A stretch of DNA of 64,000 nt, taken from the NCBI RefSeq assembly GCF_004010195.1, contig NC_057718.1, forward strand, positions 55,150,196-55,214,195, given 5' to 3'. Of the stretch, positions 1-64,000 are shown one piece after another (position 1 is the first letter of the stretch; each line of letters begins with the position of its first letter). The position numbers and the translations under genes were made by a program. The notes beneath the pieces are model-generated. The model ran no database searches, had not been told where the DNA came from, and saw only the letters and a list, made by a program, of their open reading frames with translations. Source of the DNA: Chiloscyllium plagiosum. Lineage: Eukaryota.

Positions 1-320
1 ACTTCATTCCAGGCACACTCCTCCCTCTCCAATCCGCCCCCTTAACCTGACCCTACCCGTCCATCTTCCTCCCTACCTATCTGCTCCACCCTTCCCACTG
101 ACCAATCACAGCCAACTCCTACCTGCATCCACCTATCACCATCCCACCACTTCCCTCTATTTATTTTGCAGCCTCCATCCCTCTCCCAATCCTGATGAAA
201 AGTTCTGACCTGAAACATGGACTCCCCTTCTCCTCTGAATCTGCTTGGCTTGCTGTGCTTTATCCAGCTCAATTCTTTATCCACTCTGACTCTTCAGCAC
301 CAGCAGTTCTCACTCTCTCC
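1..320 (+). mobile_element. Penelope-like element 3' end/pLTR with degenerate hammerhead core
   Basis: C-rich 3' region, CTGATGA (192-198)...GAAAC (212-216), then the family tail ending ...cagttctcactctctcc; homologous to the end of the PLE at 43540-43870. Confidence 0.8.
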
Positions 321-1030
321 TTGTTAAAGGATTTGACAAGGTAAATGCTGACAGGATATTTTCCCTAATGGGGGAGCATAGAACCAGAGGGATTAGCCTC
401 ATAATAAAGGGGCTCCAATTTAAGAATAAGAAAATAAGGAATTTGTTTTCTCTGGCTGTTGTGACTTTTTGGAATTCCACACCACAGAGAGCTGTGGGGC
501 AGATTGCTTGCGTATATTTAGAACATAGAACATAGAAAAATACAGCATAGTACAGGCCCTTTGGCCCTTGATGTGGCGCCGATCCAAGTCCACCTAACCT
601 ACACTAGCCCACTATCCTCCATATGCCTATCCAAGGCCCATTTAAATGCCCATAAAGAGGGAGAGTCCACCACTGCTACTGGCAGGGCATTCCATGAACT
701 CACGACTCGCTGAGTAAAGAATCTACCTCTAACATCTGTCCTATACCTACCACCCCTTAATTTAAAGCTATGCCCCCTCGTAATAGCTGACTCCATACAT
801 GGAAAAAGGTTCTCATGGTCAACCCTATCTAAACCCCTAATCATCTTGTACACCTCTATCAAGTCACCCCTAAGGATGAGGCTGAGATTGATGTATTCTT
901 GATCAGTATGGGAATTAAGGTTCACAGGGAAAATCAGGAAAGTGGATATGAGGAATGCCAGATCAGTCATGATCCTATTGAATGGTGGAGCAGGTCTAAG
1001 GGGCTGAATGACCTACTCCTATTTCTTATA
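321..1030 (+). mobile_element. Old CR1-clade LINE 3' fragment, interrupted at ~519-872
   Basis: Degenerate ORF2 C-terminus (KGFDKVNADRIF...) resuming after the insertion and ending in a CR1 tail (gggctgaatgacctactcct). Confidence 0.75.
519..872 (-). mobile_element. Younger CR1-clade LINE 3' end
   Basis: ORF 599..970 contains LRGDLIEVYKMIRGLDRVD...FFTQRVVSSWNALP, a CR1 ORF2 C-terminus; (tagaaca)n tail. Confidence 0.9.
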
Positions 1031-2464
1031 TGGGCTTATATAGATTAATTATCAACAGAGGTTTGATGTGCCAAAGAGAAAACTACAGGGTTCCTGAAAA
1101 TCTTTAATTGTAACATAAACTTGAAATCTACAACAAATGTGGTGGAAAATTACTTTTAAAAAATCTTGGTAGTGCTCTTTCTGTACTTCTAACTATTTTA
1201 CAGACAAGGAAATCTTTATTAGATTACATTTTAATGAAGTTATGTTATGTAGTACAGGGGCATAGGAATGCTGTGGCAAGAAGGTTATCATAGCATAACA
1301 TATCAATTTAGTAATCTGTTGGACTTGGTTGGCCTCCCAAATAAAAACAATAGATTACCTTGTGGGAGAAAATGTGTATTTATTATATTGATATCACAAT
1401 ACATATCACATTCTTCAGGTTGAAGGACAAATTCTCTAGGGTTGCTATGTGATTACAGATACTGGAGAAGACAATTACTGAGGAAAGTATGAGGTATACA
1501 CTTTATTTACAACCGGAGTTATTTAAGAATACATGGGAATATTTCTAAACCTCTTCATAAAATACAATGGTTCACCACAAAATTGAAGAAGAATACATTC
1601 ATGTGAGATCCACCAGACAACTGGCATTTTTTTTACAAAGTAAGATTATTTGCTATATTATGTAATGCCAATGCTTTTTGTTGATTTTCCTTTGTTATTA
1701 GAGATGACAATTTTGTTTGTATGTAGAGTTGTGCACTCTAATATGGCGATGTAACTACAGAGCTGTGAGATGCAGGTGTGAGGTTTGCAGGAGTTGTGAG
1801 ATTGGAAATTGGAACATATATATGAACCATGTTTGATAAAGGCTGGGTGAATTAAGGGAGTGTGATGAATTGAGCAGTTTTAGGGGCTATTGGGCCACTT
1901 GTAGGAAAAGATGACCTGACTTTGACCATTCATTTGAGGTCATTCTAGCAATGCTAGGTTATTGGATTGGAGATTCACTTGGCATTTCAAGCAGCGAAGG
2001 AAGCATGACATTGCAGTTATAATAATCAGAAAAATTATATGGCTGCTAAACATTCTTACCTGGGTGTTGACTTGCATTATAAGCTATTTCCTACCATTGA
2101 TGATCTCCTAATTTGTTGACTGCTTTTAAAATTTGGGTGTTTTTGTATGTCTCGACATTTCTGAGAAACACTATTTCATTCAATTATGAGCATTAAATTA
2201 TAAAATGTCAATGGAACTGAAGGCCCAAGTTTCAACATATCTTTTAGGACTTTATATTATATCAGAACATATTTGTATATACTTGGGTTATGTTATGAGT
2301 TCTTATGGGAACTAAATAAGCATTTCTTGCTTGACTGACTTTATATAGAATTGACTCACAAAATTGGGGATCTAACTGTTTTCAATTACAGCTGCAAAAC
2401 CATATGTTTTCTCTATTTTTGAAGATAGACTGCACCTTTTAAAACCAAATTTCCTGGGACTCAG

Positions 2465-3521
2465 TGTAAGTGCTATTTACATTGCTCCTTGTTCAAGAAT
2501 GGGGAGGTTACTACAGATGAGCCAGGTAAAGGGACATCTAGTCAGCAACAAATAGCTGGTTGTTCTGTAGAATGATGAATGGTTGTTGCTGACAAGTCTT
2601 TCAGCCTGCCAACAAATATGTGATTGGCTCCCAGGAAGCTGAATAGCCTTTGAGTGTGGATGTTGACCAGAAGCTATCAAACCTCCAAAAAGGAAGTTGT
2701 CCTTTTCTCTGCAGTAAACTTAAGTCCAAAAGAAGCCAGTTTATTTTCCCTCATTGGTTGCTGTAAGCTTTTGTGTGTAACCAATAAATTATAGACTTTA
2801 TAAGTGTGGACCAGTTGATGTGCGTCTGATGCAATCAAAAATACCTGTAGAAGGAAGATTGAGCCAAAAGGACTGCCTCAGCTATCATTGAACTACCTTC
2901 CAAGCCTTTCCCTCCCCCATCATGCTCACGATTTGTTTTTGTTTTTGTTTGTATGTATGTGTAGAGGTGTTTGTAAGAGGATTAGAGTTTTAACTCATAG
3001 AACTTAGGGGTAGCACCAAGCACCTGGGTTTGATTCCATCCTTGGATGACTGTCTGTGTGGAGTTTGCACATTCTCTCCATGTCTGCGTGGGTTTCCTCC
3101 GGGTACTCTGTTTCCTCCCACAGTCCAAAGATGTGCAGGTTAGGTGGATTCCTTGTGCTAAATTGCCCATAGTCTGCAAGGATGTGCAAGCTAGGTGGGT
3201 TAGCCTGGTTTGTAGGGATAGGGTAGGGAGGTGGGTCTGGATAGGTGTGGACTCAACGGGCATAATGGCCTTCTGAAGGGATTCTATTTTATTCTATTCT
3301 AATTATATGTCAATGGTTAATAACTGTAGCTAGAATCTATTTGTTTGTAATAAATAATAATTGTTAAGTACAGAATCCTGACCCATACTTTTTGTCAAAC
3401 TAGATCTAAAAGAGAAGTGAATTGAGGAACATTGTGTGATTTTATAAAATCTTAAGCTTTACAATGACTCTGGGAATAGTGGGTCTTGACTTCTAGTGCT
3501 CTATCCCATTGAGGTTTAACA
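2465..3521. mobile_element. Possible solo LTR interrupted by an HE1 SINE
   Basis: TGTAA...TAACA ends and internal AATAAA; no TSD found. Confidence 0.3.
3012..3300 (+). mobile_element. HE1-like V-SINE, 5'-truncated
   Basis: B-box (ggtttgattcc), V-domain tgtgtggagtttgcacattctc...cccacagtccaaagatgtgcaggttagg, (attct)n tail. Confidence 0.9.
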
Positions 3522-3771
3522 CGGCCAAGCCTTTTTAAAATGGATTTACTTGTAAATATTTGAATTTATTTGAATGTTCTTTGTTTAGTTTAGTTATCCT
3601 CCCATAATGTTCCCATGTACTTTCATTTTCTTCTCATGTGCTCCATAATGTATCTATTGCTTGCTTTAACTTCAAAATACTGTTCAGCCCTTCAGGGTGG
3701 CAAGTCTAAACTTTATCACTGTCCTTTCCAGTATTCCTTTCCGCAAAGGTCTTAACTATTTATTTAATATT

Positions 3772-4030
3772 TGCTCATGAGATTGGGTTTCACTCCCTAG
3801 GCTAGCATTTCTTGCCCATCCACAATGAGCCTGAGGAAGGTTATGGTGAGCTGCATCTTTGAACCACTATTGTCCAGCACAGGTAGGTTGGACTGGACTT
3901 TCAGGATGTTGACTCAGTGACAGAAAAGATATGTTGACATAGTTCCAAGTCAGGATGGTGTGTGGCTTGAAGGGAAACATGCAGGCAGTGGTTTTCTCAT
4001 GCACCTTGTGCCCTTGTCCTTCTAACTCAG
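3772..4030 (-). mobile_element. CR1/L2-group LINE 3' end (same family as 6570-8390)
   Basis: Homologous to 6570-6840 and to the reverse complement of 21070-21460. Confidence 0.75.
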
Positions 4031-4173
4031 GGTTATTCAGCCTTTTACCAATAAGCTGATAACTTAAATAAATTAATTTTAAAAATGATAATTCAAAGTG
4101 CCAAGCAATAAAGATAACCAATATAAAACCCTTTTGAAATCCTTTTTTGTTTAAGAAGCACAGCTAGAACCTG

Positions 4174-4312
4174 TCATTCCAAAGTAATGAAGGGTTAAGC
4201 CCAAAATGTTAACTCTCTTGTTCCTCAGATGCTGTGTGACCAGCTGTGCTTTTTCGAGTGCCACACTTTATCAACTCTGACATCTCTAGTATCTGCAGTC
4301 CTCAATATCTCC
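4174..4312 (+). mobile_element. Short PLE terminal fragment
   Basis: atgaagggttaagcccaaaatgtt (decayed hammerhead) followed by the family tail to ...ctgcagtcctcaatatctcc. Confidence 0.75.
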
Positions 4313-4319
4313 CTCATGA

Positions 4320-6550
4320 CCAAGACAAACAGCTTTGAAGACTCTTAAAATCTGTCAACTGTGATCTACAAATCTCTTGTTTTAGCACACAAATTGGACT
4401 TCCTGTAAGAGTTTCACAGACGTTTTGATTTTTGGACTGAGCCTTGTAGATCAAAGAGTGAGCTGTCAAAATGATATCAGAAATGCTTCCTTCATCCTCA
4501 TGATCGTTGACTGTGATGCTACAACACTGCTCTGATTCACTCTATTCAAGATCTCAAAGAAAGCTGATAATTTAGCATTTCAATTGACCTAGCACAGCAA
4601 TCCATCATGGAACAGCTGTATGATGTTTTGGATAACTAGGCCATTCCAGATATGTAGTCAGCCACCTTATTGACACTGACATTGCAAGGTAAAAGACCAT
4701 GTTCTGCTTGAGGATTTGTCCTGGATTTGTCGCATTGTGAAAATCATATCCACAGTGCTGTAATCTGGATAAAGGTAACACTGAGCTTCAGTTAGATTTG
4801 TTTTTACCACAATGAGTCTGTTCAGGGTGATGCAAGCCTCTATCCTTTCTTCTCTATACAGAAGTGAGATAACTCTGTAGTTGCCAAATATTGTTTTACT
4901 GTTTTTGTATTTGAATAGACGAACTAGCAATTTATCACAAAAGTTATTTGGCAATTTTTCTTCATTTTAAATGCATGAGGATATCATAGAAGACCTCTCT
5001 TGTCTCAGGGCTTATCATTTCAAATGTTTTGCTGGTATTCCATGTTGCCTGAGTTCATCTGCTTAGTGGTTTTCTTGGTCTCTTCAACAGAGATAGGCAA
5101 GACAAGTTCATCAATAACAGGTTGCTGATGAATCTGGTTGAGGTTGCTTGGTTAATGATAGTCAGTCGGTTCTACTTTTATTTCTGCATCATTTTTAATC
5201 AAAGATGGCCCTTTGACTATGATCAGTTGTGTGCAGTTTGTCCTATAGGGTCCATACATAGATTCAGGGAAACCGAATCTATGAGCTGTGTGAGCCTAAA
5301 TAGTGTTGTATTTCTTCTACTATCCTTTCCCACCATCTTTTGTGCACCAGCTAACTCTGACTATTGCTCTTCATGCCAGAACTTGCCTGTTTTAGGGGTT
5401 GGACATTGGATTATTCTGCTACTATATCTATACTTTATTTTTGGCCTGAAGAGTTTGTGCGATATTTTCGTTATTTTCCTCAAAGCAATCCTGATCCATT
5501 TATTTCTCCAGGAACAGTGTTTGCTGTTTTAGAGACAATATCTTTAAATTTTCTCCACATCTCAAAGCAGTTTCTATTTGAGGCCAGCTATGAGCTTCTG
5601 ATCTGTGTCTTGAAACTGATTACAGTGTGGCTTTGTGCGTGGGAAATCATGTCTCACAAACCTGATTGAGTTTTTTGAAGAAGTAACAAAGAAGATTGAT
5701 CTCCGAGATACCCCTTATGGATGTTGAAGATCTCCACAATCTTGAGCTTATTATGATTAGATCTGTATTTAATTAATTGATCCTGATCCATAAGAATTGT
5801 TCTTTCTGGTCCACAGGTTAGTTGAGATTTTTTTACATTGAAAATGATGGTTGTGTGCTGTGTTTGTTTCACTGGAACATACAGTTTCATAAGGCATTCG
5901 TTGATGTTGGAATGGAGTGTAGTCATGGCTTTCATTAGAGTTCATTTCATCATGAATCTGACACCGTGCATTCTGTCTTCACTCTCCATTTGTCCCTTCC
6001 AGAAATATGTGTAACCACCTCCATCTTCCTTTATTGAACCCTCTTTAGCAAGCCTTGACTCACCCAACGTTGCAACTTTAATGCAATCACATGCTAGTTC
6101 TTTGGGTATAAAAGCTGTTCTCCTTCTCAGAGCTTGTGTTGTTTCTGTCCAGTAGAATATGGACATTCCAATTTCCAATGATACGATTGTTTTTGTTTCT
6201 TTGATTTTACTGTTATTCAACCACTTCGCAGATATTCCATCAGCTGCAGTATGGTTGCCAGACATTTATAGGGGAGGCAATAATTGGGGGACCTTTTCTC
6301 ACAAAGGTAGACAGTGCTGTCTTGCAGAAGGCTGCCCAATCACTCTGATTGCTGCCAAGCTCCTCTGCCCTTGGTACAGAGTTGAGCAGCCACTGGTCTG
6401 AGGGCCACCTATGTGCAGGTTTGTGACAATGACTGCTTGTGATCACCTCTCTCAGTCACTTCACCATACTCCCAATACTGCAGGACCTTTGGAGAAAGAA
6501 ACAAAGATGAATTTGTACAATAGCTTGCTTGGCTGCAGTGGATGACCATG
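4320..6550 (-). mobile_element. RTE-clade LINE relic (5' UTR, AP endonuclease, start of RT)
   Basis: RRTAFIPKELA...LGESRLAKEGSIKEDGGGYTYFWKG...HGVRF (RTE endonuclease); GNYRVISLL...STVDMIFTMRQIQDK (RTE RT); many stops and frameshifts. Confidence 0.88.
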
Positions 6551-6569
6551 GTGTTTTAAAAAAAATTCA

Positions 6570-8390
6570 TTCATGGGACAAGGGCACTGCTGGCCAGCCA
6601 GCATTTGTTTCCCATCCCTAATTGCTCTTGAGAAGGTAGGGGTGAGCTACTTTCTTGAACTGCTGCAGTCAGGTACTGTAAGTAGACCCACAATGCCTTA
6701 AGGGAGAGAATTCTAGGATTTTGATCCAGCAACAGTGAAGGAATTGTGATATATTTCCAAGTCAGAATGGTAAGTGGTTTGAAGAGGAACTTGCAGGTGG
6801 TGGTGTTCCCATGCATCTGCTGACCTTGCCCTTGTAGATGGAAATGATTGTGTGTTTGGAAGATGCTGCCTAAAGATCATTGGCGAATTTCTGCAGTATA
6901 TCTAGTCGATAGTACACACTGCTGCTGCTGAGTGTCTGTGGTGGAGGGAGTGATGCGGTGCCAATCAAGGGGCCTACTTTGACCTGGATGGTGTCCAGCA
7001 TCTTGAGTGTTGTTGGAGCCGCATCCATCCAAAAAAGTAGGGAGTTATTCCATCACACTCCTGACTTGTGTCTTGTGGATGGTAGACAAGCTTTGGGGAG
7101 TCAGGAATGTTACAGTATTCCTAGCCTCTGATCTGCTGTTGCAGCTACTGAATTTATAAGGCAAGTTTAGTTGAGTTTCTGATCAATGGTAACCTCCAGA
7201 ATGTTGATAGCAGGGAATTCAATGATGATAACACTGCTGAATGTCAAGGGCCAGTGGTTAAATGGCATCTTATTAGAGATGAGAGGCTCAACATTAGCCT
7301 GGATATTATCTAGATCTTGCTACATTTGAACATGGACTGCTTCAGTATCTGAGGAGTCACAAATGGTGCTTTCATTGGCAAACATTGCCAATTCTGACCT
7401 TATGATAGAGGGGAGGTGATTGATGAAGCAGCTGAAGATGGTTGAGCCATTCCTGCAGAGATGTCCTGACATTGAGATGACTGGCCTCCTACATCCACAA
7501 CCATCTTCCTTATGCCAGGTATGACTCCAACCGATGGAGTGCTCGCCCTGATTCCCGATTCCAGTTTTGCTCCTTGATGTCATACTTTGTTGAATTTGGC
7601 CTTAATTGGCCTCAGTTGTATGTGCTTATCTATGCAATGAGGTCAGGAGCCGAATGGCCCTGGTAGAACCCAAATGGGGCATCAGTGAACAGGTTATTGC
7701 TGAGCAGGTGCTGCTTTACAGCGCTGTTGATGATGCCATCTAACACTTTACCGAAGATTGACGGTAAACTGATGGGGTGGTTGGATTTGTCCTGATTATT
7801 GTGTATAGGACATACCTAGGCAATTTTCCACATTGTCAGGTAAATGTCTGTGTGGTAACTGTACAGGAACAGCTTGGCTCATGTTGTGGCAAGTCTGAAG
7901 CACAAACCTTCAATACTATTGTTGGAATGTGATCAGGACTTACAGCCTTTGCAATATCCAGTGACTCCATCTGTTTTTCGACATGAATTGGAGTGAATCG
8001 AACTGGCTGAAGACTGGCATCTGTGATACAGCAACTGCTGGAGGACACTGTGATGAAACATCAACTTGGCACTTTAGGCTTAAGATTGCTGCAAATACTT
8101 CATGCTTATCTTTTGCACTGACCTGTTAGGCTCTTCCATTATTGAGCTTTGAGATGTTTGAGGAGCCTCTTCCTCCAGTGAATTGTTTCATTATCCACCA
8201 CCATTCATGACTGGATATCCAGAGTGAAGATCTGATCCTTTGGTTGTGAATTTGCTGCTTATGCTGTTTGGCATATAAGTAGTTTGGTGGGCTTCACCAA
8301 ACTGACATCTCAGTTTTTAGATATGCCTACTGTTGCTATTGGCAGGCCCTCCAGCACTCTCCATTGAACCAGGGCTGATCCTCTTGTTTG
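6570..8390 (-). mobile_element. CR1/L2-group LINE, decayed RT and 3' end
   Basis: LDIAKAVSPDHIPTIVLKVCA RT-entry motif; 3' tail ...agcaattagggatgggaaacaaatgctggc...catgaatgaa, also seen on Deu-SINEs in this window. Confidence 0.85.
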
Positions 8391-8734
8391 TTGCCATATG
8401 CAAACAACTTCTGGGGGCAACAGGTGACACCTAGGTGTTAGGTGTAGTCCAAAGTGAGCAAACTACACAAAGCCCAAGAAGTCTCCCATCCTGACTACTT
8501 CAGGCAGTATTCAAAGACACAATATAGCATAAAATTACATAACTTAAAGTTTGTACAATTTAGATGTTTTCAGATCAAACAAAACTTGGAAATATTGTAA
8601 TTATTAAGCAGCATAATAATTGCCTTCATAAACACAGTGACTGAATAAATGGATAGATACATTTTAATGTGGTTAAATGTTTAGCCAAGGCAGAGCAAGC
8701 TGAACAAGAAAAGGGGCATCTATTTTTAAAATAT

Positions 8735-9072
8735 TTGATTGAATGTGAACATTGCAGGCAAGGCTTAATTGCCCTTGAACTGAATGGTTTGCTGGCCATT
8801 TGAGAGAGCAAACATGTTGCTGTGGTTCTGGAGTTGAATGCAGCCAGACCAGAATTCCTTTCCAAAAACATATTAATGAATCAGGTGAATCCTTACGACA
8901 ATTGATGATACTTTCATGGTAGCCATTATTGAGACTTACTTTCAATTCTGGATTTTATTAACTGAAATTAAATACTATCCACTGACATGGTGAGATTTAA
9001 AGCTGTGTCCCCCAAGCATTAACTTAGGTCTCTAGATTACTATTCCAGTAACATTATCATAATGTTACCATC
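8735..9072 (-). mobile_element. SacSINE1-like Deu-domain SINE
   Basis: Reverse complement matches the SINE at 45860-46320 (tRNA-like head, central domain, ggcaatta tail). Confidence 0.7.
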
Positions 9073-9979
9073 TTCCCCCACCCATCCCCGCAACCAGCTT
9101 AGTTTAGGAGATGAAGCTGGTCAAATGAAGGCTTATCGGTGAGAGAGTATTTTTGTGACAGTGACTATGATTCAGGAAAAGAATAAAGATAGTTCAGTAC
9201 CTTTTTTTTGAAGTTGGAAGGAGATCAATTTTACTAAGGTGGGGTCTGGTTTGGCAAAAGTTGGTCTGGAAATAACAACTTTAAGAAAATTCAGCGTCAG
9301 AGCAATTTAAGAAGGATCCAGAGAAGGTTTAGGACAAAGGTGTTTCTAAAAATAAAAGACAGGGACTCTGAAAAGTAAACCCCGCAGAAAGAGCATTCTC
9401 TGTAAATAAAACCAGAAAGGGAAGCTTATATCGGGTTCTGAAAGCTCAAGCATAAATAGTGCAGGGTGAAATTAAAAAGTAAATTAGGAGAACAGAAAAG
9501 AGCCATGTAAAATAGCTGGCAAGAAAAGTCAAGGAAAATCCAAAAATGTATTATAAAATATAAATGGGATAATGAAAGAGAAAGCAAGGCCGATTAGAGA
9601 TTAAAAAGATGACGTAATCAGAAATGAAAGATACTGGCATGGTTCTTCATGAATGTTACAATGTCTTCAAGAAGGGAGGGTCAATGCAGACATTGTCTTT
9701 AAGGAAAGGAGTGTGAAATATTATACAGGACAAACATAGAGATATAGGAAATGTTAAGAGACTTAGCATGTTTGAAAATTGATAAATCCTTTAACTTAGG
9801 CTGCTGAGAGAAGCAGTGGTGGACATAATGGAGGCTCAGCCATCATTTTCCAAATCTCTCTGACCAAACATGATGCCAGAAGACTAAAAGACTGCTGATG
9901 TCTCATTGTTTGAAAAGAGAGGAGGGCATAGACAGAGAAAGTAAAGGCCAGTTTGACCTCAGAAGTGAGCAAAATTCTA

Positions 9980-11126
9980 ATTCGACAAGGTTCTCCATGG
10001 GAGACTGGTTAGCAAGGTTAGATCTCATGGAATACAGGGAGAACTAGCTACTTGGATATAGAACTGACTCAAAGGTAGAAGACAGAGGGTGGTGGTGGAG
10101 GGTTGTTCTTCAGACTGGAGGCCTGTGACCAGTGGAGTGCCAGGATTGGTGGTGAGCCCACTACTTTTCATCATTTAAATAAATGATTTGGATGTGAGCA
10201 TAAGAGGTATAGTTAGTAAGTTTGCAGATGACACCAAAATTGGAGGTGTAATGGACCGCGAAGAAGGTTATCTCACATTACAATAGGATCTTGATCAGAT
10301 GGGCCAATGGACTGAGAAGTGGCAGATATAGTTTAATTTAGATAAATGTGAGGTGCAGCATTTTGGGAAAGCAAATCTTAGCAGGCCTTATACACTTAAT
10401 GGTAAGTCCTCGGTAGTGTTCCTGAACAATGAGACCTTGGAGTGCAGGTTCATAGCTTCTTGAAAGTGGAGTCACAGGTAGATAGGATAGTGAAGAAGCT
10501 GTTTGGTATGCTTTCCTTTATTGGTCAGACTATTGAGTACAGGTGTTGGGAGGTCATGTTAGGCTGTACAGGACATTGGTGAGGCCACTGTTGGAATATT
10601 GCATGCAATTCTGGTCTCCTTCCTATCGGAAAGATGTTGTGAAACTTGAAAGGGTTCAGAAAAAATTTACAAGGATGTTGCCAGGGTTGAAGGAGCTATA
10701 GGCAGAGGTAGAATAGGGCTGTTTTCTCTGGAGCATCGGAGGCTGATCGGTGACCTTATAGAGGTTTACAAAATCATGAAGGGCATGGATAGGATAAATA
10801 GACAGTCTTTTCCCTGGAGTCGGGGAGTCCAGAAGTAGAGGGCATAGGTTTAGGGTGAGTGGGGAAAGATATAAAAGACACCTAAGGGGCAACCTTTTCA
10901 TGCAGAGGGCGGTATGTGTACATAATGAGCTGCCAGAGTAAGTGGTGGAGGCTCGTACAATTGCAACATTTAAAAGGCATCTGGATGGGTATGTGAATAG
11001 GAAGGGTTTGGAGGGATATGGGCCGGGTGCTGGCAGGTGGGACTAGATTGGGTTGGAATATCTGGTCAGCATGGATGAGTTGGACTGAAGGGTCTGTTTC
11101 CATGCTGTACATCTCTATAACTCTAT
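9980..11126 (+). mobile_element. HER1-like CR1 LINE, 5'-truncated
   Basis: FDKVLHGRL...KFADDTKIGG RT motifs; 3' tail gaagggtctgtttccatgctgtacatctctat. Confidence 0.92.
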
Positions 11127-11774
11127 AAGCTTTCATTGAGGAAATCAAAAGTAATCAGGGAGACTCAGCATGAAAGTTTAAGGAAAAGTTAGCTAGTTTT
11201 TTTTGAGCAGATAACAAGGTGGGTCAATGAGGATATCATTTTCAATGTACTCTGCAGAGAACCAGCATAGTCTCGAAAGGCCGAGTGGCGTCCTTCTGTA
11301 CTGTCATGTTTCTATAATTATTCTATGACATCTACATTGATTTTAACCAAAGTTTTAATATGGTACCAAATGGCAGACAGGCCAAAAAGGTAAGAGTCAC
11401 AGGAAGCAAGAGCAACCGGTAAGTTTGATTTAAGATTGATTTAGTAGCAGGAAGCAAACTAGAATGGCCAGTGGCCTGCAATATGTTTCCAGTAGAGTTC
11501 TCTGGGCACTCATTATTAGGTCCCTTCATTTTCATAGTAGATATCAATGATTTAGACTGAAGTATAGGGGCCACGATTAAAAGGTTTGTACAGGATTAAA
11601 GATAAATGGACACATGATTGACAATAAGAAGTTGTAGACTGTAGAAAGATATTAGTTGACTGCTCAGGTGATCAGGAAAGTGACAAATGGAATTTAATTC
11701 AGAGAAGTGTCAGTAGGCCAAACAAAGGAATGCACAATAAACTTTCATCCTTGTTTTCAACCCCTCTGTAGTTT

Positions 11775-13895
11775 TAGAATATAGAATATTACAGTGCAGT
11801 ACAGGCCTTTGGCCCCCGATGTTGTACCACTCTGTGAAACCAATCTGAAGCCCATCTAACCTGCAATATTCCACTCTCATCCGTATGCTTATCCAATGAC
11901 CATTTAAATGCCCGAAATGTTGACGAGTCTACAACTGTTGCAGGCAGTGCATTCCACGCCCCTATTGCTCTCTGATTAAAGAAACTACCTCTGACATCTG
12001 TCCTATATCTATCACCCCTCAATTTGAAGCTATGCCCCCTCTGCTATCCATCATCATCCTCAGAGAAAGGCTCCCACTATCCACCCGATCTAATCCTCTG
12101 ATTATCTTATATGTCTCAATTAAGTCGCCTCTCAACCTTCTTCTCTCTAAAAAAACAGCCTCAAGTCCCTCAACCTTTCCTCGTAAGACCTTCTCTCCGT
12201 ACTAGACTACATCCTAGTAAATGTCCTCTGAACCCTCTCCAAATCTTCCACATCTTTCCTATAATGCGGTGACCAGAACTACACGCAATATTCCAACTGC
12301 AGCTGCACCAGAGTTTTGTACAGCTGTAGCATGACCTCATGGTTCCAAAACTCGATCCCTCTACTAATAAAACCTAACATACCATTTGTCTTCTTAACAA
12401 CCCTATCAGTCTGGGCTGCAACTTTCAGGGATCTATATACATAAACACCGAGATCTTTTTGTTCATCTACACTACCAAGAATCTTACCATTATCCCATTA
12501 CTCTTTATTCCTGTTGCTCCTTCCAGTGAATCACGCTTTTCCACATTAAACATCATTAGCCACCCCTCAGCCCAACTCTGCAGCTTATCTATGTCCCTCT
12601 GTAACCTGCAACATCGTGTCATAGAGATGTATAGCATGGAAACAGGCCTTTCGGTCCAACCCGTCCATGCCGACCAGATATCCCAACCCAATCTCGTCCC
12701 ACCTGCCAACAGCCGGCCCCATATCCCTCCAAACACTTCCTATTCATATACCCATCCAAATGCCTCTTAAATGTTGCAATTCTACTAGCCTCCACCACTT
12801 CATCTGGCAGCTCATTCTATACACGTACCACCCTCTGTGAAAATGTTGCCCTGTAGGTCTCTTTTATATCTTTCCCCTCTCACCCTAAACCTTTGCCCTC
12901 TAGTTCTGGACTCCCCCACCCCAGGGAAAAGAGTTTGCTTATTTACCCTATCCATGCCCCTCATATTTTGTAATTTGTAAAGCTCTATAAGGTCACCCCT
13001 CAGCCTCCGATGCTCCAGGGAAAACAGCCCTACCTGTTCAGCCTCTCCCTATAGCTCAAATCCTCCAACTCTGGCAACATCCTTGTAAATCTTTTCTGAA
13101 CTTTTTCAGGTTTCACAACATCTTTCCAATAGGAAGGAGACATGACCTCTCAACTCCTGTACTCAATACTCTGACCAATAAAGGAAAGCATACCAAACAG
13201 CTTCTTCACTATCCTATCTACCTGTGACTCCACTTTCAAGGAGCTATGAACCTGCACTCCAAGGTCTCTTTGTTCAGCAACAACCCCTAGGACCTTTCCA
13301 TTAAGTATATAAGTCCTGCTAAGATTTGCTTTCCCAAAATGTAGCACCTCGCATTTGTCTGAATTAAAATCCATCTGCCACTTCTCAGCCCATTGGCCCA
13401 TCTGTTCAAGATCCTGTTGTAATCTGAGGTAACCCTCTTCGTCCATATAGATCACATCTACCGCTCTGCCCTCATCAATCCTCTTTTTTACTTCCTCAAT
13501 AAACTCAAGTTTGTGAGACATGATTTCCCACGCACAAAGCCATGTTGACTATCCCTCATCAGTCCTTGCCTTTCCAAATACATGTACATCCTGGCCCTCA
13601 GGATTCCCTCCAACAACTTGCTCACCACCGACATCAGGCATCCTTTAGCACTAATCACAACTGCACTGACCTTAGTGTCATCCGCATATTTACTGACCCA
13701 TCCTTCTACGCCCTCATCCAGGTCGTCTATAAAAATGACAAACAGCAGTGGACCCAAAACAGATCCTTGCGGTACACCACTAGTAATTGAACTCCAGGAT
13801 GAACATTTCCCATTAACCACCACCCTCTGTCTTCTTTCAGCTAGCAATTTCTGATCCAAACTGCTAAATCGTGCTCAATCCCATGCCTCCTTACC
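11775..13895 (-). mobile_element. CR1 LINE (tagaa-tail family), split at 12615/13639
   Basis: [40 protein letters not shown] core; FFNQRAIGAWNALP C-terminus. Confidence 0.92.
12616..13638 (-). mobile_element. HER1-like CR1 LINE nested in the preceding CR1, with internal deletion
   Basis: catc repeated at 12612-12615 and 13639-13642; [16 protein letters not shown] and WAEKWQMDFNSDKCEVLHFG motifs. Confidence 0.9.
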
Positions 13896-14157
13896 TCTAC
13901 AAGCTCCTACAGATCCACAACACTTTTGAGATCTGTGCTCCTCTAATTTTGCCTTCTTGTGAATTCCCAATTTTAATTGTTCCACAATTGGTGACTATGC
14001 CTCTAGTTGCTTGGGCCCAAAAGTCTGGAATGCCCGTCCTGTGCCCTTCTGCCTCTATACCTCACTTTCCTTTAAAATACACCTTAAAACCCAACTCTTT
14101 GACCAATTTTATTTCTGTTATCTGACCTAATATCTAACGTAGCATTAATGCACTTTA

Positions 14158-14331
14158 GTTTTATGATATAATTATTGGAATGCTTTATTATGCTAATTGT
14201 GCTACTTAAATATAAGTTACTGTTGTTGTGGCATACTGAGATTTGTTTTATGATATAATTATTGGAATGCTTTATTATGCTAATTGTGCTACTTAAATAT
14301 AAGTTACTGTTGTTGTGGCATACTGAGATTT
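14158..14331. repeat. Perfect 87-bp tandem duplication
   Basis: 14158-14244 identical to 14245-14331. Confidence 0.95.
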
Positions 14332-15039
14332 GTACAGGAATAGAGGAATATTGGAAATCATAACCTCAGATCCCTGAAGATATTATGTCAGTTTATTTGT
14401 TTTGATACTTTCCTTTATTGGTAGAGGCATAGAATGTCATTGCAGTAAGGTTCTGTTAGAATTGTACAAAATACTTTTTAGGTCACAGTGAGATTAATGC
14501 ATACAGTTGTTACAGGAAGGATGTAACTGAGCTAGAGAAGCTACAATAGAGATTTACAAAGTTGTTGCCAGAAATGGAGAATTTTAGGTTTGTGGAAAGA
14601 TTAGTTATGTTAGGGCTATTTTCTTTGGAACAGAAAAGGCTGACGATTGGGCTATGTAAAATAATAAAAGGCATACAATGAATAGATACAAAATATTTCC
14701 CTTAGTAGATAAGTCAATAGCCTGAAGGCATAAATTTAAAGTATTTGGCAGTAAAATTATAAGGGAGCTGAGGAGAATCTTTTCACCCAGAGTGTGATGG
14801 GATCTGATGTGAGCTGCCTGAAAGGATGGGGCAGACCGAAATTCTCACTGCATTTAAAAAAATACTTGGATATATGCTTTAAGTGTCGTAATCTACAGAA
14901 ATGAAAAACAGAATTAGGCAGGAACCCTTTATTTAGCTAGCAAAGAGACAATGGGCCAAATGACCCCCTTCTGTCCCATTCATTTTCTCTACAGCACGTA
15001 TTCAAATAATGGTTCACCTTAAGTAAAAGTCAAATCCCA

Positions 15040-15420
15040 GCCTTTGGTCTGTAAGTCATTAATTTTTCAAATATGCTGTGTGTAAGTCAATCCTCAAATT
15101 GTGGACAGAAAATTTAAACTCTTTTTACTTACTACCCCTTGCTGGTGAAGTTAAACACATGCTGGTAAAAACCTGGTAATTCAAAGATAGTTCCTTGAGT
15201 GTGCGTCCATCAGCATTTGCTGTCAAAGCTATCACTTACTGCTGTGTGCTGTGTTCTCTCCAATACTGCCCTTTAACATGGCATCAAGAAGAAACAGCAG
15301 ATAAATAGCCAGTTCAAATTTATAAAGTCGTTGATATTGCAGAGAAGGCAAAATATTGTGTAGCAACTACTGAATTCAAGGGTTTGGAGAACATCAGAGA
15401 TCGACTCAACCATCAGTGAA
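15040..15420 (+). mobile_element. pogo/Tigger-type DNA transposon relic (subterminal repeats and transposase N-terminus)
   Basis: MASRRNS then, after a stop and frameshift, KVVDIAEKAKYCVATTEF, resembling the Brinker-type DNA-binding N-terminus of pogo transposases; repeated tgtaagtca motifs upstream. Confidence 0.6.
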
Positions 15421-15559
15421 GGATTCTGATGGAGAATGGAAAGAAATTGTGACTGTAACAGTTTTTTGAGGTATTTTCAGCATTGGAGCTGATTTCCTTG
15501 AAACCTTGGAGCAGTCATTATGGTTTTATAAGCTGTTGCATTGTTTTGGAACTTTTGAA

Positions 15560-15712
15560 GTAAAGAGATTAAAAAGGCATTTGGATGATTAAGAAGGGTT
15601 TACAGAGATATGGGCCAAATGCTGATAAACGGGACTAGATTAATTTCAGATATCTGATCAGCTTGGATGAGTTGAACCAAAAGATCTGTTTCCATGCTGC
15701 ACAGCTCTATAA
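15560..15712 (+). mobile_element. HER1/CR1 3' tail
   Basis: Matches 10970-11126. Confidence 0.8.
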
Positions 15713-16144
15713 CTGAAACACCACAGTAAGAGGGTCAGTTCCTGGCTTGCAGCATCTGAAGTGATATGCTTTAACTATGATGTCAGAACAGTGGAATCCA
15801 GAAGGTTGTTGCAGTGATGAATACTTCGGCCTCTCTGGTTGCATGATTCGTTGAGAAGAGCATGCACAATCCATTTGCATAATTAGTTAAGAGTACGAGT
15901 GAGATAAGTCACTACAAGTCTTGACTAATGGCATGCAATGAATGTCATTCGAGAAAACTCTTGAAATGAAAATGGGAAATGCAGCCGTTAGTATATGATG
16001 TCTTGCCAACCTCTCATATTACCTTATTATTTACCAGTTTAAAGCGCATATACCTTATGAAGTTAATAGTTTCTGTTGCTCTTGTGCAGTAATGTTGTTC
16101 TCCATCTCACAAGATTTGGCATATGTGTATGTGTGTGTCTGAGT

Positions 16145-17160
16145 CTATCTCATATGCTGCAGGTATGCCCTCAGGCATGATACATTGGTGAAACTGAGCA
16201 AAGGCTACGGCAACGGATGAATGGTTACCACACAACAATCAACAGATAGGAGTGTTCCCTCCCAGTTGGAGAACACTTCAGCGGTCCAGGATATTTGACC
16301 TCTGACCTTCGGGTGACCATCCTCCAAGGCAGACTTTGGGAAAGGCAGCAGCGAAAAGTGGACAAGCAGAGGCTGATAGCTAAGTTCAGTACCCATTGGG
16401 AGGACCTCAACCGGGTCCTTGGTTTCATGTCACACTACAGGTGACCACCATTGCACTATACACACACACACAGACACTCCTACGCACATACACATACAGG
16501 CACTCCTATACATCGACACGCACACAGACACTCACACACACACTCCTACAGACACACACTCCCACATGCATCCTCTCACAGACTTAGACACTTTACACTC
16601 ACACACACATATACACTCTCTCTCTCACAGACACTCACAAACTTCCACCCCAGACACACACACATAAACCTACATGCACACATACACATATACATTTGTG
16701 GGGTGAATTTGTACTTGCAGAGTTCCATTGTACTTTGCTCAAAAACTGCCTGAATCCATGTAAGACTCTTGTTAACTCACTTTTTAGATTAGAATCAGTC
16801 TAAACATTATGGTAGAGACAAGGAACACAGGGGGCTAACACCTTCAACATCTAAACATCTTATCTGTGCTGACACCAATTGTTACAGTTAACCTGAGAAT
16901 GTAACTTTTTAAAACAAGTTTTGTGATTTGCATATGAAAGAAGTGAAACTATTATGGTCATTCTAACAGATGAAGACTTAACAAACAATCAAGGTATTTT
17001 TCAATGTATAATTTCAGTTACATCACACTGTAAACTTTTGCTATAAATTCTGTGTCTTACAATTGTGTACTCCACAAAGACCTGATGAAGGAGCTCCAAA
17101 AGCCAGTGCTTCCAATTAAACCTGTTGGACTATAACCTGGTGTTGTGTGATTTTGAACTT
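16145..17160 (+). mobile_element. Penelope-like element, family 2 (GIY-YIG endonuclease, CA-rich 3' region, pLTR)
   Basis: YIGETEQRLRQRMNG...PVGEHFSGPG...DLRVTILQG...QRLIAKF...LNRVLGFMSHYR*; cctgatgaaggagc at 17081. Confidence 0.88.
16455..16695. repeat. Degenerate (CA)n low-complexity tract
   Basis: Runs of cacacaca; source of the spurious His/Thr-rich ORFs. Confidence 0.9.
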
Positions 17161-17431
17161 TAAAAATTCTGAAGTTATTTTAGAACCTTTTTGAGGTGTT
17201 GTGGTAAGTTCCTGGATATGACAATGTTGCTGCATCCTCGCAAGGTGGACAGAGGATTTGGTGAATGTCCACATAAGAGCTACAATAGGTATGGGGTTTG
17301 GAGTGTAATGCTGGATTTGTAATGTGACAAGGAGATGGAAGTGAAACTCTGGAGAGAACAAGCTCTTTCTGATGCCTTCTGTCAACTTAAACAGTAACAG
17401 AAAACTGTCTTGCAGACTCCATTCCCAACTC

Positions 17432-17640
17432 GCACGGTGGCACAGTGGTTAGCACTGCTGCCTCACAGCGCCTGAGTCCCGGGTTCAATTCCCGCCTCAG
17501 GCGACTGACTGTGTGGAGTTTGCACGTTCTCCCCGTGTCTGCGTGGGTTTCCTCCCACAGTCCAAAGATGTGCAGGTNNNNNNNNNNNNNNNNNNNNNNN
17601 NNNNNNNNNNNNNNNNTGTAATGTAATCTAATCTAATCTA
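17432..17640 (+). mobile_element. Young HE1-like V-SINE containing an assembly gap
   Basis: A-box tggcacagtgg, B-box ggttcaattcc, V-domain, (aatct)n tail, aactc on both flanks; N-run inside. Confidence 0.92.
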
Positions 17641-17659
17641 ACTCCTCAGATACTGATTA

Positions 17660-18300
17660 AGGTTCTATTTTTTAATTTCCTTCCAGCTCCTGAAAGTTTG
17701 ATTGTATGAACTTCATATCTATGCTCTCTATGTCATTGGTACCATTACCTTCCTCTTGCAGAATATTCTATATTTTTTCCATGATGCCCTTTATCTTGGC
17801 ACCAGAGAGGCAACACACCAAGCAAGATTGTTTCAGAAATGCCTTTCTGTCCTTAGTCTTTTAAGTTTCCTGTATCAGCTTCCTGTTTAATACTGGGCTG
17901 TCCTCTGCCTATTGGTACCAAGGTCAGATCGCACTCCTTCAGGATAGCATCACTACCAGCAGTCTTCAATACAAAGCATTTGTTTGACAGCAGCATGCAC
18001 CTCGAAGACTCCTGCATTTCCTGCCTCTTCCTATTTATTCAGATGACCTCACACCTGCTATCTTGAATGCTAACTGCCAGAGAGTGGCCATCTCTTGAAA
18101 TGTAAAATCTGAACTATTATCCTTCCTGATGCTCTGTGGTGGCTCCAGCTGGCTCTCAAACCCAGAAATCATAAACTCAAACTAAAGCACCTGTTTATCC
18201 AACTCACATTAATTTGTGCAGAAGTTCTCACAGTGTGCTGGACTTCGAAGCAATGGGTATCAGATGCTCATCCATGATATTAAAAAAATCCCTTTCTTCC
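17660..18300 (-). mobile_element. CR1 ORF1 (SGNH esterase-like) relic
   Basis: Minus strand reads LVCCLSGAKIKGIMEKI*NILQEEG.GTNDI...FQEL..KLKNRT across frameshifts, like CR1 ORF1. Confidence 0.7.
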
Positions 18301-19239
18301 CTCTTTCACCATCTAGTTAGTACCCTGGGTAACATGGGATTTGAACACGCAGACAGCCTAAAGATCATGAAGCAGGAACTATGTATTCTACTGGCATCAG
18401 ATTGTTATAAATATGAAGGGAAATTAAAGTTAAGCAAGAAACTGTGTACATGGAATAAAGCTTGTGGGTTACATTAGGCTGAAGAATTCTTTGTCTGTCT
18501 GTTGTCTCATCCCATTAGTGCTTGGCTCGCCTGTACCAATCACGCTCCCATAATCTTCTACCTTATCATTGCTACTGGCTGGAGCAGGTCCCAGCACAGA
18601 AGCTTGAGCCCTCCTCTTCTGCACTCTCTCACATTTGCCCTCTGCTACTGGAATCCCATTACACACTTCTCTGCTTGAAACCTTCTGTTCTGGCAGCTAC
18701 ATGTGGCACACAGTGACCATGCACTCAGCAGTTCTGTGGTTAGCAGGTTCAATTGCACCACAATAGCTAGAATGTTTGCACATTCTGCTCCCAACTTGGA
18801 AAACAGTGCAAGGAAAATTTACTCGAGGTAGAATGAAGAAACAAATGTGTTGATAATATGACTCCCAATATCCTCAAATTGGGATACTGACCTACATCCC
18901 AATATGGATGGTCCAATACAGAGTCTCAAGCCCTTGGAATGGTACCAGACAAGAAACTGAGAAGGTCTTGTTGAGAAATTCCTAGTTATACCCCAGTCTT
19001 TACCATTTGACCAGATTGGCAACGTGAGAATGCTGCCACTTGTTGTGCATTTAAAATGCAACAGCCAAACCTTTGTTGTTCAGAAGAAAAAGCAACATAA
19101 TTAATTGGTTTGCATTGAATATATTTTCTTCTTGTATGTAAAAGTGCCATTGAGGTAATCTTTTAAAGCATGGGAGTAGGCCTGATCAGATTGGATAGAA
19201 TACCTGGATTCACAACTCACAGGTCACTTGGCTTGCTTG

Positions 19240-19378
19240 CCTCAACGGTTAGGTGCATTAGTGTTGGGAAATGTAGAGTCATAGGGTAGGGGATTGGGTT
19301 TGTGTGGGATACTCTTTGGCAGGTAGGTGTGGACTTGTTTGGCTAAATGACCTATTTCCACACTGTAGGGATTCTATG
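19240..19378 (+). mobile_element. HE1 SINE 3' fragment
   Basis: gtgtggacttgtt...cctatttccacactgtagggattctatga tail. Confidence 0.75.
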
Positions 19379-19467
19379 AAACATCATTTTTCAGATTCCT
19401 GGCCTCAACCAACTCCCATCTGTGAGCTGTGTACTGAGACTGCCCTCCAGATATTGATTCAGCAACA

Positions 19468-19770
19468 TGGGTGGCACGGTAGCTCAGTGGTTAGCATTGC
19501 TGCTTCCTAGTGCCAGGGACCTGGGTTCGATCGTTGCCTCAGGTGACTATCTGTGTGGAGTTTGCACATTCTCCCAGTGTCTGTCTGGGTGCTCTGGTTT
19601 CCTGCCACGTTCCAAAAGATGTGCAGGCCAGGTGAATTGGCCATGCTAAATTGCCCATAGTGTCAGGTGCATAACGGAAGAAATGAGTCTGGGCGAGTTA
19701 CTCGTTGGAGGGTCAGTGTGGACTTGTTGGGTCAAAGTGCTTGTTTCCAAACTGTAGGGAATCTAATCTA
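19468..19770 (+). mobile_element. HE1-like V-SINE, full length
   Basis: A-box tagctcagtgg, B-box ggttcgatc, V-domain, aatctaatct tail. Confidence 0.92.
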
Positions 19771-19799
19771 AAACATAGACACGGCCACCTGCATCCTGC

Positions 19800-20910
19800 T
19801 GGGTTCAGGATACATCTAGTACCTTATTCCAACCCCTTATATTCTGATTTCGGAGGTACACCCTAGTGTGTCGATTGGAAGGTCAGTTCGAGAAGCCTTG
19901 CAATCATTCAACATTTTCTTCTCAGCACTTTTCTCTCACCTTTACTGGCTTAGCTTCATGTGATGCATTGACTTGGCCATTCCAGAAGGTGTGGTGAACC
20001 CAAGGAAATGGTCCAGGGGAAGGACTGATTCTCTTCCGAAGTAGAGATTATGTAGAGAATAACCTGTGGAATGAATGCAGGGAGCTATTAAAGCATTCCT
20101 GAGAGGTACTCAGGAAAGGTTTGTTTACTCTCAGGAGGCAAGGTGCCAGACAGTCATGAAAGATATGGTTGAATCATTAGCAATATCCACTAACTTCTGA
20201 ATGGTAGAAGGTGGTGCGGCTCTTGGCAATTCTATAGACTTGTGAAGCTCCTGTAGGATCTTGTTCTCAACCTTGAACACCTGATCACTGTGAATCTGAA
20301 CATGGAACACAGAAATGAACTAATCATGCAGTAACATTCTGACAAAAGTTGGGACCTTTTGATTGCAGGTAGGAATGTTCTGCGTGAACTTGAAGACATC
20401 TGTAAGTAGAAGAACATACTCAGTCCCATTACATCTTGGATTAAGGACTGTAAAATCATTGCAAGGACCTCTAGAGATTGCTTGGCGACAAAGTAGCCAT
20501 GCTGGAGTGAGGCCGATTTCCTGCTTATAGTTTATTATTCACAATTTGGGCAGGAATCAACAGCACAGTAGCTATCCCAGGCTACTCACACCACTCTCTA
20601 ATCAGGACAGTCAGCTTTTTTCTAGTTTGGTGTCCTGCTTCATCATGAGCTGATACCAACATTTGACATTTGAAGGTTTTGGGAAGGATGAATTGCTTCA
20701 CCTCTCTTTTCTTGCCATAAACCAACCAAAGAGGACTCCATTTTCTTTCCTGATCTACCTGGAGCACTGGAGACACTTACTATTCTATAGTGGTCACTTA
20801 ACTCACAAGCTGTCCTGAAGTTCCTACACGGTGCAGGACTTGCCACCACAGGTCTCAGATGCTCATTGATAACATAGAAAAATCTCTTCTGACTCTCTTC
20901 AACCATCTAT
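19800..20910 (-). mobile_element. Gypsy LTR-retrotransposon integrase relic
   Basis: AHDEAGHQ (HHCC zinc finger), DGTEYVLLLTDVF, IHSDQ, KSRTTFYH motifs on the minus strand, with stops and frameshifts. Confidence 0.8.
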
Positions 20911-21069
20911 GTAGTAGCTTGTTTAAACTATTCATTTATAAACTCTGGACCTGATCAGTGCTTATTTCTTTAAATTTGCATGCAATTATACAAATGCTGA
21001 TTGAATTGGTTAATTTTTCAGCTCCCTAATTTGAACAAACATCCTAGACAGAAAGAAATTGTTGTCACT

Positions 21070-21460
21070 CTATCTGTGGCTTCAGCATTCATACTCTCCA
21101 TGTATTTTTGCGGCAGTGTATACCATCCACAAGGTACACTGTAAAAAACCCATCACACCTCCTTTGCCACCTCCAAACCTGCAACCGCTAGCACATAGAA
21201 AAACAAGGACAGAAGATGCAAGGGAGCACCATCATCTGCAGGTTCCCATATAAACCATATATCATTTTGACTTGGAACTATATCACATTCCATCACTGTC
21301 ACTGGCTAACTACCCTAAAATTCCCTTCCTAATATCACTGTGGGTGTATCTACCCCCCCCAAGGACTGCAGCAGTTTAAGAAAGCAGCTCATCATGACAT
21401 TCTTAAGAGCAACAAATGCTGGCCTAGCCATGATACCCATATCCAGTGAATGAATACTAA
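21070..21460 (+). mobile_element. CR1/L2-group LINE 3' end
   Basis: Reverse complement of 6570-6940; ends ...aaatgctggcctagcc...gtgaatgaat. Confidence 0.8.
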
Positions 21461-21777
21461 GGAGAAAAAAAACACACTAACCAACCATTTACACAATTCC
21501 CAGTGACATAATTGTATTTTTTACTGCCAAATGTTACAGTTTTGCTCTATAGACTCCAGCTGATCTACATGTCTGGTCTTCATATTGCCATAATTGTGTT
21601 TCCACTCCTAACACTGCTCTGTCTTTCTGCTCTTTACACTGTTGCTGCATATTGGAATACAAAAAGGAATAATCTCCTTCAACTATTCATGGCTCCACAG
21701 TTCTGCTTCAACCCCTTCTATTGTGAGCAACTCTGTCCTTCCATAGAACAAGAAGAGTGTCAGTGATTGTGGAGCAT

Positions 21778-22385
21778 TGTGATGTATCCATGCTTTGGAC
21801 CAGGCTAGACCCCTCAAAACATTTTAAGAAGGTAGCCCATAACCTAACTTTTCTAGTTGTTTTAAGCAGATGTAAGGTGAATATTCCAGGAGCGACACAG
21901 CTGGTCAAACCACTCAGTTTTAAACAAAACAGAATTTATTTACACACGAACAAAAGAAATCCAAATTTAGAATAAAATAACTATTTGAAAACCCAAACAA
22001 CATGAAAATGCAACTTAACAAAGAGCTGTTCTGATTTCCTGCAATATCCTACAACACACCCCTCGTAAATTCAAACACAAGTTCTTACACGAGAGAGGCT
22101 GCAGAGATGGAGAGGATCAGCATAGAACTGTTTCTTTCCCGCCCCAGCTAAAGCTTAACCAGCAGCTTCAAAAAGACTGCTTGCTAAAAATCAAACCAAA
22201 CCAGATAAAAACCTGAACTGGGAGAACTGGCCATCTTCCCTTTCATTGTACAAGTGTTTTTAAAAAAACATTAAAGCCTTTTCAAGTAGATATTTCCAGA
22301 CAAGTTGGAACCTCTGCCTTTACGACACCTCTTGACAAAAAAACCAAGGTCAACACACCCTTGTTAAAGAGGTAGCTTCGTCACA
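21778..22385. mobile_element. Solo LTR (Gypsy-like)
   Basis: TGTGATG...CGTCACA inverted ends; homologous to 44260-44899 (cccctcaaaa...tagccc). Confidence 0.7.
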
Positions 22386-22599
22386 GTCTATCATAGCTGA
22401 ATATCTGGAAACATGTGAAGGTAGTCAGAGCTGGATGCGAAGCTGACAGCAATGATAGGTATGAGAGAATGTGGTACAGTATCTGGATGCCAGAAATGGG
22501 TACCAAATACCGGGTACTGGTGCTGAATGAGTGATGAAGAGTGCATTGATCAGCATAAATGCCTGCTAGGGTGATGGATAGGAGATGGAATGGGAAGAT

Positions 22600-22975
22600 T
22601 CATTCACTGACTTGATCATCTGATTGAGGTCATTTGTAGCTGGACTGCCCAGCCCTTGGATCCAACAGGAAAAATTTATTGAGGAGAAAGTGAGGTCTGC
22701 AGATGCTGGAGATCAGAGCTGAAAATGTGTTGCTGGAAAAGCGCAGCACGTCAGGCAGCATCCAGGGAACAGGAGAATCGATGTTTCGGGCATAAGCCCT
22801 TCTTCAGAAAATTTATTTCCTTGCCACTTGCCTGCAATACCTTATAGGGATACTTCTTATCGTCTTCCTGTCCTCCCACAGAACCGTGACATCTTCACTC
22901 CTGTCCAACTGCACAAAGGGTTTCAGATCCACATCATGGACCTGAAGCCTATTCTCTGCCCTCATTGACAATTTT
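22600..22975 (-). mobile_element. PIF/Harbinger Myb/SANT accessory-gene relic
   Basis: ORF 22813..23031 (...HDVDLKPFVQ...CRQVARK) plus a downstream NDL-like segment resemble Harbinger Myb/SANT proteins; very degenerate. Confidence 0.4.
22681..22807 (-). mobile_element. Short PLE insertion beginning at the hammerhead core
   Basis: TSD aaaatttatt at 22671-22680 and 22808-22817; minus strand starts CTGAAGAAGGGCTTATGCCCGAAACATC. Confidence 0.9.
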
Positions 22976-23399
22976 CCTTGTTCGAGAATTGCAGCAATAC
23001 TGTTTTCCTGCATTATTCTGTAATTCAGCATCCTTTTAAAAAAAGAAAGGCTGCCTCTAAGAGAAGGTTGATTGCACTATATGGTTTTAGGACACAATGT
23101 TAATCAGTAATATGGCAGTTGCTTGATGCAACAATTCAATCAGGTAATGAGATGGCTGCACCAAAACATGTTACCAACTCATTTGGCACAGTAAGGGCAT
23201 GGAAAAGCTGCAGATCAGGCATTGCATTTTTTAAAGGGACAAGTAAATGTAGGTTTCAAAAAAATGAATTATTACAGCAGCGCAGAGAGAATATAGGGCA
23301 ATATGATTAGTTTTGGGTGCTCTACGAAATGCCAATATAAACACAGCAAACTGACTAGCCTCAATCTGGATTATAATGTCATCTCAAAAAATTGAGACT

Positions 23400-23960
23400 T
23401 TCTTCTTCGCAGCCATTGTCTCAGGACCAAGAGTGATTTGCTTCCACTCTGATTCAGTGTTTTGACATGGCTCAGAGCTCTGTGTATTCCCAAGCAGTGT
23501 TTCAATGTGTTTAGTGCCTTCCATATAAACTTAGTTTTTTGTTAAGTCACAGGCCAGAAACTACTGAGTTGGTAGGGATGATTGAACTCCTCAGGTTTAC
23601 TTTCCTATATTATTTCTTTAGTCTTGCTGGGTGTCTACTGTAGTAACCAGTAGAGCAGGAGCTTTGGAAGGCTGGTGTCAGGCATATGAACAACATGCAC
23701 TAAGTTAAAGAGCTGGTTTTGAGTGATTAGCATCTACATGATGAGCATGGTGGCTTAGGAAAGAATGTTGCTGTTAGATTGTCTTTGATGGTCCATATTT
23801 TCCAGGATCTCACCGTTGATTTTAAATATTGTTGGAGTTGTGCTGTGAGAAGTCATGAAAGAGGATTTTAGCTTTCCAGTTGTTCAATAAAAGGCCATTT
23901 TCCCATTTGCTTCAGAGTAGAAGTTGATAATGACCTGGAACTCAATTTCAGACTAAGTGG
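23400..23960 (-). mobile_element. RTE LINE 3' fragment
   Basis: Minus strand reads NQLFNLVHVVHMPDTSLPKLL, like the RTE motif QLRWAGHVVRMPDxRLPK. Confidence 0.65.
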
Positions 23961-25908
23961 AGACCCAGGCATAATCTGCACACTGGAGCTCAGTCTGACT
24001 TTAACATGACTTTTATTTAGGATTGAAGGTGATGTAGTTTAACAGCTTTCTTCTGTTCTGTAAAATATATCCACACTTCTGGGTAGTTTGATGAGCTGAC
24101 ATACAGTTTTGCATCAAGGAAGATTGAGTTCATGGAGACAATACAATAATGAATGGACAGAATTAAGCCAAACATATGCACAAAATAAGTTAAAGAGCAA
24201 TCAGTAGACATGATTGGAAAGAAATAAAAGTGAGGAATCCTCAATATAGAATTATAAATTAAGTAGACAAAGAGCTTTAAGAAGTCGTATATGTATTTGT
24301 TTCCATATTCAGGCAGTGTAGAAAACAGTGCTAGGAATGAGCCATCTTTACAAGTTCAAAACATGTGGAAGATTCGCTTTACAAACAGCATATCATTTCA
24401 TACAGTTTACAATTTTTAACATTTTTCAACTGGCAAATTCATTGTTTTTGCCAAATTTAAAGAGGCCTACAGGGATTTTTTTCAGCTTGCAATACAATTC
24501 TACTCATTCATCGATGAACAAAGTCAGGTAGCATCTTAAAATAAATTTACTTCCCAGTAGGCATTGAATAAGCTCAGAAGCCTTGCCTATTCAAAAATAG
24601 AGGCTAGTCAGGCATTAACTGGAAACAATGACATCATTTCCTTTACATCACTGTTTATACTCGGTTGTTTACATTTTGAAAGATCAAATCTCATCGTGTT
24701 CTAAGGCTGCTGTGATACATTATCTCAGGACTGGATACCAGGATGTTTGAGAGACTCTTCCCCCAAAACGATCAGGCTTTTTTATTTACTACTCATCAAA
24801 TATGTTTTAAGGTTTATAATTATATGTATTCCATCCACTAATAATAGATTAAATTAGATTAAATATTATAAGCTTTTATCTTTTGCGATCAATAATAAAA
24901 GTAATTTGTTACAAATAACAGATATACTTCAAGGACATTTACCCACTATAAAATTTAAAAAGACATATTTAAAAGGCCTAAATTCTAGTGAAGAGCTGTG
25001 GCCAGAAATGTTAACTTGTCTGTTCTCTGCACAGGAGCTAGCTGGATTGGTAATGTTAGGTTTGATTTGTTTCATACATAAGGTATTGCTCATTTATCAG
25101 TAAAACAAATGTAAGTGAGGCAATTTACATGCATAACAGAGCTTACTGAAGCACTGTAAGAATATTCTTAATCAGTGGGTGAGGGAACTCAGAAAGAGAA
25201 GACAATATTGCATTTACAACACTCAAATTTAACATTCCAAATTTTAAAATGCAGGCTATGGTCAGAAAATTTAAATCCCCATGGTTACAATTTAAGCCTT
25301 AACACTAATCTCTTTTATGACAGCTTACAGTTGTACATCGCCTCCATTTTATTTTGTGGCAGCCTGTAACATTTTCCTATAAGATTTCTTTTCCCTTTTC
25401 GATCTTTGAGGTTCACCCAAAGACAGTCTGTCAGTTTCCTGTTCTTACCTCCCTATAACACATAAATAAGCTGATGATTTACTTTTTTCTCCACCAAACT
25501 CCTGACCACTAGTTCCGGCTCTGATTTGACAGTTTATACTTTCCTCTTCATTTTGATATTTCAAACATTGTGTCTCATTTTAGTTCCGTTTAGTTCACTA
25601 ATTTCTAAAATAGCTGAAGAGAATAGCAGATTATCATATTTTAAATTGTTGGAAGAATTCTTGTCATGACTATTATTTTATGAACAATGTTCATCATATA
25701 AGAAAATCATTAATGAAAAGAGCCCTTAAAACATTGGAAATATCATTAATCATAAAAATGCTATTATTTTCCTGCAAACATGGCACTATGGTTTAATGCT
25801 AAAGCGCTGTCCAGTAAACAAGCCAAGAGTACAAGTCTTCAGCAGTGCCTTTGTTCCAACCAAGCCTTTCATCAAAGCTGACTGTGGACAGTCCTGCTCA
25901 ATTTACAG

Positions 25909-26360
25909 GCAGCAGTGGCTCGGTGGTTAGCACTACAGCTTCACAGCACCAGGGACCAAGGTTTGATTCCAGCCTTCGAGAGTGTGGTGCTGGAAAAGCT
26001 CGACAGGTCAGACAGCATCCAAGGAGCAAAAGAATCGACATTTCGTGCATAAGCACTTCATCAGGAATGCAGATGAAGGACTTATACCCGAAATGTCGGT
26101 TCTCCTGCTCCTTGGATACTGCCTGACCTGCTTGTTTTTCCAGCACCACACCCTCAACTCTGATCTCCAGCATCTGTAGTCCTTACTTTCTCCTAGTTGA
26201 TTCCAACTTTGGATGACTGTCTGCATAGAGTTTGCATGTTCTCCTATTTCTGCTGGGTGCTCTGGTTTCCTCCCACAGTCAAAAGATGTGCAGGTTAGGT
26301 GGATTAGCCTAGTAAATAGTCAGTGCATACTCAATGAGCCAAATAGCTTCCTTCCGAACT
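25909..26360 (+). mobile_element. HE1-like SINE interrupted by a fold-back PLE
   Basis: Head to ~25978, V-domain resumes at ~26197. Confidence 0.85.
25979..26196. mobile_element. Inverted (fold-back) PLE terminal insertion
   Basis: Inverted arms meeting at the hammerhead region; degenerate TSD ttgattccagcctt / ttgattccaacttt. Confidence 0.85.
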
Positions 26361-26964
26361 GTAGAGATTATAAGTTTCTAACATCTTTAAAATATGGCTG
26401 AAGGGCCTGTACTGTGCTGTTCTGTTCTATGTCTATGTCTATAATAGGAATGAGACTGGCTAAGAATTTTCTACTTTATATCAGAAGCTTGGATTAAATA
26501 TTTCAAAGTGATAATCAGATATGCTTACTAGCCATTTCTGACCCTTCATCAATCTAATTATTTATTCAATTAAAATGTCTTTCTACTGCTTGAAAATATA
26601 TTTTCCAATTGTCATGTCTAGCATTCTGTTTTGCTATAGATGGTAATATAACTGGCAATAAAGTGGACATGGTCAGCATGACCATTTTGACACAAGGGAT
26701 TAAAAATTCTGTAAGGATCAAAATGCAAGAATAAAACTTCTTGTCATATGGACAGTAAACCTTAAAAGATGATATTATGACAAGTAATCAAAGGTTTTGC
26801 CAAAGAAGACAGTCTTTGAGATGAATAGTTCTCAGGGCTAAAAAGATCAACAAGTATTGGGAGAAAGCAGGAACAGGTTACTGCGTTCAATAATCAATCA
26901 TTTTAAATGGCCAAGTAGGCTCAAAGAGCTGAATGGCTAACTCCTGCTATTTTTTTCTATATTT

Positions 26965-28790
26965 TAAAGTAAGTCTTAAAGTAGGAAAAAAGATGCAGGG
27001 GCAGAAAGCTATAGGTTGGGAATGCCATGGCCTAGAAGATTGAGGACACAACCACCAACTGTGTTGCAATTTGCTCAAAGGGCTAGAATTTAAAAAAATA
27101 TCTATTGGAGGATTTTGAAGCTGAACAAGATTACAAAGACAGAGGTGGCAAGGCCTTGGAGGAATTTAAGACAGAGATGAGAATTTTAAAGTGGAACATT
27201 TCTTGACCAGGAGCTGGTTGTTGGTCAGTGAGTACGAAAGTGATAAGTTCGCATGACTTGGCGCAAGTAGAGTCAAGCAGCAGTTTTGCATTACCACAGA
27301 TTTAAGAAGGGGAGAATGTGGAAGGCTGATCAGGACCACATTAGAATATAAACAAATTAGAGATAACAAGTGTATGGTTGAGGGCTTTAGTAAGCAGATG
27401 GACTGAGACATGAACGGAACCAAGGAGTTTCCATTATAAATGTGGAGATAGATATTTTAGCGATAATGTAAATATATCATTGGAAGCTCATCTTGTGGTT
27501 AAATAAGTGGACATCATTTGGTTCAACATCAGACAGTTCCAGGGCCAGGGATGGAGTTGGTAATTAGGAAGGAGTTTGTGGTGGGTACCAAAGACAATAG
27601 CTTAAATTTACCCTTTATTTATTTAATCACAGAAACATTTTGTCCATCCATTTCTGAATAAGCAGTCTTACACGTTAAATACAGTGGAAGAGTTGAGAGA
27701 GGTGCTGGTGAATAGAGCTGGATGTCACAAGAGTATATGTGAAAACTAATGCTGTGCCTTCAAATGATATTGCTGAAGGGCAGCATGCAACTCAGAAAAA
27801 GGATTGTATCAAAAATAGAACTTTGGAGGACACCAGAGGCTATGATGCAGGAGGGGGGGCAATAGCCAAAGCAGGCTATATGCTGGCTTCAATTAGATAG
27901 ATATAAATAAAACCAAGTGAGTGGCAACTACCTCTGAGCCAGGAAACCCAGGTTCAAGTCCCACCTCCTCCATTGTTGTGTAACAATATATCTGATTAGA
28001 GGAAAGAAAAATGTGAGTTACACAATGATAGATAGACATTGGAGGAAAATGGTGTAGTAAATCATTATAAAGGTTGAAGGCAGGTTGAGAAGGATGAGGA
28101 AGAAGAGATTATCTTTCTCTCAGTCTCACAGGATGCCAATCATTACTTTGATAAGACATCTTTCAGTGGTGGGATTGGTCTTGCATCCTGACTGAATGAA
28201 TTCAAACATGGAGCTCCCAGAAAGATGGAAAAAGATTGAAGGGTGAAAACAGATACAGAACTTTAGGAAGAAACACAGAAAAAGACAGTGATTTGTAAGG
28301 TCAAATGGATCAAGGGTTCTTTTGGAATAGGGTAATGACAGCATTTTTGAAGAAGAGAGGGGCAGTACAGGGGAGACAGAAGACAGGGGAGCATTAACAA
28401 GATTAAATAACATGGGGACCAGGAAGGGATGCTGATGAGCAGGTATTTAATTTGAAGAGGATCAAGGGAGCAAGACGTGGGTCCCATGAAGAAATTGAGA
28501 AGCGCAAGAAGGGAAATAGGAGAGGGAGATGAGTGTAGTGTGAGGATGGGGAGTGAGGGAGAACATGACAGGATACTTGAGAGGAGGTGTAAACTGGTGG
28601 GCCATGGGAAAGGGGAAAACAATAGCAACAGTTGATCAGATGGTTTCAATTTTGATGGCAAAAGAAGTCCATAAGCGTCTCTTACATTATTGGAGGTGAG
28701 TGTGGAAGAGACAAGGAAGAGATGGTTTGCAGTAAAGAAGCTGGAGATTATACCTGTAGCCCAAGATGTTCCTGAAAATAGTGAATAGTT
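26965..28790 (-). mobile_element. L2 LINE ORF2 relic
   Basis: PTSCSLDPLQIKYL...LVNAPLSS...KRTLDPFDLTN...QSGC...TERCLIKV, L2 RT-entry motifs. Confidence 0.8.
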
Positions 28791-29199
28791 TGGTATAGAG
28801 TCATAGAATTGTACAACATGGAAACAGACCCCTTAGTCCAACTCGTCCATGCTGATCACATATCCTGAATTAATCTAGTCCCATTTGCCAGCACTTGGCC
28901 CATATCCCTCTAAACTCTTCCTATTCATGTACGTGCCTAGATGTCTTTCAAATGTTGTATTATACCAGCCTCCACCACTTCTGGTAGCTCATTCCATACA
29001 CACACCATCCTCTGCATAAAAATGTTGCTCCTTAGGATCCTTTTAAATCTTTTCCCTCTCACCTTAAACCTATGCCGTCTTGTTTTGGACTCCCCAGTCC
29101 TGGGGAAAAGATATTGACTATTCACCCTATCCATGCCCCTCATGATTTTATAAACCTCTGTAAGGTCACCCTGAGCCTGCAATTCTCCAGGGAAAATAG

Positions 29200-29398
29200 G
29201 AGAAAGTGAGGTCTGCAGATGCTGGAGATCAAAGTTGAAACTTTATTGCTGGAACAGCACAGCAGGTCAGGCAGCATCCAGGGAACAGGAGATTCGACGT
29301 TTCGGGCACAGGCCCTTCTTCAGGCCCGAAACGTCGAATCTCCTGTTCCCTGGATGCTGCCTGACCTGCTGTGCTGTTCCAGCAATAAAGTTTCAACT
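29200..29398. mobile_element. Fold-back PLE insertion with perfect 75-bp inverted repeat
   Basis: Arms 29233-29307 and 29324-29398; 15-bp TSD ctccagggaaaatag at 29185-29199 and 29397-29411. Confidence 0.95.
29291..29324 (-). ncRNA. Minimal type I hammerhead ribozyme core (PLE-borne)
   Basis: Minus strand: CUGAAGA-A-GGGC-CUGU-GCCC-GAAAC-GUC-GAAUC; intact core, stem II, palindromic ACGU stem III. Confidence 0.75.
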
Positions 29399-29989
29399 CC
29401 AGGGAAAATAGCCCTAGCCTTTCAGCCTCTCCTTTTAGCTCACTCTCCAATCCCGGTAACATCCTTATAATGTTTTTCTGAACCCTTCCAAGTTCAAAAA
29501 CATCTTTCTTATAGCAGAGAGACCAGAATTGTGCGCAATATTCCAAAAGTGCCCTAACCAATGTCCTATACAGCTGCAATAAGACAGCACAACTCAATGC
29601 ACTGACCAGTGAAGGCAAGTGTACCAAATGCCTTCTTCACCACCCTGTCTACCTGTGATTCCACTTTCAATGAACCATGAACCTACACCCCAAGGTCTCT
29701 TTGTTTAACAACACTCCCTTGGCACTAAAGCAGAATCCAATAAGGTTTTAATTTGGTCCAGCAGATCTGGCAATCAAAATGTGTCACCTGCTAAATGGAG
29801 CTATATCAACGGAATAGTCCAGGTGAGAGTGAGTAATAGTTTTAGTAGGGACTGTAGTATCAAAGGTGTAAGTGAGGGCATGGTTGAACAAATCAGTAAG
29901 TGCTCAAATGATATGGTGAACCAATATTAGAGTTGGGATTTTTAAAGAGTTCTCCTCCATTCCCAGAACCCTCCAAGATATCTGTACTA

Positions 29990-30250
29990 ACATTTCCAGC
30001 AATCCTGATTTAATTTGCTCCAACAATGGTTGTCATGCCTTCAACTACTAAGCCCAAAGCTTTGGCACATTCTCCCTCAACCTCCATTCCACCTCTCTTT
30101 TCTCCTTTAAGCTGATCCTCAAAACTTACCTCTTTGACAAAGCTTTTGGCTATCGGTACTACATTGCCTTATGCGATTTGGTGTCATATGTTATCGACAA
30201 CACTCCGGTTTCAATGCTCCATCTTGGGATTTTACTTTACATTAAAGGTT
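29990..30250 (+). mobile_element. L2 LINE 3' end
   Basis: Homologous to 13950-14230. Confidence 0.65.
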
Positions 30251-31409
30251 GAAATCATGGAGGATGAGACTTATCTCCATTTATAAACTCAAAGATGATT
30301 AATGTTATTTTTCCAAAAACTTGACCACTCTCGAGTCTGCATGAATCAAGAAAGCAAAGATTTTATGCAATGCGAGAGAGAAGATCTTGATTACTCAGAG
30401 TACTTCTCAATAATAGTTTACTGCACATACTTATAATTATCTAATTCACGAAGGCCCTTGTTATCCCAAACTTCAGCCTCTGATCTGCTGACTTCCATAG
30501 TGTCTCAACTGTGATGTTTGGCCTTCAGTTCCCCTCATCTTGCATCGCTCTTTGGGAAGAGTAATAAATTAATTCTTGAATCACTTGCTACTTGAAACAA
30601 CATATTTTCTACCTTTAGTTTTGGCAAAAATTGACTTCTTTTCTAATCAGACCTTTGTATTTTAGGACTAAATTTCTGCAAGTATGTTTGTGCTTTCTCA
30701 AAGATAGGTGAGCTGGTTTTGTAAAATGCTTTCAAGAAATGTTTACAAATGTAGTTAAAGGGACATGCATCTCTAATTATTACCAGTTTCATTATTTCCA
30801 TGATGTTGGAATTTCAAACATTTTTGCTTCTTAAAGTTTATTTTATTTCTTTTTTGCCCTACAACTCTTAAGTCACAGAAAATGTGGAATTTGTTAATTT
30901 ACCAAATGAGGATCATAAACAGCCTCAATTAAACGCGTTAACTATGTAAACGACCTAAACCCGAAGAAGTAAACCTGAAATTCTGTAGCTCAAATCTTCT
31001 GTTCCGAATCAGAATCCGTACTTCTGACCAAGATCAAACTAAACGTTGCCCCACTTTAGAGAAGTTTCCCATGTGAACCTTCGGGCTAGGAGCCTTCGCA
31101 GGCGAAGCTGTACACCCCAATCCAGGAATCTGTACAGGCAAAGATTAATTATTTTGGAGCATTACACGTGAGAAAATGCCTACAAAAACATAACTACTTG
31201 CAAATAACTACTGTGTTTTGGAACCATAAGCAATATAAACACAAATGTCCAATTTTTTAAAAAACTCACTTAAAAAAACTCTCCCATGGGAACAACTTGT
31301 GATGCTCCAAAAGGTTACTTTCAAAAATTGAATAAGGAATCTCCTTACAATAGTTGTGGTCCACTGGTGTATGTATTTATCTAATAATTCTACACGAAGG
31401 TTACAGTAT

Positions 31410-31600
31410 TGGAAGCCATTCTTCGTGATTTTGAATATTTCTATCAAATCTCCTTCGAACCTTCGCTTGATACAAAAGCCTCAGCTGCTCCAATCCTTCT
31501 CTGTAACTGAAGTCCTGCTTCGGAGACCATTCTTACAAATCTTTTCTGCAGCTTCTCTGTAATGACTTCCTAAACCGTGGTACCCAGAATTGGTTACGAT
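31410..31600 (-). mobile_element. Old CR1 fragment
   Basis: IEIFKITK on the minus strand; gtggtacccagaattgg corresponds to the CR1 QFW motif. Confidence 0.65.
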
Positions 31601-31649
31601 ACTTCATTAAATTATCTGGCTTTCAACCTCTCTGCGCCTATTGATATCG

Positions 31650-32900
31650 ATAAAATACATAGTCTTTATTAACCGTTCATATATTAAAATTCTACCATCG
31701 GTCTCCATGATAATGATCGAGACTACAGCGTTAATTTTGGAGAAAACCGTTGGCCACGAGCTGGGCGAGAGTCTGAATACAGCCTCGCGAGGCCGCTTCA
31801 CCCACACACGGCGGCGGTTTGTTTATCCCTCCGCCGCAGTGCTGGGCGCCATCGGATCCCGCGAGGCCGCCAACACTGCAGCCTCCGCCCAGAGTCGGCA
31901 CCGTTCTGAGCTGAGTGTCCAACGCGGGGGCCGTGCACATTGCTGCTGTTGGATGGAATGGAGTGAGGTGACGCTGATTCTTGTCCCCGCCCAGGCCCGG
32001 CCCAATCCACCCATCCCCTGCTTGCTGCCTGTGTTAGTGCCTCCTCAATCAGTGCCTCTGCTTTTGCTCCACGGTGCGGATTGTTTCAGCCTTGGCTCTG
32101 GCTCCTGCAGCTTCACATTAATCGCTTCTCTCCGGGTAAAGGTGGGTATTCTTCACCGGGCAAGAACGATGAGTGGGAAACAGGTCGTATCCAGACCCCT
32201 TATTTAATTTATGCAGATACATTTCGATTGAGTGGAGCAAGGTACATTGCTGTTTCATTTAAAAGAGATGAGCGTGAAGTATAGAGAGAGAGAAGCCTGA
32301 GGTGGGAATATCTGCGGCATCTGACGATTCTCAGTAGCTTTCAGCCAGCGTAGATGGATTTGTTTAATATGTAAGCGTCCTCAACCTGGGTTCGAAGATG
32401 CGCTTATTTCCTTTAATTTATTCTGGGATTCGTAGCTGATATCCAAGTTTGAGTCTTGTGGATGCCTATCGTTTATTTTTCTCGTTTATCTAACGGTACA
32501 GATGTAAATAGGCGTGGCCGTGCGGATCTCGGGCTGCGATCGGAATACGAGCTGTTGAATGCGCGAAAAACTCAGCGCTTTGGTTTTCATTTTCTGATTG
32601 CAGCCGTCTCATAAATGGAATTTGTATAGAGAATCTGAGTGTTTTTCAATATTGCAGCAATCGTATTTTTTTAAAACGAAAGCCCTTGTAGGTCTGAGAT
32701 TTGTCCCGTAAATGAGCCTTTAGTGTATTTTTTTTGTTTAGTTGTCAGTAACATTTAAAGGTAATCAGCAGTGTAAAGCGTGGAAAGTTGCGCATTTTGC
32801 CATCGTGAATTGGTAATGAGATGGGGGTGGGAGTGGTGGTCATAACGCGATGCTTCATTATGGATCGCAATGCTGCAACCCGAATGCGGTGCTTGTCGGG
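31650..32900 (+). promoter_or_regulatory. CpG island / probable Pol II promoter
   Basis: Sharp CpG enrichment against a depleted background; GC box ccccgccc 31985-31992; CCAAT 32002-32006; Inr-like tcagt ~32049; forkhead-like tgtttat ~31820. Confidence 0.75.
32040..32141 (+). other. Candidate non-coding first exon of an unidentified gene
   Basis: Lies downstream of the GC/CCAAT boxes; donor candidates CGG|GTAAAG (32135/32136) and AAG|GTGGGT (32141/32142). Confidence 0.45.
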
Positions 32901-34419
32901 CTTAGCTTGCAGCTGCATTCCATATTAATCTGCACTGTAGGATAGATTTGTCAGGGTGGGGTTAGATGCAATGTGAGTAATTAAAATGTATGGATTTGCA
33001 ATTGGAAAACAAGCTTGATGACATTTTGAGAATGCAGAACTAATTATCCTGTTGATTGTACTGTACAGTACAGTACCGTCTCCTCCATTTCCAATGGCGT
33101 ACACAGAGGGGCAGTAAAGGCATCCTTGGTTTTTCGCATCCCATCTATTTCCTTAATCAAAATGAACTCATTACCGACCCTATTAACGCTTTAAGGTATA
33201 TAATACACTTACATGTGAAATTTGACCTGCCAGGCTCTTCCCGGTTTTGGAATTTTGTTGGACGTCGCAAATCAAATATTGAATAAATTATTCGAACGTG
33301 GTCTTGAAATGATGTTCTCAAGGTTCATTTTGTGGTTTGGGTTTTAAGGTCAGCAGAAAGGACAAAAACATGCTTTTTAAAAAAATAATACTTTGAAATA
33401 ACCGAAATAATAAAATTGTTAACGGATAACCCCACTAACCATTGCGTTATTTGGCGAGTACATGCAGGTCATACATAAGCGCAGCTAAAATTGCTGTAAT
33501 TATACATTTTAAAAATGTGCCCTTGTGCACAGAACGCTGTTACTGCATGACTTGTTAAATAAGGCAGCATCAAGTTCCATGGCAATATTTCCTACCCATT
33601 CTCTTTACGCTAGAGCCTACGTTGCTGCTGAAACTACAGTGATAACTCTGGGTATAATTTTATTTTCTGCTTAACATGCATCTCTTCCAGTGTCCACTTT
33701 ATTTTCTTGCTGATACACCACAGTAAGTATATTAAAATGTTCTTGATCAACAGGGATGTAATGATGGTTAATTTGGGAATTTTGTGGCTATCCTTAAAAC
33801 TTAGCCTGAAAATATTATTACTTAGTGTTGGTACACTCTGCAAGACATTAACATAATATTAAATTTGCCAGTTCTTCCAAGCAGAGTCTCAACTCTGCTT
33901 TGTGGCTACTACCACCACCTTTATAATTGACCTATAAAGACATCAGATCTATGTAATGTGTTGATTGGATGTCTTTTCACCATCTTATTTGCCAAACAGT
34001 TGTTCGGCATTCTCTTCAAAATCATATTTCTCAATCTGTTCCACCAACTACAACTGCTTTTGAATTCAAGATCTACTTTATAGTGATTCAGAAACTAAAT
34101 ATAAACAGTGTTCATATTGTCTGATGACCAATGTCATTTGGATAAATCTGATTTGACTGATTCAAATTTTGTTCAGTTTTATTGGGTCAAAGTAACTCGA
34201 CATGCCATGTTTGGATTGGCTGGGATTTTATTTGGAAATGGCCAATATGCACATCATTATAATTAAGAAACTTTACTTTCATTTAGAAATAACTTAATGG
34301 CAATTATTTCAATATATTTTTAACTTACTTCTGCAAAATCCTTGTTTTTCATGTTCAGTAATAAGCAAGTAAAACCATAATTTAGGTTTTCATACGCTTG
34401 TCTTCATTGCTGAGATTTT

Positions 34420-34990
34420 GGGTGTAGGCATTGGGACATCATGTTGAGACTGTACAGGATGTTGGTGAGGCCTCTTTTGGAGTACTGTCTACCGTCCTAG
34501 TCGCCCTGCTATAGGAAGGTTACTATTAAACAGGAGAAGGTTCAGAAAAGATTACCAGGATGTTGCCAGGAATGGAGTGTTTGAGTTATAAAAATAGGCT
34601 GTGACTTCCTTCACTGGCATGTAGGAGGTTGAGGTGCAACCTTACTGAAGTTTATAAAATCATGAGGGGCATGGATAATTTGAATGACAAGGGTCTTTTC
34701 CCTAAGGTGGGGGAATTCAAAATTAAGGGGCATGTTTTTAAGGTGAGAGAGAAGGACATTAGGGGCAACTTTTCTCCACAGAGTGGTTAGTGTGTGGAAT
34801 AAAATGTCAGAGGAAGTGGTTGATGCTGGTACAGTTACAATGTTTAAAATACATTTGGATAAGTACATGAGAAGGAATGTTTTGGAGGGATATGAGCCAA
34901 ACGCAGGCAGGTGCAACTAGTTTTGTTGTGAACCTGTTCGGTGTGGATTAGTTGGACTGAAGGATCTGTTTCCATGCTGTATGACTCGAT
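34420..34990 (+). mobile_element. HER1-like CR1 3' part
   Basis: Homologous to 10540-11126. Confidence 0.88.
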
Positions 34991-35329
34991 CTTGTAATTT
35001 CCATTGATGTAGGATTTCTTGTGTGCGACTGTTGTTGGAATATACACGGGGTTTGGGGAAAAGCATGGATATACTGCTAAAGCTTTACTTATGCTTTGTA
35101 ATGTCATCTTACTTTTTATGTATTGTTGCTATTTTGCAACACATTATTTAAGTTACATAATATGCTTCTAAATGGCTTGCTTGTTGCATTCTGTAATCTT
35201 ATTGTAGGAAAACCGATATATTCAATCCTGCTCCAGTATTGATTCCATTGGAAATTTAGTGCATCAAAACTCTCTTTTAAAATGTCAATCTCTATAATTC
35301 TGCTGAGTGAGGGGGATCCATATAAGTCA

Positions 35330-35830
35330 TAAACATACTAATTATATGGCTAGGCCATTTGACTCCTCAAGCCTGCTCTGTCATTGAATAATATCGTAGC
35401 TGATCTGAAGTGGCCTCAACTCCATTTCCTGACTACCCCATTACTATTTGACTTCCTTGTTGTTTCTGTCTTAAAATATTCAATGACCCTACCTCCTCAT
35501 GGACTCCTAGCCAACTGAGAGGAAACAATTATCTCCATCTCCAAAGAAAATGGTAGACTTATTAGTTTTAATGCCTGTCTCCATATTCGATTCTGTCCCT
35601 CAAGAGGGAAACATCCTTCCAGCATCCACCTTGTCAAGTCCCTGCAGGATGTTATGTGTTTCAGTAAGTTCACCTGTGGTTCTTGTATAACATTTCCCTT
35701 GCAATAAATAACAATAACTCATTTGCTTTCCTAATCATCTGCTGTATCTGCATATAGACATTTTGTGATTCCTGTACCAAGACACCCAGATCCCTCTGTA
35801 CCTCAAAGTTCTGCGGTGCCTCTATTTACA
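35330..35830 (-). mobile_element. CR1 3' fragment
   Basis: taggccatttgactcctcaagcctgctc tail; ccagatccctctgtac. Confidence 0.75.
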
Positions 35831-36619
35831 GGATATGCACTTCTTCATGTATCTGAGAATGCAGTTTTGGCAAGGTCTGAAAAAAAATTGTATATTGAAT
35901 ATTGCATTCTTCATTAGTCTACCAAAAGCAATACATTCCATTATTTTAAAAAAAGCAATACTTTACAACATTATTTTGTTCATTGCCTGGTATTTTACAG
36001 TAAGTGAATGATTAAACTTTACTTAGAAACAAACTCAGAGAAATATATTGCTGGAAATGGAACTCTATCCTATTTCATGTATACAGAATGTTGGTATTGG
36101 TCACTGCCTGGTTTCCTTTAACATGGCGAGGTTCAAGTTCTTTCCATTGTACTCCAGCAAATGTGCCTTAATGTGAACACCTCTTTGACATCAGTGTATG
36201 ATTTTCACTTATGATATCAGTCAGTGTGCAAACCAAAGGTGTTATTAGTCATTCCTGATATTTTCTGAATTAAAAGTTAACTAGCTTCACCTTAGAGATG
36301 TAATGTGGGAAGGCCTTTAGGAACTGGATTATGACTTATTTTCAAACAACTGTGGGAAAAAATGTCTGTGCCCCAGTATAAACTGGATTTGAAACCAGTT
36401 GGAGGTGAAACGTTGGGCTATGCCACTTACCTTTCCTGAATTAAACTTTTTTTGTGGGATAAAAATCAATCTTAATTTTGACCAGTATGAGCAAATTTCA
36501 CTTTGTTTTATTAATTTTATCAGAAATGAAATTTTGTACCAATTTACAAATCTTCGTTTAAAATAATATTTCTGTAAATCACAATTTATTATCAATCTTA
36601 ATATTGTTTGCTCACCTGT

Positions 36620-36860
36620 TCGTACAAACCAATGAATTGGGAACAGAAAGCCTCTCAGGCCTGCTCTGTCATTTAGTAGGATCATAGTTGATGTGTTTGT
36701 GTTGCAAATTCACACTTCCATCTATTCCAGATAACCTTTTGATTCCCTTGTATAACAAGAGTCTGTCTACTTCTGCCACCTCTGAGGCAGAGAATACCTA
36801 AGTTGTGCATCCCTCTGAGAAAAATATTCTCCTCACCTCTCTCCTAAAAACAGTCCCTGC
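36620..36860 (-). mobile_element. CR1 3' fragment
   Basis: gcctgctctgtcatttagtaggatcat tail; ccctctgagaaaaatattctcctc. Confidence 0.65.
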
Positions 36861-37739
36861 TGTCAGAGCTTTCTCACTTGTTCAGTATTCCTAACATTTC
36901 TGACTAAGGAAAGTTAATGGACATGTGCCATGTCATGTCTCTACTTCAGATTCCAGCAGCAATCTAGAGAAAACAGGAAATCACTAAAGTCTCTCATTTT
37001 CCCCATAATACCTCTATTACATTTATTGGCCCTCAGTACTGTCCATACCATTACTCTTTAAACCTTTGGTCTGGTTTGTTGCCTATCATGAACTTCCGGA
37101 CTTCTTTGGTCCTACCATTCTGATTTCTTTAGGGCTTTCTATTCACCAGAATTAGTCTAATTCCATCTTAACTCTTATACTGTGAGTGACTTCTAAATGT
37201 GTGAAAATTATATATCTATAAGAGAAGGTGCTGTGGGACATAAACATGTTTTCTTTTATTAGACTATTCTTGTATACAAAATTGAACTTGATAAAATTTC
37301 AATAAAAGCAGAAAATTATAACCAAGTGTGGCCTGAAAAATGTATTCCAGTCACCATGGTTCCCTGACTAGCTAATGTTTTATCATTAATTAAATTGAAG
37401 TTTGTAAATAACTGAAAGCCAGACCTGTAACTGACCCAAGCATTCGGGCTCTGCAGCAAATTATGCTTGAAGTCGACTTGGGTTTATAACTTTATGGCAT
37501 GATTATATACTGTGCAGTATAACCTATAGTGGTGCTGTCATTTATAAAATATGTATTCTGTGACTATCACCACTAATGTACATAATATCTTGCATCAAGT
37601 ACACAGTCCAAATGTAGCGTTGACTGTCTAAAATAAAAATAAGACGAAAAGAATTATATAAGACTTTTGCAAAGTCATCTGTTTTACTAAAAGTCAGGAA
37701 AATGTCTGTCTCTGACCCTATTTAGATTAGCAGATATAT

Positions 37740-38180
37740 ATACATATAGCAGGAGTAGGCCATTCAAGCCTGCTCTGCCATTTATTAATATGATTTGTTT
37801 GTGATCTCAACATGAGCCTCTTGTCTGTCTGCACCACTCCCTCAAACACACACACAGTCCTTGATTCCCTTGCCTATCAAAAATCTACATATCTCAGCCT
37901 TAAATAAATTTAATGATGCAACTTGTGGAAGGGAATTCCACAGACTAACCATCCACTGATATTAAACAGATCTCCTCATCTCACTCTTAAAAGGAATAAT
38001 GGAGACCTCATTTATAAGCTGTGGCCCGTAGTTCTAGTTTCTCATAAAGGGAGTGACATCTCAGTAAGACCATCTCTCGCTCTTCCAAATTCCAATGTTT
38101 AAAGAAGCGACCTATACAACATTCATAAGATAAGCCCTTTGACCCAGGAATAAGTCAAGCGATCATTTTCTGAACATTTC
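37740..38180 (-). mobile_element. CR1 3' fragment
   Basis: gcaggagtaggccattcaagcctgctctgccatt tail. Confidence 0.7.
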
Positions 38181-41139
38181 TAATGTTGTCTTCAAGCATG
38201 AAATTTTATAAAAATGTTGCAATCTGCACAATTTTCCCATGAAAAGCAATCAAAACATTGGTTGGCCTGAAGCTACTTTTAGTACTAGATTTTATGGTCA
38301 AAAAAGGCCATTCTGAGTTGTTTGAACAGAACGATTCATTGTGCATTATGTGATATGACATTTGTGACCTTTATAAAATAGTTTATCATTCAGCTTATGG
38401 TGACCAATACCACTGGAAAAGGTGCCAGTAATTGATCTGAAAAATGGTATAGCAGTACATAAAAATGCCCCATCCATTAAAATGCATATTAATCTTAAAA
38501 TGCTGATGACTTTCAAATTGCAACCAAAAACTAACTAGCATGCTCCTCTCATCTACAAAAATTGACTAAGTTAGCTGGGTGACATGAGGCTGCATTTGAT
38601 TTTCGCAATTGTCTTTGAAATGTACATTAGCAAAACTTAAACTTTGCTTTTACTATATATTCAGGATTTAAAAATATGTGTCACATATTTTTAAATTCTT
38701 ACAGACATTTGAAATAAGTGAATCAACTTTATATATGAATTAGCATTTGTTTGACCAGCTTAAGTTCTGAATCTTGGTTTATTCATCTCCTTTGTTTCAT
38801 AGAGTTATGATGTAACTCCTTCAAAATTGGTCACATGTTTCAGTTGGAAATATGAAAGTTTATAAACAGTGAAGTGGGGGTTTTCAGGAGATGATGAGAG
38901 ATTTCCAGAGCAGGATGAAGTTTAAAATGCAACCTAAATTCATGTTCATTCATTTGCATTTCTTTTGTATCCAAAGTTACCTGAAGTGGCCTATTTCCAC
39001 ACTGTAGGGAATCTAACCTAATCTAATCAAGAATATTTGAGTAATGTACTCTTAATTAATTAATATTATCATGTTGAGATTTCAGAGAATATTAAGAACT
39101 TTAAATATTTTTTTAACATTATTGCTTTCCATTTTTACATGGTCTTGTTGCATGTTCTGTCATCTAAGACTCGTAGCTGTATTTTAATTTCCCCCATAGC
39201 TATTTTAGTATTGTATCAGGAAAATATGGCACCCATTTTATCCTTCTGATGAGCAAAAGTTCCTCTTGTGAACTTGAAATTTCATCTGTTGTTTAGCACA
39301 CTTCTGTTTTGTTTAATGATTTAGTCAACCTAGATTGTCATTACTTCGAAGGAATTGTGTAAGTTGATCATTCAGGATCACCTCCACAAAGTCGTTGGTC
39401 TGTTGTTATTTTACAGATAGTCCAGTTCATTCCTCATTAATCACATTAGTCTTTCTTCAACTTCTTGTAAAATAATTTATCTGTACTAGGCTATATCTGC
39501 TTTGGCACCCTTTAAAATAGGCCTTTCTAATTTACTGTTTTCCAATGAATGTCATTGTTTCATAAATCTTGAAAGTGTCAACACTTTGGTATACATGCTG
39601 TTTCACCCTGGAGAAATATTCAAGTACTTGCAGCTTCCATTTTTCCATTTATAGTGGTCTTAACTTAAGATCTGGTAGATTTTTTGTGATAGTCTTCTGT
39701 TTAGGACTAATCATTCAATAAAATTGTATCATCTTGTGCTTATCTTTAAATTCCTTTGAAACTTTTAATGCTCTTGTGTCTGTTCCAAAAAATATGTCTT
39801 ATTGGGGGATGATTTTATTAAATCCATTGGATAAATACCTTTTTGTCAAGCTGGCAAGAATTAGCGTGAAAAAGAATAAACTATTCTGTATATACTGTAA
39901 ATAGTTTACGGTTTGATTTGATCTGAGAAAATTCTTATGAAGTCTGGAGTTCAAGTCAGAGTGCTTCTGAATAAATTACCTATAGCCATTAGGATGCCTT
40001 TTAAAAAGCATGCTATGAATTGTGGTGTGCTATTGGAAGCTGTAGGTTTTAATTCTGAGGAACGTAAGAGTTTGTGTGCTTCTGTAACTGACCTGTGTTC
40101 AGTACTCTAACCAGCACTTTGCTTAAAAACCGTGTATGCAGATTTTTGGTTAAGTTTTGGCTACAATTCATATGTATGTGTATAGAGGAGATAACCTTCA
40201 TATTTGGGACATAATATGCAAGCCTTCATTAAACAGTGGTGTAACAAAGCTTTTAATGGAAAAAAAAATTCTACATGAATAACTGCTGCTATTATAAATT
40301 TGTATCATAATATTTAATCACTAAATTTGTTTCCATGATTAATCTATAACCACTGACACTTCACCTTGTATTAACTAAAACTAAAACAGTCTCTAAACAC
40401 AACAGGTTGGAAAGGCAAAATCTATCATATTGGTGAGGTTTTTCTTTGGTTCAAGTGAATATAAAACTAATGTTTTGCTTATTTTTTGCTATACTCTATC
40501 CAATTTCTTGGAATAGCACTGAAATGTGCATACCTCAGACAAACCATTTATAGGTATAAGACATTAATAATAGTGTGAAAGCTCTTTATATGCCTATTTA
40601 ACAGTTTTTCTGTTTAAAAACTGCCTAAGCCGCTGTCAGTTCGAGAATGGAAGTGCATAATTCACCGACATTTCTGAATCTGGTACAGTGATGGCCTGTA
40701 AATAAATGAATTATTTTGGAGTTAGATATAATGTCCTAATTAAAATTATACAGTTAGCTTATTATTAAAATATATTAATCTTACTGAATACAGCTGGACA
40801 GCGGTATAGTACTTTCTGTTCAGTTGGAAAGTGTGATCATGTTTTGTTTCAGTTTAAATAATAGCTTCAATTTGTCGTGAAAAAGTATGCTACATTTAAA
40901 ACTTAAAATAATCTTCACATCAGAGAGAATTTATTTTGTTTTATACATTAATATGCATTTAAAGTAAGTAATTATGCATCCTGTTAGAAATGTAGCGTCA
41001 CCGTGTGAAGTGATCCATAGCTTCACTTGTTAATATTGTGAATGCAGCAAAAAGCTGGGTTTTGATATTCTGACATCTATATGATGAAATACCACACATG
41101 CATAATACTTTCCTTTTTACTCCTCACCAAGAAACAGTT

Positions 41140-41915
41140 TGGATATTGACCTGAAAGATATTTTCCTAATCAACCTGTTCAGATGTTATGACATGCCTCT
41201 GGAGCAGATGGGACTTGAAACTCAGGCCTCCTGGCTCAGAGGTAGAGATACTATCATGTACCACAACAGCTCTTGAGATTGACCTCAAAGAATTAAATTG
41301 GGAATGCTTGAAACCTGATTTGACTCATTGAAACATCTACTAATTTAGTAAACCTGAATTAGGTTCCCCTCAAACTGATGAATGACTAAATTTAACTCTT
41401 ACGAAGCATAAAGCTAGGCTACAAATACCTGTTGTGGCACTGTGGTAGTGTCCCTTCCTCTGGTCTAGAAAGCCTGGATTCAAATCCCACCTGCTCCAGA
41501 TGTGTGTCATAACATGTTTGAGAAGGTTGATGAAATATTTATAAATATAGTTCTGACTGTAGTTATGGCAGAGTAGTTGAACAATCATTTGCACTACTCT
41601 TGTGACAATGGTAGCCGTACTCTGAGTCAGGAGGCCTACTTTTAAGTCCTACCTGCTCCTGAGATTTATAATTGCTGATTTGGAAAATATCTACGCAATT
41701 AATACAATTAAGCCTCTATTTTAGGAGCTTTTGTGGTATAGTGGCAGTGGTAAGCCATGAGGCTGTGGTTCAAGTCCCATCTGCTCCAGCGGTGTGCAAT
41801 AACAACATCTCTGAACAGAATAGTTCAGAAAATACACAAAGCTAGGCTATAAAAAGTGCTCTTGTGATAGAACCCCTTCCATCTGGGTCAGAAGGAGTTC
41901 AAGTCTCATCTACTT
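41140..41915. repeat. Cluster of short (~100-150 bp) tRNA-derived SINE-like units
   Basis: Repeated gtggtagtg...ttcaa(a/g)tcccac/tctgctccag...aacat core at ~41431, ~41600, ~41730 and ~41860 (+), and 41175-41270 (-); also at ~27920 and ~46455. Confidence 0.7.
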
Positions 41916-41917
41916 TA

Positions 41918-42478
41918 CATGTTGAGGTTATACAGGATGCTGGTGAGGCATTTTCTGGAATACAATATGTAATTCTGGTTGCCCTCTTATAGGAAGGATA
42001 CAATTAAATTGGAGAGGATTCAGAAAAGATTTACTAGGATATTGCTGGGAATGGAAGGTTTGAGATATAAAAATAGACTGGAAAGGCTGGGACTTTTTTC
42101 ACTGGAGCGTGGGAGGTTGATGGGTGACCTTATGGAGGTTTATCAAATCTTTAGGGGCATAGATAAGGAGAATGACAAGGGTCTTTTCCCTAAGGTGTAG
42201 TAATTCAAAACTAGGGGACATTTTTAAGGTGAGAGGAGAAAGATCTAAAAAGGACATGAGAAGCAACTTTTCTCCACAGAGTGGTTTGTGTGTGGACTAA
42301 ACTGCCAGAGGAAGTGGTAGATGTAGGTACAGTTACAATGTTTAAAAGACATCTGGAGAAGTACATGAACAGGAAAGTTTGAGGGATGTGAGCCAAGTGC
42401 AGGCAGATGGGACTAGTTTAGTTTGGGAACATGGTCGGCTTGGACTGAATGGTCCGTTTCCATGCTGTATGACTCTCT
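41918..42478 (+). mobile_element. HER1-like CR1 3' part
   Basis: PSYRKDTIKLERIQKRFTRILLGMEGL...LGLFSLE...GDLMEVYQI. Confidence 0.9.
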
Positions 42479-42594
42479 GTATATCTGAACAGGATGATTA
42501 AAAATATCTAGAGCTAGTCTGCAAGTTGAGAACCAATCATAATTTAAGCATCTGTATTGTCCAGTTTTAATGTTATTGGACTCATGTAAATGTA

Positions 42595-43870
42595 ATCTTG
42601 AGCATGGTCCCCAGCTATGCCTATCTCTTCGTTGGCTACGTGGAACAGTCTACCTTCCATACCTTTTCCTCTGCTACTTTGATGACTGCATCGGCGCCAC
42701 CTCATGCTCCTATAACGAGGTTGAGCAGTTCATCAATTTCACCAACACGTTCTACCCTGACTTTAAATTCACATGGACCATCTCTGACACCTTTCTCCCC
42801 TTCCTAGGCCTCTCCATCTCCATCAATGACGACCGATTCAACACCAAAGTTTTTTTTTACAAACCCCAATGACTCCCACAGCTACCTGGATTACATCTCC
42901 TCCTACCCTACCTCCTGCAAACATGCTAACCAGTATTCCCAATTCCTCACCCTTTTTCGTATCTGCTCCCAGGAGGACCAATTCCACCACAGAACACACC
43001 AATGGCCTCCTTCTTTAAAGACTATAAGTTCCCCTCACACGTGGTTGAAGATGCCGTCCAATGCATCTCATCCACGTCCCACACCTCCACCCTCAAACCC
43101 CCACCCCTCCAACCGCAACAAGGCCAGATTTCCCTGGTCCTCACCTTCCACCACACCAACCTCTGCATAAATTGCATCAACCGCCGACATTTCTACCACC
43201 TACAAACTGACCTCACTACCAGGGATATGTTTCTCTCCCCACCCCTATCTGTTTTCTGCAAAGACTGTTCCCTCCATGTACTTCGACAAATGTCTCCTTT
43301 ACATTGGAGAGACTGGACGCCTTCTCGCAGAGCGCTTCAGTGGAACATCTCTGTGATAACCACACCAATCAACTCCACTGCCCCGTGGCCAAACATTTCA
43401 ACTCTCCCTACCACTCTGCCAAGGACATTCAGGTCCTTGGCCGCCTCCACTGCCACTCCCTCACCACCCGATGCCTGGACGAAGAACACTTCATCTTCCG
43501 CCTCGGAATCCTTCAACCCCAGGCAAAAATGTGAACTTCACTAGTTTCCTCATTTCCCCTCCCCCCACCTTAGCAGTTCCAACCTTCCAGCTCTGCACCA
43601 TCCTCATGACCTGTCCCACCTGTCAATCTTTCTTCCCACCTATCCGCTCCACCCTCCTCTCCGACCTATTACCTTTACCCTTTCCTCCATCCACTTATTT
43701 CACTCCCAGCTACGTTCTCCCCAGCCGCATGACCTTCCATTTATCTCTCCATCCCCGAGACTTCCAGCCTCATTCCTGGTGAAGGGCTCCTGTCTGAAAC
43801 TTGGATTTTCCTGCTTCTCGGAAACTGCCTGAGCTGTGCATTTCCAGCATCACTCTAATCTCCAGCATCT
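42595..43870 (+). mobile_element. Penelope-like element, family 1 (RT C-terminus, GIY-YIG, pLTR with mutated hammerhead)
   Basis: SMVPSYAYLFVGYVEQ, YFDDCIG, FTWTIS...PFL, HSYLDYISS, PVAKHFNSPYHS...EEHFIFRLGILQP; ctggtgaagggctcctgtctgaaac at ~43776. Confidence 0.9.
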
Positions 43871-44259
43871 GATTATTTCACCTCGTGAATTATTCCACAG
43901 AGTTACTGAACAAAATGGATGGTAAAGGTTACAGGTGTGATTCTGTGGTGTCGTAATGATGAGTAAATTAAGGAGGTTCACACATAATGCTATTGAAATA
44001 GAGCAGAGGTGACTGACTGTTTGTTTATTACAGCTCTTCACTGGTTCTTGTTACAGGCAAACTTGCTGCCATGTTTCTATGTTCCAATGGTTGTTGCACT
44101 TCAAAAAGTAAATTATTGACTCATGGTGTGAAAGGTGCTAAAGGTGCTCTTTAGTTACGTAGACTCTTATTCTGAAATAATCGCCAATAGTTTTGTCATT
44201 AGCTGTAAGTTAACATTTTATTTTCTTTCCTTAATGAAATGTAACTGTCAGAAGAACAG

Positions 44260-44899
44260 TGTTACCGACCAGACCAAATCCCCTCAAAATATATCAAGGA
44301 GATAGCCCAGACCCCAACTTTTATTTTATTTAAAGGCAATTATAAGGTGCTGTGTTTCAGATGTGATCCAGTTGGTCCCCTATTTGGCTTTAAGCAAAAC
44401 ACTTTATTCTTACAATAATTAAAAATTAAACCAAAGAAGAATTGGCATAACTTTAACTCTGTTGAAATATTAATAAAATAATGTATTATTTAACTTCCAA
44501 TATAATAGCATCACATCAACACACTCCTGACAAAGACAAATTCAGCAAAACAGTTTCAATCTTGTGTTAACTTCAGTATAGGAACAAAGAACACTGAAAG
44601 AAACAATTCTGGAACAAAGAACGTAATCGAGCTTTTTGCTGCAGCAGAGAGAGTTTTGTATCTATCGGCTTCATCAGCCTCAACTTCAACTTCAATTGAA
44701 AACAAACCAAAACCCTGGTCTGTGTCAGCATGATTCCATCCACTCATGCTTCTTTTGTCTAATTTTTTAAAAAAGCACTCAGAGCTCAAAGCTGTTTAGC
44801 CACTGCTTCTGAAGCAGACATTCCACTGCAGCTGACAACATCTCTCTGCAAACAAAATGGGACAGAACAAATCCCTCTTAAAGGCAGAATACCATCACA
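44260..44899. mobile_element. Solo LTR (Gypsy-like) with 4-bp TSD
   Basis: TGT...ACA ends; acag at 44256-44259 and 44900-44903; homologous to 21778-22385. Confidence 0.85.
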
Positions 44900-45029
44900 A
44901 CAGTGACAAAAGTAGCCCCCTCAAACCTAACTGTGGACCTAAAATATGATTTGAAATATATACTTAAGTGATTTGCTTTCAATTGAGTTACTTTTTGAGT
45001 CAATAACCTGAAACTTTTATTGTTTGTAG

Positions 45030-45146
45030 ATCTTTTCAGAGTACAGGCAGCCGCAGATTGTGAATGGATTCTGTTCTTGAGTCCACTTCCAAGTCGATTT
45101 GTATGCAAGTTGGAACACAATGCAGAATAATATAAAATAGCTGTTT
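45030..45146 (+). other. Candidate internal (5' UTR) exon
   Basis: TAAC at 45004, cttttattgtttgtag acceptor, GTAAGT donor at 45147; all three frames closed. Confidence 0.3.
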
Positions 45147-45464
45147 GTAAGTACAGGAACTGTTTGTATATTAGATCTTGAAAATTACAATCTTGTATGG
45201 GATTGCTTTTGTAAGTATGAACACTCCTAAATTAGGAACCCCCGTAAATCATTTGAGGTTTAAAGGTCGTTTTTATGTTTTTAATCTTCATCCCATTTTA
45301 TTCCCATCATTGAAGGTGCCAAGTCACACTGGGTAATGGTTCCATGATGACAAAAGTTCTTGAGTAATATTACAGGAACATTGGTCAATTTCCTTTTTTT
45401 AAACCGTGGGTACCAGGGTCATACTTGGGAATCATGTCAGTCAACATACCTTTTTTTTTATTTA

Positions 45465-45620
45465 CACTTCCATGGTATGTGGGCATTGTCAGCTCAGCCA
45501 GCAATTTATGCCCTAATTGTCCTGGAAGGTGAGCCTTTGAACTGTTAATGGTCATGTGTTGTAGGTACAGAACTGTTAGGAAGGGAGTTCCAGAATTTTG
45601 ACATTTACCTATGAAGATAT
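45465..45620 (-). mobile_element. CR1/L2-group LINE 3' tail
   Basis: Homologous to 6570-6740. Confidence 0.65.
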
Positions 45621-45859
45621 TGAAGAATCTAGCATTTAATGAAAAACACATTCTACATAAAATTTTAACTTTGATAAATATGTTGATTTGGCGCAATTTA
45701 ATTTTTTTTTAAGGTACTTTTCTTTTTGGCATCTGCCAGCCTTGTATCAATGCACTCTGATGGAAATAACTCTGTCCTAACTAGCAGCTTCTAATTTGAA
45801 TTTTTACTACATCTGCAAGTGTCATTAATTGAAATGATTTGTAAGTCTGTCTAGAACAT

Positions 45860-46320
45860 GATGGCTTAGTGGTGTTATCAGTGGATTGTTAATCCAGAGA
45901 CCCAGACAATATTCTGGGACCTTGGTCGATCCCACCATGGCAATTTACTGAAAAATGTGCAATTAAGAGTCTAATGATGATCATGAATCCATTGTCGATT
46001 GTCAAAAAAAAAACCATCTGGTTCACTGGCTTTTAGGAGAAAGTGAGGTCTGCAGATGCTGGAGATCAGAGCTGAAAACGTGTTGCTGGAAAAGTGCAGC
46101 AGGTCAGGCAGCATCCAAAGAGCAGGAGAATCAATGTTTCGGGCATAAGCCCTTCACTTGGCTTTTAGGCAAGGAAACTGCCATCCTTAACTGGTCTGGC
46201 CTATGTGACTCCAGACCCAAAGCAATGGCATTGACTCAAAACTGACCTCTGGGCAATTAGTGATTGACAGTAAATGCTGGCTGAGCCAGTAATGTCCTTA
46301 TCCTGTCAATGAATTTTTTA
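45860..46320 (+). mobile_element. SacSINE1-like Deu-domain SINE, interrupted by a PLE fragment
   Basis: tggcttagtgg A-box, central ccatctggttcact...tggtctggcctatgtgactccagacc domain, LINE-type tail ggcaattag...aaatgctggc...atgaat. Confidence 0.8.
46038..46152 (-). mobile_element. Short PLE insertion
   Basis: TSD ttcactggcttttagg / ttcacttggcttttagg; 5' end falls inside the hammerhead core. Confidence 0.88.
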
Positions 46321-46329
46321 AAAAAATGT

Positions 46330-46445
46330 AATGGCCTAGCGGCATTACTACTAGTCTATTAGTCTATTAATTCAGAAACTGAGATTTCCTGGGGACCCAG
46401 GTTCAAATACCACCAAGGCAGATGGTGGAATTTGAATTCAATAAA
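46330..46445 (+). mobile_element. Deu-SINE 5' (tRNA-like) fragment
   Basis: tggcctagcgg...ggttcaaataccaccaaggcagatggtggaatttgaattc. Confidence 0.7.
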
Positions 46446-46755
46446 AAAGTGTTGTAGAGCTGTAGTGTCCTAACTTCCAAACTCGTGATCCATGTTCAAG
46501 TCTTATCTGCTCTAGAGGTGTGTAATAATGTCTCTGAACAGGTTGGTAAGAAAATATCGAAATGCAGACAGTAACATATAAATATGAAAGTTTTTTAGGG
46601 TTACAGTATCTGTAAATTAAAATACATTTCAAATAAATTGAGTTGCTAGGAAATATTAAATTCATTTGAAATAAAATCTTACCTGGATGCAGATGGCTGA
46701 AATTACAGTGCCACCTAATGTTGAGAAAACTGAAATACATGCTTGTGCAAATCAA

Positions 46756-46856
46756 AGTTAAAACTCTCACACAACCAACTGTTGGACTGTAACCTGGCAT
46801 TGTGTGACTTTTAACTTTTTGTACACTCCAGTCCAACACCAGCAGCTCCAAATCAC
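46756..46856. mobile_element. Tiny fold-back insertion of PLE family 2 terminus
   Basis: 11-bp TSD gtgcaaatcaa at 46745-46755 and 46857-46867; matches 17120-17160 with a short inverted 5' copy. Confidence 0.8.
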
Positions 46857-46965
46857 GTGCAAATCAACATCTAAATGTGACAAAGTTGTATTATAGGAAG
46901 AAAAATTGAGAAAACTTGCCGACTAGAAAAAGGACATATTATGTTATGAACAGACATATCATTGA

Positions 46966-47086
46966 GGCGAAAGTGAGGACTGCAGATGCTGGAGATTAGA
47001 GTGGTGCTGGAAAAACACAGCAGGTTAGGCAGCATCTGAGGAGCAGGAAAATCGACGTTTCAGGCAGGAGCCCTTCATCAGGAATG
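46966..47086 (-). mobile_element. Short PLE insertion
   Basis: TSD tcattga at 46959-46965 and 47087-47093. Confidence 0.88.
47050..47086 (-). ncRNA. Minimal type I hammerhead ribozyme core
   Basis: Minus strand: CAUUC-CUGAUGA-A-GGGC-UCCU-GCCU-GAAAC-GUC-GAUU. Confidence 0.7.
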
Positions 47087-48709
47087 TCATTGATTCTGGT
47101 GTCATTCCTATCATTATCTTTGTATTCTCCTGCCTTCAGAATCTCTGATTTGTCATTTGAAATAGCACTGCAGCTTAATTACGGGTTTAAAAGATAATGT
47201 ATATACCTACAGTTGTACAGAGAGAAATGAACTAAGTATTAGTTCAGCAAGTGTCCCTTGATGTTGTTCTTGGTGAGTCGGAATATTGGATATTCTCTAA
47301 CAATAGAGGGTTTATGCCATGTAGCACACAATGAATTGAGGGCCAGTAGTTTATTGGCATTGAATAAATTTCTAATGTTCTGGATGTAATTGAGATTGAA
47401 TTCTGCGATTGTCTGTAATTATAATCCTGTGGTTTTATTGTGAATACAAAAATAAACGTTTTAAATAATGTATTCCTTCACCTGCAGACATCTCTTAAAA
47501 GCAGAGGACATATAAAGATGTGTTCATGATGACGGAAATTATGTATAATGTTTAACTTTATTGGTGAGTCTGGTGTGAGGGAGTGGTTTTGAATGCAACA
47601 GCATTACAGTTGTAGCTTGAGATTGAACAGTTTTGCAATGGAATTGCTGAACTTTGGCAACACCACAGAAGAATCTTGGTATTTGGCACATTTGGGATTT
47701 TGTTCAGTGGGGACATCTGGAATCTGTTGAAAATGAAAGTGGGGAAGGACAAAAGTCTAACATTGGTATGAAATTTGCACCTGGCAGAGCTGACTTATAA
47801 ACTGCAATAGTTCTCTACTAATAATTAATTAATTGTACAGTTTCATAATTGATTCCTGGAGAAAAACTGCTCTGTTGAGGTAAAGATTTTACAGCTACAC
47901 AAACTTTGTTCTGTTTCTGCCACTTTGTAGCAGTGACTAGAAACTTGGCTTGTATGATAAATGTATTTTTGTTTTGAACCAGACAATCTCTTATCTCAGA
48001 AAAGATAGGAACAGGTGGAAGATGCAACAAACATCATAAAGAGCCCGTTCTTCCAATCACTGGTAAATATTCCCAAAACCAGCTCTGAAAACATTATTTA
48101 TTTGATGAATATTTTTCAGCACGAAGCCCTAACATTGAAGTGATCGATGTTGCTGTCATGTTAAAGTTGCATGAAAAAAACCTGACTATTTGCAACTTCT
48201 GACCTTTCAGTTAACATAAAATTAGTTTTACGGTTACTCACAGCCAAATCTTATGTGAGCAGTGATTAGTTTATTCTTCTTTCCCTTCATCTTTCTCTTT
48301 GTCACTGCTTAACTTGTTCTCTGACTTTAAAGCAAGGCTAACAGCTTTCATTTACTAGTTGAAAATCTGCTCAAAGTCGCTGTTCAGTATGCTTAAACCA
48401 TTACAAAAACACACACCGAAATACTGTAATTGTTTTGCATTATGGTAAAAAAATGTTGTCAACGACTAAAATATTGAACAAAGTATACAATCAACATGAT
48501 CATATTTGAAAATAATATTCTCTCATTTCCTCACAAAACTATAACATCTTTTTGAAAATATAGTAACAATGAATTTTATCTGAATTTTTATTAAAATTTG
48601 GCCTCCAGCTTTTTTCAAAACTATTTCAACATACAACTAAACCGAAACTGTTGGAACCTCAAAAGGAACCTAATTCAAATAGATGCATTCGGATATATTG
48701 TGGGATAAT

Positions 48710-49170
48710 TGATGAGGGGAATTTCATTGAAACGTACAGAATACTAAGAGGGAGAAAGTGAAGATTGTAGATGCTGGAAAGTCAGAGTGGAAAAACACTG
48801 GTACTGGAAAAACACAGCAGGTCAGGCAGTATCTGAGGAGCAGAAGAATCAATGTTTTGGGTATAAAACCTTCATCAGGATGAAGAGCTTATAACTGAAA
48901 TGCCAACAGTCCTGCTCCTTGGAAGCTGCCAGACATGCTGTGCTTTTCCAGCACCATCCTTTTTGATTTAGAATTCTGAGAGGTCTGGGTAAAGTGAATG
49001 TCTCAACTGGTAGCAGAGACTAGTATCTGCAGGCCCGGCCTTTGAGCCCTTAGTAAGGGGATCAAAAGTTATGGAGAGAAGGCAGGAGAATGGGGCTAAG
49101 AAACATATCAGCAGTAATGGATCGAATGGCAGACCAGAGCAGGTCTCATTCTACTCTTAATATCTTGTGA
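48710..49170 (+). mobile_element. CR1 3' fragment containing a fold-back PLE (~48751-48968)
   Basis: Inverted PLE arms around ccttcatcaggatgaag; degenerate TSD agaatactaagagg / agaattctgagagg. Confidence 0.8.
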
Positions 49171-50179
49171 ACTTATTTACAACTTGATGTTTCACAAGTC
49201 TCCACGAATTTCTCAGAAACACACTTTTCTTGCTATTTGCTTTGTATTCATAATCTTACAATTACTTTACATTTTTTGCTCCTGGTTTACTTTAAACCAA
49301 TCAACAAAGAATGAAGTGGACATTTATATAAAAATTAAATGAAATGTTTACGGGAATTCTATGTCAAGGCAATAAGTATGATCACATAGATATATTTAAC
49401 TATCTATATATAATCCTTGAATTGGAAATGTTTTAATACTTTCAGTCCCATTGATTTCATTGGAAAATAATGACTCCTGCTATGCCTCTCTGCACAGGAT
49501 GACTTTGTTATCTCTTAAAATAAAGTTGCAAGCAGTGCTGTGTACTTAGTTTTTGTATTAAACATTGATAAAAGGAATGATATTTGGCTAACTAATTGTG
49601 AGCTATAATGTGGGAGGCCAGATGTTTAGTAGATATCCTGTGGTGTTGCTCACAGTCAGTTCTCTGTTCCCTTGATCTTTTGTCTATTTTGTTCTGTCTG
49701 TCTCTGTACCACAGCATGCTTGTGTATCTTACCAGGTGTTAGTTTTGAATCATTATCTCCATGTTGTTTGTGATTTACAATCTCATGCTTAGGTACAATC
49801 TTTCATAATTTCTGTTTTATCCTTTGGAGGTTTATGTCTTCTCTGTCATTGTGACATTTATCTAACTAATCTCAATGGAAGTAATTTGATTTTTTTTCTC
49901 TGCGTTCGTCTGTTTACCTCTGAACCTGTGTGTGAAACAATTATTTGTTATCACAGATCTCTATCTCCTACTAATTTTTCTGTTTGCATGATCTTTTTGT
50001 CTTCCTCTGCATTCCTGTACACTCAAATGTAGTTTTTTTTTGTCCTCCTGCTTCTAGCTTCAGTGCTGTGCCTCTGACACTTGAATTGTTATATGTTCAT
50101 TGCTGTTATGAACAGTTTGTTGCCCTTGTCCTCGTGCCTGTTCCAATATCTTTCAGACATGTATATATGTATGTATGTA

Positions 50180-50917
50180 TAAGTTTGCTTGCTGAGCTGG
50201 AAGGTTCATTATCAGACGTTTCATCACCATACTAGGTATCATCATTAGTGAGCCTCCGGTGAAGCACTTGGTCGTATGGCCCGCTTTTTATTTGTATTTA
50301 GGTTTCCTTGGGTTGGTGATGTCATTTCCTGTTCTTTTTCACAGGGGGTAGTAAATGAGATCCAAGTCCATGTGTTTGTTGATAGAGTTCTGGTTGGAAT
50401 TCCATGCTTGTAGGAATTCTCATGTGTGTCTCTGTTTGGCTTGCCCTAGTATGGATATGTTGTCCCAGTCGAAGTGGTGTCCTTCCTCATCTGTATGTAA
50501 AGATACTAGTAAGAGTGGGTCATGTCTGTTTGTGGCTAGATGAGGAAGGACACCATTTCGATTGGGACGACATATTCATTCTAGGACAAGCCAAACTGAG
50601 ACACGTGCAAAAATTCCTAGAAGCATGGCACTCTAACCAGAACTCTTATCAACAAAGACATTGACTTGGATTCCATTTACAACCCCCTGAGAAAAAGAAC
50701 AGGAAATGACATCACCACAGAAAATGACATCATGAACCCAAGGAAATCTAAACACACAAATAAAAAGCTGGTCATACCACCAGTGTTTCACTGGAGGCTC
50801 CGTGATTATGACACCTAGTATGGTGATGAAACGTCTGAAAACAAACTTTCTAGCTCAGCAAGCAAACTTAGCTCAGGTTGAAGTTTTGGATCTACAAATC
50901 TTCCCAAAACCTGCTAA
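50180..50917. mobile_element. Penelope-like element, family 3, as a long inverted repeat
   Basis: DEEGHHFDWDDIFILGQAK...FLEAWHS (GIY-YIG C-terminus); arms ~50180-50492 and ~50538-50870; decayed hammerhead (...GAAACGTC) in both arms. Confidence 0.88.
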
Positions 50918-51439
50918 TGTATATAAAACAGTTAAAATTAAGCAGAGTAGACAGACAAAATGATAAACGGATGAAAATAAATTTAGGAATGTCTTCAATG
51001 AATAGTTCTGCAGTGAATGAATGGTTGTTTTATTGGTCTCCCCTTCTATTCTCTGTGAGGCTCTTTAGGGAGGAAGTTCATCAGACGAACTAGAAGAGAG
51101 TCAAACTTGATTGACTTCATAACCTAATGGGAAGATCTTGCAGCTACATGTACAGGCATTTATTATAAAATGGTGTTTTAAGTATGTCTGTCACGTTACA
51201 AGCACTGCATTTGCAGCGTTATCCTTGGAAACCTGTTATTTTGAAGCAAGAAGTTTCTCCGTGTTAGCAATTACCAGCTGATGTAGTTAACCTAAAATAC
51301 AGAGTACATTTGTTGCTAAACATAAACAATGTCATAGGAAATTCTCTAACTTGTTATGATTCTGTGATAACTTTTCACTGACTAATATTCCTTCTGTTTG
51401 AAGTTCCTTCAACCAATTCTAGCCTTTCTGGTTTTCCAC

Positions 51440-53290
51440 AGGTGGTTATGTTACTGAGACCTTAAGTAATGATTGAATTCAAGTTCCACCACATCAGCTG
51501 GGGAATGTAAATTTAATTGATTAAATAATTCTGGCATCAATAATAGTGATGACAAAATTATTAGATTGTCTTTAAAAACTCACCTGGTTTACTAATCTTC
51601 TTTTGGGATGGAAATCTTTGTTATTATTATTAAATCTAATCTTTATTTGTAGCCTCCGATACAGTGTTTGGTTCTTAACTGTATTCTGAAATGTCTTAGC
51701 AGTTTGATACAAATAGATAACATTCTATGAAAAACAGCAAGACTAAAACTAGATTGACCATCTGGTACCAAGTTAGGAATTAGACATGACAAAGGCAGTC
51801 CAGGCAACTCCACACTAACCGCTTATTTATACTAAAATTAGGAGACTCTCCCATTAACATGTCAACCAAGGGCTGACTTAGTGCCAGCCCTGTTATAACA
51901 TGGGTTGCTTTTAGCACAGCCAACCCATTTTCACTGACACTCAGGCCTATTATCAACATGCCTATCAGCTTTCAACACAGACAACCTCACTGCTACCCTA
52001 AGCTCTCATTGTCAGCTTCTCTTCTGACCCGGCCTGCTATCTGTAATCCCTTTGTTTACCCCTTCTATATTGCTGTCTCTCTGGGCTCCATCTCCACCTC
52101 TACCCCTGCAAGCCCCCCGTGCAAAAAAGTTCTCCAGCATAAAAAACAGCTATTTCCGATTATCAGTTTTGATGAAGTCACTAGACTCATTAACTCTGCT
52201 TTCTTCCCACAGATGCTGCCAGACTTGCTGAGTTTGGCCAGCAATTTGTTTCTATTTCAGATCTCCAGTGTCCACAGTTCTTTGTTTTATTCCAACTTGG
52301 CCTTACTCAGACTACATTATAACTTACAGACTACTCCATCATGAACCTTGGGTATGTTCTGTCTGACTAACAGGATGGATCCATCAGAGGTGACAGCATA
52401 ATAGTGTGCAATCAAGAGATTGTGATCCTGGTTGTCCAGACATTTACTCTGAACTCCATGAAGTTTCATGACATGAGGCCACGTATGGGCTACGAACACC
52501 CATGCTAATTACCATCTGCTGTCAACCCTCAACTGATGCATTTAATGACCCTCCATGTAGAGCACGAAGGAGAGCAAGTGTTTAAAATCTGCTCTGGGTG
52601 GGGGGGGGCTTGTGTGCGTCCCCAAAGCAGCATGGTAGTGTTAATTACAGAGCCAAATCCCTCAGCACATCTGAGGCATCAGCTTTAACAGGAGTGCAAA
52701 ATTATCTTGGCTACAAGTGCAGATAAGAGACTGGGTATTCTGTAGTGTGTGACTTAACAACTGACTTCTGCAGCCTATCTATCATCTAGAAAGGACTGTA
52801 AGGAATAGGAAAAGGATGAGGCAGTTTAGCCCCTTAGGCCAGCTCTATCATTCAGTAGGATCATGGCGGAGGGGTTCACTTCATTGGCATGTTACCTACT
52901 AACTAAAATATTCATGCCCTGTAATACTAGTACACAGGAGCAACAGTATGTACCATCTACAAGATGCACCACAGCAATTCATCAGGGTTTCTTCATGAGC
53001 ATCTCTAATAACGTTTGCTGCCTTTGAAGGGCAAGTACAGTTGTTTCATGAGAACACCTTCACCTGCAAGTTTGCTGCTAGATCATGTATCATCTTGAAT
53101 CGGAAATATATCACCACTGCTTCCTTGTTGGGTCAAAAACCTGCAACTTCCTCTGTCTCAACATTGTGAGTGGACCTTTTATCTCTGATTGTAGCAGTAC
53201 AAGAAGGCAGTTAACTTCCACATTTTCCAGGTCAACTCGGAATAGGTAATATATATTGAACTTGTCAATGCCCACAACCTATAACTGAAC
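51440..53290 (+). mobile_element. Deu-SINE head followed by CR1/L2-group LINE endonuclease and 3' fragments
   Basis: SINE ~51440-51700; KLGDSP (51835), LGYVLSD*QDGSIRGDSIIVC...LHEVS (52340-52470); LINE tail ~52920-53290. Confidence 0.65.
51890..52290 (+). mobile_element. Old PLE 3' end
   Basis: C-rich region, tttgatgaag, then cacagatgctgccagacttgctgag...tcagatctccag tail. Confidence 0.7.
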
Positions 53291-54889
53291 TTTTGCATTA
53301 GGGAGGAAGTTGTACTCTTATTTTAAAGATTGTACTATTTCCTTTCTCTACACAAAAATTGATAATTTCTCATTTTTGGAGGATTCCACCACCATTGTTT
53401 TTTCAATTGCTTAAAGCATTTTTGTGTTCCTAGAATTTATTTTTCTACTTCTAACATGTTATGGAATTATTTCTCCACTTAGGTTGTATGATCATATGGT
53501 CATACAGCATAGAAACAGACATTATCTCTTTATGTAATCCCATTCATGTTTTCATTTACTGGGATAATTATTTTGGTTTTTTTGTTTTCTCCAGTTTCTT
53601 ATGACCTATAAATTTTAGCTCAATGTGCTGTAAGAATGCCTGTTCCTCACTGCCATAATATAGTCTGTCATTACTTTACTTTTAAGTGATGGCCTGGAAT
53701 TTCTGAAAATTTGTATCAAAACAATGGCATGAACATGGCATAATGTGAATTTTCAGAACAGATAAAGACATTTGGATAGATGCTGTTCATTTGAAATGTC
53801 TGCAAAACCTTCCATCATATTATCACAGTACAGCTCTTGTTGTTTTCTCCCTCCCTGGCATGCAAAAGTGCAGCTCATGTAAGTTTCCAGTTCTGAATCA
53901 TCTGTGCATTGAATGAACTGAGGCCTGATCATTGACACCACCAGAGCCTGTCCAACATTAAATGTCTTTTTTGTTGGAATGTCTTATCCCACAGCTTCCC
54001 CCCCTCTAGTTTTCATTATGATGTGGTATCAAGTGTAAGGTCTTACAATGGTGTGACAATAGAGAAAAAAAAAATTGTCCTGAGCAGTGCTTCAGAGACC
54101 TATGTAAGATCACATCTTTTTGTTTCCTTTACTTTGGGCTCAAAGCAGTAACTTCACTTTCTTTCACTCCACAGATGAAATGAGATTGTACAAAGAGGTG
54201 GTTGTGGTTTTAATAATCATGTTCACTAGACCACACTGAGTTGCATATAATGTTGCAGGTTTCCTGGAACAGTGAAATGAAATTTGAACACTACCGAGCC
54301 ACTGAGCTAGAGGAAAAATTGCTTGACAACAAGACTCTGATCAGCTCCTGATGAGGTGATCACTGCTTGTATGGGGCCAGTGCTGAAGAACTCCCTAACC
54401 TGTAAAAAAGATAGCATCATAAATTCTCTCTTGATGGAGGTACCATAAAGTCTTCACATACAACTGGCTATCTTCCACTCACCTTCCCTGGACATCTCCT
54501 GCTGAAGGAGGAATAAAACCCCTTGAAAGACAGTGCACAGACCAATTCTCAACCAGTGAACCACCTACCAACAAAGAATTTAAAGGAATTGGACGAAACC
54601 AAAAGAAACAACTTAACTCCCATGGTTCATATTTCTCTGATTTCTTATTCCTTTACTGTCTTAGCATCAGTGTCTGTCGTTGTGTGAAGGGGGTAAGAGA
54701 AAGCCCATTCAAGAAGGGATAGAGTTCAAGTTATAGAGTTAAATGTTAGCAGTTCATGTTTCCTCAGTTCTTTTGGTTGAAGATAACTTTGTAATGAACA
54801 CGTTATTTTTAAAATAATTAAGTTATATAATAGACAATACAGAAACCTGGTGAGTTTTTTAAAATCTTCGTTTATCAGTCAGCTAAGGA

Positions 54890-54960
54890 CTTTTGACTTA
54901 GATTTTATTGTCACATGTAGAGGAATACAGTGAAAAGTGTACAAAATTGCCATTCTACAT
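54890..54960 (-). mobile_element. LINE/SINE 3' tail (Rex1/Babar-like)
   Basis: Minus strand ttttcactgtattcctctacatgtgacaataaaatctaa. Confidence 0.5.
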
Positions 54961-55189
54961 TGCTACAAAATACAAAACAATAATTTAAAAAAATAAATTA
55001 AAGCAGAACCAAAAGATAAATGTCCAGATTTTAAAGTCCTTATTCAAAAGAAAAGGAGGAAGTCCAGATTTTCAGTTCTTATCTTCCGGGGCCTAGCCCT
55101 GGCCTGGTGTTTTGGTCAGCAATTGCCTTTGCTTCTGCTGATGCTACCAACGATTGCTGGAACAAGCCCGTCTTGTTTCCCCAACACCC

Positions 55190-56558
55190 CAGGACAACAG
55201 CAATTAGTTCGGCCTACCCGCATTTCGGCTTCCCTAACCGCCCTTTGCACCTTTTAGCTGACTTCTAGGACAGCCTGCTCCGGTACCTGCCCAGGGTGAC
55301 AGTGCTGAGGACGGTCTACCCGCCTTCTGGCTCTCGCCCACCCTGATGTACCATCTGGCCTGTGGACTGCCCTGACATACCTTCCGACCGCCTCTAGGAC
55401 AGCTTGTCCTGATTACCCCTTCTCAGGACAACAGTGCTCAGAAAGCCTACCCACTTGTCTCTCAGGACGATCAGCATCGGGGTCGCCTACTACCCTCTAG
55501 CTTTCCGGGCAGCCTACCCACTTTCAGGTTCACAGGACGACCTGCCCACCCTCCACCCCTCAGGGTGACAGCTTTCAGGATGACCTATGAGCCTCCCAGC
55601 TCACAGTAAGGCCTACCAGACCCAGGGACACAAGACAGTGCAGGTGTTAAACCCAACAAGCAAAAAGACAGAGTCCATTATCAACAAACAGAGTCCCTTC
55701 TAATACAGAATTCATTACCCTAAACACTTTTCTTCAAAATGTAGAGTCCATTCCCAGGAACAGAGTCCACTCCAATATACAAAGTGCATTGTCAGAAATA
55801 GAGTCCACTCCAAACTGCAGAGTCCACGACCAAGGGCAACAAATGCATACCCCACAGCGCCCACACAGGTGTTCAGTCTCCATAGAGGCCTGGTTTATCC
55901 ATAGAGAACCAGGCTCACTCCCAGGAACACAGCACGTTTTAAAAGTACAGCTAACTCAGACGGGTTTGGCTCACTCCCAAAGGCAGAGTCCACTCCACTC
56001 CAGGATGCTGCAAATGCTCACTTCCCAGCACACAATGTTCAATCTTTACAGAGGCTTAGTCCACCAACAAGGGGCAGACCTACCCACAGGAACAGCTCAT
56101 CTGGAGAGATGTACTTTCTCACAAGGGCTCAGTCCAAACACCAAAAAAGTGAAAACACATTCAAAAAAACCAAAGAAAACCAGACTACAAGTGCTAAGCC
56201 CGGCCACAAAATCAATGTAGTCCTTTTCTCAAAATAAGAAAGAGTGACACACAGCTGTAGCCAGCCAGTGAAACAATGGTTCCCTAATGAGAACTGAGTT
56301 ACACTTGAAACACATTGACTGTTAGATCAGGCAGTTTAGAAATCAGTCCTCAATAAAAAAGGAATATCACTTAACAAAACTGGTGTTGTAAACCAGCCAG
56401 TTTAAGAATCGGGTTTCCCCCAAAATTCACAAAAACTAACAGTAGCAGTACACACCTGATGTGGGCAGCCAGCTCAGAGTCAGTCCACTTCCTGACATAA
56501 ATGGAGAGTCCTTGACAGTGCCCCAGCTCCCTCAGAGCCAGCTCTCATGGCAACATTC
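55190..56558 (-). mobile_element. Non-coding retro-element copy A (internal GC-rich and gagtccac(t) repeats)
   Basis: Collinear, diverged homology to 56840-58060. Confidence 0.7.
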
Positions 56559-58048
56559 CTTTTTTTTAATTTTATTACAAAATTACAAAACAGTTTACAA
56601 AAAGGAAAATTTAACATTTACAGCTATATACTAAAGCAATTTTACAAGGGAGAGGAGCAGCAAAGCCAGGCCCCAAACCCTACCGTTCAACCGGTTTACA
56701 GAGAGATGAGGACAAACCTCAAATCCCAGTTCCACATATGAAAAGACAGTGACAATGACATTTGTACATGAGACAATACAGATCCAGCAAGCCCCTGTCC
56801 CTCCCACCTTCCGGCCACTGTAAGGCAGCCCTCCCCTACACACCTTCCGGCTCTCAGTCCAACCCCTGCCCCTTCCAGTTCTCGATCTGCCCTGACACAC
56901 CTTTCAACCACCTCTAGGACAGCCCCTAGATTACCCCTTCTCGGGACGACAGCACTCAGTGCGGCCTTCCCACCATCTGGCTCTCAGGGCGACTGGCATC
57001 AGGGTGGCCTACCCACCCTCTGGCTTTCGGGACAGCCTACCAACCTTCAGGTTCACAGGATGGCCTACCCACCCTCCAGCTTTCAGGACAACTCATGAGC
57101 CTCACAGCTCACAGTAAGGCCTGCCGGACTCAGGGACACACAAGACAGTGCAGGTGATAGACCCAATAAACAACACAATACAGTTAATTACCGAAAAAGT
57201 CCTTTCTGGTACCGGTCCAAATAGAGTCTTCAAAATATAGAGTCCATTCCCAGGAATGGAGTCCACTTCAGTTTTTGAGGTGCATGGTCCAAAACGGAGT
57301 CCACTCCAAACTGCGGAGTCCACTCCAAACCAGAGTCCACGCCTGAAGGCAGCAAATGCACACCGCTGAGCACACAGATGTTCAGTCTCCATGGATTCCT
57401 GGCCCAGCCTTGGAAAATCAGGCCCACTCACAGGAACATAGTACATTGTACAGGTGCAGTTAACTCACAGGGATTTGATCCACTCCTGAAGGCAAGGCCT
57501 TCGCCCAAACTCCAGGATACAGCAAGTGCTCACCTCCCAGCACACACAGGTGTTCAATCTTCGGATGCCCAGTCCCAGGGCTAGACCTCCCCACAGGAAC
57601 AGCTCCTCTGGTAAAATGTATGTCTTCCACAAGGGCTCAGTCCAAACACCAATAAAAAGTGAAGACACATACAAAAAACAAAGAAAACTAGAATCCAAGG
57701 GCTAAGCCCTACAACAATATTAACATTATCCTTTTCTCAAAAAGAGTGAAAAGAGTAACACACAGGCTGTAACCAGCCAGTGAAACAATAATCCCCTAAT
57801 GAGAACTGAGTTACACCTAAAACACATTCTGTGCATCAGGAGTTTAACAATCAGTCCTCACAAAAAGGAATGCCAGTTCGCAAACTGGCTAATTAGTTCA
57901 GCCAGTTCAGGAATCCGGTTTCCCCCTCCCAAAAAAAAAGGAAGCAGAAACTAACAGTAACACACTGACTATAACACCAGCCAGCACAGAGTCAGTCCCC
58001 TTCCTGACACAAATGGAGAGTCTTTGATAGTGCCCCAGCTCTCATGGC
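56559..58048 (-). mobile_element. Non-coding retro-element copy B, polyadenylated
   Basis: Minus-strand AATAAA (56571-56576) and A-tract (56560-56567) abut the head of copy A. Confidence 0.75.
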
Positions 58049-58063
58049 GACATTCCTGTTCTT

Positions 58064-58436
58064 TTTTTTTAAACCCCCACTTATTTTTTCTCCCAGCACC
58101 CATGTGTGTGTGCAGGTGTGGGACACAGTGAAGACATTCCTGTTCTTTTTTTCAGGTGTGAGACACAAGGTGTACGAATCTTTATTCAATTTCCACCACC
58201 AGGAAGAAAGGAAACACCCGAGTAGCCAGTGACAAGCAGTGCCCTTCACAAAAAAGGGCAATGCTGTGTGATCAAACAGTGAAGGGGAGGGCAGGGACTA
58301 AATCAAAATAGAGTTGGAGGGGGAAATAATGCATTTCACTCCCTGCGGCACCCACCTTTCCCTGAACAACTCCAGGGTGTTTGTGGACACCGCATGCTCC
58401 TTCTCCAAGGATACCTGGGCCCTAACGTAACCGCGG
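58064..58436 (-). mobile_element. Tx1/L1-clade LINE 3' end
   Basis: Minus strand RGYVRAQVSLEKEHAVSTNTLELFRERWVPQG; A-tail; gacattcctgttctt at 58049, 58133 and 58437. Confidence 0.8.
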
Positions 58437-58544
58437 GACATTCCTGTTCTTCTCTGTCTGCCTGGGATCCCTGTTTGGGGCTGTTAATCTGATCCAATCA
58501 GGGAACTCATATAATATGAGATCCACCTGGCTGACGACATTACA
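58437..58544 (-). mobile_element. LTR-like 5' segment
   Basis: Minus strand begins TGTAATGTCGTCAGCCAGGTGG, contains an ATTGG (CCAAT) box, and continues into the head of copy B once the Tx1 insert is removed. Confidence 0.55.
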
Positions 58545-58549
58545 ATCAC

Positions 58550-59010
58550 TGAGGAGGCAGTCCAGCAAAGGATCATAGGCTAATCCGGAATATGGAGGGA
58601 CTGTCTTATGAGAAAAGATTGAGGAAGTCGGGCCTGTACTCGTAAGAGTTTAATAAAATGAGAGGTGACCTTATTGAAAAATACATGATTCTTAGGTGCT
58701 TGACAGGATGGACGTGGAAAGATCATTTCCCCTTGTAGAAGATGGGACCAGACGGCATAATCACAAATAAGGGTAATTCATTTAAGACTGCTAGGAGGAG
58801 GACTTTCTTGTCTCCGAAGGTGGTGAATCTATGGATTTCTTTTTTACTGCAACTTGCTGTAGAGGCTGGGTTATTTAGCATATTCAGTTTGAGATAGACG
58901 CATTTCTAATCAGCAAGGGAATCAATGGTTATGAAGAAAAACCAACAAACTGGAGTTGAGGATTATCAGATTAGTCACAATGGGCTAAATGAGTCTTGTA
59001 CCCAATCTTG
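58550..59010 (+). mobile_element. CR1 3' fragment
   Basis: MEGLSYEKRLRKSGLYS...MRGDLIEKYMIL. Confidence 0.82.
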
Positions 59011-59039
59011 GACTAGCGAAGAACTCACTAGCACTTTGC

Positions 59040-60230
59040 ACTTTAAAGGTCACTGTCACCTTATATTGCAATGCTCCCATCAGGTTACTGCATCCAGGGA
59101 CACATCCATCTCCTGCACTTGCACAGGTGCATATCTCTGTTCTTTGCTTCTTTTCTTAGCATTGACTCAGTATGCTCATTTGAACATGTGAAGCACCTTT
59201 GCCTTGCCTTTTTCATTGTCAAAAGGTCAGGTAGCTTGTCACGGTTATCAGCACTGAATAGTCAAAGGATGGATATGTTGTTTTACAGCATCGTTCTGTC
59301 TCAGTGTCATACCTGCAAAATGTGCCAGGACCTGCCATGGGACAAAACCAAAGTCTGAAAGTCTAATGGAGTAGTGTTTAGCAAATGAAGTGGGATTAAG
59401 TTGGTCCCACCACACTAAGGCAAGGGCATTGTTTAATCTCAGTCAAAGGGGTTAACTGGAATCTTATTTAAGGCGATTTAGGTAGTAAACTTTAAGGGAG
59501 GTTATCAGGGGACAATCCATGCTTTCCTAAATGTGGGGAAAGTGGAGTTTGGAGCCAATTTGCTGGGACTAAGTGGGGATAATGACTGAAGGAGTGACAC
59601 GATAAATACAAGGATGGGGTCTGATAGCATGAGATCTTGCGGGAAGAGGTGGGGGATTTACAAGTCAAGGTCATCCTGGCAAAAGGAAAGATTAAGTGAA
59701 ATGAAAGTGGCACAATGAAGCTGTTAATAGTAATGTGAGATCAGAAGGGTGTCTCTAGTGACTGAATAGGAAGTGCTGGGAGCAGGAGGGTGCAAGTACT
59801 TTGGCAGGATGAATGAGTGAAAGCCGTTGAGTGAAGCTACTCCATGCAGTAGTGAGAGCGGTAGACCTGATAGGAGGTGTGTGTTCAGTGACAGAGTTTG
59901 TGTGTGGTAGTAGGGAAATACGTGATGGCACTTCTCGAGGACTGTAGAAAGTGAATGACTATTGTTCTAGCTTGGAATTCTTCTCATCAGGAAAGGTTGC
60001 CATCTTGGTCCATGCCATCTGTGTCTAGTGACGTGGCCTCTTTAGCAGTTGAGAGGAAAGGCTGCAGCCCTCTTTTCCATCCCATCTGCCAGACCTACAA
60101 GCACCTAGCCATAAGCTAGAGTACCTGCTACCCTTCACAGCTGTTTAAAGATAATTTTGGTTGGGGAATAGACTTTTTGTTACAGTTTCTGGCTTGTGGC
60201 GTTTGACCCGGAGAGTATGTGAGGTTTTAG
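59040..60230. mobile_element. Possible PIF/Harbinger-derived relic
   Basis: Weak SYLQ-like (+, ~59305) and AWTKMA Myb-like (-, ~60010) remnants. Confidence 0.25.
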
Positions 60231-63200
60231 TATGTCATATCAATTCTGGAAGGTCATCAATTCCACTTTTATGTTTGTACAATTCAACCAGAAGTGTGCC
60301 ATGGAACCTGATGCATAATGAATGATGTGAGAAGCAGAAGGTTGTGAGAGAATGCTCAACAGAGGGGAACCTTTCAAGAAACTCCCTGTAAATGACACTT
60401 AGCCAAAATGGCCAAAATTTAGCCTGGCAATTTAATGTTAAATTGTTTAACATTATTTATTTTCTAATTAACAAGTGCATCAACTTATTAATGACAAATA
60501 CTGTTTGATATCATACAACAAACATTTTCACAATTTTTTGCTGTACTAAATTAGATTAAGGCCACTTTAAAGAAGATCTCGATCTGTCAATTTACATCTA
60601 CATATACCTACGTAACTATTGCTTTCCATGTATTTACGTTGCAGTCTTTTTTGATGTTCAATGTTTGTTTTTTGTGACAGTTTTATAATTTTACAGATTT
60701 ACATGACTGTTTCAAAACTGCAAACCAGTAAATAATATCAAAGAACCTAATTTAAACCAGTCCACTCTATCATAATGATTGGTTGTGTAAATTACACACA
60801 AAGCATCTGTTAATTTTTGCAGGAAAACATAGTATTAAATCACGTAAGCCACATTGCACATTGTAATATGCATGTAATATACTGTTAATAGTGTAAAGCA
60901 ATGAGAAAGTACAATCAGCATCATAATATCCCCCTTTATAATGTAAATGACGGTAATTATAGATGTATGATATTCACTTCTGAAAACATATTGTGGAAGG
61001 GGTCCAAAGCTGAAGGTGCAGTTAAGATTCCCCTTGCACCAATTCTGGCCAGAAGTTGAGCTTAAGATTTTCGAGTTTTTTTTTCAATTGAAGTTACCAA
61101 ATTTAAGGTGATTTGCAATCAGACTGTTGGTCAGAGTTAATGGAATATAAAGTGGGCTATTGTGTCGTAGAATACATTAGTTCAATTTGATGAGTATTTG
61201 GAACATATTAGAGAAGACTTCAATAGAAGCCTACTGCTTTCCCACATGAAAGGTGTGAAATTACAAGAACAACTTATCCTATGTTCCTGTAAATCACCAG
61301 TTGAAGGCTTAGATTTGGTCATGTTGTAAATCTGAAATATAGAAATAACAGGAAGGAAAACAGGACAGTTATATTTATGAGCTTTTGCAACATGTTTGCT
61401 ATGAGGGTACAGACACTTTATTTTACCCCTATGGTAAATTTCTTAATTTTTACAAAATTATTTTCATGTATTATCAAGATCAGAAATTTTTGATACTGTA
61501 ATGGAATTTCTAAAAACAATTGCATGATTTCTGGCACTGAAAATTTGATTAAAATGTTATTGCCATTTGGAACTTTGTGGGAGTATACGAAACCTCGTAA
61601 ACTAATAGCAGCGTTCACTCCTGAGAATTCTGTGGTAACTAGCTTATGTGAAAGGAGGTTTGAGCAAGCTTTTTCTGGTTTCACCTAGCTCAAACCAGTT
61701 TTCATTAAGCTTCATGAGAAAAAATAAACATTCTGAAATTAGTTTGGACTTTATAATATTCATGATGAAGAGGAAATTTGAAATGCAGTGTATGAAAAGA
61801 TTAGGCAACGTATTTTATTCTGTGCAGTATTTCTGGAGTGTTCTAAACCTTTAAGATAGTTCTTAGGAGGAAAAGCTTTTAATTTACGAATGACAAACTC
61901 ATTTGACCAGTCTTTTAGATAAAGTTTTCATATTTTATTTGGGATTTTGACTTACAATACAATCATTTATTACACAATTTGTTCACCTCGAAGAAACATA
62001 AGCTCAGTTCTTTTATAGATGGATAAACTTGGGTAATCCATGGGAAGGTTTTGGAGGATTGTGGATTCCCATTCATTTCGGTTTTGGATTTTTGTGCAGA
62101 ATATTCTACATTATAGAGTTCAAAAAACTTTAAATTCAAACGTTCACGTACTTCTAAGTGCTGTGATGTTGATTCTGTGCCCACATTCTGTTTCTAACAG
62201 AGAGTACAGATGAGCAGTTTCTGAAAAAATACTTCATAGTGTGTGAATTTTGCAAAAGCAAGCTCTGAACTAATATTTTAGAAAAAGCTCTTTCTCTCAT
62301 TTATGTAAAATCATCATGATATGGAATTTAAAATGGAGAATCAGCAGTAAAATAAAATAAGGGTAGGTTGCTCTGCCAGCACTGCCCTGAATCACTGTAC
62401 ATGTCTTGAATATACCTAGAATTAGTGACTTTGAAATCAAGGCAGGGAAATTTCTGTGTACTTGCCAAAGAATAATAAAAGATTATTTATATTCTTGGTT
62501 CCAAATTCTCACCTGGTCTCTGGAAAGCACATCGTATTCCATCTGGTGTTTACAGGGCCTCTACAGGCCCTTATCTCTCACAAACCTACCCACACCCCAT
62601 GCCAGCCCATGACCCCTCAGACTGTTCATGCCATTTCTGTGTTGCCCACGCACATGCACATGTCTTCCCTCGAGTCACTCACCCTGTATGCATTGTGTGT
62701 AGTCCTCCAAGCAATATCAATGGAAAATATTAGATTTTCCTTGGGGGAAGAAAATTAATGTATCATCTACTGAGCACTTGCATGCCTTTGAGACTAAAAG
62801 AAATGCATGCTGCTATTTTTCTTTGGCAGGAGTAGTTGGGGGAAGGAATAAGACTTCTAATACGTATGATCCTGTTAGCTTCGTCGGCAAACCAGAAACT
62901 ACATCAAAGCGGCAATCTGTTGTTATAATGTCTTGAAACTGCCATTCATTCTTTGAATGAGATACCTACTGTGCTGAAATTTATTAGTACATAAACCTCA
63001 GTCATTGTTTGGACAGATCTGGCTATTATCAATGCTAGATTGATAATCTAGGAAGTGAGAACAGGTGTGTTTTTTCCCCAACAATATTATGTCAAATCCA
63101 AAATGAAATTCCAGTTTTTCTGTCCAAGTTGAAAATATTTTTCTTCATCTTGTGTCAGTTATATAACGCCATTAAAATATGGGACATTTTGTAATATTTT

Positions 63201-64000
63201 TCACTACTTTATGGTGCTTTCTCTATTCTATTGGTTAATGTAGCATTTAACTTGTATTTACAATACAGTTGTCAATGATTGGTCTGCATTAAACTTACCC
63301 TATATCACATTAGAACACCATATAGTGACAGTTGAGTGTGTGCAAACACTTCACATTTACCTGTGAGTGCTCCAGACATGATCATGATTTTGATTTTCTT
63401 TATGAACCATCAAACCGTGTGTGTTTTTAATAGGCTTCCAAAATTCTGATTTTTGTCTCTCATTCCAAATGAGAAACCTGACCTCAGTGGGGGCAGGAAT
63501 ATATTTTGCACATGAGGTATTTCCAACATGCAAAAATGAAGGGGAATGTGGGGAAAAAAATTAAATTTTTTCCAGAGAAAGTTGAAGTATGGCAATTAGC
63601 GTCCAACCACACTCCTCTAAACAAAAGGCAAAAATTTAGACCCCAATTCGGGAAGATTCTGTGAACATCCATTAAGTTTATAAGTAAAGTATTCCAGAAA
63701 TGCTTGTTGTCTTAATACTTTACATTTTTGTGAAAGGCAAAAATCTCTTTGGTTGACATGTTTTAATGTAGATATCTTTGCTGAAGCTATTTGTTGTATG
63801 GTGAATTATATAATTCAAATTGCTTGCACTGCTGTTTGGTTACCACGTATCATTAATGTCACATACTTTGAAGGAAAAATTCAATAGATAATATTTTAAC
63901 TTTTAAAGTGTTTAAATCTGGAACTTGATTATGTCAATGTGAACTGCATTTGAAATAAATGGAAATGTAGAACTGCTATGAACTAGCTTTGCTAAGTTTG

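What the first reader, a model, noticed from the sequence alone, without database searches (positions are those of the whole stretch)
22681..48968. Short TSD-flanked PLE copies whose 5' ends or fold-back points cluster at a hammerhead ribozyme
Seen: six independent ~115-220 bp insertions (22681, 25979, 29200, 46038, 46966, 48751), each with its own 7-16 bp TSD and the same 3' end (...ctt(t)ct/gcc). Each starts at, or inverts within, CUGANGA-A-GGGC-N4-GCCC-GAAAC-GUC. Known: PLE termini carry minimal type I hammerheads whose loopless palindromic stem III requires dimerisation. Inference: the ribozyme hairpin sets where cDNA synthesis stops or switches template, so this tail may behave as a non-autonomous, retrozyme-like mini-element mobilised by the family-1 PLE (42595-43870).
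Basis: partly seen in the sequence, partly recalled or inferred. Interest (0 to 1): 0.72.

Follow-up and report, generated by a model that had tools for sequence, protein, structure and literature searches.

The report
Penelope end pieces stop before hammerhead
The short inserts are the last 115-130 bases of a Penelope-like jumping gene in a shark-like genome; they begin at the front edge of a small hammerhead ribozyme motif rather than at its cut site, likely because the copied RNA begins there, and they are a known kind of element, not a new retrozyme.

Summary
Observation confirmed. All 6 listed inserts are real, with target-site duplications of 10-15 bp (7-15 exact; chance p<=0.015 each). 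Of 10 family insertions in the window, 7 have their 5' end within -5..+6 of the first C of CUGANGA (best-case truncation null P about 1e-7). Of 10 short-arm ends, 0 lie at the cut site (+28).

Reverse transcriptase copied through the whole weak hairpin, so stalling at it fits poorly. The minis fall into three length variants, two with long counterparts. They are not in tandem, and only 2 of 10 arms keep a complete motif, so they are solo pLTR ends of a Neptune-type Penelope-like element, not retrozymes. The 42595-43871 copy is dead.

Best mechanism (0.45, inferred): priming inside the pLTR and run-off at a template 5' end just before helix I. Palindromes would arise by priming from both nicked strands; at 25979 neither arm can be a fold-back of the other.

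Against: reads laid on the long copy showed no step at the motif (a biased test), and two other PLE families here fold back elsewhere. The scan noted this before in other windows of this genome.

The parts
22681..22807 (-). Solo pLTR end piece, 5' edge at core index 0; TSD 22671-22680 and 22808-22817
25978..26069 (-). Inverted, tail-less arm of palindromic insert, index -5 to +86; complete min-HHR motif with a double change in helix II; left TSD 25963-25976
26070..26196 (+). Main, tail-bearing arm of the same insert, index 0 to about +124; right TSD 26197-26210
29200..29324 (-). Main, tail-bearing arm of a young palindromic insert, index -1 to +123; left TSD 29185-29199
29324..29396 (+). Inverted, tail-less arm, index +16 to +88, identical to the main arm over 75 of 75 aligned bases; right TSD 29397-29411
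46038..46156 (-). Solo pLTR end piece, 5' edge +4..+6 (CUGA lost); TSD 46027-46037 and 46159-46169
46966..47086 (-). Solo pLTR end piece, 5' edge -5..-2, complete min-HHR motif, same length variant as the 43 kb long copy; TSD 46956-46965 and 47084-47093
48751..48880 (-). Main, tail-bearing arm of an old palindromic insert, index -2 to +127; left TSD 48738-48751
48879..48965 (+). Inverted, tail-less arm, index +2 to about +85..92; right TSD 48970-48983
4187..4315 (+).
1..321 (+). Long copy cut by the window start: 3' UTR, decayed HHR (core at 192) and tail; not truncated at the motif
42595..43871 (+). Dead, 5'-truncated Neptune-type PLE copy: RT C-terminal part, thumb, GIY-YIG remnant (ORF remains about 42601-43540), pyrimidine-rich 3' UTR, mutated HHR (core at 43776), tail lacking the last ~18 nt
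52169..52281 (+). Strongly degraded related copy; core remnant placed by eye; 5' extent unclear
24984..25029 (+). Marginal old copy (E 0.005), left out of counts
50180..50895 (.). Contrast: palindromic insert of a second PLE family; its junction lies in the endonuclease-like ORF about 265 nt upstream of its hammerhead-like motif
46755..46856 (+). Contrast: TSD-flanked mini fold-back insert of a third PLE family; its junction is downstream of that family's hammerhead and the motif is absent
16109..17161 (+). Long copy of the third PLE family: GIY-YIG remnant, CA-rich 3' UTR, CUGAUGA core at about 17082

Best explanation
The inserts are 115-130-base terminal (pLTR) pieces of several subfamilies of a Neptune-type Penelope-like retrotransposon, each with its own target-site duplication and a 5' end at the front edge of the hammerhead motif, likely because the element's reverse transcriptase primes inside the pLTR and runs off a template RNA that would begin just before hammerhead helix I.

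Shown here: identity with the PLE end, TSDs, a common 3' end, edges at -5..+6, none at the cut site, and a 34-42-nt tail on one arm only of each palindrome.

Taken from the literature: PLE RT starts at two internal sites that delimit the tail, the enzyme nicks and extends both strands, and uncleaved RNA is the substrate (Frangieh 2024).

Inferred: (1) the RNA 5' end, either a transcription start or a processed end, lies at about -5/-4; (2) priming at the start sites nearest that end gives a solo pLTR, then 0-11 nt are lost in microhomology joining; (3) palindromes form when both nicked strands are primed, one at the outer and one at the inner start site, both cDNAs run to the same limit, and they are joined head to head. 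On this view the minis are dead-end by-products of PLE replication, not a separate element.
For: The edge is one-sided: none of the 10 short-arm ends passes -5, two reach it, and the rest tail inward to +6, with one at +16. None is at +28. The whole motif was copied, and it is a weak structure.

Inverted arms end at +86, +88..90 and +85..92 while main arms end at +123..127, matching the 30-40-bp PLE tail between two RT start sites (PMC11167929; PMC8557442).

At 25979 the tail-less arm reaches -5 and the tail-bearing arm starts at 0, so neither can be a fold-back copy of the other. At 48751 the arms overlap by 2 nt, too tight for a hairpin loop.

Minis occur in three length variants; 46966 shares a 9-12-nt deletion with the long 43 kb copy (88%), and 4187 and 48751 share the long form with the long 1-321 copy. 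Bases -6..0 fit YYANWYY in the three longer copies (initiator consensus recalled). The Penelope TSS lies in the pLTR (PMC2377424).
Against: No RNA 5' end was mapped. Reads and contigs laid on 42990-43889 showed no depth step at the motif (bins 43740-69 vs 43770-99: 35k/25k, 114k/94k, 236k/192k in three contig runs, 38/42 in the RNA run) and no pile-up of molecule ends, while summed depth 100-250 nt upstream was far higher, so long copies are common. That test is biased against short copies, because most short-copy variants are only 69-84% like this reference tail, but it gives no support.

In D. virilis Penelope the TSS lies about 120 nt upstream and it is the intron acceptor that maps at helix I (PMC2377424; PMC4209133). 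The long copies here also have acceptor-like AG at -10 and -22. The initiator match is weak evidence, since -4..0 are fixed by helix I and the core.

Two other PLE families in the window fold back about 265 nt upstream of, or downstream of, their motifs. n is 10 insertions in one window. A 5-nt deletion after insertion could also explain 25979. The tree of copies had no supported branch.
Confidence: 0.45

Rival explanations
1. The element's own GIY-YIG endonuclease trims a longer cDNA or double-stranded intermediate at the ATT just upstream of the core (-4..-2), so the RNA is long but the inserted DNA starts at the motif.
For: The anole PLE enzyme prefers 5'-ATT-3' next to its ORF-pLTR junction and cuts both strands (PMC11167929). 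ATT sits at -4..-2 in the 43 kb, 46966 and 25979-inverted copies, and on the bottom strand in the 1-321 copy. It predicts the same one-sided edge and needs no special RNA.
Against: ATT is common in the flanks and elsewhere, so it gives no reason for this one site. Long copies that keep the site uncut are abundant. It does not by itself explain two full arms.
Confidence: 0.2
2. One reading: the folded ribozyme, possibly as a protein-bound dimer, stalls RT or makes it switch template.
For: All 3 family palindromes invert within -5..+16. The predicted monomer fold of 46966 is a hairpin from +1 to +28 whose 5' foot coincides with the ends. The 29200 inverted arm starts in the 3' strand of helix II.
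Against: RT meets the 3' foot first; 0 of 10 ends lie at +17..+31 and 9 of 10 lie at or upstream of +6. Stability is low (z -0.9 to -1.9; cDNA -2.4 to -4.0 kcal/mol). The junctions at 25979 and 48751 do not fit self-primed fold-back.
Confidence: 0.15
3. RNA processing at a splice acceptor just upstream of helix I (an intron in the 5' UTR, as in Penelope) creates or exposes the template end.
For: In D. virilis Penelope the intron 3' end maps to the 5' end of helix I (PMC4209133). Polypyrimidine tracts ending in YAG lie at -10 (43 kb copy) and -22 (1-321 copy).
Against: A spliced template should carry exon 1 into the insert, but TSDs abut the core directly. The AG position differs between variants. 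No RNA-supported joint was among the 15 joints shown, of 163.
Confidence: 0.1
4. The minis are a separate non-autonomous, retrozyme-like element that is transcribed on its own and remobilised by the PLE protein.
For: 7 of 10 copies are minis of near-constant size and all contain the RT start region. Non-autonomous PLE derivatives exist (PMC8557442; bioRxiv 10.64898/2026.07.22.740005). Sense-strand RNA reads dominate over the motif in one run.
Against: Three length variants, two shared with long copies. No tandem units. No circular permutation or start at the cut site. 8 of 10 short arms lack a complete motif, and most have lost the helix I 5' strand. No foreign head sequence.
Confidence: 0.08
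5. Ribozyme self-cleavage after GUC makes the template 5' end.
For: The family motif has the min-HHR features.
Against: It predicts inserts starting at +28; 0 of 10 short arms do, and 40-95-nt stubs would have been detected (7 of 7). In the anole PLE, cleavage is not needed and no RNA reads end at the cut site (PMC11167929).
Confidence: 0.02

Closest known systems
Minimal hammerheads (min-HHR) in pLTRs of metazoan PLEs (Cervera and De la Pena 2014, PMC4209133)
   Same: CUGANGA core, one unpaired base before helix II, G10.1-C11.1, no loop III with palindromic 15.2-16.2, short helix I; thousands of solo motifs ascribed to truncated PLEs; opposite-strand pairs 100-700 bp apart.
   Different: In the text I read there is no statement that truncations cluster at the 5' edge of the motif, and sharks are not named. 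Helix II here is 4 bp. The opposite-strand motifs here abut each other.
EN+ PLE insertion architecture: 5' truncation, inverted pLTR, 30-40-bp tail, solo pLTRs (Arkhipova 2013, PMC3846280; Craig 2021, PMC8557442)
   Same: TSD of about 8-10 bp, head-to-head inverted pLTR, tail on one end only, solo pLTRs.
   Different: There the inverted pLTR usually flanks a longer ORF-bearing unit, solo pLTRs without TSDs were ascribed to recombination or deletion, and palindromes to self-priming. Here TSD-flanked pLTR-only inserts are the majority, and the 25979 junction argues against self-priming.
Poseidon PAc of Anolis (Frangieh 2024, PMC11167929)
   Same: Tail length matches two internal RT start sites; uncleaved RNA as template fits the absence of ends at the cut site; both-strand nicking fits two-armed inserts.
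   Different: A different clade (Poseidon). In PAc the ORF starts in the motif, whereas here the AUG in the core opens only about 17 codons (read from the sequence). 5' junctions of genomic copies are not discussed in the parts I read.
Non-LTR retrozymes of animals (Cervera and De la Pena 2020, PMC7229834; Li, Clavereau, Pollet 2026, 10.64898/2026.07.22.740005)
   Same: Short, non-coding, type I HHR, related to PLE pLTRs, dispersed monomers exist.
   Different: Retrozymes are tandem units of mostly 150-450 bp with two or more HHRs that yield circular RNA. These inserts are single or head to head, colinear with the PLE end, and mostly lack a complete motif.

Membership tests
EN+ Penelope-like element, Neptune type | [quoted passage not shown] | tested here: met
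   Window 42604-43658 matches P0001 (E 1e-55) and P0010 (E 8e-59) by tblastn. P0001 has RVT_1 above cut-off. P0010 has GIY-YIG at 21.7 bits, just under the 22.6 cut-off. The window's own fragments gave 0 Pfam hits of 4.
EN+ Penelope-like element, Neptune type | CX2-5CxxC linker between RT and EN | tested here: inconclusive
   Present in homolog P0010; the region is deleted in the window copy.
EN+ Penelope-like element, Neptune type | RT phylogeny within the Neptune clade | not tested
   No reference RT set was fetched; the Neptune label rests on the linker in the homolog.
EN+ Penelope-like element, Neptune type | HHR in the pLTR, 30-40-bp tail on one end, inverted 5' copy, short TSD | tested here: met
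   Tail of about 34-42 nt on one arm in 3 of 3 palindromes; TSDs in 6 of 6 listed copies.
Minimal type I hammerhead (min-HHR) | CUGANGA and GAAA cores, unpaired base, helix II closed by G-C, loopless palindromic helix III, UH cut triplet | tested here: met
   All present in 46966, 29200 main and 25979 inverted (the last with a U-G pair in helix III). Helix II is 75.5% paired with 3 of 4 pairs double-changed, above slid controls but not above shuffles, 62 of 500.
Minimal type I hammerhead (min-HHR) | Helix I of 4-5 bp | tested here: inconclusive
   At most 3 of 4 pairs in any copy; the 5' strand is replaced by flank in most minis.
Minimal type I hammerhead (min-HHR) | Self-cleavage as a dimer or with protein | not testable with these tools
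   The designed double-hammerhead fold of 46966 scores -5.3 against -20.8 kcal/mol for the dimer MFE; no assay.
Non-LTR retrozyme | Head-to-tail tandem units with two or more complete HHRs | tested here: not met
   0 of 7 TRF rows involve this unit; copies are single or head to head.
Non-LTR retrozyme | Monomer bounded by cut sites or circularly permuted | tested here: not met
   0 of 10 short arms start at +28; all are colinear with the PLE end.
Non-LTR retrozyme | Lineage separate from autonomous copies | tested here: inconclusive
   Indel variants group minis with long copies, but the tree had 0 of 9 supported branches.
Non-LTR retrozyme | Small linear and circular RNAs | not testable with these tools
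   Only a poly(A) single-cell run was available.

The most novel reading that the evidence does not exclude
The minimal hammerhead of PLEs works less as a cutter than as an RNA-RNA clamp at the very 5' end of the transcript. Its palindromic helix III and intermolecular helix I pair two template RNAs inside the dimeric PLE protein, both nicked DNA strands are primed at once at the two internal start sites, and both cDNAs run off just past helix I. That one step would explain solo pLTRs, head-to-head palindromes, the one-sided tail and why dimer-only hammerheads are conserved. It predicts palindromes whose arms come from two different source loci; the double change in helix II of only one arm at 25979 is a weak hint.
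Probability: 0.12. Interest if true: 0.8.

Novelty: new member of a known kind. Interest (0 to 1): 0.38.

Why it matters
The elements are ordinary PLE ends. What is useful is the footprint. How PLEs finish their 5' junction, how their palindromes arise and what their hammerheads do are all still open (PMC8557442, PMC11167929). A sharp edge at helix I, no ends at the cut site and junctions such as 25979 turn those questions into simple tests on an assembled genome and in the existing in vitro system. I did not find the clustering in print in six searches of open-access PMC and bioRxiv; older subscription papers, Repbase and Dfam were not seen. The finding also warns annotators that dense solo hammerheads in shark genomes need not be retrozymes or SINEs.

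Tried and rejected
No whole genome is held for this window, so the genome-wide histogram could not be made.

DNA pattern scans for family ends found 0 matches in viral contigs, metagenomes and prokaryote genomes. A protein-guided metagenome scan gave 1 short, distant locus (35% identity) that was not used.

Using spurious translations of the tail as a proxy for breakpoints failed: 0 hits and 2 unrelated repetitive proteins.

The look-up of sequencing runs: no RNA holder listed. The lay on the old long copy could not score most short-copy variants, showed no step and no pile-ups, and its depths are not copy numbers.

Rfam found no hammerhead; its 2 hits were miRNA models on palindromes and are artefacts. 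The tree of 12 arms was unresolved.

Selection against longer copies as the cause was rejected: survivors should spread over about -8..+75, P about 1e-5. Detection bias was rejected. Ribozyme cleavage as the source of the ends was rejected (0 of 10 at +28).

Supplement term searches added nothing on breakpoints; file 1 of PMC4209133, Figure S2 of PMC11167929 and the preprint's supplements were not seen and could bear on novelty.

Full report
Setting. The window is animal DNA of 39.5% GC. The best protein relatives of the long element are from the shark Chiloscyllium punctatum, so I call the genome shark-like. No whole genome is held. Positions below use index 0 for the first C of CUGANGA; a hammerhead would cut after index 27.

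Observation. All six inserts exist and share the 3' end. Their TSDs are 10, 14, 15, 11, 10 and 14 bp, with 0, 2, 0, 0, 1 and 2 mismatches; against 2000 random flank pairs p was <=0.0015 for five and 0.0145 for 46966. The core pattern had 6 matches in the window against 0.00 expected. Rfam gave no hammerhead match. A profile built from nine window copies found 13 arms in 10 insertions at E<1e-7 and one marginal hit that I left out.

Breakpoints. Main-arm 5' edges are 0 (22681), 0 (25979), -1 (29200), +4..+6 (46038), -5..-2 (46966), -2 (48751) and +1..+3 (4187, no significant TSD). Inverted arms start at -5, +16 and +2. The other 3 of 10 insertions are longer or unclear. Leave-one-out planting recovered 7 of 7 stubs of 40, 50, 60, 80 and 95 nt and 5 of 7 of 30 nt, so the lack of shorter copies is not a detection gap. 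The ends lie 22-33 nt upstream of the cut site; 0 of 10 lie at it.

The parent element. [quoted passage not shown] The homolog P0010 has a CX2-5CxxC linker, the Neptune mark in PMC8557442; I did not build an RT tree. The copy starts inside the RT and has frameshifts, stops and a deletion over the linker. Its core and cut triplet are mutated. It represents the family but cannot have mobilised anything.

One family or many. Pairwise alignment shows three length variants. 46966 shares a 9-12-nt deletion with the long 43 kb copy and is 88% identical to it. 4187 and 48751 share the longest form with the long 1-321 copy. 22681, 25979, 29200 and 46038 form the third. So short copies arose in each variant, and two variants have long copies in this window. 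A tree could not confirm this (0 of 9 branches supported).

The ribozyme motif. The family has the min-HHR features described in PMC4209133. Helix II is 75.5% paired with double changes in 3 of 4 pairs, above slid controls but not above shuffles (62 of 500). Only 2 of 10 short arms (46966, 25979 inverted) keep core, helix II, GAAA, helix III, cut triplet and 3 of 4 helix I pairs (the 29200 inverted arm lacks the core altogether). The motif folds weakly, and the active dimer fold is about 15 kcal/mol above the dimer minimum. No tandem array of this unit exists in the window. Retrozyme membership therefore fails on the two features I could test.

Palindromes. In 3 of 3, the inverted arm lacks the last 34-42 nt, the known PLE tail. 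The 29200 arms are identical over 75 of 75 bases. At 25979 the tail-less arm reaches -5 while the tail-bearing arm starts at 0, so neither arm contains all of the other and simple fold-back is excluded unless 5 nt were deleted later. At 48751 the arms overlap by 2 nt, too tight for a loop. Both fit two cDNAs primed on opposite strands and joined at a common limit.

Mechanism. From PMC11167929: PLE RT starts at two internal sites that bound the tail, both DNA strands are nicked and extended, the protein is predicted to be a dimer, and hammerhead cleavage is not needed. I infer that priming at the start sites nearest the RNA 5' end copies only the pLTR and runs off at about -5/-4, with a few bases lost in joining (0.45). 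Earlier scan notes on this genome proposed that the template begins there; before reading them I gave this 25%, so they moved me, and they are not independent evidence.

Evidence against. Laying three contig runs and one RNA run on 42990-43889 at 80% gave no depth step at the motif (35k to 25k, 114k to 94k, 236k to 192k; RNA 38 to 42), no place where many molecules begin or end, and top loose ends elsewhere in the reference. Summed depth at 43530-43679 was 0.4-1.5 million in the first run, so long copies are common. The test is biased, since the reference tail is 69-84% like most short copies, and the tool states that depth is no copy number; it neither supports nor refutes a genome-wide peak. 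In the same window a second family folds back about 265 nt upstream of its motif and a third has a TSD-flanked mini palindrome that lacks the motif, so the rule is not general to all PLEs. In D. virilis Penelope the TSS is 46 nt plus a 75-nt intron upstream, and the acceptor maps at helix I (PMC2377424, PMC4209133).

Comparison and novelty. Solo min-HHRs from truncated PLEs, opposite-strand pairs, inverted pLTRs with palindromic junctions, one-sided tails and TSDs are all described (PMC4209133, PMC3846280, PMC8557442). A 2026 preprint already links retrozymes to pLTRs. I did not find the clustering of 5' ends at helix I in searches. The scan itself noted it in several other windows of this genome: 156 of 266 notes matched 'hammerhead Penelope', and 7 of the 8 shown describe these minis.

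Papers seen. PMC4209133: parts 1-2 of 4 and a term search of one supplement. PMC11167929: parts 1-2 of 4 and a blank supplement term search. 10.64898/2026.07.22.740005: parts 1-3 of 5. Passages only: PMC8557442 (12 of 27 places), PMC3846280 (11 of 11), PMC2377424 (12 of 17), PMC7229834 (12 of 35). The initiator consensus, twin priming as a concept, and the labels HE1, CR1/HER1 and Poseidon-like are recalled and come from no call.

Verdict. A real and statistically strong local pattern in a known kind of element. The retrozyme and hairpin-stall reading is not favoured. Interest 0.38.

Noticed in passing
window 50180-50895: Palindromic insert of a second PLE family (78.5% arms, about 45-nt spacer). 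The junction is in an endonuclease-like ORF and hammerhead-like motifs lie near both outer ends; Rfam mistakes it for a miRNA.
   Followed up: partly
window 46745-46866 and 16109-17161: Third PLE family: a long copy with GIY-YIG remnant, CA-rich UTR and CUGAUGA core, and a mini fold-back insert with a 10-bp TSD that starts downstream of the motif.
   Followed up: partly
window 26046-26056: Helix II of the 25979 inverted arm reads GUGC/GCAC, a compensatory double change absent from the partner arm; could mean two source RNAs or hairpin-templated mutation.
   Followed up: partly
3' junctions of 29200, 46038, 46966, 48751: The TSD begins with 1-4 bases that also fit the element end (CT, CCT, T, CCTC), suggesting short microhomology at priming; not tested statistically.
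   Followed up: no
window 43736-43767 and 150-171: Polypyrimidine tracts ending in CAG lie 10 and 22 nt upstream of the core in the two long copies, like the Penelope 5'-UTR intron acceptor.
   Followed up: partly
window 43740-43829 (run X21): RNA reads over the motif are mostly of the direction that usually means PLE-sense (26-36 vs 3-12), while most upstream bins lean the other way; only 386 reads were laid.
   Followed up: no
window 25915-26309 and 28794-29722: Inserts 25979 and 29200 interrupt older repeats, a tRNA-derived SINE and a CR1-type LINE tail (labels recalled), which give empty-site references elsewhere in the window.
   Followed up: no
window 14158-14333: Exact 87-bp tandem duplication (100% match); a recent duplication or an assembly artefact.
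   Followed up: no
window 55367-58041: Two copies of a 1.15-kb direct repeat with short internal tandem units; not identified.
   Followed up: no
window 41157-41834 and 46494-46558: Several short related repeats in both orientations clustered just upstream of the long PLE copy; not identified.
   Followed up: no

What the first reader, a model, noticed from the sequence alone, without database searches (positions are those of the whole stretch)
55190..58544. Self-targeting stack: LTR-headed, polyadenylated non-coding elements in head-to-tail tandem
Seen on the minus strand: an LTR-like start (58544), the site aagaacaggaatgtc, ~1.5-kb non-coding copy B ending AATAAA plus A-tract, and then directly ggaatgttgccatgagagctgg, the same head sequence, starting diverged copy A. 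The copies are clearly diverged and differ at their 3' ends, which argues against a recent segmental duplication. A Tx1-type LINE sits at the same site in front of B. Known: many Tx1-clade LINEs are target-sequence specific. Inference: a non-autonomous element carries its own target site at its 5' end, so each insertion regenerates the target and builds arrays downstream of an LTR-like promoter. I do not recognise this family.
Basis: partly seen in the sequence, partly recalled or inferred. Interest (0 to 1): 0.7.

Follow-up and report, generated by a model that had tools for sequence, protein, structure and literature searches.

The report
LTR-headed passenger retroposon at LINE target
Two old copies of an abundant, apparently undescribed non-coding jumping element, which begins with a piece of another element's terminal repeat, sit stacked with two LINE fragments at one short insertion site in a shark-type genome; the stack is real, but it follows a known pattern and the claim that the element targets itself is not shown.

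Summary
The stack is real. On the minus strand: the left part of an LTR, three identical 15-nt sites around two L1/Tx1-type LINE 3' ends, copy B (1.5 kb), a decayed fourth site (12/15), then copy A. A and B are 74% alike and non-coding. Contigs from two DNA runs cover them at about 50-2,000 times single-copy depth, so they belong to a dispersed family, not a local duplication.

Their shared head is LTR sequence, from just after the site to just before the LTR's AATAAA. Best reading: an old non-autonomous retroposon whose RNA starts in the LTR, pasted by the LTR-targeting LINE. The sites are target-site duplications, which is enough to explain the stack. Self-targeting rests on one junction, and that junction shows only single-copy depth. 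No genome was held, so flanks of other copies were not tabulated.

This scan noted the LINE-into-LTR targeting at eight or more other loci of this genome; no listed note describes the A/B family. Crocodilian SINEU with Tx1-Mar is the closest precedent.

The parts
58452..58550 (-). Left part of an abundant LTR-type repeat, up to the target site; the right half is absent from this locus
   Evidence: Bin depth about 3,900-4,800 times single copy; 248 and 261 contigs leave at 58550 into diverse flanks (agreement 0.39, 0.38). Contigs join this part directly to 56547. 'Gypsy' and 'TATA box' labels come from earlier scan notes, not tested here.
58437..58451 (-). Site copy 1, AAGAACAGGAATGTC (target-site duplication)
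58148..58436 (-). T1: 5'-truncated L1/Tx1-type LINE end: last 45 codons of ORF2 (58435-58301), 3' UTR, AATAAA at 58186, five A
   Evidence: phmmer E 2.3e-11 to P0001; cluster relatives carry zf-RVT and RVT_1 below Pfam cut-offs; P0008 matches human LINE-1 ORF2p at E about 1e-6; depth 37,000-50,000 times single copy
58133..58147 (-). Site copy 2, identical
58064..58132 (-). T2: 69-nt extreme 3' end of the same LINE family, with seven A
   Evidence: 83 contigs of X11 leave T1 at 58161 with letters matching T2's start; 2 and 4 contigs join the T2 region (58103) to LTR sequence at 56547
58049..58063 (-). Site copy 3, identical
58014..58048 (-). Head of B: GCCA plus LTR-derived sequence, lacking one 15-nt unit between two GAGCTGG repeats
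   Evidence: alignment A1; LTR origin from loose ends at the aligned A positions
56813..58013 (-). Body of B: non-coding, T-rich 5' part, 17-19-nt GGAGTGGACTC repeats (57340-57245), purine-rich repeats with a 28-nt period (about 57125-56813)
   Evidence: no Pfam, Rfam or tRNA match; depth 113-1,982 times single copy; weak likeness of 57405-57275 to T1's ORF2 end
56567..56812 (-). Tail of B, not shared with A: possible decayed ORF2 end (56812-56751), T-rich stretch, AATAAA at 56576
   Evidence: Bin 56655-56791 is 4.2 and 2.7 times deeper than the median body bin; ORF2-end profile score reached by 1-11 of 300 shuffles, region chosen after seeing the match; no match to T1's 3' UTR
56552..56566 (-). 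Site copy 4, decayed (12/15), overlapping B's A-run
   Evidence: 5 of 63,986 minus-strand positions score exactly 12/15
56502..56551 (-). Head of A: GCCA in place of the LTR's 17-nt spacer, then LTR sequence ending just before the LTR's AATAAA
   Evidence: 202, 158 and 26 contigs leave at 56547 into the usual spacer; 31 contigs of X15 leave at 56502 into the AATAAA-bearing continuation
55200..56501 (-). Body of A: homologous to B down to 55367, with more purine-rich repeat units beyond
   Evidence: depth 48-1,161 times single copy
54904..55199 (-). Distal part after A: mostly low copy, T-rich stretch 55003-54962, AATAAA at 54909; no A-tail, site or LTR right half follows. A's true end is uncertain
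   Evidence: bin 55011-55147 is 6-7 times single copy; spanned by single-copy contigs in both DNA runs (records 2 and 9)

Best explanation
A and B are old copies of a dispersed, protein-less retroposon family of about 1.5 kb. Its RNA begins inside an abundant LTR, just downstream of the site that an L1/Tx1-type LINE cuts. The family probably arose when transcription from such an LTR ran into foreign sequence before reaching the LTR's own poly(A) signal. The LINE's enzymes copied this RNA in trans. At this locus B was pasted at the LINE's target site in front of A. Each insertion duplicated about 15 bp of the site, so a usable site survived, and two LINE 3' ends (T1, T2) were added there much later. 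SHOWN: anatomy, LTR origin of the head, multi-copy status, no coding signal, LINE identity of T1. INFERRED: that the sites are target-site duplications, the order of events, mobilisation in trans, the RNA start point, and any family-wide preference for this site.
For: Depth over A and B is 48-1,982 times single copy in two DNA runs of two organisms. At 16 of 21 listed positions with an aligned partner, the majority letter of laid contigs equals the other copy's letter: one family, each copy decayed separately. The head matches the LTR from 56547 to 56502 and leaves it just before AATAAA. All four units start exactly behind the site. Sites 1-3 are identical while site 4 is 12/15, in step with 26% A/B divergence; three copies as old as B would stay identical with chance about 0.003. 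B's tail is 2.7-4.2 times deeper than its body, as 3'-anchored reverse transcription or a tail shared with a LINE would give. No coding signal: 0 of 33 open frames of at least 45 codons hit Pfam (33 of the 41 listed were scanned); no codon periodicity (p 0.69); 8 of 23 gaps are multiples of three. Precedent: SINEU mobilised by Tx1-Mar, often in tandem, one subfamily with a target-derived 5' extension (PMC4494074, sections read).
Against: Only one locus is resolved; flanks of other copies were not seen (no genome; 4,087 loose ends and 1,306 joints not shown). If A is itself an insertion, a site and the LTR right half should follow it; neither does, so a later deletion must be assumed. B's A-run is short and mostly readable as the site. 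B's tail does not match T1's 3' UTR (154 of 200 shuffles reach the score), so no shared partner tail links B to this LINE family. At 2 columns A and B share a letter against the family majority, which a local duplication would also give. Summed contig depth is not a copy number. No transcription data support the start point.
Confidence: 0.5

Rival explanations
1. Self-targeting family: the element's own 5' end includes the target site, so copies insert into earlier copies and build head-to-tail arrays behind an LTR promoter.
For: A and B share GCCA where the usual LTR has a 17-nt spacer, and A is continuous with the LTR's left part once B, T1 and T2 are set aside. One X15 contig of depth 32.2 spans 56552-56553 with two other letters, so a similar head junction exists at another locus. 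No LTR right half follows A.
Against: One junction only. Depth at 56552-56553 is 26.3 in X1 and 15.5/0 in X11, i.e. single copy. T1 and T2 carry no site or head yet stack in the same way. Both used the site nearest the LTR's left part. The shared GCCA could be host sequence inside a 22-29-nt duplication, with B joined through the 7-nt GAGCTGG repeat, which would also explain B's 15-nt gap (inference).
Confidence: 0.17
2. B is an internally deleted or template-switched derivative of a Tx1-type LINE: the body is its 5' or 3' untranslated region, and the tail is the end of ORF2 plus 3' UTR, as in R2 SIDE elements.
For: A frameshift-tolerant ORF2-end profile scores B's tail at 27-30 and ends at the last profile column at 56751, where A/B homology has stopped and depth rises; 1, 3 and 11 of 300 shuffles reach it with three profile lengths. 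B 57405-57275 aligns to T1's ORF2 end with score 50.5, above all 300 shuffles and above the 82 other window tiles, and is the top non-T1 profile peak in the window (43.0).
Against: Both matches were found after the fact. The tail match is exceeded by three unrelated window peaks (32.8, 32.3, 32.2), and BLASTP gives E 0.84. A, clearly homologous at the mid-body match, does not score (92 of 300 shuffles); with all of T1 as query, 8 of 300 shuffles reach B's score. tblastn and hmmsearch find no significant match in A or B.
Confidence: 0.2
3. An ancient local tandem duplication of one family copy (site included), with one 3' end later replaced by a separate LINE tail.
For: Head-to-tail units with a shared head variant; 2 columns shared against the family majority; single-copy junction depth.
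Against: Both continuations are multi-copy: B's tail 3,266-4,110 times, A's extra repeats 39-207 times single copy. A contig of depth 118.6 joins B-like 56898 to A-like 55331, so both forms vary within the family. No site copy lies between B's body and tail (best 10/15, a level reached at 90 window positions).
Confidence: 0.13

Closest known systems
SINEU-1/2/3 mobilised by Tx1-Mar in crocodilians (Kojima 2015, PMC4494074; passages and parts 3-4 of 5 read; supplements not available)
   Same: Non-coding retroposons at the target of a Tx1-clade LINE inside another transposon, often in tandem, with no pol III promoter. SINEU-2B_Crp has a 5' extension weakly similar to the target, and the paper proposes transcription from flanking target sequence.
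   Different: SINEU heads are U1/U2 snRNA, most are under 500 bp, and the target is a Mariner. Here the head is LTR sequence in the target's own orientation, the unit is 1.5 kb, and target preference is shown for one copy only.
Tx1-8_Crp and Tx1-4_AMi (same paper); Tx1L in Tx1D of Xenopus (as cited there)
   Same: Tx1-clade LINEs preferentially inserted into LTR retrotransposons; T1 and T2 fit this pattern.
   Different: Those are autonomous LINE families; A and B are not coding. T1's clade was not placed by RT phylogeny here.
Tandems by double insertion, e.g. Drosophila R1 (McGurk and Barbash 2018, PMC5932611; passages read)
   Same: [quoted passage not shown]
   Different: Here the stack mixes a LINE and a non-coding family of different ages.
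R2 and R2/R1 SIDE elements (PMC3414825; abstract read)
   Same: Non-autonomous, site-specific, using a partner LINE; the parent R2 is co-transcribed with its target.
   Different: SIDEs are a 5' ribozyme plus a LINE 3' end; no ribozyme family matched here and LINE origin of the tail is only weakly supported.
SVA/LAVA composite retroposons (search listing; description in PMC4494074)
   Same: About 1.5-2 kb, non-coding, central variable repeats, L1-clade mobilisation inferred.
   Different: Primate-specific parts; the retroviral part of SVA is at the 3' end (recalled); not site-specific (recalled).
Zepp of Chlorella (recalled; only its citation was seen)
   Different: Autonomous LINE; self-insertion is not shown for the A/B family.

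Membership tests
L1/Tx1-type LINE (T1, T2) | ORF2 C-terminus homologous to L1-clade ORF2 | tested here: met
   45-aa end matches proteins whose relatives carry zf-RVT/RVT_1 (below Pfam cut-offs) and match LINE-1 ORF2p
L1/Tx1-type LINE (T1, T2) | A-rich 3' end with target-site duplication at a fixed site | tested here: met
   three identical 15-mers; T2 region joined to LTR sequence in 2 and 4 contigs
Tx1 clade proper | RT phylogeny places it with Tx1 | not testable with these tools
   no RT in the fragment; the Tx1 label comes from earlier notes and recall
Classical SINE (A, B) | tRNA, 5S or 7SL head with pol III promoter | tested here: not met
   no tRNA gene; only two mir-146 matches at E 0.84 and 4 in Rfam; T-runs of 6-9 inside; head is LTR sequence
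SINEU | U1- or U2-derived head | tested here: not met
SINEU | Family shares the target of a Tx1 partner (over 20% of flanks) | not testable with these tools
   no genome; one copy at the site
Non-autonomous LINE-mobilised retroposon (SVA/Sadhu-like grade) | No coding capacity | tested here: met
Non-autonomous LINE-mobilised retroposon (SVA/Sadhu-like grade) | Dispersed multi-copy family | tested here: met
   (contig depth, not a count of loci)
Non-autonomous LINE-mobilised retroposon (SVA/Sadhu-like grade) | Poly(A) end and target-site duplication | tested here: inconclusive
   B: AATAAA, A8 overlapping a 12/15 site; A: neither tail nor site
Internally deleted LINE (SIDE-like) | 5' and 3' parts derive from one autonomous LINE | tested here: inconclusive
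   weak ORF2-end likeness in B only; no full-length LINE available
Non-autonomous LTR element (TRIM/LARD-like) | Two complete LTRs around the interior | tested here: not met
   head stops before the LTR's AATAAA; no right half or second LTR in the window
Self-inserting retroelement (Zepp-like, recalled) | Most copies lie in or next to earlier copies at a site the element carries | tested here: inconclusive
   one junction; single-copy depth across it

The most novel reading that the evidence does not exclude
A promoter-less retroposon family that lives on another element's promoter. Its head is the transcribed start of the LTR that its partner LINE targets; the LINE pastes it just behind that LTR's TATA-like box, where the head replaces the LTR's spacer, so copies are transcribed only where they land on target. 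That would be a three-way dependence (LTR promoter, LINE enzymes, passenger RNA) at the scale of hundreds to thousands of copies.
Probability: 0.2. Interest if true: 0.65.

Novelty: new variant of a known kind. Interest (0 to 1): 0.37.

Why it matters
How non-autonomous retroposons without an internal promoter get transcribed is left open for SINEU (PMC4494074). A family with a head taken from its target LTR and about a thousand copies would make the borrowed-promoter idea testable by counting flanks and mapping RNA starts. If the family turns out to be scattered at random, this is one more unannotated shark repeat caught at a known LINE hot spot.

Tried and rejected
Genome-wide flank count: no genome held.

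Collection scans: a 24-nt head pattern gave 0 hits in viral and in metagenome contigs. A 16-nt LTR pattern gave 119 metagenome loci; 1 of 119 had a 26-nt BLAST match and none extended further. P0001 found no relative in viral contigs.

Earlier notes by sequence: 0 hits for B, but also 0 for the LINE/LTR part that other notes describe and for relatives, so these blanks say nothing.

Expression: no RNA holder listed. Raw RNA run X22 laid 0 of 8.3 million records, even on the very abundant LINE tail, so it is no test. X15 is only guessed to be RNA; relative to X1 its depth over the A and B body bins is 2.6-17.5 per thousand against 13 for the flank. No claim either way.

Coding: word search with the 45-aa peptide found nothing; Atlas gave no usable hit for it or for A's 189-codon plus-strand frame. 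57450-57700 shows no ORF2 C-terminal signal.

Structure: B's tail folds at z -1.83, 8 of 200 shuffles as good; not taken as a signal.

Literature: nine searches ran; no listing described an LTR-headed shark retroposon. Repbase and Dfam could not be searched, the Tx1L endonuclease paper is not held, and the SINEU supplements, which show Tx1 targets, could not be read. The family may already be catalogued there. PMC3747384, PMC8455134 and PMC6581046 were seen as passages only.

Full report
Setting. The window is 39.5% GC, rich in dispersed repeats, with no frame over 204 codons. The LINE fragment is 85% identical over 27 residues to a stretch of a Chiloscyllium punctatum protein, and earlier notes call this genome shark or ray, so a cartilaginous fish is likely.

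Anatomy, minus strand. LTR left part (about 58550-58452); site 1; T1 (58436-58148); site 2; T2 (58132-58064); site 3; B (58048-56567); site 4; A (56551 to somewhere between 55200 and 54904). Sites 1-3 are the identical 15-mer, found nowhere else in the window. Site 4 matches at 12 of 15.

T1 and T2. T1 holds the last 45 codons of a LINE ORF2: best hit E 2.3e-11; longer relatives carry zf-RVT and RVT_1 below cut-off and match human LINE-1 ORF2p. Contigs leave T1 at 58436 into upstream sequence and at 58161 into letters matching T2, so T2 is the far 3' end of the same family. Two and four contigs join the T2 region to LTR sequence at 56547, so this LINE sits in the LTR at other loci too. Earlier notes of this scan report the same targeting at eight or more loci; one doubts that the LINE is dedicated to the LTR. 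The name Tx1 is taken from those notes and from recall.

A and B are one dispersed family. They are 73.7% identical over 1260 columns. Single-copy contigs have depth 21.8 (X1) and 16.4 (X11). Bins over A's body run 48-1,161 times that, B's body 113-1,982 times, B's tail bin 3,266-4,110 times. The tool warns that summed depth is no copy number; the orders of magnitude still exclude a sequence found only here. Of 917 positions with other letters, 40 were shown; 22 were high-depth rows inside A or B that I checked, 21 with an aligned partner. At 16 of 21 the majority letter equals the other copy's letter; at 2 all three differ; 3 rows (2 columns) have A and B agreeing against the majority. These rows were picked by the tool, not at random. 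A's distal part is spanned by single-copy contigs in both organisms, so A predates their split (records 2 and 9).

They do not code. 0 of 33 scanned frames hit Pfam (33 of 41 listed), mismatches show no codon period (p 0.69), and 8 of 23 gaps keep frame. Rfam and ARAGORN find nothing of note.

The head is LTR sequence. 202, 158 and 26 contigs match A's head and leave it at 56547 into a 17-nt spacer preceded by a near copy of the site; 31 contigs of X15 leave at 56502 into an AATAAA-bearing continuation; other contigs join 56547 to the LTR's left part. So A and B carry the LTR from just after the spacer to just before its poly(A) signal, with GCCA in place of the spacer. If the site lies at the TATA box, as earlier notes say, the spacer ends about where transcription would start, and the head is what a full-length RNA pasted at the site would leave (inference). 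A second reading of the junction is possible: GCCA and the first GAGCTGG belong to a longer duplication of A's head, and B joined through the repeated 7-mer, which would explain B's 15-nt gap in one event.

Mechanism. Target-primed reverse transcription at an A-rich site duplicates the site, so later insertions can use it again; tandems made this way are described for R1 and others (PMC5932611, passages). Here four units each start right behind a site. Identical sites 1-3 against a decayed site 4 put T1 and T2 well after B (chance about 0.003 otherwise). This needs no site carried by the element. For self-targeting one would expect many tail-site-head junctions; depth at 56552-56553 is 26.3 in X1 and 15.5/0 in X11. 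One X15 contig (depth 32.2) does span them with two other letters. Contigs break in repeats, similar heads may have been laid on B, and 4,087 loose ends were not shown, so the test is weak in both directions.

Problems for my reading. Nothing of the LTR follows A, so either a deletion removed it or A is natively fused to the LTR's left part. B's A-run is mostly readable as site 4. B's tail does not match T1's 3' UTR.

Possible LINE ancestry of B. Two stretches resemble the ORF2 end: 56812-56751 (1-11 of 300 shuffles, but below three unrelated window peaks) and 57405-57275 (above 300 of 300 shuffles and 82 other tiles with T1's coding end as query). A does not score at the homologous place, and tblastn and hmmsearch find no significant match. 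I treat this as a lead.

Comparison. The closest precedent is SINEU with Tx1-Mar: shared target inside another transposon, tandem insertion, a target-derived 5' extension, and proposed transcription from the flank (PMC4494074). The same paper names Tx1 families that prefer LTR retrotransposons. A and B fail the SINE and SINEU head tests and are not two-LTR elements. They work most like a long, SVA-grade passenger of an L1-clade LINE. Nine literature searches listed no such shark family; Repbase, Dfam and the SINEU supplements were out of reach.

Verdict. Real feature, new variant of a known kind, interest 0.37. The LINE targeting is known in kind and has been noted repeatedly in this scan. The LTR-headed family is the new part, and its borrowed-promoter reading (probability about 0.2) can be settled by one flank count in the assembly.

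Noticed in passing
window 58480-58494: The loop between the two inverted CCAAT-type arms of this LTR is inverted relative to the usual LTR: 267 and 281 contigs leave at 58494 with the reverse-complement loop, and opposite-strand joints are listed.
   Followed up: partly
window 58148-58160: T1 ends about 50 nt earlier than the family's longer 3' end seen in T2, 33 nt after an AATAAA; two polyadenylation points are possible.
   Followed up: partly
P0005 (XP_072422303.1), residues 130-156: A Chiloscyllium punctatum CutA isoform model contains a stretch 85% identical to this LINE's ORF2 end, between CutA domain parts: exonised LINE or annotation artefact.
   Followed up: no
window 50180-50870: Long fold-back of about 690 nt, arms 84-92% complementary; earlier notes describe Penelope-type fold-backs in this genome.
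   Followed up: no
window 29233-29398: Perfect 75-nt inverted repeat in a short repeat family with about six copies in the window (D2 and I15); resembles the hammerhead-headed mini-elements of earlier notes.
   Followed up: no
window 14158-14333: Perfect tandem duplication of 87 nt; recent or an assembly artefact.
   Followed up: no
window 17578-17616: 39-N gap inside a dispersed repeat copy.
   Followed up: no
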